A DNA stretch of 64,000 bases from Mizuhopecten yessoensis (lineage: Eukaryota), in assembly GCF_002113885.1 (NCBI RefSeq), contig NW_018407700.1, positions 1,520,545 to 1,584,544 on the forward strand. The letters run 5' to 3'. Both the position numbers and the translations under genes were made by a program. Below the pieces are notes generated by a model. It did not search any database, had not been told where the DNA came from, and saw nothing but the letters and a program-made list of their open reading frames with translations. This document shows positions 1 through 64,000 of this stretch, one piece after another. The first letter of the stretch is position 1; the number at the start of each line of letters is the position of its first letter.

Positions 1-328
1 CATGTGAGGGTTGTTAAAGTTTGAGAAACTATCATGTAAGTTTAAATTTGACTTTGAAATAATAATAAATAAAAAGTTTAATCTATGCATTGTATACTGT
101 GTTATAAGCTTTTGTACATATGCAAATATAGTTTGGTGTAAAGATTGAAGACCAGAAACAAATTATGAACACATACGGTGGGGATAATATAAGTCAAAAA
201 CAAAACATGGACACGATATACACTTTGAAGGGGCACATAGTACCCGGGTTTGAGTCAGAATCACAACACAAAAGAAAGAACAGCACACATCACCGTCGGG
301 AAGTCAGCCCAGCGACGCTGACTCCCGA

Positions 329-790
329 CTAAGTGGTTATGATATGGTGACCGAAGGGTTCAAGTTCTGATTCCCGCCGGATTTGATAGATTTTCGACGA
401 TTTATCTTTTATCATGATCTTGCCGTTAGTAGTCCACGTTTGTGTTATGTGGTTGGTTTTGACCAAGTTCCTCGCGATGTAGGCTAAACGTCCGCGATAT
501 TTGGTGAGGTCCTCATTTACAGAAATACGCTTGAATTGATCATTAGAGCGAAAACCGCGACTGGATTTTAACAGGGTAAACTTTGCGTCCACGGAACTCA
601 GACGCGCGATGATTTGGCGTGGTTTAGCTCGATTCTGGTCCGGTTTACCGACACGGTGAGACTGTTCCAGAGCCTGGGGAGGGAGATCGACGCCGGAGTC
701 CTGGGCTGCCTTCAGGATGATCGCGGAGGTGTCCTCTCCCGTCTGCTCCGGGAAGCCGGAGAAGCGTACGAGGGTTCTCCTCCCGTATTT
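329..790 (-). mobile_element. Non-LTR retrotransposon (LINE, CR1/L2/L1-type) ORF1 fragment, RRM + C-terminal domain, 5'-truncated
   Basis: Translation RRTLVRFSGFPE...SHRVGK...PRQIIARL...ISVNEDLT...TWTTNGKIMIK follows the LINE ORF1p motif order. The block is GC-rich and intronless, with an abrupt switch to AT-rich sequence at ~790. Confidence 0.8.
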
Positions 791-2683
791 AAAAAGTTTT
801 AAATGTCCATGTGACGATAAAAAGATATTTAAAACAAAACACGAAGAAATATATATATATCTGTAAACAGAGATCATTGCCGACATGTTTCATTCATATG
901 GAAATACTTAGATGCTTAGATTATATTTTGAAAGTATATGTCACTGAAATGTGCATTGTTATTGGTGAATATATGATGCCTGTATAGAATTGAAATAACT
1001 ATCATTTTATATCAATAAGTTTTATTATAGGTGTTACAAGAAAGGGATTAAACAACGGGCCTGGCCTATATTATTTCTCTCCTAGTCAAAGTATATTCGT
1101 ATGAAATAAATTAAATTTAAGAAAGCTTGATTTACAGTGACTATATATTATAGAGTTGTTATATTTTTATTGTGTATAAAATAGATAGAATCTGTCATAT
1201 ACACATACTGTCGTCATTAATAATTACTAATTGATACAGATTGTTATAATTCCATATTAATATTGGTGACATGTGCACATATAATCTTGTTAACATTAAG
1301 AATAGTTTTGGTATTTAATAGGTATCTATACGAACTGTTTTAGAATAAAGATTAAAACATTTTCTAGTATATTTTATAGCCGTGAATATCTTTATCGTGA
1401 AGAATGAAGAGCGAGTGATTTTCCTTTGGTTAAGGCTATAAAAGTAGTTCTTTCCGATTGTTCAATTTGGCACCTTAAAAAAATATGAGCGTAAAAACCA
1501 AGCCGGAGCACTCGAGTGAAACTTATTTTTGTTCAGTGTAAAGGTAAAATCGAGCATAATCAGTCTTGCTTTGCGCTGAGTCGTTATATATCCAATGGAA
1601 TTAATTATTCTGGGCATTTACATATTTTCCTTAGAGGTTTTTTTCCCCCAAAAAGTCACGACAATGTTATTGACATATCTATGTGTTATTTAAGATGTCA
1701 TTATATGTATAATTAAATAACTAAAAATGTATACTTCCGTCATTTTAAAGAAGAAAACTAGAATTATGTCAGTGTGACATTAAAACCGCTCACCAATTTA
1801 AATCTAATTGCTTCAGTAACACGTTGAGCATCAATATCTACTATAATACCTCAGATCTGTGTTCTGTATTCTGCTAATTGAAAATCAGGTCATGTGATGA
1901 TGTTGCCTTCGGAATTTCCAAAATCAATCACCTCTTAAATAATGCCTTACAAACATTTCTCCCTCTCCTCTTTTTTCACCCTCTTTTGTGACGCATTGTT
2001 GTTATTTTCAATAATTAGCATCCTCCAATGATGTGACATGAGCATTTACGTGCAGAGTGGCAATCGGTGAATGGGTAATAAGGAATAGGTGCATTTTGTG
2101 CTTGTGAAATGAAGAAAATAATTAACAGTAGTTAATACATGCATGGAGAAAAGAGACATTGTACTCCTTTTATTTTTATTTATTTTTTATTCATCTTGAT
2201 AATAATTATTAATATATGTAGCGATTTGATTTACTGCCATTGAATATACAATTCATCACAAAATCTCACAAATGTTCTTGGAATATATTTGAATTATATT
2301 TCTTAATGCGACTTTAACAACGTAAGAGTTATTTCCCTTACACCGGATTGGATAATTTTTTGACACAGCCCGAATTCTTGTCAAACAGCAGCGGCAGTTG
2401 TGTCATGTTCTTAAATTGTTACATTTTTATAAATAAATACACCAGAAATAGCATGCTGTGTTACAGAAATGTTTGATAAGCATGCACAGTTCACATATCG
2501 TCTCGTCTCAGGGCCACGTCCGTGGTATCAACGATGGTTTATTACCGTTATCAACCTAAGCACGATATGTCATATTACGTTCCCGTTTGAAACATCAAAA
2601 TAGAGGTTATACTAAATCACTCATACGGTTTATAAGTATATATATTTACTTCTTCCTTGTACTTACAAAATATATAAATCTAG

Positions 2684-2720
2684 ACCGTACCAGAGACGTA
2701 GTATACGTCTCTGACCGTAC
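2684..2720. repeat. 23-bp palindrome flanked by 7-bp direct repeats (mini-transposon remnant or footprint)
   Basis: accgtac + CAGAGACGTA-gta-TACGTCTCTG + accgtac. Confidence 0.7.
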
Positions 2721-4116
2721 AGACAGCGTCTATGCTTGACAGTCTCACACGGGCTTTCTCGAAACAGTCACGAAAACAAACACTCCTCAGACCTCAATCC
2801 GAATTGCTAAATCGCTCAAACCCAGTGCACGAATTTTACCACCACAACACATGAAGAATGCACCGGAGATAAACATTTTGTTTTCAGCAATTATTTAAAG
2901 TATGGATTATTATTTGGAGAAGAGTATTAGAAGACTTTATGTAACCCACAGGTGAGTGTCAGAGATTCTACTTTCTATTTACGATAACGAAACTATAAAG
3001 CGGAAGCATGCAATACTGAATTATGCGCACGCAACCTGAACGGAAGTGGGTCCGTCATTTCGTTCTCTGAACAGAATCAGCGGCTTAAAATATCAACTAT
3101 ACCGTTTTTTCTGATATGTATTATTAAAAGACATTGTAGTAAATTAAATTGCTGAGGAAAATTAATTTTTCTCGCCATGATAAAAAACTAGGCTGTTTCT
3201 AAGTTCTCAAATATGAAATGTACTGGAATTGAAATGTTTATAGCGCTTTGATCAGGTGGATAAAAAGTGCCCAATCTGGGTATCAAGATTAGGGTAGATT
3301 GACGTCAAAGTCACAAAATATGGATAAAACCCCCCGACTTTTAAAGAACCTGAACGAATCTTATCAAAGCATTTATTGCAATCAAATGAGTTTCGTTGTT
3401 ATTTATATTTAACAATGCTAAATAGGAAGTTGTTCATCAATTACATGGATATTCCTGTCAAAGGGAGATACTGTAATGTATCAGTGTCATGTACAACTCC
3501 ATGCAAGTTAAATCAGACATGTACTCTTGATACGTACAAGATAAATGCATTTAACTGTATACCGATTTAGACATTCGTGGATGATATATAGTAATTATGT
3601 TAGACTGTATAATGCCATTGTCGTTAAAGAATAACCTAAAATATAAAACTGGTATATGAACTGACTTTAATTCAACTTGCAGTGATCACCAATTTGTTGT
3701 GTACAGTAGTACAAACATGAATGTACATCATACACAAAAGTGATAAGTTAGTATGTTATGAATAGCAATATTCAAAGTTGAACCATCAGTGGGGTCCTTT
3801 GTGCAAAACATTGTATCCATTTTACTTTGAAGATACAAATCTTTGATGTAATCTTATGTTTAAGACACAGATGTTTAGACGTTTTCGTTAAGTAATGTTG
3901 AAGTTTTTCCTTTTTTTATTAAACGAATCAAAGGTCAAACAGAATTGATATGTATATGTATGTATTTCTGCAATTAATCATTAAATACATTCTCGAAAAT
4001 GAAATATAATGTACTTACATTGCTCTAAAGTCCAACTTCATCATCTTCTTAATGTTTGCCTTCGTTGAAATACTGGAACACAAATAACAACTTAAAGCTC
4101 ACCAGATTCCTCCACA

Positions 4117-5302
4117 ACTTTCGTTTTTAGTGTGTTACTTAGAATGGTATAGTGAGCCAAAACGTATTTTCCACACGTAAATGGATTTTCCTACTTTCAT
4201 TTTCGCTTTACAAAACTGCAATACATGATTAAAATTCCTTAGCTTATAATCAGATTAAAAAATGGGAAGCATGAAAAGGATATTACCTTCGCATTCGAGA
4301 AGTTGATTTTAAAAACATTTTGGGATCGAAAGTATAATTTAAAAACAAAAATCTGTTCAAAAGGGTTGTTTCATTATGAAAATTTTCCTGTATATTTCAC
4401 ATTCAAAAATAGAAGAAACAACTGACCATCATGTTTTTATGGAATAGCAGTTTATTTTATGAATAATGTCTCATAAATGTATCAAATAATGTATAACACC
4501 AATATTCAATTTTAAAATTGTACTTAAGTTTCTTTTAAAGTACCCAATGGAAATAAGCTCTCAGCTTTTGGGTTATCCTAGGTAAAAGGCTGCAATTTCT
4601 GTGAAAAAAAATTAAACTTCTGATCTCATATGCATGTATTAGTTGTACTGAATGTTGTTATGTTATTGTACAATCTAATGCTGTACTTTTACTCTATTCT
4701 GTGATATTCATGTATTGTTATATGCCTATTTTTTACCTATATTATTATTATTATTATTATTATCTTAACATTCTCTTTGGATCGTTCATCCTTCTCTTGA
4801 ATTAGACAAGTGGAACATGATATACGTTTTTCACGTAGCAATGTTACCTTCCTGGGTGAGTCAGCCTGATTGGTGTTTCCAAGATATATATACGTGTGTG
4901 ACTCATTTTCGATATGCTACTTTCGCTTTCGTTTTTGACAGTCGTATGTTACTGTTTTTACACATAATCAGGTTATGCATTTTTATAAATTCATATGGAA
5001 TTACATTGCTTAAATACATGTTTTCCTATATATTTCATTTTGGAAACATGATAGTCTGCAGATGGTGGTAAGTAAACTATTTCGTGCTTCGATTTGGAAT
5101 GATTTTGAAGTTTGTTCCGTGCAACATCACATTTAAATGCTCTTATACATATTGTTCCATTCCATGTCATAGGAATGGGTTTCATATAAGTTCAATAACT
5201 TTTGTCCATCATTTTGATAAACGTCAATAAAAATGATTAAACATTTAACTATATATATGTTAGTAAGAAAATAACTAATGTTTTATGTTTACTTTCGTTT
5301 TC
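4117..5302. promoter_or_regulatory. IRF/ISRE-like, AP-1 and kB-like motif cluster upstream of USP paralogue 1
   Basis: ACTTTCGTTTT 4117-4127; GGATTTTCC 4183-4191 beside ACTTTCATTTTC 4193-4204; TGAGTCA 4857-4863 and TGACTCA 4899-4905; ACTTTCGCTTTCGTTTT 4919-4935; ACTTTCGTTTTC 5291-5302. A candidate non-coding exon ends at 5067 (GTG|GTAAGT). Confidence 0.55.
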
Positions 5303-6113
5303 CCTTATCCTCTGTATCTAAATCGTACTCACGAGGAGGCGGTATGTCACTGCCATAAATATATGTTTTAAGGAAAATTAACATCACAAAGATTTATTCT
5401 TCTTTTTGCAATTATTACACCACGCTTCTTTCCTTCTTACAAGCATTATGCATACTTAAGTCAATGAAATATGACGCAGTAACGTTGACAACAGCTAACA
5501 ATTATTTAAACATTAGATACTACTCTGTTAACAATATTTATGTGCATAATTAGCCCTGGTTAATATAACACGGTATTGTCAGGTCATATACATGTCAGAC
5601 TAACAATTATGGTAAACAAAGTTGTTAGTCACAAATAGGATGGTTGCCTGAGATAAAGTGCACCCGGACTTCTTTGTAGAAAACATATCGACAAATGAAT
5701 ATGGATAAAGCTATGATCTGATTTATGAAGTAAATGTTTAGTACGTTGAATGTGGTTGTGGTCATAATAGTACTTTCCATAACCTTTAAGACAATTGAAT
5801 CCAAATAACTAACATGCTATGAACTAAGGAAAGGCATATTGGGAAATAGACATGAATGATGTGAGAATAACGTGATTAAGAATGTTTTACTCGTAAAATA
5901 AGAAGTTTATACTTGGAACTAGTAAAAATCTTAATTACGGTTTAGTTCAGAATATTTTTTCTCTCTCTTTACTTAGTTCGATTCTTCACTATTCCAAATG
6001 TGTATATTAGCGTAATATTAAAGTTAACCAGTGTTCAATTATGTTTGTATCAACACACTTCAATAACACATTTCAGAGTTACATGTTTGTATTGGAGGCA
6101 GCATTGATTCAAT

Positions 6114-9100
6114 ATGGTAAGTGTTTCAATTTGTAAGTTTATTTCAACATGTTAGAAAATGTTAACATCATAATACATATACTCTGACAATGCTACGAAT
6201 ACGTTTTTCACAATGTTTCAGATATGATATAGAATAATCTTCATGTATTTTACTTCCTGTGCTCAAATGAAATCCATCAATAATTACTCAAATAAAACTA
6301 TTAACTTGATCGATATTTATGATTCATGTAAAAGAGTTATTTTTTTTTATTTCCAATAAATACCTTTGCTATTTTTCAAAGGGGTCAACACCAGCTAAAC
6401 AACCTTCGAGACACAACAGCATCAATCAACCAGCACAAGCGGCTGATAACATCCAACCGTTAGAAGTAGTAAAGAGCACTGGAAAACTACAGGACAATGG
6501 TAGTGTATGCTAGTATAGATATTACATTAATTACGTTCTGTATCACTTGTAGGTGTCGTTACGTTAAAGATTGCATTGCAATATGAAGAAAAACATATAA
6601 AGTTCTTATTTTTATCTTCCTTTATAATAAATGTATATAAATCTTGACATACAGAATCAGTCGAAGAGCTCAGAACAGACCGCTTGAAAGACAATCACAA
6701 TCAAGGAAAGGTATCATATGCAATTATAACGTTATCATTGACAAGATGTAATCCCTTTCACTGGAAAAAACAATTCTTTATATGTGAATAGGAACCAATT
6801 TGTAATTACATCAAAATAAAGTTGCTCTTCATAAAAAGTAAACTAACACATTGACTAACAAACCTACAGTTATGTTGTTTATATATATCTAAATCGAATC
6901 CTGACCTAAATGTTTTACTAAACAGATTTTACTGTCCTCTTGAGAACTGTTCAATCTTAGGTTGTTTTACAACAGGAATTGGACGTCCATGAAGCTATTT
7001 TTAAACAGAAAGAAGCAGGACACGTTCCTACGGATGACAATAGTAGAGGTAAACACTTTAAATAATTGTATACAATAGCATTCAATTACAATTATGAAAT
7101 AGTTTTATATGTTATAAAACAATAATAAAAAGTCAAGGAACAATCCTTAATTCTAATTTTATATGATATTATTTATCTTAATTTGCTTCCGCAGACTCAA
7201 AAGAATTTGGAGAATCAATATCAACTTTACCAGCAAAAGATCATCCATCGGACAGAAATGACGAACAAAAGCTGGTATACTTTCTTGTAAAGCGAGAATG
7301 TTCAAAGTCTAATTAAAGGGAGATAACTCCGACATGCTTACTCACTTACACGTACAATATAATGCCCATATAAAGACACACAAGAAGTTGTGCATCATAT
7401 TGCCCTGTAAAAATGCGTTTTATTTTCCTATTCTTGTGTTGAATAGTTCAGAAAATATTTCTAAACAAATGATTTTTTGTGGACTATATCAGCGTTTTTC
7501 TGAAAGACATGAACCTGGTTATTCGCTATATTATTGATCAGTTCAATCAAAAGATATGTTTCCTTTACCATGATTCACAGATTTAGCAATGTGTTCCTCA
7601 TTTCATGATTTACTTGCATTATTGAAAGGATTTCTTGAAATATTCATATTACTATAATATATTTAATATCTTTCGACCATATAACAGGAAATTTCAGAAA
7701 ATGTACAGAATATGCAACAGGCAAACAAAGACATTACTTCCGAAGACAAAGGTATGTTGAGATGTGACACGGTATCAGAAAAAATAAGTAATACCTAGAA
7801 CACAGGTTTACTATGTAAAACAGAACATTTTGTATTAATGCTTTATTGGAATTCTCTGAGAAAGGAAATGCTAGCTTTATATTTCACAATTAATTTTTGT
7901 CATTAAATTTTAACTACATCGCGATACTAAGGAAGTGAATACGATAGAGTGGTTGTGTATTTAAGGAAACAATTATAAATAACTTTTCTGTCTTATTTCA
8001 GACTTACAAGTACTATGTTTCTACAGTGACAATGCAAGCAAAGAGAAAGACGATTCGGACAAAAGTGATGGAAATCTGATAAGAGTATCCTTTTTTTTCG
8101 CCAAAAATAAATATGTATTTCAATAATGATTTTAATGTTTCCTTCCTTAACATTGGTACAGGGCCTTCCCAATATAAAGGCAAGCTCATGTTACATGTCG
8201 ACACTCGTCCAGGTATATGTTTATTTTGCTAAAGAATTCGGGATATAACGTACTTTGAATATGTTTTGTAAGAAAATGTATCGACCGTGAAAATTATATC
8301 TATATGATAAATATAACTTTGACAGTAATATTAATATTGATATATACATAGTTATAATTTGGAAATGATATTTACATGCTCAGCTGGATGTCGATTCATT
8401 TTACTTTCCTTAAGATTATTTAATTGATATGTCTACGGATAACATATAAGTGATTACATCATAACTTTCCGGTTAAATAGGTATTGGCACAGACACCTGG
8501 CTTCACCGACAAACTTCTCCACAACAACCAGGTAGGATACACACGATCCTCATTTTATATACCGTGCTTCTCCATTTTTACAATTGATGAAGGTATTCTA
8601 TTTTCTGAAGTTTAAGATTAATACTAGAGGTCGTGATCATGTAAGTTAAGTTCATTATCTAAATATTACACTGATGATATAACTACTTTACATATATTTT
8701 TCAAATACATTGATATCACATGCAATCAATGTATTTCATCAGTTCCTTTAAAAAAAATGTGGCATATTTCAATTGATCTCACAGAAGACGTATTCTTGGG
8801 GTGATATATTAATGTCGTGCTATAATGGTATTTAATTCTAAATACATCTTAAATCAATGTACATTTATTATAATTACAGAACTGCCACGTGGCCAGTACC
8901 TTGATTAAGCTATTTGTTGAGATAAATGATACACAACAGGGGAGTTGTGATACAGAAGAAGATTTACACTCTCTTGTTTCCGACTTACAAAACAACATGT
9001 CCGAAAGGTACCTGCAATTATTGTGTTTAAGTAACTATTTATAGATAAGAACAACGTGTTTCAGTTACTTTGGATATTTGATATATTTATTATTTTGTCA

Positions 9101-11672
9101 TTTCTATTTTACAGGGATGAGAGTTACAAGAGTGGAAATCAAAACGACTGTCACTCCTTATACCTGTGTTTAATGGATGCATTAGATGAGGAAATCAAAG
9201 GTATTCAAACGTGTTATTAAGCTTATATATATAAGTACATATATTGGTAATATACAATAATGTAAAATAAATATAATTAATAACTATACAGGTAAAAGTT
9301 TACAATGGATACATAAGATTAGGAAATCAAAGGTATTCAAACGTGTTATTAAGTTTATATATATATATTATATATAATAATATGATATGAATAAAATGAA
9401 TAGTTTGACAGGTTAAAATTAACAATAGTTTAGGAGACGTGAAGTCTTTACAGTTTCTATGACTTTTACAGGATGCACGTCATTATTTGAGGGACATGCT
9501 CGAAACATATTCAGGTATTCAACGTGCGACCACGTAAGTATCTCTCCCTTCGATTTCATAACAAATGATGTATTACTGATGGGTCTATATTTATATTAAC
9601 AGTAGTTGTTATAAAAACAAAATGAATTCTTTGTTTCTATAAAAACGATATCAAACCCTAAACAATCTGTTTATAATAACATTTACCTATCATTAAATAG
9701 TTCACAAATTGATATGATAAATCGAATAGATTTCTTTTGCTGTGATTATTCAATCCTTTTAATTTTCAGGTTGAAGAATGTCAGCCAGAATGTATAAGGT
9801 CTCTGCTTTTAACAGTGGATGAAGTATATGTAAGTTTAATGCATCTTTAACTATGTTCTACTTAATTACTGATAAATTTATTATGATTTATTTATATAAG
9901 AAGCAATAATTATGATAATTAAAAGAAAATAATAACAATAATGAAAAAATAAAGAAACTGGCTGTGGCGAAAATACTATATGATACATTTAGTTAAGATT
10001 TGCATCATTAACTTACAAAACAATCTAATTAGTGGCAACATAATAGCAGGTTAAACTTTGTTTCAGTCTTCCGTTGAAGACAGTCTTAAGCTTTTAGAGG
10101 AGATAGTGACGTTTAACGACGCTGAGGTACCATGTAGAACATGCCTGGATGAAGAAAAGCGTTACGAAGGTAAGCAAGGTTATCCTGTATGTGCGCGCAT
10201 TAATAATCTCTGTTTACGTGCACTTTTAATTCCAGTAACGAATCATTATAGACAGTAAATATCAAATGCATAATTAGACAGTAATGACTATCATTCAACA
10301 AAATAATCACTTGAACTTTTAATATCGTGAATTGAAATTACTTAAATTGTATTCATGTAAGTAATCTGTACATAAGTTTGTATAATATAACTTTGATGGG
10401 AACGAAAGATAACTTTCATATGTTTTTTTAATATCCCGCATTAAATATGCTAATTGAAATAAAATAAACAAATGCATGCTGATCGGGCATATATTTTGCA
10501 GACACGTCAACATACAAACAATACATAGTTGCGAAACCACCGGAGATACTTGTTTTACAGCTGGCAAGATTTAAACAGGTAAATCTTTATATCAACACCC
10601 GGTGTAGACTGTATTTTAGTCTCTGTGAATATTTTCTTGTCTAATAAAGTAAAGTTAATCTAATATGTTGATAATGTAAATTGTCGAAAGCCTGTATACT
10701 TGCTAATATCAATAAATAGATAGGAATAAGAAATAATCATAGCGGCTGACAGCCAGACTATAGCCGGTTATATCATGTTTCATACGTTAAATTATACAAT
10801 TTGTCTAAATTTATGTTGTAATAATTATGAGAATATAAGTGATTCTAAATTGTTCCTCATGTGTCGTTTAGGTAATTGAGCTAGATATGACTCAGTCAAG
10901 TCATCAATGTTTGAAAACGAAACTACAGTGTATAACAAAGTGCATGTAGTGTAGTATTAAGTATATGAAATATAGATCAAAATATATATAGTGTATCACA
11001 AATTGTATAAAGTAATTATTTCAAATAGCATATCGTGTATCAGTGTATTAAAAAGTGTAAATTATGTGTTTTGCAATTGATACATTGTGTATAACAAACA
11101 TATACAGTATACAGTATAGTAAAATGTGTTTGCTGTGTATGTAGTGTATTACAAAGTGAAACTAGAGATCTAAAAATTGTTTGGAAAATCAAAACTTATT
11201 ATGTATGTTTTTACCAGGATATGGTCTCAGTGAACGAACCATACAGAAGACTGTACAAGTACCAGGGAAATGTACATTACCCTTCTGACTTATCCCTTCC
11301 CACCAGCATAGAGGTAATCAGACAATCGTTTGAAAGTGAAACAAGATTTAGTTTTTTATTGAAACATACTTCTTTCCTGAGCCGTGTTTGAAGATATAAT
11401 TTTAGATAAACACGTTGATTCTTTTTATTCAGGGACCGTCTGGCCGGGAATGTGTACATGTATGGTACGAATTATATGGCGTCATCTGCCACGAGGGAAG
11501 CCTTGAAGAAGGACATTACTGGTGTTATGTGAAGAAAAATGGATGGAACCCAGATAACTTGTACCTTTGGCACCTTTGTGCCGACTCCTACGTCAGAAGA
11601 CTTGACGTCAATGAGGAGTGGCCTCACTCGCCGTTCGCGTACCTGCTATTCTACAAACGACTGAAACTGTGA
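6114..11672 (+). CDS. USP-family deubiquitinase paralogue 1 (~476 aa): MGSTPAK N-terminus, low-complexity linker, C19 domain
   Basis: Phase-consistent exons: 6114-6116, 6382-6499, 6655-6710, 6976-7048, 7195-7274, 7688-7751, 8002-8084, 8162-8212 (Cys box GLPNIKASSCYMSTLVQ), 8481-8531, 8880-9007, 9115-9200 (QNDCHSLY), 9472-9533, 9770-9829, 10067-10169, 10502-10578 (PPEILVLQLARF), 11218-11313, 11433-11672 (His box YELYGVICHEGSLEEGHY...WHLCAD...AYLLFYKR). AATAAA at 11773. The start codon and linker exons are less certain than the catalytic exons. Confidence 0.88.
9189..9353 (+). repeat. Local ~132-bp tandem duplication that copies an exon end and its 5' splice site
   Basis: aggaaatcaaag|gtattcaaacgtgttattaag occurs at both 9189-9221 and 9321-9353. 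Confidence 0.85.
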
Positions 11673-13416
11673 TTTTGTGATATTGAAACACAATCTTTTG
11701 CAAAATCATTATTTTTTAATGATATTTAAAAATGGCATAATATGATTGATAAAAAAGACAAATTCACATTTAAATAAAATCGAATTAAAAAGATTAAAGA
11801 TTAATGTTTCTTGTTATACATAGTTTGGAAATCAATAAGCCCTCAAGACACATACCTACTGTATTAGGTTGTGAATATGTTATTGAAGCTTCATGTTATT
11901 AAAAGACTCTTAAATTCGTTTCCATTTTATTGTTGAGTTGTTATTGAACTCGCCCTGATGTTTTCATGTTAATTCGGAAAATCCTCAATAAAATGAAAGT
12001 CTCAAAATTCGTTTCATATATATATATGTATATAAAATAGAATGTTATTCAAGATCCTACATAATTTAGATACCCAAATATTTTATGAACGCTCTAAATA
12101 TTCAACAACTCAAAATAATTCTTCAATGGTCATGACATTTATTAGAACTTGCTTGCGTACACAACGTTGAAGGGCCATGGTGAAACTAGGATTAAAACCT
12201 AGTGTTTTTTAGATCTTAGTTAAGTTAACGATATTTTAACGTCTTTTTTCATTTCTTTTTTCTTTTATTTAATATCTATTTTTTTAAGTTATTGCGTGTC
12301 TCATTGCTTTCTTATTCAACTAGTAAAACATATGAATTCAGGTAACTACGGAAGGTCATTATGTAGCGAAATCTTTATATTAAAGACATATTTAACTGTT
12401 GTTGAGTTAATTCGTGCTAATACATACCGTACTTGTTTCTTCATTAGCAGCTAAAGAACCCTATGAGACGTGATTTAGTTCATTACAAGGAGATAATTCA
12501 CTAAATAATTATGAAATAAATTCAGGTAATTTTTTTGTAATACGGCTTCATTAAGTCTGTAGACAAAACAATGCGTGTTAAAAGACTATAACACAGCTAC
12601 TTAGATATTTATATTTGCTCTGTTATCTCCCATTTCAATGCATAGAGAAGGTAATACGTGTTATGAGAACATCACACTATGTAATCAGCTTGTCGCTTTT
12701 GTTACGTCACCGATCTAATTTACACCACTGACGGATTTTTGACACACCTAACTAAAATCGTAACTCGACTTACGTCTAAGTTTACGTCTACGTTTACGTG
12801 TGGACTTACGACCTTCAGTAAAACTGGCGTTCAAATCTGAAACATACTCTCTCTATCAAAATCTAATAACAAGGAATTAATGAGTTAACACATGCCAGAC
12901 TATATCAGTTTGCTAATGATAGAAAAGCTTATTAAAGAGATATACCACCATTGGCTAAAACAGTTATTGCTATTGGCTATATGGCAGGCAATACAGAGTT
13001 AAGGCCTGGCGTTTGAGATTATACTTTGATGATAAAGTGAAGAGAACAAAGAAATGTAAGATTGATAGAAAGAGATAAGTGGTAGATAAGAGATGAACAA
13101 ACTGAAGACATTTGTGATAGAATGTAAGAGAGTATACGTGTGCTTCAATTGTACTGAGGTAACTAGGTAAGAGAGGAATAAGATATAATGTTATAAAATG
13201 ACATACTAAGCAGAGTAAATTTATAGACACATGTACCCTCTTCAACACACAATCTGTTTCGTGCATATCATTACAGTCTAACTACATATTTCGTCCTAGA
13301 AATACTTACCTTTGGGCACTTTGAATAGGGTTTAGTGAACTTCGGTCATTCTTGAAAAATGCTTCTTGGTCTGCTTTCACGTCTCATGTTGATATGATGC
13401 GAGTATTAGTGCTTAT

Positions 13417-13619
13417 GGGAAATTACGCTTGAATTCTGCAAATAAAACGTGTCATTGAAATTCCTACTTTCACTTTCGTTTCAGCGTTATCTGGATAAAA
13501 TTAGATATGACAAACACGTTTTCCTAAACCGCGAGTAACAAAACGAAAGTACGTTCCGCGAAACCTAAGTAAGAAGAAGGGATAGTGTCCTTATTTGAGC
13601 CTACAGAGAGGAGGTAAGC
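13417..13619 (+). promoter_or_regulatory. ISRE/IRF, GAS and kB-like motifs plus putative non-coding first exon of USP paralogue 2
   Basis: GGGAAATTAC 13417-13426; ACTTTCACTTTCGTTTC 13466-13482; AAAACGAAAGT 13540-13550; TTCCGCGAA 13554-13562; donor GAG|GTAAGC at 13613/13614. Confidence 0.6.
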
Positions 13620-14741
13620 TATGAATTTGCTACGCTCATGAACAATCCCGCAATTCATTATTCCTTAATGATTACCAGTAAATGCATATGATTAGTAGAT
13701 CACATGAGTTATAACAAAACCGGGTATTTGTTTTACTACCAGGGACACAACTCAAAGGCAGAGCATCAAACGATGTAATGTTGGCCATTTGACGTGTACT
13801 GTTCACGAGGATTTAATGGTATTGTAAGGTTACCTTGTAAGACTCAAAGACCGAGAAGAAAAAAACCCACTTTTTTTTGTCGTGTAACTAACTCGAAGTT
13901 TGGAGATTCTAAATCAAACTTTCGACTGATCATCTCGAAATTACTTATGTAATACCTTTGCAATACCTGCATGTGAAACATATTGCAAATACAGTATCAT
14001 TCTGCGATAGTAAATACATACATGTGATACCTATGTGTGACAGCCAATACCTATATGTTATACCAGTCAGCGATAGTAAATACATATGTGATAGCTGTGT
14101 ATGATATGTAATGCATTATTTCGAAATTTCTACGTCATTGTGTTGTAAACTCGTGTTAGCGTGGGGGCATATTATTAAGCATGATCATATAGGCATATGT
14201 AGTCCTTATTATAACTTGTATATTTGGCCTTCAGGGTAAATCCTGCAAACTCTATATAGCGAGTAAAAAGGGTTATAACATTTTTAATATAAAAATTATC
14301 TTTTGAAATGTTATTTTTGTATGTGTTTCATTGGTTTTGTGATATGACAAATAATATATCTTTGTTCGCACAATTATCTCCAATCCATGTCTCAACAATG
14401 AAAACAATATTACAGGTGACCGTAAAGCCCTTAGAACTAATACCTTATATTATTGATGGTAAAAATGAAACACATTTTTCTGTACTGTACCTTTTATTTT
14501 ATGCAATATGAGTTCAAAAATATATCAAAAATAGTCTAATGTAATGTGATAATTGTGTTGTCTTTGTTTCCATATTTGAATAAATATGTTATTTGCAATG
14601 TTCTATTTTCGCACACTATTCAGTAGCATTATGCTATTTTAAAACCTCTTTATCATATTTGTACTGAATACACATTACCAATAATAATTCAATGTTGATA
14701 TTTTTTCTTCACTTCGAGTGGGATGTGTTAAATGGTGTAAC

Positions 14742-17700
14742 ATGGCGCCGAAAATACGCAAAGTCAGCAGAGGCACACCAGAAGGTAAGGACAAGTTGAG
14801 TACTTAAAAAATAATACTTTAAAGTTCTCTACAAAATGTTCCAACCACCAACAAGGAGAATGGATTGACTGACAAAGACTACACAGTGGTAAACATGTTA
14901 CATTGATGCCATATAATTTGTTGTTTATAACAATGGAATGGTTTTATTAATGCAGTAGAGCAGAATTTCTCTCATCCAATTAATTTTAATTTGGGGAAAT
15001 ATCGGTATAAATATAAGGAAAACTTAAGAGCAAATTAAAAGTAATTTTCTGTGAAATATGATTTTCTCGTCATCAGACCGGACGATGAAAGGGTATGGCA
15101 ACACTATAAATACCGGGAGGACATCAAACATGTTCGATGAGAAGCTTACAACTTCTGGTACGATATGATTTATGAATATTTATTCTTACTATCGATCTAT
15201 ATTTGTTTATATGTAATTTAATATTTTAACTCATATCCAATTCAAAGGAAATTAATCTTTTGATCTGTTTCCATGATATCCTATTGTCTATTAAATACAG
15301 TGTTACATATTCATAGAATTTAGAATCATTCAGAAATATACTATAAAGTTAAAATTATCATAAACTTATAAATATTAAAAAAAACTTTTGTCCATATAAA
15401 ACATTGTAGTAAATATATATTAAATCAGTATGTATGACAATTTACAGCAACTGATGAGGGTTTTATGTTTTTTCGATCAAATTATCATCCATATCAAGAC
15501 ATAATTATCTTTTCGCTAAAGACTACTGTATAATAAATTAAATCTTTTTCACGACTTTCTCTTATACAAATACAAAGCTAATATTTTTGTCACTAACTTT
15601 TGAATACAATATTTTTTTGTTTTAGATAGAGACTTAGTTATTGGCTACAGCTTTACGTTAAGAAAAGTTAACATATTTACCTCGCTTGCTTGTAAATTTT
15701 TACATTTCTTCGATTGTTTTGAAATCGTTTCACTGTCAATGTTATTTATATTTAATAATGCAATTTCCTTATAGAAACAAAGATTGGAGATACGCGTCTT
15801 TTCAGAACCAGACCGGAAACGGTAACAGAGTTTTTAATGTTATATATATTACAAAAGACTGGTAGCAATAACCGTCCGATCGTGTTCATTTGATATCGAA
15901 AACAATGTTTTTTATGACATATCAAAATTAATCAATTATAATTATTTGTTGCTGTTTCCATAACGGGATAATTCTTTTCCAACAAATCTCTTAACAAATT
16001 TTATTTTTCGAGGCTTGGCAATGTGATGGAGACTCAAATCAGGTATGCCTAAACGGAAAAAGGAAGAAGCAAGAAGACATCACAAAATTGTTTTGTGTGA
16101 AAGGTAAATTGCCAAGAAATTCTTGTTTAGATTATTTTATAAAGTGTTATATTTTCTTTGTCTGGTGGTTTTTGACAGCTACATTACGAAGTAAATTGTC
16201 ATTTAGCAGATATAAGGAAATGAGTTGAATGAGTGCATAACTATCATTATTTTTTGTTCACCTGGTTTACGTCGTAGCGCCTGTTCATCCGTTCGTCTGT
16301 CCGCCATATAAAATGCTACTCGTCCAGAGCGACTTTGATTAACTTTGGTAAAGGGGTTCCTCGAGGCAAACAGGGAAAATTTGGCCACGGGGGCGAGGAT
16401 GAGTACGGGAAACGGGATTTAATTTATTTGTCCTGGAAGACATTGGAGTAAAAGGGACATTATACGTGTAAACGAAGAATTTGGCCCTTTGAGCAGAGAA
16501 GATAGATCCAAAGGGGATATATTAAATACACTAACCATTTTTTTTATTAGAATTACAATTTTATTTGAATATAAAGTGTATCCCTACCCGCACTCACACC
16601 ACCTTCGGGACAGAGGATCAAGCGGGGAACTACATGCTAACTATTAAAATATGAAAACCATTCAGTATGAGCTTGATTTAACTAAATGTAGATTTGAGCA
16701 TGACGAGGAAAGGGGCCAAAAATCTAAATTTGGGGATTTTCTGTTTTCTGTAAAAATGGTAAAAGTTGAAATATAAATTAAAGTTAGTGTGATTCCTGGA
16801 TACGCTGGACCTCTACTGAGGAATAAAGGACGAACTGTTGTACTACTTCAATGGATCCAGACCTCACTATATAACAAGGAGACCAACACGTTCGTGCTAT
16901 CATGATTTGCCCTATCACGCAGCCACATCCCAGAGACTTATTTCCTGAATCCTAACTTGGAACGGGCGATATTCTCAGGATAAAACTACATGTATATTTT
17001 GCTAGGCATAAAGCCGTCAAGACAACCACGGTACTATGTTTAGCCTCGGGGTCAGTCCCCTTCCCCTTTAACTTACAATTGTAGTCTCTGTGTCATTACA
17101 TCCCTACAGTGCGTCGTTGTTACACAATTCCATGATAATATTATGTCCCTGAGTTTGACACAAATATATCTTACATCTCACATTGCTCACCCTCTATTTA
17201 TGCTTGTATATATTTAAAATACAGGAACTATGATTAAATAAGCTTAAAGAAAATAAATAATAAATCGGAGAGATACATCATCTTATACATTCCCAGGCTA
17301 TTTCTTGTACATATCTTTTCAGACTTTTTAGGCAGAGAATCCTTTATCAGTTGAAGTTTAGTCTACATGTATATACGTTTTCTGTTTTATTTCATGACTA
17401 TAGCTGTTAATAGGACGAAAATTACAAATAAAAACAAAACATATTTATTCTTTCGAAATGATGTTCTATACTATCAAATGGTTGGATTACCGTACATATA
17501 ATGTGTAAATTGACATAAGTTATTCTCGTCGTAAGCTTATGAAGATACCAATTTTTACTAGTAATTTTGTAGACATGAATTAGATTTATTTATAATATCC
17601 GTCTTTCTTTCATCGTCATTGTGGTAAAAACAAAAATCAGCTGATGATACACATTTGATCGTATTTTCTAAAGACGAGAGGTCTGACATGAGTAATGGCA

Positions 17701-20700
17701 TTAACCTGACTGAGGACATGCAATGCGGTTTTGAGAACAAAACACACACGGTAAGACTGACTAGTAAGCTTGCAAAAATGTATTTGTCTTTGTTTGGACA
17801 CATACCCGCTGATAATACGTATGTTTTTTAGACGGTGAAACTTTGGCGTATTAATAACGCTTTCAAGAAAATTTGTGAAATTTTCACATACAAATTTTAG
17901 AAGTGCCTTATTGACTTTGTTTGACTTTGACACTATTAAGTGTCAATGCATGCTTTCAAAACTGTGTACCTCATAAATAATGGAACGGACATTGTATAAG
18001 TACTTAGTACTTGTTTCCGAATCGTTGTTGATTATATATTGAAAATATAATGTATTGAATATTACCAGAAATAAATACAGTTTAAACTAAATAATGGTAG
18101 TAGAATTTAGCTAGGTCTGACTTACACTTATTCATTATAACATCTTCATTTTACAATGCAATATTTACATTTACTCTGCATCCTTCCATTGCAATACATT
18201 GAGAAGGCAAATGTTGTTGTGAGACTATAACATCATTTGCTATTGTAGCGTCGTAAATCTCTATGGTGAAGTCATCGATTTCATTGTTGTCAAGACTTAG
18301 TTTGCTTAACTTAATAAAGCGCCACATTACTCTATCAAAATGTAAAGATAGATAATGAATAATTTAGCAAATATTGTTATGTCCTATCACACACATTTCT
18401 ATTGCTGACAAATATAAATAAAGCCCTACCGGGCTTTAATACGTTTGTCATCAATAGCATTGTGTGTTATAGGACCATAACAACATTGCCAAAACACTTA
18501 TTCATATACATACTGTCCGCTGGAAACGTAAGGCATATGTAAATCGGTATACATTATTTCCTCGAATTACTTGATATATCACAGGAAGCAAGGCAGGACC
18601 CGGATCTTGGATATTTGTCATTGAGTGCTAGTCATAAAAAAAGACTTGTCAAGATGGAAGACATCCGTTGGACACTACCTCGTGTCTCGCCTGCAGTGCA
18701 ATTTCGCGATGTGTACGTACGATAAGTGTTCAGTTCCATACCAAACTATATTAATTATAAATACTCCTTCTTATTTTAAAGGAATTGCCTTCTTATTTTT
18801 TGGGTTTGTCACGTGTGAAAAACTTTCCTGGTGCTCCACTTCAAATCCCCTTAAAACTCAACAAAATATAAGGTTATTACTTGTATTTACATTAATAAAC
18901 ACATATCAGATAGGTCAATGTATGCATATTACAGACGTATTTTTGGATGATCTGTTCGATATAGTAAAACCAGGCAAATTCATTCAAGCAAAATACGATT
19001 AAACGATTCTCTAACGTATGTTCGATCACTTTATTGTTGTCAAATATTCTTAAAATAATCAAATATGCATTATTTATCAGAAATCAAAAATAAGATTAAG
19101 CGTATAATAATTGTAAATCTTACCTATTAAACATACTAAAATAAACCAATGATAGTGTCCGTGGACAAAAGGAGGCAAAATTGTAAAGATTCAATATATG
19201 CACGTTATACTCTGAAAGGTCTTACAAATAATGTCTTCTAAACATAATTATTGACTTCCGATTTACAAGTGTATTATTTTGAGCAAAAACAATGGACAAA
19301 AAGTTACAATCTACGGTTTAAGACCTCTCCCGCTCACCCCTTAATGACCCCCTCCCCCTCCAACCACCCCTTAGGTTGTCTTTATAGTCAGGCGTGACGT
19401 ACTATGAGTTTGTAAATTTGTCATTTCATTTTAAATATAATAACATTCCAGATGGGTCCAGTTGAAGATATTTCAAAATGAAAAACAAGTTGGAAAGGTT
19501 GTAACAGCAAAGCAGAGAACAGATGTAGTAAATTGTATAAAGTTTAGAGGTCAACTCAAGGTAATAATGTATATTATATTTCCAAGTTCACTACAAGGGG
19601 TCAAATTTCCAGTAGTCACATTGCTTATTCGGCCTATGATCTTTAAATGACTTAATTTCTTGGCAAGGAACTTGTTCCATAAAAAGAGAAATGTGACGCA
19701 GATCACTCTGAAGAAAGGGATAACATGTTTAAGAATTACAAAGCTTGTCGGGCCAATAAAGATACTTGTCTGGATTCATGACTATGCCCTGAAACTAATG
19801 TTAGTGTGGAGGTGAAAAATTGAAGATTCAAATATTAAAATCATATTATTAAAATGGTTGTATCATGGCAAGACAAAGTGTCGTTGATAGTAGGAGACAT
19901 GTGTTAATATTTAGCCTTCCAGTATTCCTGTTAATGTTTAACCTTTGTTTTTACAGACAAAGATTGAAAGAGATTGTCCAAAAACCACTGTATCGCTGTG
20001 TGTCTGGACTACCAAAACATCCAAGAAATTTTTTAGAAAGCCTGATAAGTCACTCGGTCGAGTAGACATAAAACTAGACTCATTTGACGAAAAGCTGCAA
20101 ACTAAAAATATCTACCTACATCCATGTGAGGTAATCATTCTTATTTGTATGCTTAATTCCCTTACAGATGTAACATTTGATGGTATATGCTTTATGTAGT
20201 ATGCATAATTGACTGATAAAATTTACTGTATAGTAAAATGAGGTGGAACTGCCATGGCGTCAACTCACATGAACAATACTGGAAAACGAAGTCGACAGGA
20301 AAAGACATTAACAGAAACTGAGAGGATAATAATTTTTATTCTGACAGTTTTATATAATTAATATGCGTTCCAGTTCGATAGATATCCTTTAGCTAAATGG
20401 CTTAAGAATATGTTATTTTATGTTAAAATCTTGCTCAAAAATCACAAAATGAACGTTCTGTAGTTGAATGTCGTTATTATCAAGTATACTCAGCTACAGA
20501 GAAAAAAAATCTTAACGGACTTTAGTACATTTCATTTTAATTTAAACATCCCGTTGTATTACACGTAACTAAAAAGTAGAGTGTTATGTTATTGCGCTTT
20601 GACTTGCCACAAAAAATATTACTAACGGTTACATTTACGTTAATCAAATTTCCACATCAATAGTGTGGTGAGTGAAATGAGTTTCTGCAGGCTAAAGCTA

Positions 20701-23700
20701 ATTGCACACTTGTGTATATTTATTCGGGCACTCAACTTTTGTGTATTTATGTACTGTTTAGAACGTCTATGATTCTAGATAAAGTTAACCAAAACTCTTT
20801 CCTTTTTCCATTCTTGAAATATGACCAAACATCGGCAGGTGCTCATCTTTAAGCAAACACTATCGTTGAAAATGTCACGTATTATCGATTGTTTCATAAA
20901 TCGGTTGCAAACGCGAAATATGCGAAAGTCATTATACAATTTTCACACGAAACCAGCTTAGTGAATACAATGTTATCTTGTTAATGGAAAATGAGTAAAA
21001 GCATAGTGTCTATACACATGTAACAATAGAGCGGCAGGAGAAGACATATGCCGAAAATAAATAGATAAAAAATATCCACATACGTGTGGAATAGGTGTTG
21101 CTTGTTCCCCACATGTGGTGTCCTGTATCATGGAAAGTGTAATGATCGCCAACGAAACATTAGACAGATTAACCTCAAAATTGGATATTGTATCATAATA
21201 TTGTTCGTACTCAATCATAGCTTTAATCCTCCTCTTCTGCATAAGGAAGGAATAAATAGGAAAAATTATGAAGAACATATGTAATGTTGAGTAATCGTTA
21301 GAGATACAGAGAAAGAACGCATATATACCTTTACAAACTTGAGTAAGTCGATACAAAAAAAAGTTAAACATAGTATTTTTTACTGTGTCATTATATATGA
21401 ATCGGAAGGGAAAATAAAACATATTTTCTGTCGTGATATATCTAGTTCTAAAGATGATAAACGAATTTCAAGGAACCTTTGAAATATTTGTATTTTATTC
21501 GAGGAAAACGCATCCTCATGGTATCGGAATGTGGGGTTATCGTATAATTTCAGCTGGCTATTTTGAATCAGATCGGCTAAACGTGGTATGCCGTTAGTCT
21601 CCAATGGGGTCCACAACTTTTTTCCAGGCCTTTTTCTCTATCCTTTTTCTTGGTGCTTGCATAACGAGTTTAAGTAGTTTGTATTTATCTTAATTTAAAC
21701 TACAAGAATGAATCTAAGGTGAAGTTTTAAGTGCATTTACTTTGTTTCCTGTAAACAGGGAGGTGAATGGAAGCAGAGTCCTTCAAGTCCAAAACCAGCA
21801 ACCGTAGTCACAGTTAAGTCAGTGAGTAAGCGGCAAACAACGTCAGGGAAAAGATTGTCGATGGTTTTGAAATTACCTTTCTTTATTACGTCTTTTAATG
21901 TTTGAGGTTGTAATTTTGGGAAGCGACACAAATCTTTTTATTAGAAAAATAACAAAACATTTGTAGCATTTTTCCCTTAATGCTGAATTTTTACTTCAAT
22001 GAAAATGTATGATGCAGATAATATCATATGCGCAGTCGTCAAAGAAATCGTATGCTTGCTTATGTTTCCATTTTGAACAAATAGCTTGAATTACATAATG
22101 ACTTTGTTTATATTCCAGTGTTTCCCCTTTGACAGCCAATCTGAAGTAAATGACACTTCGTTGTCTACTCGAGTTAAATCGCCTAATGTCCCAAAGACTA
22201 CAACATCAAGGGAACAAAACGTTATCAGCTCTGCCGTGCCTAACTTGGTTTGAATTATTTCACTACCGGTGTTTAACGATAACCGTATAATAAATCAATT
22301 TAATTTATGTAATCTTCTAGCAGAAACATAATATTGTTTTAATGTGATGGATTTATCTACCTAAGTAATATCTTGGCAAAATTGTGGACCGCAACCAAGC
22401 ATTAAGACTTGCATTTTAACTATTTAGTAATTGTTTATTTGTTTGTTTGTGAGAAAGGAAAGGTGGAAAGGGTAATGAACTACTATTGCTGAAAGTTAAC
22501 GTTACCAAATCGTTAACTCTGTCCATGTTGATGAATTTTCTGTTGGATTTTCTTCTAGATCGACATTGGTAAAGCAGGCAATTCTTCAAAAAGGTCGACA
22601 AATAACCACAGCACAACGCATTGTTCCACTGGTGAGTTTTTTCATACGGCTTTATCATCCGGAAAGCCTTATGTTAGGAAAAGCGTCGACAACATAAATA
22701 CCTGCAATACAAAAGGAAAAGCACCAGAAGTTAAGACCAATTATCGAAGCACCAAAGAAGGATTCACCGAAAACAGAACTCGACATCTGAATATTAAAAA
22801 TATTTCTGAAAAAAGCAAGTATGGCATATGTAAAGATATATATGCTGAGGACAAGCAGCAAAAGCAAGATAAACCTCCAAAATATACTGCGAGAGAAAAT
22901 GGAAGCACAGCAACAGCCGCTGAAGATGAACCACATCGTCATTTAATAAAAGAAACAGTTACAACTGTAAGTTAACTTAAACATATGTATATGATTATTT
23001 TTAATACTCTTCTCGAATGTATGATTTTATGTATACGCTTGCGTTGGAATTGCATGAAAGGATATGAATCAGTACTTGGTTTATACTTGACGTGATTGGA
23101 ACAACACTGTCATTGTAATGGTATCAATGTATCAATAAGGTTCATCGGTTGATATCAGTTAGGATTTGCTCTCTTTATCGAACTAATACACGCGGAGTGT
23201 GATTTTCCAATAAAGAGATTTTTGTCTACTATTCAGCAACATTCCTCCCTAATAATTCGTAATGTCGTAGCATTTCATATTTTTTACAAAAGAGATTGAC
23301 ATGGCATCTTATCCACGAACTATATTCATGAAGGAATAAGCCTCATCGTCTTTGTTCATACTTAATTTAGTTTGCTATGTATCATTTTGATAACTGCAGT
23401 TCAACATATTCCACTGACATATCGAAATACCAATATTTAATACCGGCTTCCAAATTTTACATATCATGGGAGAAATTTACGGTGACCGTATTTTTTTTGG
23501 CAAGCTCACTGTTTTATCTTTCTGTAAACAATGTGTGGTTCCTCTGACGAGGGAGTATATTCTTAATTTTTATTTATTTACGTGTTTTAACCGTCCTATC
23601 AATATATATGTCATATGCAAAAATACCAACATCTCTAATACAAAATTGATATAACAGGATATTTAAAAAAAAACCATCATCTACCATTATAATATTTTAA

Positions 23701-26700
23701 AGATTCGACTGCACTGCATATATATGTGATTGCATGTTGTGCATTTCACAGACAAAAGAGACGCAGAGCGGAAAGATTCATGAGAACGACCACAGAAACA
23801 GTCGAATACATGATATAAACAAAGAAGGTCCTTCTCTTCAACACCAGCAAATGGAACAAAAACTGATAAAGCAGTCGATTAATGAAGCAATACTTTATAA
23901 TCATCCACAAACAGCTAGAATCTCCAGAACATCGGAGGTTGGTAACAAAACAGTAAGATCAACCTCTATTGTGTAATAGACAAAATTCCAAGAAAAAAAG
24001 TAAGTTAGACTGCGATTACAAGACAAAATATAGAAAAATAAAAGAGGATAAAGTGACACTATTTGATCATAAGTACAATGCTGATCTAATGTTATTACGA
24101 TTAATATTTAAGGTTGGAAACGAAACTTTTAACCAAAATAAGTATGTATATACCCTCTATACGTTGTGTTTGCAGTCGGAAGAAGCCGATTCAAGAAAAA
24201 TGAAGTGGCAAACAAGTATAAATTCGACACAAAATACAGGTACAACATTTTTATTTTTTTATTTTGTTATTGAGATGGTACACACATATTTATCCTGTGA
24301 CGGCATATTGTCAACGTTAAGGGTCAAAAAGAAATAACTTGTTCAAACTTCTTGAAAATTAATGGTAAAATATGACACCTTTGTTAGCATCCGGCCTTTG
24401 TTTTTTTCTTCAATTATTTCCAATAAGGTCCTGACAATGTCTTCCCATTGATATACAGACAGTATGTATTTCCTAATGACGAATAATTGTTAATTTACAG
24501 CTTTAAATTATTATTTTTTGTTTTGTTTATTCAGCGAAAGAGTCCGGCGACCATGAGAAAAAGAGTGGTAACCTCTGTACTAACACCGATATTGAGCTCC
24601 ACGAGATCAAGGTATAAAAATGAACTTCAGATAAAGCGTCATTTCATAGCACTCAGTTTGTTTACAAAAGCACATTGACATGTCTTAATTCAGACGTCAT
24701 TAAATTTAAATTTGCTTTTGTTTATTTGAGTAGCTAAAATCAAAAATTTATTCAATTTATATCTCTCAATGCAGATATTTTATTGTTGTCTAAAACATCA
24801 CAGGGATTGGAATTTGTGGTGACCTACCACCTTCCAGCAAGCCAGTTGTAGCTTAATGAATAAATGATATGTTGAAAAAAGAGGTATAGAGGTTTCAAAT
24901 CTATAATTATGCAGTACCGCCTATTTTCAGAGAATTCGTCTGTTTCCTTATTAAGAAAAAATCACCATCCTATCCATATTAATCAATGCTTGCATCTTCC
25001 AACAAGTAAAAGTGTTTTTTTTAATATTGATTGCTACTTCAATATCAACATTTATACAACGATGCACACCAACCATGGATCTTTTGTCGAGATAAGAAAA
25101 ACATTGTCTGCCATTATACATACGACTGTACTGTTAATACAATATATGCCATAAAATGTTGTCCGTGTCACAGACACAAGAAACTCAGAGCGGAAACAAT
25201 GATCGGAATGAACAAAGAACGGAACCAAAAGCATTCAGAGAGCAAACGATTGATGTAGAAAAACTTTGCATGCAACCACAAACAACGAGCAACTCGAAAG
25301 CATCGAAGGTTTGTGATTAAGCTTCAAATCATCCGGCTATTTTTTTCCTCCGTAATTGAAAAAAATCGCCTAGAAAATATGAAAAAAGAATACAAGGCAA
25401 ATTAATTATAAAGAAAAGATACTATAGTGACACCACTTGATCAGAACGTAGTTATATTTCTGATGCGTCAATATTACAATAGCATATTACGTCAAGGGTT
25501 ATAAATTTAAAAAAAGTAAAATCTTACACGATCACCATTTATTTCTTAATTGATAAAGATTCCAAGAGAAACGAAATACAGAACCTCATGCAAATCAAAA
25601 CATAGAATGCTGATTTTTAGCCATATTATAATATTATAGTTCATATTACTACATTCCTATGCTTTGTGTTCGAAATTAAAGTTCATACTACAATAGATAT
25701 GACTTCTGATTTATGTTGTGTTTGCAGTTAGAAGAGGTCGAATCCGAGAAAAGTAACTTACAAACAAGCACATACTCTACAAAAAACACAGGTAAAACAA
25801 TTTCAAAAAATTCGTTTTGTTTTCGAAATGGTAAACACCCTTTTCTCTTGTGGTTACAGTTCGACACAATCATAGTATGTTTACAATTTAGACCGATATT
25901 GGGTAAGCAAATTACTTTTGTAAAAGTCTTGAACTTTAGGGTCACTGTCGACACCTTAGTCACCATCCGGTTTTGAATAGTGTGTCTGTACCAGTACAAA
26001 TCTAAGTACTAGAAATGTCTTCTCGTTGATCATGGGACAGTTTCTATATAGTAATGAGCAAATTGTTTCAAATTTGCAGATTAGTGTATGTTTAATTTTT
26101 CAGAGCACGAATCCAGCTTCCAAAACAAGAACAGTGGTAACACAGCTGGCAATAGAGAAAAAGACCTCACCATGGGCAAGGTAAGATGAAGTCTTATCTC
26201 GTAGCATTTAGTTTATTCATAAAAGACATGTACAAACAATAACGGGAATGGCTGAATACGCAATGTTAAGTAAGAAGATCACTTTCTGAACCAAACACAA
26301 TGAAAAAGCAATCGATCAATGTAAAATTACTTTACAATCATCCGAAAACAGATAGCAGAGCAGCAGCCAAGGATAGAAACAATACAGTTAAATCCGACCC
26401 ATTCACATATATTTTGTAATCGATAAAAACATCCCAGAAAAGATAGATACCGGTTGCAAAGCAAATTCCTTACAAAGAAAAGAAGGCTATAGTGACACCA
26501 CTTGATAAAAACATAAAATGCTGACTAGGTTGGAAATGAAACTTAAACCAAACGTTATGCTGCTTTTTGCAGTCAACAGAAGCCGAATCCCGGAACATTA
26601 ACATGCAGACAAGTAGGTATTCGTCACGAAATACAGGTACAACAATTTGTTTTCCACCAATTTCATGTTTGATTACATTTTGTCAAAGTTATAGTATTTT

Positions 26701-29700
26701 TTCAATTCAGAACAATTTGGTTCAAATGAGAATACCTTTGCCAAGGTCTTGAAACTTAGGGTCACTGATAATTTTTTAATGGGACAATTTAGTGAAGTAG
26801 TTTTTTTTGATTACCTGAAAATCAAGGCGATACCGAAAATATGTATTTCCTAACGAAAGATTACGTAGTTGATATAGACATGACATGAAGCCAACGTCCA
26901 GTGTGGTCAGTTTCATCTTTTGGGAAAGCCGGTGATCAAAATAGCTACGAAGCAAACATGTACATCACTACGCTCTCGACCGACAACAGAGTGGCATTTA
27001 TACGAGTCTGAGTTCACACATAACTCATTCTTGAATTTGCACATTTGGATTTGAATAAGGACACACAGGTTCAATTAGAGCATGCACGCATTGAGAGGGT
27101 GCCACAGGGAGAATTTCAAACCGCAGAAATTACGATATCAAAAGGTTTAAACGTAAAATAGATCACTTACTTATAACGATGTTTTAGATGCTGTTGGGAG
27201 ATGCTTTTGATTCAAAATAGATGTATATACTTCCATTTAGAGAGGCTAGGCGAATAAAGCGAGAAGTTACCTTCTCTCCTCGACTGCAAAGACATTTTTG
27301 TTAGCTAGAAATTCACCGACAGCTGCCGCTAAAACGTACGGTTGTACAGTTAAGGATTTCTCTATTGCGGATTAAAAACGCCAAGAAAACATTGTCTCTT
27401 GTCAATTTCTCGCCATTAATTGTTCATAGTTAGTATCAAACTATATCATCATGAAGAGTTTTGTGACAAAGTTATGAATAAAACTTACTTCAATAAATTG
27501 TCCCTTTAATGTGTTTTTAATTTTCAGATAAAAAGCCTGGTAACACAGCTGGTAGTGAAAATGAGCTCAGCATGACCAAGGTAAATAAATGAGCGTAAAA
27601 TGAAATGTGATTTCGTAGCATTTAGTATGGTCGATAAATGCTTCGAAATCACACCATGGATAGACCATAATTTCATTTTAAGAATTTAGAAATTAATTTT
27701 ACGTTAAGGACTCCCGAACCACTGTCAAAAACTGTGACAAGGAATTTGAAACAGGTTGTTTTCCAGTATGACTATAACATTGATGAACCATGTCCGAAAA
27801 AAACATGATACCACGCGGGACTTATACATTAAATATGATCAACAACAGTGTTCTTAGTACAAAACAAATCAGGAGATCGAAATCCTATATTCAGAATGTT
27901 ATACTATCGCTCCAACTCTACTACAGTTAAATCCAAGCGGAAGTTAAGGGTAGGTTATCTTCCGTTAATGGTTAAGGATCCTTAAAGATACCTGACCCAC
28001 TGAACTGTTGTTTTTTACGAAAACTCAATGAAGCAATACCTCCTAATATTATGGAATATGTCTGTTAATATTCTATGAATAATGTACCATTCTGTCTTTA
28101 TGTAAACAACGCGCAGACGTACCAAAGAGCTTGTGTAGATATAAGACTAAAGGGCAAGTAATCTGCAGTATTCGAAGTGATTCAGTAACTGAAATGCCAA
28201 ATACCAAACTGTTTCTGCTATTGTACGTGAATTTACTATCGTTACCATATGTGCATATGTATCATATACCTTAATACAAACATCGGGAATAATACCTATT
28301 AAACGAGATATCCGCCATTATATTTTTACTGCGACTACATTGATAATACATTATAAGCCTTAACTTGTTGTTCATGTCACAGACAAAAGAGACGCAGGGC
28401 GGAAAGATTGATGGACAAGGCCACGGAAACAAACGAAAACATCACGATGAACATAATGAAGGAGTTCCTTTTCAACACCAGCATACGGGACCAAAAGCAG
28501 TGAGAGAACAAACTATTAATTAAGAAAAATCTTTTCGATCAAACACAAAATTCTATCAACTCCAGAGCTTCGAAGACTTATAACAAACAGTAAATTCGCC
28601 ACTTGATCAAAAACATACAATGCTGACGTAACCATATGCTGCTGTGCTTCTAACGGTTCATGTTTGAAATTCAACAAACCTTAACAAAAATGGTAATGAT
28701 TAATCCCTGTTATTATTCTGTTTGCAGTCAGAAGTAGCCGAATCCTTGAACATATACTCGCCCAAAAGAACATCTTTGAGTCAAAACAAAGGTATATCTT
28801 TTTTTTCGTTTTGTTATTGAGATGCTAATCAACATTGTAAATTGTGAGGACATTTCAACCCAATCATAGTACGTTTCGAATTTAGACCGATCTTGGGTAA
28901 AAATACCAGTATAAAATCTTTAACTTTAGGGTCAATATAGCTTATCACCATCAGAGTTTTGTATTCATCGGATATCGAAGTACTGAATATATCTTCTGAT
29001 TGAAAACGGGAGAGTGTCTATGTAATGATAAGCGAATCAGTCAAATTAACATATTAATGTATGTTTAATTAATAGAGGAACGATCTGGCGACAAAAGCAG
29101 AATTCACAGAACGGTTAGTGTGCTATTTTGTTATGAATGAATAAATGTAAGATGTTCTAAGACTTTTGAAACTTATCGTTTTATAATAAGCTTATCAAAA
29201 TTACTTCGTGCATGTTTCAGGAGATGTTTCATCAGAACTATATGGTGTTTTTTTCTGTGAAATTTATAAATTGTCTTCAAATAAAAAATACAGTTCTTAT
29301 ATAAATTACGATAAAAGTTATAGATACTGATATAAGTTCATTTATTATATTGCAGGGTATTGCAAACCTCGGAAACACTTGTTATGCGAACAGTGTCCTC
29401 CAGGTAATGTTTATGCATTAAAAACGCAATAAAATGTTCAGGAAGCTTTCATAGCTAAGCACTGACATAACTATCGCTAATATAGTTTCAACCTAACACC
29501 CATTAAAATTATTCAAACTCAGTTAGAACTATGATGATGGTATTGCAGGTTAGATGCCTAAAAAACTCAAATATGTACCCATTTATTGAGCCTAAGGGTA
29601 GCGTCCGAATAGGGAAAGTTGGCTAAAAGATGTCAAATCCTCTTTGTATCCGGAATAAAGTATAAGTTAATGCATTTCATTCATAGTTAAATAACATATT

Positions 29701-32700
29701 TTGAAGCTTTGAACATGTTTTGCCTAATTTGGTAATTATAATGATCATTTGATGGCAATTTGATGGTATGAAAATAATGATGGAAACAAAAGTTTATGGC
29801 GAACTGGTCATTCATAGGGGCCTACCAAATCTGTGTAGAGAAAATGACTATGAGAAAAGCTGTTATTTTTCGTTATTTCAATAAATCCATTTGAGCAGTG
29901 TTTAATTTGGCATTTGGTCCCTTCTTCTATTTTAAAATACAAATTTATTTTTTGACAATAAATTTGATCTGTTCTGTAAAATATCATTGAAATGACTCAT
30001 GTGTGCGTATGCCTTGTACATATGTAAGAGCACTTTTTCCACTTTCATTTCTCATCAGTAAGGTTGAATCAAAAGGAAGTCTTTACGATTAATTGATTTC
30101 AACGAATCGCTCTATACTGACATTAAGAAATGTGCAGAAGAAGATATTCGCCAATTTTGTCATTTTTTCCCCCCGTTGTTTTTACTGAGAAATAACAATA
30201 ATAGTGTTTTTATTTATTTGGTATTTCGTCAGTTTCCTTAAAATAAGACGACAACTTAAGTGATACAAAACAATAAAGAACAATTTGCTTCAAGGTCTTA
30301 TGAAATAAGGATAGTGATAAACCTGTTTAAATCATGTACCATTTCCCTCTTTATCTACAGGTCCTCGGAAAAACGCCTCAGCTAAGTAAATGTTTAGGAG
30401 GAAACGTAAGTTGAGAAAAAGAATATCATCTGAAAAGAGTTATAAGAGTTTATTGTACAGAAGGTTTCATATTATTCTGAGAACACTTAGAATAAAACAT
30501 GAAAATTACATTTGTTTCAGTAACCACTTTAATACTGAACTCTATGACAAACGTAACGACATATAATGCTTCTCTCTCATCCTTCGTAATGTAATTTCAG
30601 CCTCTTCTACCTGGTAATCTGTCGCAGTTTAAATGCTACTCTAGAGCCTGTTCTAAGACCATTGAAGAAATATCAACTACGAGATTTCACTGTGTTCTAT
30701 CATTAACGATTTGTTCACATTGTCTTAGAAAATTGTAACCTCCGTGATTTACTCGATTTGACAGACAGCTGTCACATGTACAGGTAAAGGCTACATTTCT
30801 GGAGCACCAACCGTCCTGTCCGGATCTTATCAAGAAATGTTTTCTTGTCATGCGTTAATTTTCTGTATTAGTTCAGTTGAAATTACATTTTTGTGTTGTA
30901 TTATCTCATGTGGTTATCATTACAGCCCACAAGGAGTGCATCCCTTTTAAAAGCAATTGTGGACGAACTGAATACAGACGACGGTCAAGTCAACAGTCAA
31001 AACGTCCGTTGTTTGCTCCGTTATGTTTTCAATAGGTATTGTTGTGTTCTTTATTGTCAATATGATGCACATATAATCCGTAAATAATACAATATCAATG
31101 ATGTGCTTACAAAACAATTCAGAACGTTTCAGGTTTGAAATTGAATTTATAGGAAAATTTGCCTTTTTCAGAGGATATATTGTAGACGTGAATGAGCAAT
31201 TGTTTTAAGTAAATGATAAAAATAATGAGTCAAAGTTCATTTTATAAATTAGTTTACTTCATTTTAGGGACGACTCATTCGTTTTGGGACACCAGAATGA
31301 CAGTCATGCATTTCTTCTTTCCCTACTTGACTGTGTAAACAACGATTCAGGTAATCAAACTTAAACATTTGTACTTAAAAAGTGAGAATATGAAACTGCA
31401 AACCAATGTTTCAATAACAAATCTTATGTTAGATTTAATTATTTAGAGTAATTTACATTCGATTGCAAATGTAATTTTATTTATGGCCAAATGTATTATA
31501 TTTTAAAGATATCCTCAGCTGAAATATGCCTTAAAGTCAAAATATTTGTAGTTACTTCATAAAGGTTTGAAAGACCACCACTTATTTTCAGCCATTGCTT
31601 CCAACGGGTACCAACATGCAGTAAATAAAAACATCTGGAATGTAATAAACCCGCCGAATCAAACAGACATAGTTCAGTTACATTCGGAATCAAATTATAC
31701 CAGCTTAGAAATAATTTCAGGCGGAATTTGAATCAGCGGAAATGCCCCTATAGTACAATGCTTTACTTTGACTTTATGTTGAGGTTCTCAATAAAAAATA
31801 TAAAAAAATATGTACCGGAGGTTCCAATTGTCTTTTCGTATTGATATTATGTTCCGACTTTGTGTTTTAACATTCTTAGATATATGTATTTCTCCACTTA
31901 AATTATTTAGGGAAACAACACATGAAGTATAAGATATAAAGCCAATGGTTGAACCCAAAAACAATCAGTAGTATTCAATGAAATTTTATCTACCAGTGTT
32001 AAAATAGGCATAATGAAGTGGAACTTAAATTACGGTGGCACAAAAGCCGAAGGTCGATGACACAAAGGAAGAGAGTTTAAAATTGTTGTGTACCTTGTAA
32101 TGTTTTAGTATAAATCTTTTCTGATTTTCTCCAATTAAGGAAATTCATATGGGTGTAGTATGGTAATAATCCAGGTTGGTGTGTAGATTGTGTTGGTATT
32201 ACTCTTAAGTTAACCATTCGCCGAATATTGTTATAAATGACAATAGCTATGTAAATATTTCGTTTTGCATTATTGTAAGTTGTAGATACATGCCGACTGT
32301 TTAGTGGCAAGATGACGAGTCGTTTCACGTACAACACGTGCAAACACGTGAGTAAGCAATTTTTCAGAAAAAAGTTCAGCCAAAAGTATGTTAAGCAGAA
32401 GGAAAAAAAGTAAAGCTATCCATTAAATTTGACACTGGAGGAAATAAATTTCATTTAAATTTCTAAAAGGCGTGTTGGTTTTCTAAATCTATATACCGTA
32501 AAAGAAATTAAAAAAAAAAATCTATTATTGTATTCATGTCCTAGCTTTAATTTACACAGGTGGAGTATTCAGGCGAACAACTCTTTTACAGTCTACTGAT
32601 GCCAATTAATAACACACATGTAAGACATTTCGATTACACATTTGCTACCAGGACAAACTTTTCAAACTGAACATACTAGCAGCTAAATGTTTGTGTCGTT

Positions 32701-35700
32701 ATAATTATATAAAGGTGCGACGGTACTTACTAATCGCAATGTGACATGTGTATCAATTAAATTTTCCAGAATGTACATTATTAGATAAATGTTAAAATCG
32801 TCATGCGATAATAATTTGAAAGAAACAACAGTTTAGATTGTATATTTTTAGTAATGAACTAATTTGCCAGTTACCATTTCAAAACTCAATATTCCATCAA
32901 CGTGTCTTTTTTAGACGTTGGATGATTGCATTAATGCATACTGCGAGGAGGAACATTTCCCTGACAACCTCCTTTGTTGTCGAGAGTGCCATGAAACTAA
33001 AGCTGGTATATATTTCCTTTTTTGTCGCTCTTATATTTTGATTCCCAGTTTTATACTTTCCTGTAAATGATATATCAGGAAAAAAATTGTGTAAATTCTT
33101 CAACATATTTAAAATATTTATAGTACATTTGGATGCTCATTTAAATGATTTCACGTTACAAAACATCCCAAATACATTTTTTTTTTTTTTTTTCATTAAT
33201 TAATTTTGGTAAAAACGTATTTTATAGCAAATTCGATATTGTGTGCATTCAATCATGTTTTAATTTCAAAGCAAAGTAATAATGTTTTGTTGATTATCCA
33301 TTTACTCTTGGTGTAGACACAGTTACATCCAAGAAGTTTGTTTTCACAAAACTTCCCGAAGTATTAGTCCTACAAATGGGCCGATTTGAAGAGGTAAGTA
33401 GGCATTTAGATCACGAACTCAATAATGTAGAATGAAAGATATACACCTTCTAAAGAAATTTTATGAATTTAAACGGCTATAAGAAGCATCGAGATCATAT
33501 TTGAAAAAAAATATAATGATATTACTTTCTTTTATTTATATATTAAAACCTACCTACCTTAAACATTAATCCGTGACTTGATTTTCGCAAAAAAGGACAA
33601 TGAATTTGAAAAATAATTCTAAACAAACGTTTTTGTTTTTAGTACACTGATGAGTCAGTTCTTAAATAGACAAAATTGCCATATGATGCCGTAAAATGTT
33701 GAATTTGTTTGACTTTCTACTTAAAATACGATTTTTCAAAGGTGTTTTCTTTCCTCATACCTCGAATGACTTATTTTCTTCTGAATTATTCTTGCATTAT
33801 AAAAGAACCATGTTAGTAAAATTCAAGTTCAAAAATGATTTCACATTGCGGTGGTTAACCTGTTGTCTGTTGGTGTATAAAGAGCTTAAGTGATGCATAA
33901 TAAACTGTGGGTAGATGGATATGGTTCCTCAATACATTTCTGAAACGAACATGAGCGAATTCCCAAAGGTATTGTTTTGACAATTTTAACTTCTAATTTA
34001 GCTTTTCTTGTCATAGATTTCGACCCATTAACATATTTATGTGTTATTAGCTGTATCTATATGATTTAAACCAAAGTACTCCAATCATAGTATACTCGTT
34101 TTATTTATAATTAATTACAAAAGCAAAAATAACAGTAAATGTATCATGTTGTATAAATAAAAGTAGTACCTGTGGTGGCGTAGGCATATGTTCCCATGAT
34201 TTTGACAAATCGCAGCACCTTTAGGGTTAGTTACACATTTGTAGTACCATATTTATGACATGGCCGTAAGACATAGTAAAATCGGTCAGTTATGTGATAT
34301 AGACATATAAAATCACATTACGCAGAACTACAACACGACAGAAAATAAATAAGCACACAAAGACTGATATTAATCTGTCATAATCAATATTTCGGCGATG
34401 ATGATAGCTTTGCATGTTTGTATATTTCAAGCACATGGAATCCCATGGGACGATTATACGGAAAAAAACCACAAGGATCAGTTTTGAAGAAAAGATTCAT
34501 TTTGACCTAGAGAAAATAGAGGAATCTGGGGTTCGTAAAATGTTACCTTGTAGTTATTATTTAAAACATACCTGAAGGTGTTTTGTTCATTTGTTCATTT
34601 TAGAGAATCACAATAAAAATAAGCCTCGGGAAAGACTAGCAAAATATATTACCTGTAACTGAGTGAGATCAGGTTATCTCAGTCGAGGGTTAAGATTCTT
34701 ACGCCTCGGTTGGGATGTTACAGAATCTTAGCCCGAGACTGAGAGAACCCGATCTTGCTCAATTACAGGTAATTGATTTTTTTTCTCGCACCTTTAGTTC
34801 GAAAGAACTATCAAATTTTGCTAAAAACTAAAAGTATCCTTCGTTGGGCATCAAATGATAATGACCTCTTCACTACTTAAGCTACATTTCAACGCTTCCG
34901 GGTAAAAATGTTGTCTGTCCTTACATGGATTACAACGTATTTCACAGTGTAGATTATATTTTATCTACAACATCAAATATATAACAACATCAAAACTACA
35001 TATGTAACAACAAAACAGAACATTTATAATGCAAATTGTCAATTTCAAGCAGTTAACGCGCGGATGAATACTTTGACATCGACGATCGAGATAGAAAAAT
35101 CTAGCATGGGGTATGACGTGGGATATCTCTGTCTGAGGTGCGAGTAAGGTTTATCTTGTCACGGGTCAATACCTGTCTTTCACGGGCAAATATGGGAGAA
35201 CACCTGGTCTTACTCTCCCTGTAGTTTCGCAAAGGTATCCATGTTAATCTTAGCTTAATTAGTATGAACCTTGCTGGGGTGTTTTAGAGTTTGAGCTCGA
35301 ATTATAGTTTTGTTAACACTTCGGTATTCTCTTGTTGTCCTCCTAGTATAGTTAAATTAGCGATACAAGAAACATCAGCCTCTTGTTGTCCTCCTAGTGT
35401 AGATAAATTAGCTATACAAGAAACATCAGTCTCTTGTTGTCCTCCTAGTATATATAAATTAGCGATACAAGAAACATCAGCCTCTTGTTGTCCTCCTAGT
35501 ATATATAAATTAGCGATACAAGAAACATCAGCCTCTTGTTGTCCTCCTAGTGTAGATAAATTAGCGATACAAGAAACATCAGCTTCTTGTTGTCCTCCTA
35601 GTATAGATAAATTAGCTATACAAGAAATATCAGCCTCTTGTTGTCTTCCTAGTATAGATAAATTAGCGATACAAGAAACATCAGCCTCTTTTTGTCCTCC

Positions 35701-36585
35701 TAGTATATATAAATTAGCGATACAAGAAACATCAGCCTCTTGTTGTCCTCCTAGTGTAGATAAATTAGCGATACAAGAAATATCAGCCTCTTGTTGTCTT
35801 CCTAGTATATATAAATTAGCGATACAAGAAACATCAGCCTCTTGTTGTCCTCCAAGTATAGATAAATTAGCGATACAAGAAACATCAGCCTCTTGTTGTC
35901 CTCCAAGTATAGATAAATTAGCGATACAAGAAATATCAGCCTCTTGTTGTCTTCCTAGTATATATAAATTAGCGATACAAGAAACATCAGTCTCTTTTTG
36001 TCCTCCTAGTATAGATAAATTAGCTATACAAGAAATATCAGCCTCTTGTTGTCTTCCTAGTATATATAAATTAGCGATACAAGAAACATCAGCTTCTTGT
36101 TGTCCTCCTAGTATAGATAAATTAGCGATACAAGAAACATCAGCCCTTTGTTTTCTGTTTGAAGGAGTTTATATGTTCGATTGCACTATCTTACACTTTC
36201 TGGGTGATGATTTAGCAACATACTATTAAGAGATATATATCATATTCATTTGATGTAATATGTCTGTCACTTACACTTCAGTAATACTTACGTCTTAACG
36301 ATATTTGAATCATTTAACACTAATCACCTTTATTTCTCACTGTTTCGTTTTCAGAAAAATACAAAGTCCACTTCAAACAAGACAAGATACTCCTATGAGT
36401 TGTATGGTGTTGTCAACCATTACGGAAGTATGGCAGGTGGTCATTACACAGCAACTGTCAAAATGGAACGAACTGACCGCTGGTACTTCTGTAGTGACAC
36501 TTGCGTTAGATCGGGCTCTAGCCCAGCTAAAAAAATGGATGGGGGAGCATACCTGCTCTTCTATCATTTACATCATGTACTGTAG
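14742..36585 (+). CDS. USP-family deubiquitinase paralogue 2 (~950-1020 aa): degenerate C2 domain, repetitive low-complexity linker, C19 domain
   Basis: N-terminal exons: 14742-14784, 15077-15157, 15775-15821, 16013-16042. C2-like exons: 18585-18712, 19452-19560, 19957-20130. Linker exons: 21759-21821(?), 22119-22247(?), 22559-22966, 23752-23937, 24176-24239, 24535-24611, 25174-25308, 25728-25791, 26104-26180, 26573-26636, 27528-27580, 28383-28499, 28728-28791, 29076-29113. Catalytic exons: 29356-29403 (GIANLGNTCYANSVLQ), 30361-30405, 30926-31035, 31268-31350 (QNDSHAFL), 32286-32347, 32560-32619, 32915-33005, 33317-33393 (LPEVLVLQMGRF), 34432-34530, 36355-36585 (YELYGVVNHYGSMAGGHY...WYFCSD...AYLLFY). 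The catalytic part is secure; the join to the N-terminal exons is inferred from phase continuity. Confidence 0.82.
16250..16760 (+). mobile_element. Degenerate non-autonomous Helentron/HINE(Pearl)-like element
   Basis: Begins tttttgttcacctg, followed by a tccgttcgtctgtccg microsatellite-like tract and GGGG-rich internal motifs. It resembles the element at 60780-61380. Boundaries are approximate. Confidence 0.35.
18367..18489. mobile_element. Fold-back (long imperfect palindrome) MITE-like element
   Basis: gcaaatattgttatgtcctatcacacaca...taaagccc pairs with gggctttaa...tgtgtgttataggaccataacaacattgc around a ~3-nt centre. Confidence 0.7.
18585..20130 (+). other. Three exons encoding a degenerate C2 domain within USP paralogue 2
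   Basis: Spliced peptide LGYLSLSASHKKRLVKMEDIRWTLP...DVWVQLKIFQNEKQVGKVVTAKQRTDVVNCIKFRGQLKTKIERDCPKTTVSLCVWTTKTSKKFFRKPDKSLGRVDIKLDSF...IYLHP tracks the C2 strand pattern (GxLxLSL; DPYVKL; KxKT; LxVxVW; DxxLGxVxIxL). Most Ca-binding aspartates are absent. Confidence 0.65.
21380..21700 (-). mobile_element. Possible decayed LINE ORF2 C-terminal fragment
   Basis: Peptide ...QLKLYDNPTFRYHEDAF...RFLEIRLSSLELDI loosely resembles the KLxxY...RLSSxxLxI motif at the end of LINE ORF2. Weak match. Confidence 0.3.
23700..29120 (+). repeat. Four-fold tandem duplication of an exon triplet (A, B, C) with its introns
   Basis: A exons begin TKETQ/TQETQ (23752, 25174, remnant ~26290-26370, 28383). B exons are all 64 nt, phase 0-1 (24176, 25728, 26573, 28728). 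C exons are phase 1-0 (24535, 26104, 27528, 29076). Shared intron motifs include gtgacaccacttgat and tttagggtca. Confidence 0.85.
26780..27505. mobile_element. Non-autonomous DNA transposon with TIRs and TTAA target duplication (Kolobok-like)
   Basis: TTAA-tGGGACAATTTAgTGAAGTA ... TACTTCAaTAAATTGTCCCt-TTAA. The equivalent intron of the other triplet units lacks it. Confidence 0.7.
34648..34773. repeat. Long inverted repeat (~52-bp arms), MITE-like hairpin
   Basis: attacctgtaactgagtgagatcaggttatctcagtcgagggttaagattct pairs with agaatcttagcccgagactgagagaacccgatcttgctcaattacaggtaat. Confidence 0.8.
35195..35340 (+). mobile_element. 3' fragment of a dispersed retroelement-like repeat (copy 1 of 3)
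   Basis: Shares gaacacctggtctta and tttgttaacacttcggtattctcttgttgt with the copies at ~40020-40350 and ~54240-54432. Confidence 0.55.
35329..36150. repeat. 51-bp minisatellite, ~16 copies, in the last intron of USP paralogue 2
   Basis: Unit tcttgttgtcctcctagtatagataaattagcgatacaagaaacatcagcc. Confidence 0.97.
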
Positions 36586-37194
36586 AGAATAATGATAGTG
36601 ATGTTTAGAAAGTTTATTGATATAAGTTCTTAGATTCTACTTGTTTAACGGAGCTAGATATATTCAATTATAATCAAGTTCAAGTTCTTTATTAAAACAT
36701 TCTACTCTTCGTCTATTTACTTTAATGCTTGATATATAAAGGAAAGCATTTGGAAAACGAAATTTTATTTATGTATTGATTTACATACTCACCTTTTACA
36801 TTTTACCAGTCACAAGAGAAGGTTTGGTTACATAAATCAAATAAACAGAATAATGATTAGTTCTTTTAAACAATATACGAAACGGAAGAACTGAAATATA
36901 AGCTTTCTGCGTCGAAAAGCCAATGACGTCATTAAATAGCAATGATTGATGACGTCACAACAAAGCTTCGTAAAATAGTACGTCACAGCACGTCACAACT
37001 ATCTCTCTCCACTCCCCACTTTAACATTCCAAACAGATATTCAGACCCCTATCAAAGTCACCAACAAAATTAATAAATCTCAAACACTAATTTTGTCGTA
37101 CTCTATATTGCAAGATATTCCAATTTGTTGGTACTTAATGGTTGATAGGATATTAGTTTGCTTTCCCATAACACTGTTCTTTCTTTGAAGGTCA

Positions 37195-37835
37195 CGTTTT
37201 ATGTATAGAATTGTATTGCAACTATGTCACATCTTTATTATATTACTGTAGTGTAACAGGGTCATGTCTTTATATATAGTTCTGTAGTGTAACTGGGTCG
37301 TGTCTTTATAAATAGTACTATGGTGTAACTGGGTCATGTCTTTATATATATTACTGTAGTGTTACTTGGTAACATCTTTATATATATTACTGTAGTGTAA
37401 CTTCGTCACATCTTTATATATCTTACTGCAGTCTAACTGGGTCGTTTAATTACAAATCTTTATATAAATTGCTGTTGTGTAACTGGGTCATGTTTTTATG
37501 TATAGTACTGTATTGTAACTGGGTCATATTTATATATAAATAACTGTAGTGTAACTGGGTCATGTCTTTATATATATAACTGTAGTGTAACTGGGTCACA
37601 TATTTATACATATAACTGTAGTGTAACTGGGTCACATCTTTATGTATAGTACTGTAGTGTGACTTGGTCACATTTTTATATAAATAACTGTAGTGTAACT
37701 GGGTCACATCTTTATATATATTACTGTAGTGTAACTGGGTCACATCTTTATGTATATATCTGTAGTGTAACTGGGTCATGTCTTTATGTATAGTACTGTA
37801 GTGTAACCTGATCACATCTTTATATATATTACTGC
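37195..37835. repeat. 36-bp minisatellite, ~17 copies
   Basis: Unit tgtagtgtaactgggtcacatctttatatatattac. Confidence 0.95.
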
Positions 37836-38321
37836 CGTCAGGTCTATCAAGCAACACTAATTATGTATAAGCGGTAACAAATAGGCAATGTATTATAATA
37901 TTTAGCTGATTCATCAGACAGAGAAGTTCGGAATCATTTCGCCATACCATTTTGTATATAGCAGGTAGAATTAGAAAGGACTAGATAAAGTAATTAGTGA
38001 GTATCAAAAGTGATGTCTCCAACGCCCATATTAATAGGGAAATACGTGATAAGGTTATGACATTAAAAAATACACCGGATATGTAATTATCAAAGGTTCT
38101 GGTATATTAACGCATGAGAGATTCAGGGAAATCATTTGTATTAATTTGTAAATGGGTTGTGTGACTTGGATGCATGTATGAATTAGCGAACGAAAATGTA
38201 AAGCACATGTGTATGTTTACACATATGTATTTAATAGGTTGGTTAGCAATGTTTGTATATTTATGAATTGGCCTATGAAAATGCACACATTAGACAGCAT
38301 TGATGACAAGGACAACGGCGA

Positions 38322-38353
<32 letters not shown>

Positions 38354-38357
38354 ATAT

Positions 38358-38724
38358 GGAGGCACGGTAGTCTAGTGGTAGGACGCCGGGTTCGTGACCG
38401 AAGGGTTGCGGGTTCAAGTCACGGCACGCACTGTGTTGTATCTTTGAGCAAGATACATTACTCCGCTTGTTCCAGTCTACTCAGCTGTAAATGAGTACGT
38501 GGTTGGGCAGTGCTAGAACTGTAGAATGCTAGCTGTGATCGCCGAAATGACAGCACCGGCTGTATGCTCCCCATGGAGTTGAGAAAGATATTGGCTGGTT
38601 GCAAAGGCCCTATAACCACGGATAATAATTTGTGAATCGCTTTGAGACGACCTACGAACTAGGTTGTTATAAAGCGGTATATAAGAACCTCGAATTATTA
38701 TTATTATTACTATTATTATTATTA
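38358..38724 (+). mobile_element. tRNA-derived SINE, apparently full length
   Basis: A box TAGTCTAGTGG and B box GGTTCAAGTC; central tgttgtatctttgagcaagatac...cagctgtaaatgagtac domain; 3' end aaagcggtatataagaa followed by a (TTA)n tail. A (GCT)n(GAT)n microsatellite precedes it at 38320-38355. Confidence 0.88.
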
Positions 38725-40019
38725 TATGCCAATGTGTAGGTTGTGAGTGAGATCACAAATGTATTGAAAACATATCTGTAAATAAACAATATCAATAAGC
38801 ATTTTTTGTTTGATATTTCATATTAAGTATAACATAGTTAGAATTTTGATGTAGATGAAAACAATTTTGAATTGCGAAAATCAAATATAAACATCCATCC
38901 TAGTGGTGCATTCCTGAGACATCTCGGTCTCGAGTTTGATACTTAATATGTCAAAGACCGTTATTCTATGGGTTTGTTAAAACGAAGTGGAAAACTTATA
39001 TATATTTATTTTTAACGATATGCAAAACTAGCAGATCTGGTACCTGCAACAAAGTTGAAGGAAGTATTAAGAAATTTCACCAATCGTAATCTTTCTGTAA
39101 AGAGAAAAGCGCCACATGGTAGAATAAATGTTTGGCTACAACAACGTACTAAATGTTTCAATTATTTCATATTTTTAGTGATTATTTTATGTAACATTGT
39201 GGTTCACTGTACTGCTGACCCCAAGGAAGGTCAAAATCTGTCATGGCTTACATAAAATACTAGTTCAAACTAAACCATCTGTTGGGTTCAAACATTGTTT
39301 ATTGGTTAATTAGTTATATAGGTTTTTAAAGTCGCATCCCTCCCTCCTTCTTCATTGCAACATATTAGACATGTTTCCTCATTCTCTAAGTTCAAACTTT
39401 ATTTTATTTTTACAACAATATTTCATGATACACAATATATTCCATAAGGATTCAGAAAAAAAGTAAATAAAATTATGTAAATCCGTCTCCTTTTAAACAT
39501 AAACAAGCATTTTTTTAACCTTTAACAACACTGGATAAACTTAAGTAAACGAAATTGCAATATAGACAGTGAATGTTTGCTTTGTTGTTGAATAGGTGCA
39601 TCTAGTGATAATTGTACACGTCAAAATGTTTGACAGAATAATTAAAGACATCATTCAGTTTAGTTTACCAATAATCTTTATCGATTACTATTACATTGAA
39701 ATAGTTAGTGTAACGTAAGAGAACGAAGACTTTGAGGTGTAATAATTTATGAACGGAAACAATATATGCTTTTTTTTTTTTATTAACATCTGATTTTAAT
39801 GAGATTGCTATACTACTAGACTGTACGATAAGCAGGACAGTTTCGATTTTTAAATATTGAACTTTTCCTTTCTTAAGTGTAACATTTCTACTTCCCAAAC
39901 CATTTCCTTTACATGCTAAATTTGCTTCGGTATTCACCGGCTAGCTTCGAATGTCATCATTTTTTTTGTTAGATGTCGACTGCTGATGATACAAGTAAAT
40001 GAAGACTGGTTTTATAGTC

Positions 40020-40350
40020 ACCATCACGGTGTCATTTAGAAATATGTCGTTTCTTTGCGTGATAAGAAGGCCGACGATGTTTTTATTATGCTCTTTAGTG
40101 TGCCTTGTGCTTGTGTTGTCGCTACCCTGTTTCTCGCTATGAAGCGTATCATTACCTGGATATTACCTGGCATTACATTTCGGATGTCGTCGATGAAGGA
40201 GAAGACGCTTACCCTTCAGAAACACTTGGTCTTATTTTCCTCATACTTTTACCAATGGTCTCCTTGTTCATCTTTCCATCGTCCATATTTTGTTTTAGTT
40301 TTATTGACTTTGAGTTTGAATTACTTTTTGTTGAAACTCTTCTCGTTATG
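40020..40350 (+). mobile_element. 3' fragment of a dispersed retroelement-like repeat (copy 2 of 3)
   Basis: gatgtcgtcgatgaaggagaagacgcttacccttcagaaacacttggtc ... tttgttgaaact matches ggtgtcgtcactgaagcagaagacgcttacctttccggaacac ... tttgttgaaact at 54255-54432. Confidence 0.65.
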
Positions 40351-40731
40351 TGGTGTAAACCAAACAAATGAAAAAAATAGAGAGAGCTGATGAAGAGGCG
40401 TCTTTGTTATATATTTTTAAGTGTAGAAGAATATATATAATTGAACAAATTTGAAACAAAACATTTTCAATATATCTGAAAGAGAAAGCACTAGTACCCC
40501 TAATGATATAAGGTAGCCTCAAGCTGTAGTTATTTAATGCTTGTGTATCATATCATCTGAAGAGCGAGAAGAGATAAATTATTAGATATTCATTTAGTTT
40601 GGTAAGATATACGTATGTTTTCCTTATAAAAGCTGCCACGTAGCACATCAGGTCAAGTGACGTGGCGAATGGAATCAATACATAAATTCCAGATAGATAC
40701 GAATATAAATAGATCCTAAGCAAACCTTGAC

Positions 40732-41037
40732 TTCCGAGAAATCCTGGACAGTTGGCGTTATTTATAATCACAAATCCCTATATGACGTTGCATTAAATAT
40801 AGATCGATGACGTGTCTGCATTTTCCGAAAATCAGCGAAAATATTTTTAACACATATTTCTGTCCTAAGTAATACTTTTGGTTTCGTTTTGCCTTAAAAT
40901 ATCACTGTACTTTCATTTTACTATAGTTTTCTTAGACAACAAAACAAAACATACGTATTGTACACATGAATTCCAAAATGACATCCTGTAAGCTGCAATG
41001 TAATGTTTGCGGAATAGAAACTGGACAAATGGTTAGT
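40732..41037 (+). promoter_or_regulatory. GAS, CRE-half and IRF-like motifs plus putative non-coding first exon of USP paralogue 3
   Basis: TTCCGAGAA 40732-40740; several TGACGT nearby; ACTTTTGGTTTCGTTTT 40874-40890; ACTTTCATTTT 40909-40919; donor ATG|GTTAGT at 41031/41032. Confidence 0.5.
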
Positions 41038-41559
41038 ATATTTTTCCTGATGAGCTTTATTCATATTTCGTTTAATCAAATTTAATACTTGCTTCATATC
41101 ACAGGTAAACTAGTCTGGACTATATAGAGACGTGCTTAGGATTATAATTACTTCAACCACTTTGCAAACAACAAATGCTAAATTGTAGACTTCACGTCAC
41201 AAAGATGTATACCACAACTTTGCCCTTGTTCAAAGGAACCAAAAGTATGTCATATTATTTTTTGTCTTCAAATATCACTGCATATTTATTAATTAATTAA
41301 TAGTAGTGTTTAGTTTTACCATCAACTCAAATTAAATCGTGCAAATTTGGTTTTTTATATTGATACGTTTTTTCTGTCCATATCTATTGTGTAAGCTTCG
41401 CCATGTCCTAATCGTTGACAGCCTGCGATAGAAGTCGAAAATTGTCATCATATCCATTGCAATACCTGTGCTGAAAAGATGGTAGTAAATCGAAAGCTTC
41501 ACAGAGGAAACCGAATACCGCATTACAGATGTTTGGTATGTGGCCGGTTTGGTAGGAAA

Positions 41560-44500
41560 ATGCTGGTAAGTGCATGCTTTCTATTTACTTAAAAATGGAC
41601 ATGTTACAGCTGTATATGGTCATCAAAAACACTATTTTAAACCTTGCTGTTCGTTTTGATTAATCGGTGTATTATCATTATAAAATTGTCCAACTATCTT
41701 TATTCTCATTTCAAGGTTTCCCAACAATCACACGAGTATTACCCAGCATCACCGCAACATGACCACTCTGCAGGTAAGTGCATATAATCGTTGAGACGGG
41801 TGCTTATTTTAAACATTGAGTGACACTTTTTGTTATAAGCTCTTAGTATGGCACCCGTAGTTTTCCTACACTGGTATACTAATAGAGAGAAAGAGAAATG
41901 TGTTCTAAACAAAGCAATAACAAACCTAGTTATATATGTTTGTGGTGCTGTATAAGTATTATAATCAACATACAGTATTCTATCTATTTCATTATGCATT
42001 TTCTGCTCCGATTTAAACTTTTCAGCACAACAATCCTGCCGTGTACGTAAGGTCAATACATCTATACGGGACCCCGGAAACATGGATCTTAGTCACACAT
42101 ATCCAAGGGTAGGAATAATAACATCTGCTATCATACAAAGATTGAATTACTCATAGTTCTTTCTCTACATATCTACGGGTCAGTAAGAATGTGTCAACTG
42201 ATTAAATCACAGTAAATGGTGTGTTTTTTTATATATGAAGTCAGCGCCGCTATTAATATACAGTGACATTTCTAAAGGGTATACAAAGTAAGTTATATAT
42301 ATATACATATATATACATCAGGTAAAAGTTATATATATATACAGATAATTACATCAGATTAAAGTTATATATATACAGATAGATACATGAGGTAAATTAT
42401 CTTTAATTATTGATCATTATATTAACGCCATGTATACATTATTTATCATATGTATGCCAGACCGATGTAAAATTAGTCATAAAGATCCCCCCCCCCCCCC
42501 CCTTTTACACCAACCAGATATGTAGTTAATTTTCAAAAGGTGATATTTATTATCTTACAAATAAATAGACTGGCTAACGTCAATAGCGGAAAAGACACGG
42601 ACAGAAATATCTAACATTTTGGAGACGGCTGACTAAATAAAAAGTTGTAATACATAGAAACTTCACTGTTCTAAAGAAGTATTATCGTTATATCTGTGAT
42701 ACTGGATTTCCACAGTTTTGTTTTCTCGTTTTCTGCGATTTTTAAATGTATATATGTATACGTTTATTGACTGAGGAGATAACGGCAGAAAGAAAACGTG
42801 AGTTTGTTTGTATATCGAATACCGAGTATAATATAAAATTGTCGAGATAAAGTTTCTAAAACATTAAGTTGCCAATTGATATGTAAAAGTGTTCACATTG
42901 GAAATAAATCGCGATACGATGCCTATCTTCAGTTTTTTTTACTTATTTTGACGAAATCGACCTTTTTCATCACTGGTGAATATAGCGTCTCTTTCTTGAA
43001 TGATCAAGCGTTGCCATGATGAACAGATACAATCTATGTTTGTGTACTTTCCTTATCAGGAAATCATACCAACTGTACTCTCGTTATGGATTGACTGTCG
43101 GTGTGGTTCCGTGAAATGAACGTAAACGGCTCATATAAACTAGCATATGTCAGAGTAGGATGAAGTCCCGCTTAAGCTTAATGTCTGTTTCGTATGATTT
43201 AAAGCACAGAAACATCACTATTAAAACTTAACAGGAATATGTCTTAACAACTTATATATCAAGCTTATGATAGCGTTTCTCTGTCCTCATCTCCCCTGAT
43301 GTGAAACTTGTTGAACTGATTTATTAAAGTCCAGAAACAAACCTATTAAAATCCTTCACCAAAGGAAATATTGGCCAGTCTATCAATCCTTTTCTTCGGT
43401 TTATGTCCAATATCTATAGTAACGATAAAACTAATCTATTTCGAATTTTGTGCTTTAAACCCGCTTGTGAAAGCCCTTTATTTTGTTAGGGACAATCCAT
43501 GAAACTCTTGACTACAGCGACAGAGATATTTTTCATATTTTTTGATAATGGGACGTAATTACAGTAATTAAATTTACATGTTTTCCAGGGACTACAAAAC
43601 TTTAAATTGACATGTGCCATCAACGCAGTTGTTCAGGTAGGAAAGTTGTTTCCTTTTATATGTGTACTTATGTGTACATACTGTTATGTCGCCAATAAGA
43701 TCTTGCTCAAAAGTAGTAATGATTGTCAATACAATAAATATAAATATATTGTATAAATAAAGCATTCACTGTGTGGAGTTCTTTTTACTTTGAACTACTG
43801 TGAACGTAAATGTAGGCACTGTGGTTGCTTGTAATGGTTTTTTTCTTTTGCAATGTAGAATTGTTATCTACTGAAATAATAATACAACGTGATATTGTAT
43901 CCAACTTAATTATTGCATCTAAATGTAAACAACGTTTGATTCTAATTTTACATGTGGAGTAATACATTGATAATTTCTCTGTATTTAAAGGTCTTAGCAC
44001 AAACTCCAGGATTTTATGATGCAGTGTTTGATTTTTGCATCAAGGTAAGAAGACGTTTTATAAAAACATACACCAGAGTGCAAGGTGTGTGTATTTTAGT
44101 ACGTGAAAACTGTAAATGATCACTCCATTGTTCTCTTTTAACTCATAGTATAATGGGGATTTCAACAAGGGTCAAATGGTGAAAAATACAACAGTTTGCA
44201 GTAGACAAACAAGGTGTATTCTACAAATTGATTATGTTTTATCTTCTTCTTTAATATTTCAGAGTAAGAAAACGGATTTGGCACACATTCTTTTAGATAT
44301 CATCCTAAATGTAACCCATGCACCAGGTCCAATCAGTGCCGAGGCATTACAAGCAGAAATCAGTGAAAGGTAAAAATAAATTAGTGAGCAACTCATGTTA
44401 TATCAAACTATGATCAGTGTTACATGTATCAGTACCCAATGTACTAAAGCATGACCAGTATTTTCATGATCTATTGCATTTATGTATGATGATTCTTACC

Positions 44501-47500
44501 AGTAGCTAAAAACTAAGACATATTTATAAATATGAAATTTTAAAAAAAAGTACATAAAAGTATGCGTTGAAATAAAACCAGTCAGCCAACATGAGGCTAA
44601 CGCGGAGCTCTTTAAGTCAACAGGTGGCAAAGTAATGTGATCAAAAAATTGAAATGGTTCTCAGCCATTTATATGACAACAAATGAAGCATTCTTCTTCC
44701 GCTCAGTAACAATCAGGCCACGTTTACTAATTGTAAGCTGTTTTGTGATAATTTTTCTTAAATAGGGAGGATGACTTTCACTTCTGGAGACAACATGACT
44801 GCCATTCCTTTCTCCTGTGTCTTTTAGAGACTTTGAGAGAGGATCTGGGAAAAGGTTAGACACAGTTTTATAATTTAGTTCTACATCATCCACTATTTGA
44901 TATTAATGTATAAATAGTTAATAGAAATACGAAGGCAGAAAGCAGCTGTTTAAAAATTTAGATTCTATATGTAGAAAGCAAAATAATGTTAATATTGTAC
45001 TGCACTTCATATGATTGTCTGTATAATTTAGACCACTATATTCTTTATCATTTTGATTATAACTGGTTACTGAACGATTGTTATCAAAGGTTCCGTCGAG
45101 TTTTCTTGTTTATTGAATTTCTTTTTCTTAAAAGAAAACTAAGTAATAAACGCATATTTATTGATATACCGTTTCTGTTTTTTAGAGAGCATGGGCTTAT
45201 TCACAGGGCAGATTAAGAACCAGTTTGAATGCCGGAGCTGTTCACATGTAAGTTTCGAAAACTGTGTCCAATTTCTGTCATATGGTGTTGATGATGTGGT
45301 ATACAATTATTCAATGCAATTTTCTATTAGAAATGAAAACATTTTATACGCTACACGATAAAAAATATATGTATTTACGTCACTTTATGATGCTATCTCT
45401 GCTTTATTATAATGTTATATGCCCGATATCTAGTATTTGGTCAATCCACCATGTCTTCAGTTAATTATAATATACTTATATAATTTTCAGATGGAATGTT
45501 CCGAACCTCAAGACTTTACATCGTTATGCATTCCCTTAACTGAGGTAATTAATACAGAATTAACATTGCTATAAAAAGCGGAATACACAGGTTGCATTAT
45601 TGTTGCCCTTTTTTATTATTTATATTTTCCATATATCTTTATGGTTCTACTCACTGAGAGTGTGATGACATCATGACTCATATTTAAGAGATAGGTAAAC
45701 ATTGAAGTTATCATTAAAACAAATAAAGTAGGTTATTTATTCTCTTTACTGTATTCAATGTTAATGGAAATTTTAATATTGTACATGCAGAGATTGATCC
45801 ATTTCACAAAGGTCATTAGACAAATGCCTTCTCGCATTGCTAATACAGAATACATTTTGCCAATAGCTAGTGTGGACTCTTTTGATGCAAGTCTGTTGTG
45901 CAGAATTTCATATTTGAATGACTGAAACTTTACAGTAATGCCACATAAATTAAATAAATCCAAATTTCGCCTTCGAACAACTATTTACAGAATTCGGTGG
46001 AAAAGGGCTTAAAAGTTCTGTTTCAAAAGGAAACACTGACGGATTCAAAGATGGTATGCCGATCTTGTGCTAAAGGTAATAGAGTAAGCTTTCACACGTT
46101 AATAAACTTTCCAAAAATATTATTTCCAGAGACCACCTTCAATATTTAACAGCATTCTTTCGAGTGTGACTTCAAATATTGTCGATTAATATCTACAGGC
46201 ATATTTCGCGAAATGAAGTACACGAAAAAATATGGTGGTTTACAATTATTAAACTCATTGCGAAGTCGTACTTGTAATATAATCATATGTCTAAAGGTAA
46301 CAAACTGTGTCGCACACAGTTAACTCTACATAATCTGCAGAATAAATAGATAAAACAAGTTTAATATTCATTTAAGAATTTTAAAAATGTGTGTTTGTTT
46401 CGGTTAATAAGATATTGTAAAAACATAGGACATGTTGTAAAATTCTACGGTTATTTTATGTTTCCTTTCATTTTATAAAGGTGAAAATATCTTGACGTTG
46501 TTATATATGATATAATTATAACAGATAAAAGAATCCAGAGACGGTATTTGTGTAATAAAGAGCTACTGATTGCGAGAGCTCCCGACGTCCTTGTTCTTCA
46601 ACTCGCCAGATTTAAAGAGGTGTGTTTATATAGATTAGGTAACTTAAGGACACTGGTGTAAACCCCATTGAATGAACTTTTATCGTCAATCCAGAAATAT
46701 CAAGCTAGCTTTTTTGTCACCAGATTTCAGTACAAATGTGAAAAATATGATAAAAGGTGTCGGCTAACGCAGGGACATTGTATACCAAAACAGGGTAACA
46801 GATTTTTTTTGTTTAACGATGGTGATTTCCATTTTGCTATAACGATATATCAAAGTAAACTGTGACAAGCGTCATCGTCATCTGGAGTTAAATATTCTCC
46901 AGTTGATGAGTCCATGCTATATATTTTTCGCCATTCCCCTTTCGCTGTACATGTTTCGGAATACATTAGACATGGTATTTCATTATTTTGTCATTTAACA
47001 ACAATGTTGAGTTCGAAATAGATGAAACAGACATATGGTGTAGTAAAATGTTTACTTTGTTCGGATTTCTGCATCGACAATTTGTTTTTAATTGACTCCT
47101 TAATACGTATTACAAGTGATTATTCTTCACATGTGCCACGTTATGGTTTTATTTGTGTTTTCATTGAAGGTGAGAACTACAAATGGACATGTAGTAATTC
47201 AAAAACAACAAAGCCTGTTCCCGTACAACGATAATATGCATCTGAATCCTGTAAGTTATTAATAGATACTACAGTAGTAAATACAGTCCAACTTGCTCAT
47301 GCGACCACTTTCATTAAAAGATCACTTGTGTTTGGAGACCATTTTGTCTTTTTAACTTTGTGGTAGTTTCACTGCGAATTGAATCTGTATTATATCCCAT
47401 CTGCATTTGGAGATAACGCCTTCAAATTCCTAATGGCGGTCTCGTTATGCAGATGTGACTGTAGGTGGGGTTAACAGTAGAAAAGAACTCTTTTATTACC

Positions 47501-47926
47501 AGTGATTTTCCCCCTTGCACTCTGATATCAATTACTCCTTTACTAATTATTTTACGTTGTTAGAAATATCTGTGTAAGCTCCCTCCTTCCTTAGTCATGG
47601 CCGGTTTTCTGTTTTATTGATTTATGATTCATTTTCTCTCTTGTTTTCAGTGTGGAAAATCTCCAGTTAAATACAAGCTTTTCGCCATCATCTCTCATCT
47701 GGGAACCATCGAAGGCGGTCATTACGTATCCTATATACGGACATTACAGGGCCAGCACGATATAACTAGGCCTACCAATAAAGACAAGGACAAGCTTGGC
47801 CACGAAAGTCACCACTCCAGTACGTGGTACCACTGTACTGACGACATTGTCACGCGATTGAAGCCAGACGCTGGGTATCCTATTTGTTCCCATGCCTACC
47901 TCTTGTTTTATCACAAACTAAATTGA
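41560..47926 (+). CDS. USP-family deubiquitinase paralogue 3 (~318 aa), essentially the catalytic domain alone
   Basis: Exons: 41560-41565 (ML, inferred), 43589-43636 (GLQNFKLTCAINAVVQ), 43991-44044, 44263-44369, 44766-44854 (QHDCHSFL), 45186-45247 (CRSC), 45491-45544, 45991-46075 (CRSC), 46525-46619 (APDVLVLQLARF), 47170-47250, 47651-47926 (YKLFAIISHLGTIEGGHY...WYHCTDD...AYLLFY). AATAAA at 48118. Confidence 0.88.
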
Positions 47927-50900
47927 GCGTTTTGTATCAGGAAAAGATCTTAACTAAACGCAGAACTTAAAATATAGACTATTAAAGGATTTTGTCAAGC
48001 AAAAATCGTTTATATTTTGCCTTTTAATATTAAGTTTTCTCGATTAATTACTCTTCACAGACGAAATAGTAAAGTAAGCTAAACTAAAAATTATTACCTT
48101 GAACTATGATTATTGCAAATAAAACAAATAATTACGTATGTTAAATAAGTCATACACAATCAGGAGATCTTTAAAAATATGAAATCTTATGAAAATATCA
48201 GATATCTCATATTTTTTAGAAAATATATAATAGCTTAGGATAGCTCATAACCTTTATAACTATTATAAAAAGGTAATGTTATCCTTTATGCGTACAAGAT
48301 TTCGTATACAGTGATATCTTAGTAAGATTTATTTTCTCCGTGACAATATGGCGTTTTGAATCGCAAAAGACAATACATCTTTATTGAAGATATCATATAA
48401 AGTGTTTATAAGATCATGTTTATTTTCAAGACATCTGAACTTTTCCGGGTATTTTGTTCATTTTTCTTTTTAGGATACTTATAATTTGTAAGACATCTTA
48501 TGAAGTTTATAAAATATCTAATTTAGTTTTAAAGATAACTTAAATAGTAAACAGTATACAGTTGACAGATATCTAATAAGTTTTTAAAATATTATATGAA
48601 GCGTTTACCAAATAATTCATACCTCCATGAATAAATCATTTTTGCTTGCCATAAAAAGAAAAAATACTTCACCTGTGGTGCAAAATATTGGAAAGGCAAC
48701 CTTTATTCATTTATAAACCACGTCACGGGCATACTTTTACCGAGACGCATCTTGACACCTTATATGTCACCCTTTACATCTATAATAAAAATATCTCGAA
48801 TTTCATTATGTCTTCACCTTATGCGGGAATATGACTTTCAGTCTGACAAACCAATAAACCTTCGCCGTATTAATGAAATCTACCTGCGAAAAACCCTAAA
48901 GAATTTTAAATGGAATACATTCACTTCGATTCTTCTACCTGGTTGGACTTATTTGAGAAGTCTGTACACAGAGGGTCCTTTAAATGTACGACTTATGTAG
49001 TTTTAGGTTTCAAACCAGAGAGAGAAGGTGTCCTTATCTTGGCTGTAGATATATTCCCGTCACGCACCTGCAGGCGACGCCATTGAATGGTAGCGGTATA
49101 TATCACCGCTATCGAGTAGCCGGTCCACAAGATTAGGTGTGCGATACCATATAAATAAACCCGTCACTCAACCAAATCTTATTCAGCTATAGATAAAAAA
49201 AAATCTAAGTAGGCGAAATGTTTTCTTTAGAATTAAAGAATGGTTGTTTACCCGATCTCTTACGTGAAGTGTTCAGCGTGTCTCGTACAAACCATTTACT
49301 GCGCGGAAATAGTCGGGGTATCACACTCTGCTGATATTCTACATTCAACATTTAACATTTCAACATTAGGTGAAACATTTCGACATTAGTATATGGAGGA
49401 TGGAATTACGCCGTTAATGAGAACAGGTGAGATTACGTATCATTGGGTCAGGTAATCGAGCTAAAATAGTGTATTTGTCTGTACCAATAACCTAGTATAT
49501 CCTACTTTACATCTTGTGTAGTCGGACATTTTACAGAAATTGTTCAAGGACGGTTTATTTAAAATATATCCTAAATCATCTTTCCTTTTGTGACGTATGT
49601 TCACTACTTCAGCTAATATTACTTGTGACGAGACTAACTTGACTAATAAAATGTAGATGACATATCGTATACGTGTACATGTAGGTCTTATATCTATACC
49701 GTCAGAAAGGCGACAAGTGATTAAACCATTAAAAATATTAGTGACGGATCCAGGGTTACTGTAGGGATGGGGTACAGAACACCTCTTACAAATACATCCC
49801 CTCGTCATGTTTAATGTACCCGCCCCTAAATTTGACCACATAAGGTGGTCCCGTTTTCAGTTTTGTTTTGTTTTTCAATCAAAATTGCCAAAACAACAGA
49901 AAAAACAAACGATTTTTAACCTGATGGTGAACAAATCGCGTAAATATTAAGAAAATATCAATTATCTAAAATTTAAATTAAGGTGTAATTAAGTTGATAA
50001 TACTTGATACAACAAGCTATCATATAAAATGGTATATAGAATTCCAACAGGAATATACTATTCCACTTGTCAATACGGTATTTCCTTCGCGTCTGTACCA
50101 TTTTCTCGTCTATGGTATTCGCCTAGAGTGAATACGACTGTTCCTTCACGTCTACATTTTACCCCTTTTCCGAATTTAACTTTACCTTCTGTGTACGTCA
50201 TTATACCTCTGTGAATACCTGTAATGACAGGTTTAAATCCTAATTGGATTTTGTTGTATGTTTACAAGTCAATTAGTCACGAAAACGTCTACCTAAACTT
50301 CTGAGGTTATCTCAAACCTAACCCTTTAATCGATACTACAAACATTTTAAAATAAATTACACTTTCGATTTTTAAAGAACTTTTTATCCACACATAAACA
50401 CACAAGAAAAAAACCCACACATACTCACAAACAAAAAAACCCAGTGCATTCTGACCTTTTGACAGATTATATTTTCACCGTAACGGGTACCTGTGTTCTT
50501 TTACAAGTCAACGCGGTTTAATCAGAAAGATAGTCAGAATAACAGGTTTATCATTATTCCTTCAATCACGGAGTTACCTTTACCTTAGTGCTGGCACAAA
50601 CAATATTATCACTGTGTCGCCCTTGATATGTTTTATATAACCAAATCACGTTTGATACGTCGTATTCGATTTATTTAAGAACATTTTAATAACAAAATAA
50701 GTGAAGTGAAAATACCCAACTCTCAGTGAAAATTAGGTTTTGTATGCTTAAGAGATTTATGTGAAATCGCTTTAGGGGTAACAACATCATGAGGTATACC
50801 TTGTATAACACTAACAGGATTTAACACTGTATTGTGAACTTCGATTGATCGCAAAGAACAACTATTTTACAATCAGATTTATTTATTAGCGGGCACTTCA

Positions 50901-53125
50901 AGGTCTTAGGTAGTATCAAGTAAAATTGAAAATAAATAAAACACATCGTCAACATGTAAGGACATAACTCAAGTCAAACACTAAAAGAGGAGACACCAAA
51001 ACATAAGTTATGATACTGTAAGCCTACTGAAAAAGGAATGCAACACTACGTGCTCAGCTGAAAAAATGAGTCCAAACACTTGGCAGTGAAGAGCTGTGCT
51101 ACCACTTGAATACAGTTGTAATAAACTGGCACTGAACGTTAATTAGACATACCGGAACAAACGATTGAACATGATATGTTTTTACTGACGAAATCGGGAT
51201 CTTAGAATTTCTACCATTGCTATCACTAATGGAAATACATTACATTACATCTCTCCATGAGAAATGTTAGCCCTCGAAACTTTATACAGTCAACAATCAT
51301 ACTGTGTTGGAGACCATTTTATGTGAAACTAGTTGACCGATATTTTTATTGTATCATAATTGCCCACAAGCTAACACCGATATGATGTGTGTGCACACCG
51401 TTTATCATTGTCAGAAGAGGGCTTTTATAATATTACATGTAGCTCCATTCCTATTGTTAGACATATATACAATAAAATATTCTGAAACGACAAATCTATC
51501 ACCAGAATATGGTGATATGTTTACTTAGCTAGCAAATAACCATAATTTCAAACCACTGCACCAAGTATTTACCAATCCAATTGATGTTTGTATTAAAATC
51601 ATGCATAACTACTATAAACCTAATGTAAATAAATTAAAAAAACATCACCAAACCCGATCTTTCATCCTAATACATATTTAATAAACAAATACAAATAAAC
51701 ACATTCATTTCCAAACCATGCCAACTGTGTTATGGAAGCCATAAGTGTAACCCTATACTCTGTCAATATTTCGAATTAGTTTCCTCCACAATACTCGTAA
51801 TACAGTATTTGTTAACCAATCCAATTTGATAACGTAATATTGACAAAACTAAATGAGAAAATTCCTCGCATACCCTATACTCGATAACACAATATATTGC
51901 CCATGACCTGAGTTAGGTTGCCCATTTGTATAATAACCGATATTAGAGTTGGATAACTGTCACTCCAATGAACCAAGTCTGCATCACGCTTCTCGGATAA
52001 TATAGTAACAAACATGATTAGCATTGACCACAATTACACTTCCAAAACTGACGAATAGCTTTAGATGCTACTAAGTAGTAATCAGTTGGTTTGAGCGGTT
52101 AGAAATGCGATACAATACTAGGTACCTCTATATTGATTAAGCAAACAATCGTTCATTGTTTATCTTCCCTATCCGGTTCAAGTATGCTACATTCCTATAT
52201 GGATTACAGAGGAACCTAAATCGAGCTATTGACGGAGTATTGGTTTAAACTTGTGTATATATATATATATATATATCTGATAACTAACTGTGATATTTTC
52301 TATGGGTTCCACTCATAAAGTAATGGTAGACTATATTAGATATTGGAGATTTAGTTGACTTTCCCTCTTGCTTCACTTCATCCCGCGATATTCAAGGAAT
52401 AATGATATGTAACTTGCATTACAGGCTGTACCTAGGATACGTCGATGTAAGCTGATAACAGATGGGTCAATAGCTTGCAAGCATCCGCTCCCTGTCCTGC
52501 CAGTGGATGTGAATCGATAGTCATAGGAAAGGTATCTGGGTAGGCATAGTTTGCATAATGGTAGTGCATTATCCAATTCCATTTCACCGCCAACAGAACT
52601 GTGTCGTGAATGTTTCTATCGATTAATCAGGTACATTTGGTGATATGATGTAGTCAGGAGGTAGAGGTATACATGGTGAAATGGTTTACGTGCCGAGTCG
52701 GAGACTGTCAATAAAACTAACAGTTTACTTCAATCTGTCTATTAGTTCCGAGTGTATAGTGTCCTGATATCAAGTGACGAGTCTACAAACATGATTTTGT
52801 TTCGTTCCACCTGTAGATTCTCCGTGCAGACAGACGAAATGATGTGACTGAGGAACTTATATACAAACCCAACAGGTGAGAATTTGTTTTAGCACTGACA
52901 TTTCAATTCTGAAAACTAAAAATTGTTATGAATAGTAATAACAAGTTGCTTTCAGATAAAGATCTATATAGCATCGATTGCTGATTGAAAACCAATCCGT
53001 TCATGATCATGAAAATATCTGGTGTAATATGTATACGTATTATAAAGGTTTAATGCACAAACATGCAGTGATACCTGGTTCATTCTATAAATAACCATCC
53101 GTACCGTTCACTTGTAGTTAACAAC

Positions 53126-56100
53126 ATGGAAGAGAATGATAATACACCCAGTCAGCGAGACATTCTCGACGTGAATACGGGCGTCCAGAGACACTTCCTC
53201 ATAACGGAGGTCAGTGGATTCACAACCTCGACCGAGGCCAGCGTCTTGGAAGACGACGTGGAGAAAGCACGGGATGGAACAGGCGTGGAGGAAAGGAGGG
53301 ATGAGCGTGTTGAGGAAGGGAGAGATGAGCGTGTGGTGGAGGAAGGGATGAATGAGCGTGTGACTGGTACAAAGGACGGTACAGACATTGAGAAAACTAC
53401 GTCGTCTGAAAGCGATGCAACACAAAGTGCAACACGGCATGAAGAGATGGTGGATGGGCACAGAAATCACAGTGTACAGGCAGATGCCACAAGTGAAAAA
53501 AATAACATAGAAAATGTTGAAAAAAGTGGCATTACAATAGAAGGTAATACTACTGCCCAAGTAACACCTCCTCCTCCAGAGAAAGTCCGCAGTAAATTAG
53601 CACAAGAACTGGACAGACTCCAGGAACAGGACGACATACGGGAGGAACGGGCCAAGAGGAAGTTCAGACGGGACGTAAGGAGAACAAAGCGGGCTATGGA
53701 CAAAGCTCTGATTGAAAAGGGTGTCGAACTCTACCCCGATATCGATAAAACCAAGGCAGCCATAAAAAAGGTTCAAACGGACGAGGAAAAATTTGCTTTG
53801 ACAAAAGACCGTGCTAAATTGGATGCTGAAACTGACAAACTCAAACACGAAATAGACGATAAGTTTGGTATACTTCTGCGAGAAAAAAGACCAGACATAA
53901 CATCCCTGGCAGAAAATGTGTTTTCAAGGACCCGTGGAGATTCAGAGTTCCCTAGTCATATTACAAGGGTGCTTACAAGATCGGAGATCGAAGATCTACG
54001 TCTTGTGTTCGGCATGTTTGATGTGAAAGGAAAAGGGTAAGTCTTCAGAAGGACAAACCGTTAATATGCAAAATTTTGTTGTTGAAACTTTCGATACCTT
54101 TATAAGTCGGTAACTCAAATTCAATACCAAGAATTTTCCGATGTGCCTTAAACATTTGCAATGCTCAATTTAGTCTGCAAATACAATTGAGACTAATAAA
54201 TTAGGAAAAAGATATCGAGTGTTTTACTTGGATTCGTCGTAGATTTGCATGGCGGGTGTCGTCACTGAAGCAGAAGACGCTTACCTTTCCGGAACACGTG
54301 TTCTCATTCTCCTTGTACTTTTTCAAAGGTCTTCATAAAATCGTTTTTTCTTTATTTATATGTTGCCTAAATTTTGTCGATATGGAGTTGGAATCATGGC
54401 TTTGTTGAAACTTCGGTATTCTCTTGTTGTTTTTGGCACTATGGAATTACAGCAGTAAAATGTTTCTTAGACTTAATTCATATCATCGCTAGGTACATCA
54501 ATGACAAGGACATCAAGAGGATAGTGAAGATGCTTGGATTCCGTGCCTCTACTAAGGTGTTTGATGGCATGATCAGTAAGTATAAATAGAATCTGTAATA
54601 CCTTACTGTCGCTTCATTTTTTTTATATTTTTGATGAGTGGATGTAGTCCGATCGTTACGCATTGGGTTTGGTGTGCAACTAGACCGGACCATGTCCACA
54701 TACCTTCAGTACACGGATTGAAAGACTATTTATCCCTGCCCATACGCCAAAAAAAGTCGACAATAACTTTTAAAATCTTCAATGAACAGTTTTACACAAG
54801 TGGGTTGATTTCGACCATTAGAAATAATGAGAAGGTCCGTCTGGTACTAAAAGAAGGGGTCACTCAACTCGTGAAATTCCAGGTCCCATACCTGTGTGAC
54901 ATGACGTAAATTTACCTTTCAGATAGACAAAAAAAATACTATATCATAACAACTGTCCGACTTCTAATATAACTGAAGTGATATATAAATTTACCAAGAA
55001 GACTGTGAGGACTACATCTTCAAAATTAAGCCAACCACTATTGATTTCCATCGCGTTATTTGGTCTCCTTGCCTGAGGTTAACGCCCTCCGATTTACGGG
55101 AGTTTGTACTTGACAGCTCGATCTCATTGTATCCCTAGGTTTTACATTTGATTATGAGCATAAACCTGAACGACGCTCGTTCAAAATATTCAGTAAGAAT
55201 TCTGCAGTCTTTGACATTTTATTGAGGTGTCTCAGTGAAAAGCAAATATTCTTTTTGTTCTGTCTGGCCATTTGTCACATTTTCCAAAGGATTTTAATTT
55301 GTAACTGCATTATCCTTTAGTAATAATGCTAATTCTGTAATGGACAGATACAGCAGATCACAGTAAATGTTAATCAATTAATTCATTATATTGATCCGAT
55401 ACTGAATTTTCAAGTTGGTCCATTTATGACATGTTGACGACCAATGTTTATTTTGAAAATGAATGAGTTGGGATCAAAATGGCTGAATAAATATTTTTTT
55501 ATGAATGTGGCACTTCAAATATTAACGTATTCTTAATAGAGAGATGAATACCCACTCAATCCTGATTCGTTGGGTATTTTCCTGCAAGTAGCTTTCAAGC
55601 AATGAAAGCGTTTGTTACATCAATTAAAATGCAAGATTAAGAACAAGATTTCAACTAATTCAGTTTTAGCACGTCTAAAACCATCAAACAAACAACTTAG
55701 TATGTCAGGGGGTATATACTTTATCTTCTGTAGGAGAACTGGCTGGTGACACAGGACGAGTGTCATTTGTCAACTTCCTGGAATTCATCATAAAGAGCCA
55801 GGGTGAGGGACCAGACCCATTTGATGAGATTAAACAGGTAAGGAAAATAAACATAAAGTTATAGTCAGCTACGTATAGAACAGGTAAGGAGAATTAACAT
55901 AAAGGTACAGTCCACTACGTATAGAACAGGTAAGGAGAATTAACATAAAGGTAAAGTCAACTACGTATAATACAAGTAAGGAGAATTAACATAAAGGTAA
56001 GGTCAACTACGTATAGAACAGGCAAGGAGAATTAACAGAAAGGTAAAGTCAACTACGCATAGAACAGGAAAGGAGAATTAACATAAAGGTAAGATCAACT

Positions 56101-59100
56101 AGTATTGAACAGGTAAGGAGAATTGACATACAGGAAAGGTTAACTAGTATAGGACAGGTAAGGAGAATTAACATAAAGGTAAGGTCAGCTACGTATAGAA
56201 CAGGTAAGGAGAATTAACAGAAAGGGAAGGTTAACTACGTATAGAACAGGTAAGGAGAGTTAACAGAAAGGTAAAGTCAACTACGCATAGAACAGGAAAG
56301 GAGAATTAACATAAAGGTAAGATCAACTAGTATTGAACAGGTAAGGAGAATTGACATACAGGAAAGGTTAACTAGTATAGGACAGGTAAGGAGAATTAAC
56401 ATAAAGGCAAAGTCAACTACGTATAGGACAGGTAAGGAAAATACACATAAAGGTAAAGTCAACTACGTATAGAACAGGTAAGGATAATTAACATAAAGGT
56501 AAGGTCAGCTACGTATAGAACTGGTAAGGAGAATTGACATAAAGGTAAAGTCAACTACGTATAGAACAGGTAAGGATAATTAACATAAAGGTAAGGTCAG
56601 CTACGTATAGAACTGGTAAGGAGAATTGACATAAAGGTAAAGTCAACTACGTATAGAACAGGTAAGGATAATTAACATAAAGGTAAGGTCAGCTACGTAT
56701 AGAACTGGTAAGGAGAATTGACATAAAGGTAAAGTCAACTACGTATAGAACAGGTAAGGATAATTAACATAAAGGTAAGGTCAGCTACGTATAGAACTGG
56801 TAAGGAGAATTGACATAAAGGTAAAGTCAACTACGTATAGAACAGGGAAGGAGAATTAACATAAAGGTAAGGTCAACTATGTATAGAACAGGTAAGGAGA
56901 ATTAAAATAAAGGAAAAGTCGACTACGTATAGAACAGGTAAGGAGAATTAACATAAAGGTACAGTCCACTACGTATAGAACAGGTAAGGAGAATTAACAG
57001 AAAGGCAAGGTTAACTACGTATAGAACAGGTAAGGAGAATTAACAGAAAGGCAAGGTTAACTACGTATAGAACAGGTAAGGAGAGTTAACAGAAAGGTAA
57101 AGTCAACTACGCATAGAACAGGAAAGGAGAATTAACATAAAGGTAAGATCAACTAGTATTGAACAGGTAAGGAGAATTGACATACAGGTAAGGTTAACTA
57201 GTATAGGACAGGTAAGGAGAATTAACATAAAGGCAAAGTCAACTACGTATAGGACAGGTAAGGAAAATACACATAAAGGTAAAGTCAACTACGTATAGAA
57301 TAGGTAAGGAGAATTAACATAAAGGTAAGGTCAGCTACGTATAGAACTGGTAAGGAAAATACACTTAAAGGTAAAGTCAACTACGTATAGAATAGGTAAG
57401 GAGAATTAACATAAAGGTAAAGTTGTCTACTTATAGAACAGGTAAGGAGAATTAACATAAAGGTACAGTCAACTACGTATAGAACAGGTAAGGAGAATTA
57501 ACAGAAAGGTAAAGTCAACTACGCATAGAACAGGTAAGGAGAATTAACATAAAGGTAAGATCAACTAGTATAGAACAGGTAAGGAGAATTGACATACAGG
57601 TAAGGTTAACTAGTATAGGACAGGTAAGGAGAATTAACATAAAGGCAAAGTCAACTACGTATAGGACAGGTAAGGAAAATACACATAAAGGTAAAGTCAA
57701 CTACGTATAGAACAGGTAAGGAGAATTAACATAAAGGTAAGGTCAGCTACGTATAGAACTGGTAAGGAAAATACACTTAAAGGTAAAGTCAACTACGTAT
57801 AGAATAGGTAAGGAGAATTAACATAAAGGTAAGGTCAACTACGTATAGAACTGGTAAGGAAAATACACTTAAAGGTAAAGTCAACTACGTATAGAACAGG
57901 TAAGGAGGATTAACATAAAGGTAAGGTCAGCTACGTATAGAACAGGTAAGGAGAATTAACATAAGGGTAAGGTCAGCTACGTATAGAACTGGTAAGGAGA
58001 ATTGACATAAAGGTAAAGTCAACTACGTATAGAACAGGTAAGGAAAATTAACATAAAGGTAAGGTCAGCTACGTATAGAACAGGTAAGGAGAATTAACAG
58101 AAAGGTAAGGTCAACTACGTATAGAACAGGTAATGAGAATTAACATAAAGGTAAGGTCAACTACGTATAGAACAGGCAAGGAGAATTAACAGAAAGGTAA
58201 GGTTAACTACGTATAGAACAGGTTAGGAAAATACACATAAAGTTTAGGTCAACTATGTATAGAACAGGTAAGGAGAATTAACATAAAGGTAAGGTCAACT
58301 ACGTATAGAACAGGTAAGGAGAATTAACAGAAAGGTAAGGTTAACTACGTATAGAACAGGTTAGGAAAATACACATAAAGTTTAGGTCAACTATGTATAG
58401 AACAGGTAAGGAGAATTAGCATAATGTTTAGGTCAACTATGTATAGAAAGGGTAAAGAGAACTAGAATACAGCGTAGGAAAGCCTCCTGATGCAGGAAGG
58501 GAAATTTCTAATAAGAGCTTAGAGGATTACCATACCGAAATAGACAAATATTTTGTGTTGATAAGAAAAAAATACGATACAGTTAAGGTAGAGACCCCTA
58601 CTACTGTATACAGGTCTTGAAAAGAGATTTTCTCGTCAAAATTTATTCTATTTCTTCCATATTCATACAAAGACAAATACAGTTACAACACCTTTCTATG
58701 AAGTTAAAATCTTTTTGAAATAATTTCGAGTAATGTTACGGGAAGTTTAAACATGACTGACATCACGACCAAAAGGGCAGTATATCAGCTTCCTGCTTTA
58801 TGATCATGAAGTCTGTGCAGTCGGTCCCTATGACAGAGATGATGTTTTGAAACTAAAGATGATATTATAACAAATATTAATATATACATAATGATATTAA
58901 GAGTATTTACAAAGGCAATGGAACTATTTACAACTAATATAAATATCTGGAGGTAAAGAGAAGAGGTACAGATACGGAAGTCATGATACAGGCAGGGAAT
59001 ATCAAAACAAGTATACAAGTAGAGCAACAAAGGTTTTATCTAGCCAAAAAATCTTATCTAAACAGGTAGATAAATATGATACAAATAAGATAAATTTAGA

Positions 59101-59632
59101 CAGATAAGGAGAATCTCTACCTCAAGTCTGAAAGGACAATCTTAACAGATACGGGGGATCTTTACAGGTAAAGAAGATCTAAAACGGTAAAAAAAAAACA
59201 GAACATGTCAGATTATTAAGAAAGAATTTACAGCTTTAGTACACACCTATTAACCTAAATTAGGTAATAACACGACATTTACTGAGATAATAATACATCA
59301 TTTATTCTATTTATTTTAAGAGTAACATTGTATACATACATGTCATAATATCCTTTTACCTTTCAACTTTACCAACATAATGGGAGACAAGCATTTTATC
59401 AACTGTTTCTCAATTCTTTCCATTGCAGGCGTTTGAGCTACTTGATGAGGGCGAGAAGGGCTTTGTGACATTCGAGGATTTAAGACAGGCTGTTGACGAC
59501 AACAAACTAACGTTTTCTAACCAGATGCTGAAGGAAATGATGCAAGATGCAGACAAGTCTGGAGATGGAAAACTGACATTACAGGAATACACACAAATTA
59601 TGTTACATACCAGCCGATTCAAGTTCGCCTGA
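53126..59632 (+). CDS. Centrin/caltractin-like four-EF-hand protein with a long acidic and coiled-coil N-terminal extension (~433 aa)
   Basis: Exons 53126-54036, 54493-54575, 55734-55837 and 59429-59632 are phase-consistent. EF loops: DVKGKGYINDKD, LAGDTGRVSFVN (degenerate), DEGEKGFVTFED, DKSGDGKLTLQE (canonical). Probable 5'UTR exon 52817-52875; AATAAA at ~59808. Confidence 0.9.
54240..54432 (+). mobile_element. 3' fragment of a dispersed retroelement-like repeat (copy 3 of 3), intronic
   Basis: atggcgggtgtcgtcactgaagcagaagacgcttacctttccggaacac...tttgttgaaacttcggtattctcttgttgt. Confidence 0.65.
55833..58470. repeat. 46-bp minisatellite, ~57 copies with higher-order blocks, starting at the exon/intron junction of the centrin-like gene
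   Basis: Unit aacagGTAAGGagaattaacataaagGTAAGGtcaactacgtatag. The first unit includes the real donor at 55837/55838. Confidence 0.97.
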
Positions 59633-59935
59633 CACCCTGACAGGCTTCAGCAGAATGGTGATGGGGATGTGTATGAAAAGAACTCTCTAGTGTTGAAGAT
59701 CAACTTAGTTCTGGTTGATAGGGGCCAAAATTTGCTGGATTATGTATCAACAAGGAATGCAAAATATTTATCAATTCGATGATGAATTCATATATTATAT
59801 CTTAACAAATAAAATATTAGATAATTATTGTATTGAGATTCATATATATATTATGAAATTGTCAGCTATGTAATGACACAAATGAATTACTCAATGACAT
59901 ATATATATAGTAGTACTAAGTTTTAATACAAACTG

Positions 59936-60121
59936 TTCCGTCTTTGCATAATGCAGAGTTATCTTCTCTTGAGAGCAGGTATTGATTGTTACGTCATTGG
60001 TTTGTGTGAGAAAATTACGTCCTTTTTTCACAAAAATTGATGACGTTACTCTCACAAACAAATAACGTAACAATCAATACCTGCTCTCAAGAGAAGATAA
60101 CTGCAATACGCAAAGACGGAA
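59936..60121. mobile_element. Fold-back MITE-like element (~75-bp arms)
   Basis: ttccgtctttgcataatgcagagttatcttctcttgagagcaggtattgattgttacgt pairs with acgtaacaatcaatacctgctctcaagagaagataactgcaatacgcaaagacggaa. Confidence 0.85.
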
Positions 60122-60779
60122 TATGTTTATACCTATGATCGAGACCTGAACTGAGAGATTGAGATACCTGTCCATAACAACACAGTTCCTTACTAAATCT
60201 TTCTATATGTGGTTACCATTTCCAGCATGTGGCCAAATATTGATTGAAAATCATTTTAGCTTTTCCAACAAAATTCTTGACTTAAAGGGACAAGAGATTA
60301 AACTCTAAAAATGTGACTGAAAGACTTAAATAGTAATCTATTTTGAAAACATAACATGTAAAGTGAACAATATTTTGAGTATGTTTATCTTCAGCATTTA
60401 CAATAGAAATGTAAATATCAACCAACAAAGATAAGATATTAATGTATAGAAACATATAAACATATAATGAGTATTATAAGATATTATTTTTGTGAATTTC
60501 TGGTTTGGCCTTTCAATGAGCTATCCTGTTTTATACATAGCTGCACAATTCTTCAGTACAACAATTTTTTCTCAAATTTATATTTCTGGTTACGATGTCT
60601 TGTGCGACCTTCATAATAAAGAAGTACAAAGTAGAGAACAATAAAATTATTGATAAATTATTGATAAATTATTGATAATACAGCACATTTACTAGGTAAA
60701 GCAATACATTCTCAAGGCAGTGGTAGGTCGGAGTGCTGGTGTAGGAATCTGAGGTGGATAACTAAGTATTCAAGTAGAG

Positions 60780-61380
60780 CTCCACTTGGTAGCCCTTTAT
60801 GCCAGTATACTTCTGGCCACATATCATCACCCTGGACCTTTTGGTTATTCAGTAGAAGTTGTTTGAAAGATTTCAATATATTTGTCCCCTGAGACCTTGA
60901 CTATGGGTGAAGGTCATTCATTTGAACAAATTTGGTAGCCCTTCATCCCAGCATGCTACTGTCTAAATATCATTATTCCTGGATCTTTTGGTTATTCAGA
61001 GGTCTTTTAAAGGTTTTATAAGACAATTGAACCCTATGACCTTGAACATGATTGAAGGTCATTCATTTGAACAAACTTGGTAGCCCTTCATCTCAGCATG
61101 CTACTGGCTAAATATCATCACTTTAGGCATGTAAGTTATTCAGAAGAAGTAGTTTTAAGGTTTTATAAGACCAATGACTCCTATGACCTTGAATATGAGT
61201 GAACGTCATTCATTTCAACAAACTAAGTAGCCCTTCATGCTTCTGGCCAAATATCATCACCCCTAGGCATATTGGTTATAAAAAAGTAGATAAAAAAATA
61301 TCTTGACGCCGCAAGACAGACGACGGACGCTGCGCCATGGCATAAGCTCAGTTGGCCCTTTGGGCCAGGCGAGCTAAAAA
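60780..61380 (-). mobile_element. Helentron/HINE (Pearl/DINE-1-like) non-autonomous element with internal ~145-bp tandem repeats
   Basis: Minus-strand start tttttagctcgcctggcccaaagggccaactgagct, followed by gtccgtcgtctgtc. The core motif tagccctt recurs every ~145-148 bp (near 60787, 60933, 61078, 61226). Confidence 0.75.
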
Positions 61381-61429
61381 TGAAATCCAGGCAGAGCATG
61401 ATGTTAAGAAATAAACACAAGTAACAGTT

Positions 61430-63570
<2,141 letters not shown>

Positions 63571-64000
63571 AAATACATATTTTTTTATATCAAAGTTTTA
63601 TTTTATGAACAATCAATGTAGGTTTCATGTTCGTTTGTTTATATAGTAAAACTTTGACACAATGTATTTCCAAGCTGATAAATCTTATTGAACATATTCC
63701 TTTTTTGTCACAAAGGCAACTTATGTTAGGTATCTCTCCAAATGCTCTTTATTTTCATCCTTTAATACTCATATTTTGGTACCAACTACTCTCCTGAGAT
63801 CAACAATATTTACAACATTAATTTAAAACTCTGTATAAGTAATGTCCAAAACCTTTGCCCCTGACATCGGGAATCCATCCCACTACTACCAGTACATCAG
63901 GGTTCAAAACACTTAACACCTCATTGCCAACCAAGGCTGATTTACGCACAACTTAAATATCTAAGGGGAATATTTAAGATTTATCTTCATTAACATGATT

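Follow-up and report, generated by a model that had tools for sequence, protein, structure and literature searches.

Tandem paralogues of a bivalve-restricted USP family in Mizuhopecten yessoensis with conserved IRF-type motifs upstream

Vertebrate USP18 is the ISG15 protease and restrains type I interferon signalling through feedback, and its gene is ISRE-driven. To our knowledge, bivalves lack a canonical interferon, and thus the drive on ISRE-type elements in these animals may come directly from IRFs. The bivalve antiviral response is IRF-dependent, with few direct targets defined at promoter level, a matter that bears on herpesvirus mortality among farmed scallops and oysters. In oyster, poly(I:C) and OsHV-1 induce CgIRF2 and CgIRF8, which activate ISRE and IFN-beta reporters (PMC5557890), a cGAS/STING-TBK1-IRF axis has been described there as well (PMC8218723), and IRF-driven Vago in shrimp serves as a comparison case (PMC4602278). 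Our literature search found no bivalve USP18, nor USPs of the type described here among the OsHV-1/antiviral genes of bivalves.

The stretch analysed here (the window, 64 kb of Mizuhopecten yessoensis DNA) contains three USP (C19) genes on the same strand, which we call g1, g2 and g3. The genome is AT-rich, with 32% GC. The coding features are as follows:

5977..6117, + strand: g1 exon with 5'UTR and the start codon as its final three bases (ATG, then GTAAGT)
6115..11672, + strand: g1 coding span, 17 coding exons, 476 aa, XP_021362847.1; catalytic exons 8162-11672
8162-8212, 8481-8531, 8880-9007, 9115-9200, 9472-9533 (62 nt), + strand: g1 catalytic exons 1-5
9770-9829, 10067-10169, 10502-10578, 11218-11313, 11433-11672, + strand: g1 catalytic exons 6-10
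14743..36585, + strand: g2 coding span, 1071-aa product by public annotation; predicted catalytic exons 29356-36585
40966..47926, + strand: g3 coding span, 14 exons, 433 aa; catalytic exons 43589-47926

The whole g1 gene model is identical to NCBI protein XP_021362847.1, and our exon model of g3 reproduces XP_021362760.1 exactly. A spliced RNA contig covers 12 GT..AG junctions of g1, with the catalytic junctions supported up to 10067; its 5' end is the acceptor at 5977, and the exon 5977-6117 is polymorphic relative to the contig of run X4. The g2 catalytic exons are predictions, of which exon 9 (35225-35278) is the least certain; they align along their length with Pecten maximus P0202.

The catalytic regions of the three genes share a 10-exon layout with intron phases 0,0,2,1,0,0,1,0,0 and one 62-nt exon, located at 32286-32347 in g2 and 45186-45247 in g3. 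This layout is ancestral to the USP family and is present in Saccostrea too. The last exons alone exceed the Pfam UCH (PF00443) cut-off in g1 (51.2 bits), g2 (56.6 bits) and g3 (45.9 bits), and the whole proteins P0151 and P0172 reach 119.7 and 134 bits (cut-off 23.9). Catalytic-domain identity among the three is only 31-36%, and their N-termini are unrelated to one another. The first-pass annotation of this DNA, which described three co-oriented USP genes with one layout, strong divergence and differing N-termini, is thus confirmed by the Pfam matches, the exon models and these identities.

A family-profile search retrieved 24 bivalve clusters at E<=1e-72, with the next matches following after a gap at 1e-34, and in the tree 17 bivalve rows formed a single clade (support 100/97). 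The scallop genes are kin within a bivalve-restricted USP family that has no named human orthologue, and not orthologues of separate housekeeping USPs. Two marks are specific to the family: Q-V-L-x-Q-T-P after the Cys box and a C-x-H half of the zinc ribbon. Against solved structures, the best matches of the family profile, g1 and g3 were cores of the USP2/USP8/USP21 type (also USP16, USP36 and yeast Ubp8), which have in common with the scallop proteins the order Cys-box, QxD, zinc-ribbon and His-box, but none is a single orthologue, and the family differs from them in its two marks. Assigning an orthologue through solved structures, whether from single proteins or from the family profile, ended in a plateau of scores shared by many USPs, in keeping with the earlier view that no copy could be assigned to a named USP. 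Public names within the family disagree (USP8, USP2-like, USP27-like, USP36, USP25-like and USP16-like at NCBI); those such as USP8, USP2-like and USP27-like imply orthologies that our data do not support and are corrected here.

The resemblance to USP18 has to be read within these limits. Both are compact USP-domain proteins with ISRE/IRF-type sites in the promoter, and g1 and g3 are of similar size to USP18 (433-476 aa). However, USP18 is not the nearest relative: the family profile matched it at 3e-30 and USP8 and USP2 at 4e-43, so USP18 orthology was rejected, and g1 alone did not reach USP18 among the solved structures at E<=0.001. The scallop genes also differ in the third triad residue and in having additional N-terminal modules. 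Fish 'USP18-like' multi-USP models, the top matches for g1 exon 10, were not taken as orthologues, as their scores are summed over 6-7 domains at 37-39% identity. A USP18-like function of the scallop genes is speculation.

The locus had also been described as a lineage-specific, rapidly evolving set. The bivalve-only clade agrees with the first part; rapid evolution is unsupported. In the g1 catalytic domain dN/dS is ~0.12, a value usable only for its direction (purifying) because dS is saturated (>1.2). Moreover, g2 groups in the tree with a Pecten gene and also, at weak support, with the oyster clade, so the split between the paralogues is old. From these sequence comparisons we take g1, g2 and g3 to be old paralogues and not fast-evolving ones.

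Upstream of each gene lie copies of the motif ACTTTCNNTTTCGTTT (reverse complement GAAANNGAAAGT), which is of the IRF-E/ISRE type; its reverse complement reads GAAA-NN-GAAA-GT, with two or three cores in a row. The sites and the putative first exons next to them are as follows:

4193..4208, + strand: distal g1 IRF-E/ISRE-like site, one mismatch to ACTTTCNNTTTCGTTT, preceded by GGATTTTCC
4919..4934, + strand: proximal g1 IRF-E/ISRE-like site, exact, 133 bp before the GT at 5068
4984..5067, + strand: TATAAAT (4984-4990) and a putative short non-coding first exon of g1, with a predicted donor (GTAAGT) after 5067
13466..13481, + strand: g2 IRF-E/ISRE-like site, exact, reverse complement GAAACGAAAGTGAAAGT, directly preceded by GAAATTCC; 132 bp ahead of the GT at 13614
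13482..13613, + strand: stretch from the g2 site to a donor (GTAAGC) after 13613, a putative start site and non-coding first exon
13540..13552, - strand: second, inverted IRF-type site of g2, AAAACGAAAGTAC
40874..40889, + strand: g3 IRF-E/ISRE-like site, one mismatch, 92 bp ahead of the ATG
40907..40921, + strand: second ISRE-like element of g3, GTACTTTCATTTTAC; the two g3 sites lie 110-157 bp ahead of the GT at 41032

At <=1 mismatch the 16-mer is expected 0.07 times in the 64 kb and is found four times, each time on the + strand and upstream of g1, g2 or g3. Its pattern comes from two sites of the window itself, which makes this count partly circular and leaves the other loci as the independent test. 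The a priori pattern TTTCNNTTTC occurs 13 times in the window, some of them inside genes, against 5.1 expected, a count reached by 0 of 100 shuffles; by these two counts the consensus GAAANNGAAA(G/C)T is matched more often than by chance. Between the promoters of the paralogues, the DNA on either side of the motif shows no relationship. Half sites resembling kB elements adjoin several copies and, in Ylistrum, a full GGAAATTCCC lies beside one; within the window, the strict NF-kB consensus GGGRNWYYCC had no match and only the half sites were seen.

The motif is conserved upstream of orthologues or family members in Ylistrum, Argopecten, Ostrea and Saccostrea, where the surrounding DNA is unalignable. 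In the Mizuhopecten-Ylistrum upstream alignment a single island is conserved, with the site at 4919-4934 as its core, and three matches lie upstream of the Ylistrum orthologue. Upstream of the Argopecten orthologue there are two matches at <=1 mismatch and four at <=2, and the inverted site of the g2 type recurs unchanged in Ylistrum and as a tandem repeat in Argopecten. In a more distant family member, Pecten maximus P0178, no match was found within 40 kb. Over 214 kb of scallop and oyster loci, 12 of 13 matches fall <=2 kb upstream of family genes, a zone that makes up 9.4% of that sequence (binomial P ~5e-12); leaving out the window, the figure is 8 of 9 (counted by hand). Synonymous sites are saturated (dS >1.2), so conservation of the motif is not inertia.

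The ISRE-like motifs proposed in the first-pass annotation are therefore real, non-random and kept at promoters of the family in scallops and oysters alike. Their placement near donors of non-coding first exons stands only in part: the g3 exon with the donor at 41031 carries coding sequence from an ATG at 40966 and is RING-like, and the g1 donor at 5067 lacks RNA support. That putative donor has a GTAAGT counterpart at similar spacing in Ylistrum, while a donor follows the motif at other spacings in Argopecten (168 bp) and Ostrea (66 bp, a GTAAAG, with the exact motif 475 bp before the CDS); the GT donors placed 132-133 bp past the motif in g1 and g2 both recur in other species. Because the RNA contig stops at the acceptor at 5977, what ties the motif at 4919 to the g1 transcript is conservation of the motif and of the donor. 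The annotated g2 CDS begins only at 14743.

Like the IRF-E/ISRE/PRDI elements of vertebrate interferon-stimulated and IFN-beta promoters, the scallop motifs carry GAAA-NN-GAAA-GT cores near the presumed start, sometimes beside a kB-like site; for the scallop promoters, IRF binding and induction are predictions. Since the family promoters keep an IRF-type motif, g1-g3 are probably immune-switched enzymes. We favour, with moderate confidence, the reading that the cluster consists of old bivalve-specific USP paralogues that are switched by IRFs under viral or nucleic-acid challenge and likely act as feedback regulators. The IRF-type sites would stand immediately ahead of a short first exon and would be bound by IRFs activated through the bivalve RLR/MAVS and cGAS-STING-TBK1 pathways, and Rel/NF-kB may assist at the adjoining half sites. 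Viral or nucleic-acid challenge would then switch on g1-g3, and the enzymes would remove ubiquitin, or a modifier resembling it, from viral or signalling targets, feedback regulation being their most plausible role. A USP family with IRF-type sites kept since before the scallop-oyster split offers testable candidates for ubiquitin-level control, and the three paralogues with their orthologues form a compact natural promoter set.

The motif may instead work through another factor that reads a GAAAGT core, for instance a repressor like PRDM1/Blimp-1 or an IRF1/2-like programme outside immunity, in which case the genes would answer to development, stress or tissue identity and not to virus or dsRNA. 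Conservation shows the site to be of consequence but does not reveal the factor that binds it, and PRDM1 and IRF sites overlap in vertebrates. We nevertheless consider this unlikely: two or three GAAA cores at two-base spacing, multimerised in Argopecten, are the classical IRF-E/ISRE form, the adjoining kB-like half sites and the full GGAAATTCCC in Ylistrum fit an immune enhancer, and oyster IRFs act on such elements (PMC5557890).

All three proteins keep the catalytic Cys and His, with Cys boxes GLPNIKASSCY in g1, GIANLGNTCY in g2 and GLQNFKLTCA in g3 and a GHY His box in each, and C13 and H269 are invariant across the family alignment. The third triad position, which we take to map onto that of USP2 and USP7, lies in W-x-x-F-[ND]-D; its residue is A in g1, S in g2 and T in g3, and the Asp that follows is conserved in all three. 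Full activity of g1-g3 is not certain, because this position holds A, S or T and not N or D. One or more copies could accordingly be a catalytically weakened pseudo-enzyme, a ubiquitin-binding scaffold or decoy and not a protease, a reading consistent with the Ala, Ser and Thr of g1-g3 where the oyster family members have Asn, and with the unusual Cys box of g3 (GLQNFKLTCAINAVVQ). We give it little credence, as the catalytic Cys, the GHY His and the Asp after it show little or no variation across the family and the g1 catalytic domain is under purifying selection. Human USP16, USP30 and USP45 are active with Ser at the same position.

In one RNA run g1 was assembled at a depth of 28.8, and in three others it had 0-2 reads in ~1.8 Gb each; the runs carry coded labels. 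Although a 32% GC genome with 13 copies of TTTCNNTTTC in the window, some inside genes, and paralogues descended from one gene make chance matches or a shared, functionless relic of a duplicated ancestral promoter conceivable, the notion that these are ordinary constitutive USPs is disfavoured and, in our view, very improbable, because the motif stays while its flanks have fully diverged between paralogues and genera, its matches cluster ahead of family genes in five species, and three libraries almost silent for g1 fit a housekeeping gene poorly.

Beyond the proposed IRF-switched cluster itself, a wider picture can be put forward tentatively, and we regard it as rather doubtful: bivalves may have an IRF-switched DUB family, independent of vertebrate USP18, that sits in ubiquitin-system immune clusters beside motif-bearing IBR/RING genes, with differently targeted members, namely a membrane form carrying a myristoyl group, a RING-like E3-DUB fusion and a form with a long tail, that together would serve as a feedback brake on, or effectors of, an interferon-like antiviral response. 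The N-terminus of g1 starts with MGSTPAK, followed by an acidic low-complexity stretch of 159 aa; the start MGSTP(A/S)K is conserved and fits the N-myristoylation pattern. A RING-like C3HC4 pattern, spaced as C-x2-C-x13-C-x-H-x2-C-x2-C-x20-C-x2-C, spans exons 40966-41031 and 41422-41565 of g3. The zf-RING_5 profile is covered over its whole length, at 19.4 bits against a cut-off of 27.9. A sequence search with this N-terminus returned g3 itself alone, and its single-sequence structure model (pLDDT 52.5) was too poor for structure searching.

The N-terminal part of g2 places ~780 aa ahead of the Cys box. A Pfam search of three exon-level g2 translations found no domain, C2 included, at E<=0.1, and in Ylistrum and Argopecten the 10 kb that follow the g1 orthologue showed no gene-2-like coding segments. 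Intron 9 of g2 also holds a repeat:

35329..36152, no strand: 51-bp minisatellite, 16 copies, the source of a spurious 312-codon ORF

The window, which lies on public contig NEDP02004373.1, is AT-rich (GC ~32%) and contains no N runs, and its exons are short. An exhaustive protein search with the final exon of the first gene gave a 100% match to a protein from Mizuhopecten yessoensis. Self-comparison of all stop-free + strand segments returned three paralogous exon sets, near 9.1-11.7 kb, 31.2-36.6 kb and 44.7-47.9 kb, which belong to three USP (C19) genes, here g1, g2 and g3, whose splice sites were set by hand:

6115-11672, + strand: coding span of g1
14743-36585, + strand: coding span of g2
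40966-47926, + strand: coding span of g3
35329-36152: 51-bp minisatellite, 16 copies, in g2 intron 9
37190-37834: 36-bp array, 18 copies, directly downstream of g2

In g1, twelve GT..AG junctions are visible in a single spliced RNA contig from run X4 (1955 nt, depth 28.8), and the hand-placed exons up to 10067 match them all; the joined reading frame is open end to end and gives exactly XP_021362847.1 (P0151, 476 aa). The 14-exon model of g3, once translated, is identical to XP_021362760.1 (P0172, 433 aa). The g2 product has 1071 aa and starts at 14743 in the public annotation; its ten catalytic exons are a prediction, exon 9 being the weakest call, and align full-length with a Pecten maximus protein at 54% identity. 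A 312-codon ORF in g2 intron 9 is a spurious product of the 51-bp minisatellite. Related coding-like segments also occur within the g2 N-terminal region, at 23719-23883, 25138-25254 and 28347-28520 (also 24148-24264 and 28700-28816); the three SQTKETQ-type segments, mutually 38-58% identical as protein, are either repeated exons of a long N-terminus or intronic repeats.

In each of the three models, the catalytic exons follow the phases 0,0,2,1,0,0,1,0,0 with a fifth exon of 62 nt, as the first-pass annotation had described. The catalytic domains are 31-36% identical in pairwise comparisons. Saccostrea shares the 10-exon layout, including the 62-nt exon, and a second Mizuhopecten copy has a near-identical one; the layout is thus a family trait and the trio are old paralogues. 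This second g1-like gene (P0153) lies on a small, unplaced contig (NEDP02076808.1, 7.4 kb); its catalytic part is 50% identical to g1, with the same exon phases, a fifth exon of 59 nt and a first coding exon consisting of the ATG only.

Database comparisons used single exons of the spliced models or the corresponding public proteins, and the joined g2 protein entered local comparisons only. Pfam UCH matches of the trio were well above cut-off. Against solved structures, g1 matched USP16, USP36, Ubp8 and USP2 (1e-10 to 1e-7) and g3 matched USP46, USP2, USP8 and USP16 (~1e-13), while a family profile built from twelve members gave a plateau, with USP8 and USP2 at the top (4e-43) and USP18 at 3e-30. 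In word-indexed searches, the high-scoring relatives came only from bivalves (scallops, oysters and Solemya), and below them comes an E-value gap from 1e-72 to 1e-34. A phylogeny against metazoan USPs had been suggested; our maximum-likelihood tree, with few and mostly unnamed outgroups, is narrower than a full metazoan one, and in it all 17 bivalve rows fall into a single clade (support 100/97). Within this clade, g1 clusters with the second Mizuhopecten copy and the orthologues from Ylistrum and Argopecten, g2 joins a Pecten gene and has a weak link (80/71) to the oyster clade, and g3 is a long branch of unsettled position.

The promoter stretches of g1-g3 have in common [C/A]TACTTT(C/T)NNTTTCGTTTT and nothing else. 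The reverse complement of this motif in g2 is GAAACGAAAGTGAAAGT, an IRF-E/ISRE-type array. Allowing at most one mismatch, ACTTTCNNTTTCGTTT has four matches in 64 kb against 0.07 expected; several IRF-type sites are adjoined by kB-like half sites (GGGAAATTAC, GAAATTCC, GGATTTTCC, AAATTCC):

4193, 4919, 13466 and 40874, + strand: matches to ACTTTCNNTTTCGTTT (<=1 mismatch)
13417-13464 and 4183-4191: kB-like half sites in the window
8497-8506 of the Ylistrum locus (L002): kB-like sequence
~9203-9210 of the Argopecten locus (L004): kB-like half site

A complete GGAAATTCCC adjoins one IRF-type site in Ylistrum, and the strict kB consensus has no match within the 64-kb window.

Because ACTTTCNNTTTCGTTT was derived from two of the window's four sites, the independent test lies in other loci. 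Over 214 kb of loci, the window included, 12 of 13 motif matches fall in the 2 kb ahead of family genes, which makes up 9.4% of the sequence (P ~5e-12; 8 of 9 matches when the window is left out); the thirteenth is a triple GAAA-type motif ~84 bp before the CDS of a Saccostrea IBR-domain gene (L007 18473-19863). The Ylistrum g1 orthologue has three matches upstream, and in the Mizuhopecten-Ylistrum pairwise alignment the motif is the centre of the sole conserved island in ~2 kb of DNA that otherwise cannot be aligned. The Argopecten orthologue is preceded by ISRE-like copies clustered within ~350 bp, with a GTAAGC donor after them, and Ostrea edulis has an exact copy 475 bp 5' of the CDS and 66 bp 5' of a GTAAAG donor. 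The inverted g2 element AAAACGAAAGTAC has an identical copy downstream of the Ylistrum g1 orthologue and is multimerised ahead of a second Argopecten USP gene. At the edge of its contig, 340 bp ahead of the gene, the second Mizuhopecten copy carries a TTTCGATTTCC element, and no match was found within 40 kb at a more distant Pecten family member.

The motif lies 132-133 bp ahead of the donor in g1 and g2, compared with 136 bp in Ylistrum. Donors 5067 and 41031 had been proposed as candidate ends of non-coding first exons; the g3 exon ending at 41031 codes (ATG at 40966), which places the g3 motifs 45-92 bp 5' of the start codon, and 5067 stays a candidate first-exon donor of g1. The g1 RNA contig terminates at acceptor 5977, which fits an additional upstream exon. 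Its 5' part (138 nt) matches ~5980-6117 with small indels; this exon (5977-6117), which ends in ATG|GTAAGT, is polymorphic: 30 nt of it hold several substitutions and small indels relative to the run X4 contig, enough to miss 95% likeness, and similar polymorphism may hide the first exon.

With the coding first exon of g3, the candidate status of the g1 donor and the family-wide layout as amendments, the USP trio with upstream motifs stands as first observed. Its interpretation is supported in part: g1-g3 are members of a USP family specific to bivalves whose promoters carry conserved IRF-type sites, so their regulation by that site is very probable and their immune induction plausible. In oyster, poly(I:C) and OsHV-1 raise CgIRF2 and CgIRF8, which in turn activate human ISRE and IFN-beta reporters (PMC5557890), and a cGAS/STING-TBK1-IRF axis has been described (PMC8218723); bivalve USPs that are USP18-like or ISRE-driven did not turn up in our literature search. 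Three ordinary RNA libraries of ~1.8 Gb each gave 0, 2 and 2 reads over 6 kb, against a depth of 28.8 for the g1 transcript in run X4, an unevenness that is in keeping with an inducible gene but proves nothing. The first-pass annotation had also called the set rapidly evolving and a possible functional analogue of USP18, two readings that the analysis does not support. Between g1 and its orthologues, catalytic dN/dS is ~0.12 (0.3-0.6 in the N-terminal part) with dS saturated (1.2 to >2), so that the coding comparison shows purifying selection and rapid evolution is not demonstrable.

All three proteins retain the catalytic Cys and the GHY His, and the third triad position is Ala (g1), Ser (g2) or Thr (g3), and Asn in oysters. 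The g1 protein starts with MGSTPAK (6115-6117 joined to 6382-6402), as in Argopecten (L004 10001-10003), and MGSTPSK is readable 5' of the annotated Ylistrum start (L002 ~9962), whose public model P0163 probably begins at an internal Met. We take MGSTP(A/S)K to fit the N-myristoylation pattern; beyond it, identity across the N-terminal region drops to 22-30% among Mizuhopecten, Argopecten and Ylistrum. In g1, the second Mizuhopecten copy and Argopecten, the start codon is the final three bases of an exon. The g3 N-terminus has a C3HC4 RING-like pattern split across the first two exons (40966-41565), and g3 would be a RING-USP fusion; Pfam zf-RING_5 spans the pattern but its score does not reach cut-off, the structure model was too poor to use, and a search found no relatives of this N-terminus.

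On the - strand, a 185-codon ORF at 332-886 has a weak match below cut-off (E 9e-4) to Baculovirus FP protein domain 2 and may be a transposon relic. In oysters, the USP family is clustered with IBR-domain genes (Ostrea edulis L006 26409-35841; Saccostrea L007 4458-7046 and 18473-19863), and one gene of the Ostrea cluster combines IBR and UCH matches. Public models of 1300-2000 aa with 3-7 USP domains from fish (P0003, P0004, P0006) and birds (P0007, P0008), some of which cluster under 'USP18-like' names, look like tandem USP arrays fused into single gene models.

What the first reader, a model, noticed from the sequence alone, without database searches (positions are those of the whole stretch)
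18585..36585. C2 domain fused to a USP catalytic domain
Seen: three exons splice in frame into a ~135-aa peptide with the C2 strand pattern, few Ca-ligand aspartates and a basic/aromatic loop (TKTSKKFFRKPDK). A phase-compatible exon chain links it to the Cys-box exon at 29356. Established: C2 domains target NEDD4-family E3 ligases to membranes, and I do not know C2 as a standard USP accessory domain. Inference: this is a Ca-independent, lipid-binding, membrane-targeted DUB created by exon shuffling.
Basis: partly seen in the sequence, partly recalled or inferred. Interest (0 to 1): 0.8.

Follow-up and report, generated by a model that had tools for sequence, protein, structure and literature searches.

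The report
Scallop deubiquitinase with hidden C2 domain
A Yesso scallop gene already annotated as "USP8-like" joins a probable calcium-independent, strongly basic C2 domain, which no annotation shows, to an intact ubiquitin-removing enzyme through a long floppy linker; the pairing is unusual, and its membrane role is untested.

Summary
The three exons (18585-18712, 19452-19560, 19957-20130) splice in frame with GT..AG introns. RNA contigs from two studies confirm these joints.

They are exons 6-8 of a 32-exon coding sequence (14742-36585). This is the public Mizuhopecten yessoensis model XP_021362835.1 / LOC110456413, "USP8-like", 1069 aa. All six annotated isoforms carry both the C2-like part (residues 114-250) and the USP domain (768-1063, Pfam UCH 1.2e-38, catalytic Cys/His/Asp present).

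C2 evidence:
- A repeatable Pfam C2 hit below threshold (E about 0.06).
- A low-confidence AlphaFold model whose 20 best matches among 48,161 solved chains are all C2 domains (Z up to 11.3, 124 residues).
- Language-model neighbours that are mostly C2-type families.

The predicted calcium loops hold 0 and 1 acidic residues, and the domain is net +13, so a calcium-independent C2 is plausible.

Not shown:
- Lipid binding or membrane targeting.
- Exon shuffling. No relative of the C2 part was found in 1.84 billion proteins.
- RNA continuity across exons 18-23, which rests on the annotation.

Verdict: a new variant of a known kind, seen in a single species, of moderate interest.

The parts
14742..17750 (+). 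Coding exons 1-5 (14742-14784, 15077-15157, 15775-15821, 16013-16103, 17674-17750), residues 1-113. No Pfam family; probably disordered N-terminal region.
   Evidence: P0001 mapped to the window. The exon 5>6 joint is seen as the loose end of RNA contigs. No Pfam hit.
18585..18712 (+). C2 exon 1 of 3 (gene exon 6), residues 114-155. Predicted strands 1-2 and the loop equivalent to calcium-binding loop 1.
19452..19560 (+). C2 exon 2 of 3 (gene exon 7), residues 156-192. Predicted strands 3-5.
19957..20130 (+). C2 exon 3 of 3 (gene exon 8), residues 193-250. Predicted strands 6-8.
   Evidence: phmmer of this exon against 1.84 billion proteins finds only P0001.
20011..20049 (+). Basic/aromatic loop TKTSKKFFRKPDK (residues 211-223), between predicted strands 6 and 7 (the position of calcium-binding loop 3).
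   Evidence: the loop 213-222 has 4 K/R, 2 F and 1 D.
21759..29113 (+). Linker exons 9-22, residues 251-768, rich in S/T/K/E/N with no Pfam family. Exons 12-22 are about four tandem copies of a three-exon cassette (about 117-201, 64, and 38-77 nt).
   Evidence: RNA joints are seen up to exon 13, and loose ends run into exon 14 and beyond.
29356..29403 (+). USP Cys-box exon (gene exon 23) with the catalytic cysteine.
30361..34530 (+). USP exons 24-31, including the QND.H box (31268-31350) and the zinc-ribbon cysteines (32286-33005).
36355..36585 (+). Last exon (32): His box, catalytic His and Asp, stop codon TAG at 36583-36585.
   Evidence: (UCH E 1.4e-14).

Best explanation
One Yesso scallop gene (LOC110456413, coding sequence 14742-36585, + strand) encodes a protein of about 1070 aa with four parts. 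Residues 1-113 have no recognised domain. Residues about 118-250 form a synaptotagmin-type (type I) C2 beta-sandwich. Residues 251-767 form a low-complexity linker of about 517 aa, built partly from a duplicated exon cassette. The C-terminus is a USP domain with its catalytic residues intact. The C2 lacks most of the acidic calcium ligands, is strongly basic (net +13) and carries a KKFFRK top loop. It most likely docks onto acidic membranes or another anionic partner without calcium. This would tether the deubiquitinase on a long leash near ubiquitinated membrane-associated substrates. Shown: the exon structure, splicing of exons 5-14, the single open reading frame, the USP family assignment and the catalytic residues. 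Predicted: the C2 fold. Inferred: calcium independence, lipid binding, and any immune role.
For: Gene and frame. P0001 is 100% identical to the exon translations; six isoforms all hold both parts; there are 32 exons, each with a GT donor and, from exon 2 on, an AG acceptor. RNA: joints in two studies; searches place the loose ends at exons 14 and 5. USP: UCH 133.6 bits, E 1.2e-38; Cys, His, Asp and the QxD.H box are invariant against USP8 proteins. C2: Pfam C2 is the only family hit, at 13.6-14.1 bits and E 0.058-0.082, for five of eight boundary choices. The AlphaFold model of 110-256 has seven strands. Foldseek's top match is synaptotagmin-1 C2A, E 7.5e-4, TM 0.59/0.67. The top 50 VIA-align matches are all C2, Z 10.1-12.1, about 3 A over 120-126 residues. 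In the exhaustive search of 48,161 chains, ranks 1-20 are all C2 (Z 11.3-8.7), and the first non-C2 match at rank 21 covers only 98 residues. The ESM Atlas top shape match is a tandem-C2 protein, TM 0.67. A second, poorer model again picks the PI3K-gamma and Nedd4-2 C2 domains for residues 130-238, Z 5-5.8. Language-model neighbours are C2, NT-C2, Aida_C2, C2-C2_1 and RPGR1_C. Loops.
Against: The C2 model has low confidence (pLDDT 50, pTM 0.47, no alignment). The longer model is worse (pLDDT 40), with matches below Z 8. The Pfam score is under the 22-bit cut-off, and three boundary choices gave no hit. phmmer against PDB sequences found nothing. No relative of the C2 part exists in the libraries searched, so conservation and selection cannot be tested. 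Exons 18-23 were not covered by reads here. Two deep raw RNA runs held 0 and 1 reads, so expression is low or restricted. No experiment bears on lipid binding, and a net-basic C2 could equally bind proteins or nucleic acid.
Confidence: 0.6

Rival explanations
1. The domain has a C2 fold but does not target membranes. It binds a protein partner or folds back on the catalytic domain to regulate it, as C2 domains do in some HECT ligases.
For: The fold evidence is the same as above. C2 domains without calcium ligands often act in protein-protein contacts (established knowledge). The long flexible linker would allow an intramolecular contact.
Against: The net charge of +13 and the exposed KKFFRK loop at the membrane-facing position are more typical of lipid-binding C2 domains. 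There is no evidence for any partner.
Confidence: 0.22
2. Residues 114-250 are not an autonomous C2 domain. They are fast-evolving, lineage-specific coding sequence that is strand-prone or disordered, and single-sequence AlphaFold happens to pack it into a common beta-sandwich.
For: pLDDT is 50 and 40. Pfam is below threshold. No homologue exists anywhere. Generic GH2 beta-sandwiches also match at Z about 8-8.7.
Against: Three different kinds of method (profile, shape, language-model features) all point to the C2 superfamily and to nothing else. The top 20 of 48,161 chains are all C2 and cover the whole domain.
Confidence: 0.13
3. The C2 exons and the USP exons belong to separate transcripts, and the 1069-aa model is an annotation merger.
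For: Reads laid here stop at about exon 17-18. A fragment search across the linker/Cys-box boundary found nothing.
Against: A single open frame runs through 32 exons, all with GT donors and AG acceptors from exon 2 on. All six Gnomon isoforms and the depositors' model OWF45890.1 join the two parts. RNA contigs link exon 5 through at least exon 14 without a break. The unverified exons 18-22 are copies of the verified cassette.
Confidence: 0.05

Closest known systems
Synaptotagmin-type (type I) C2 domains: synaptotagmin-1 C2A, KIBRA C2, rabphilin-3A C2A, PI3K-C2alpha C2
   Same: The predicted eight-strand sandwich superposes over 120-126 residues at about 3 A, Z 10-12. The top loops occupy the same positions.
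   Different: Sequence identity is only 12-18%, and Pfam scores below threshold. The loop-1 equivalent has no acidic residue and the loop-3 equivalent has one, against five calcium ligands in synaptotagmin C2A (established knowledge). It resembles calcium-independent, phosphoinositide-binding C2 domains such as KIBRA or PI3K-C2alpha more than a calcium sensor.
NEDD4-family HECT E3 ligases (N-terminal C2 + catalytic domain)
   Same: An N-terminal C2 sits on a ubiquitin-system enzyme, joined by a flexible region. Nedd4-2 and Itch C2 domains appear among the structural matches (Z about 8).
   Different: The enzyme here removes ubiquitin (USP) rather than attaching it. There are no WW domains. The sequences are unrelated. 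This is an analogy of architecture only.
USP8/UBPY, the name NCBI gives the model
   Same: The catalytic domain aligns over its whole length at 26-32% identity with the catalytic residues conserved.
   Different: The MIT/USP8-dimerisation (PF08969) and rhodanese (PF00581) domains carried by true USP8 proteins are absent from P0001. The nearest relative is a scallop paralogue at only 31%, followed by fish proteins at 28%. It is not a USP8 orthologue.
Scallop paralogues of the same fast-evolving USP family (P0007 = LOC110456411; the copies at about 8.1-11.7 kb and 41.4-47.9 kb of the window)
   Same: They share a divergent USP core (25-48% identity on exons), and the two in-window copies sit in tandem with it on the + strand.
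   Different: They have no counterpart of the C2 exons. P0007 and the third in-window copy carry RING-like zinc fingers upstream instead (below threshold).

Membership tests
C2 domain superfamily (Pfam PF00168 / C2 clan) | Eight-stranded antiparallel beta-sandwich of about 110-130 residues | tested here: met
   The AlphaFold model (pLDDT 50) has seven clear strands plus a weak eighth. The best 20 of 48,161 chains are all C2, Z 11.3-8.7. The top 50 Foldseek-ranked chains are all C2. This rests on a low-confidence model.
C2 domain superfamily (Pfam PF00168 / C2 clan) | Profile match at or above Pfam's gathering score (22 bits) | tested here: not met
   13.6-14.1 bits, E 0.058-0.082. C2 was the only family reported, and it appeared for five of eight boundary choices.
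Calcium-dependent C2 subclass | Cluster of about five Asp ligands in loops 1 and 3 | tested here: not met
   The predicted loop 143-152 has 0 D/E and loop 213-222 has 1 D. Loop positions come from the model, not from a residue-level alignment.
Lipid-binding C2 | Binding to acidic phospholipids or phosphoinositides | not testable with these tools
   Only indirect evidence: net charge +13 and the KKFFRK loop.
USP / peptidase C19 (Pfam PF00443 UCH) | Profile match above threshold over the whole domain | tested here: met
   133.6 bits, E 1.2e-38, residues 768-1063 against profile positions 1-254 of 254.
USP / peptidase C19 (Pfam PF00443 UCH) | Catalytic Cys, His and Asp/Asn present | tested here: met
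   The invariant columns in alignment A2 include the Cys-box C, the His-box H and the following D. One of the four zinc-ribbon cysteines is missing.
USP / peptidase C19 (Pfam PF00443 UCH) | Deubiquitinating activity | not testable with these tools
   No assay was possible.
USP8 orthologue | N-terminal MIT/USP8-dimerisation and rhodanese domains | tested here: not met
   Pfam finds only UCH in P0001. USP8 proteins carry PF08969 and/or PF00581.

The most novel reading that the evidence does not exclude
This is a deubiquitinase that a calcium-independent C2 domain recruits directly to membrane lipids. On this reading the C2 was added recently to one member of a fast-evolving, tandemly duplicated scallop USP cluster, possibly immune-inducible, whose other members carry RING-like modules instead. 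That would be a natural mirror image of the C2-HECT ligases.
Probability: 0.3. Interest if true: 0.6.

Novelty: new variant of a known kind. Interest (0 to 1): 0.42.

Why it matters
USP enzymes reach their substrates through accessory domains. As far as I recall, the well-studied ones use DUSP, UBL, zinc-finger UBP, MATH, MIT/rhodanese, EF-hand or transmembrane segments, but not C2. Four literature searches found no described C2-USP protein. If the C2 really binds lipid, this gene shows a way of placing a deubiquitinase at membranes that mirrors the C2-HECT ligases. It would also show how quickly N-terminal targeting modules are swapped in a lineage-specific DUB cluster. It is also a practical reminder that threshold-based annotation missed the domain: the public record lists only UCH. 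The limits are that it is known from one species, has no orthologue to test for selection, and has no functional data.

Tried and rejected
- Pfam on the three exons singly gave nothing, because they are too short.
- tblastn of the C2 exons against the window found no second copy near the other two USP paralogues.
- My crude splice-site exon finder recovered only a few linker exons. Mapping the public protein replaced it.
- I first read the repeats at 23.7-28.9 kb as interspersed elements. They are in fact duplicated coding exon cassettes.
- I considered the in-frame ATG at residue 137 (good Kozak context) as the true start. RNA contigs splice exon 5 onto exon 6, so the upstream start stays possible. 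This is left open.
- Word-index searches with region 114-250 and with fragment 640-840 found only the protein itself or nothing.
- phmmer of 110-256 against PDB sequences gave no hit.
- The longer model of residues 1-275 was too poor to add much.
- The raw RNA runs X21 and X24 held almost no reads.
- Searches of the scan's own notes by words and by sequence gave nothing relevant.
- I made no spliced peptide of my own and sent none to any search or fold tool. The joined step was left out, and the public protein P0001, identical to the exon translations, was used by reference instead.
Full report
**What is in the sequence.** The window is AT-rich animal DNA (about 33% G+C).
- 18585-18712: AG acceptor, donor GT|GTACGT, ending two bases into a codon.
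- 19452-19560: supplies the third base of that codon.
- 19957-20130.

Together they give 137 in-frame residues. The loop TKTSKKFFRKPDK lies at 20011-20049. The Cys-box exon is 29356-29403. It and the His-box exon hit Pfam UCH on their own (E 3.2e-06 and 1.4e-14).

**Which gene it is.** An exhaustive phmmer search of the third exon against 1.84 billion proteins returned exactly one protein, P0001, at 100% identity.
- P0001 is XP_021362835.1 / OWF45890.1, "ubiquitin carboxyl-terminal hydrolase 8-like isoform X2" of Mizuhopecten yessoensis, gene LOC110456413. It has five further isoforms.
- All six isoforms contain both the C2-like part and the USP domain. They differ only by small alternative splice choices in the linker and at one USP junction.
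- Checking P0001 junction by junction against the window places it on 32 exons from 14742 to the TAG at 36583-36585. Every exon has a GT donor and, from exon 2 on, an AG acceptor.
The module starts and ends between codons (phase 0-0).
- I did not build or submit a joined peptide of my own. The public protein was used by reference, and the joined step is left out.

**Transcript evidence.** Contigs of two RNA data sets from different studies (X1: 958 and 962 nt; X2: 1481 nt) show these GT..AG joints:
- 18712>19452, 19560>19957, 20130>21759, 21821>22119 and about 22247>22559.
- 22966>23752, or the exon-skipping 22966>24176, which matches isoform X6.
- 23937>24176, which uses the alternative donor of isoform X4.

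The letters that run off the stretch match exon 5 (17720-17749, one mismatch) and the start of exon 14 (24535, exact). From the contig lengths I infer that they reach about exon 1 upstream and exon 17-18 downstream. Their link to the Cys-box exon rests on the open frame, the annotation, and the fact that they are copies of verified cassette exons. A search for protein fragments spanning that boundary found none. Two deep raw RNA runs held 0 and 1 reads, so expression is low or restricted.

**Is it a C2 domain?**
- Single exons are too short for Pfam. On P0001 pieces, PF00168 C2 is the only family reported, at 13.6-14.1 bits and E 0.058-0.082. It covers profile positions 22-100 of 104 and appears for five of eight boundary choices. 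This is below the 22-bit cut-off.
- A single-sequence AlphaFold model of residues 110-256 is all-beta with seven clear strands but low confidence (pLDDT 50, pTM 0.47).
- Foldseek ranks synaptotagmin-1 C2A first (E 7.5e-4, TM 0.59/0.67), followed by the PI3K-delta C2 and RIM1 C2B.
- VIA-align gives Z 10.1-12.1 at about 3 A over 120-126 residues, and all 50 top entries are C2 domains.
- In an exhaustive comparison with 48,161 representative chains, ranks 1-20 are all C2 (Z 11.3-8.7). The first other fold, a GH2 sandwich, covers only 98 residues.
- The ESM Atlas shape search puts a tandem-C2 protein first (TM 0.67).
- A second, poorer model of residues 1-275 again matches the PI3K-gamma and Nedd4-2 C2 domains over residues 130-238, but only at Z 5-5.8.
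- Language-model neighbours are C2, NT-C2, Aida_C2, C2-C2_1 and RPGR1_C clusters at 0.88-0.91.
- Against this, phmmer versus PDB sequences finds nothing, and no homologue exists to build an alignment.

I put the C2 fold at about 0.8.

**Calcium and lipid.** In the model, the loop between strands 2 and 3 (143-152) has no acidic residue. The loop between strands 6 and 7 (213-222) has one Asp, four Lys/Arg and two Phe. The domain has 29 K/R against 16 D/E. By established knowledge of synaptotagmin-type C2 domains, which use five Asp in these loops, calcium binding is unlikely and binding to acidic lipid is plausible. This is inference, not a test.

**The enzyme.** Pfam UCH covers residues 768-1063 at E 1.2e-38. 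Aligned with USP8 proteins from barnacle, Hydra and spider and with a scallop paralogue, the Cys-box cysteine, the His-box histidine, the following aspartate and the QxD.H box are all conserved. One zinc-ribbon cysteine is missing. The domain is very divergent: the best relative is the scallop paralogue P0007 at 31%, then fish proteins at 28% and a Pecten maximus protein at 28% over half the domain. None of the 120 listed relatives carries PF00168. The MIT and rhodanese domains of true USP8 are absent, so "USP8-like" is only a best-hit name.

**Surroundings.**
- The window holds three tandem copies of this USP type on the + strand, with His boxes near 11.5, 36.5 and 47.8 kb. Neither of the other two has C2-like exons.
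- The third copy has an exon with below-threshold RING hits (41419-41589). The out-of-window paralogue P0007 also has below-threshold RING hits in its N-terminal 850 residues (sequence).
- So the family varies its N-terminal modules. This fits module gain but does not show where the C2 came from.
- The 0-0 phase of the three-exon module is compatible with exon shuffling. With no detectable relative, that claim stays untested.

**Linker.** Residues 251-767 are rich in S/T/K/E/N and match no Pfam family. Exons 12-22 are about four tandem copies of a three-exon cassette. I first took these for interspersed repeats.

**Verdict.** The fusion is real at the level of annotation and of partial RNA evidence. 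The C2 fold is probable. The membrane-targeting mechanism and the exon-shuffling origin are hypotheses. Four literature searches found no described C2-USP protein, but InterPro architectures could not be queried. I rate it a new variant of a known kind, with moderate interest.

The scan's other notes on this window helped with context, and I partly checked them: the tandem USP trio, the promoter of paralogue 2, and the species name.

Noticed in passing
window 23752-29113: The linker exons 12-22 form about four tandem copies of a three-exon cassette (A 117-201 nt, B 64 nt, C 38-77 nt; the DNA copies are 63-83% alike). The disordered linker therefore grew by internal segmental duplication. Exon 12 is skipped in isoform X6 and in run X2.
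   Followed up: partly
window 35176-36291: A 51-bp minisatellite (repeat finder lists 17 in-register 300-nt copies at 51-bp spacing) lies inside the last intron. It is open in one frame for 312 aa but is not part of the coding model.
   Followed up: no
window 41419-41589; P0007 residues 200-400: The third in-window USP paralogue has an exon with below-threshold RING hits. The out-of-window paralogue LOC110456411 also has below-threshold RING hits, and several cysteine-rich segments by eye, upstream of its USP domain. A RING-plus-USP protein would be worth its own look.
   Followed up: partly
window 13468-13618: ISRE-like motifs (TTTCACTTTCGTTTC, AAAACGAAAGT) are followed by a good splice donor at about 13614, 1.1 kb upstream of the ATG exon. 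This may be a non-coding first exon and promoter.
   Followed up: no
window 23937 / 23952, 21817 / 21821, 32280-32286: Small alternative donor and acceptor choices (5-aa, 3-aa and 2-aa differences) separate the isoforms. The 23937 donor is seen in run X1.
   Followed up: partly
window 53072-54037 and 59381-59629: The downstream gene has a 322-aa acidic open exon and an EF-hand pair (Pfam EF-hand_7, E 1.8e-11). It is unrelated to the finding.
   Followed up: no
window 17743, 22167, 22647, 22714, 23818: RNA contigs and the reference differ by single letters in coding exons. These are presumably polymorphisms between individuals.
   Followed up: no
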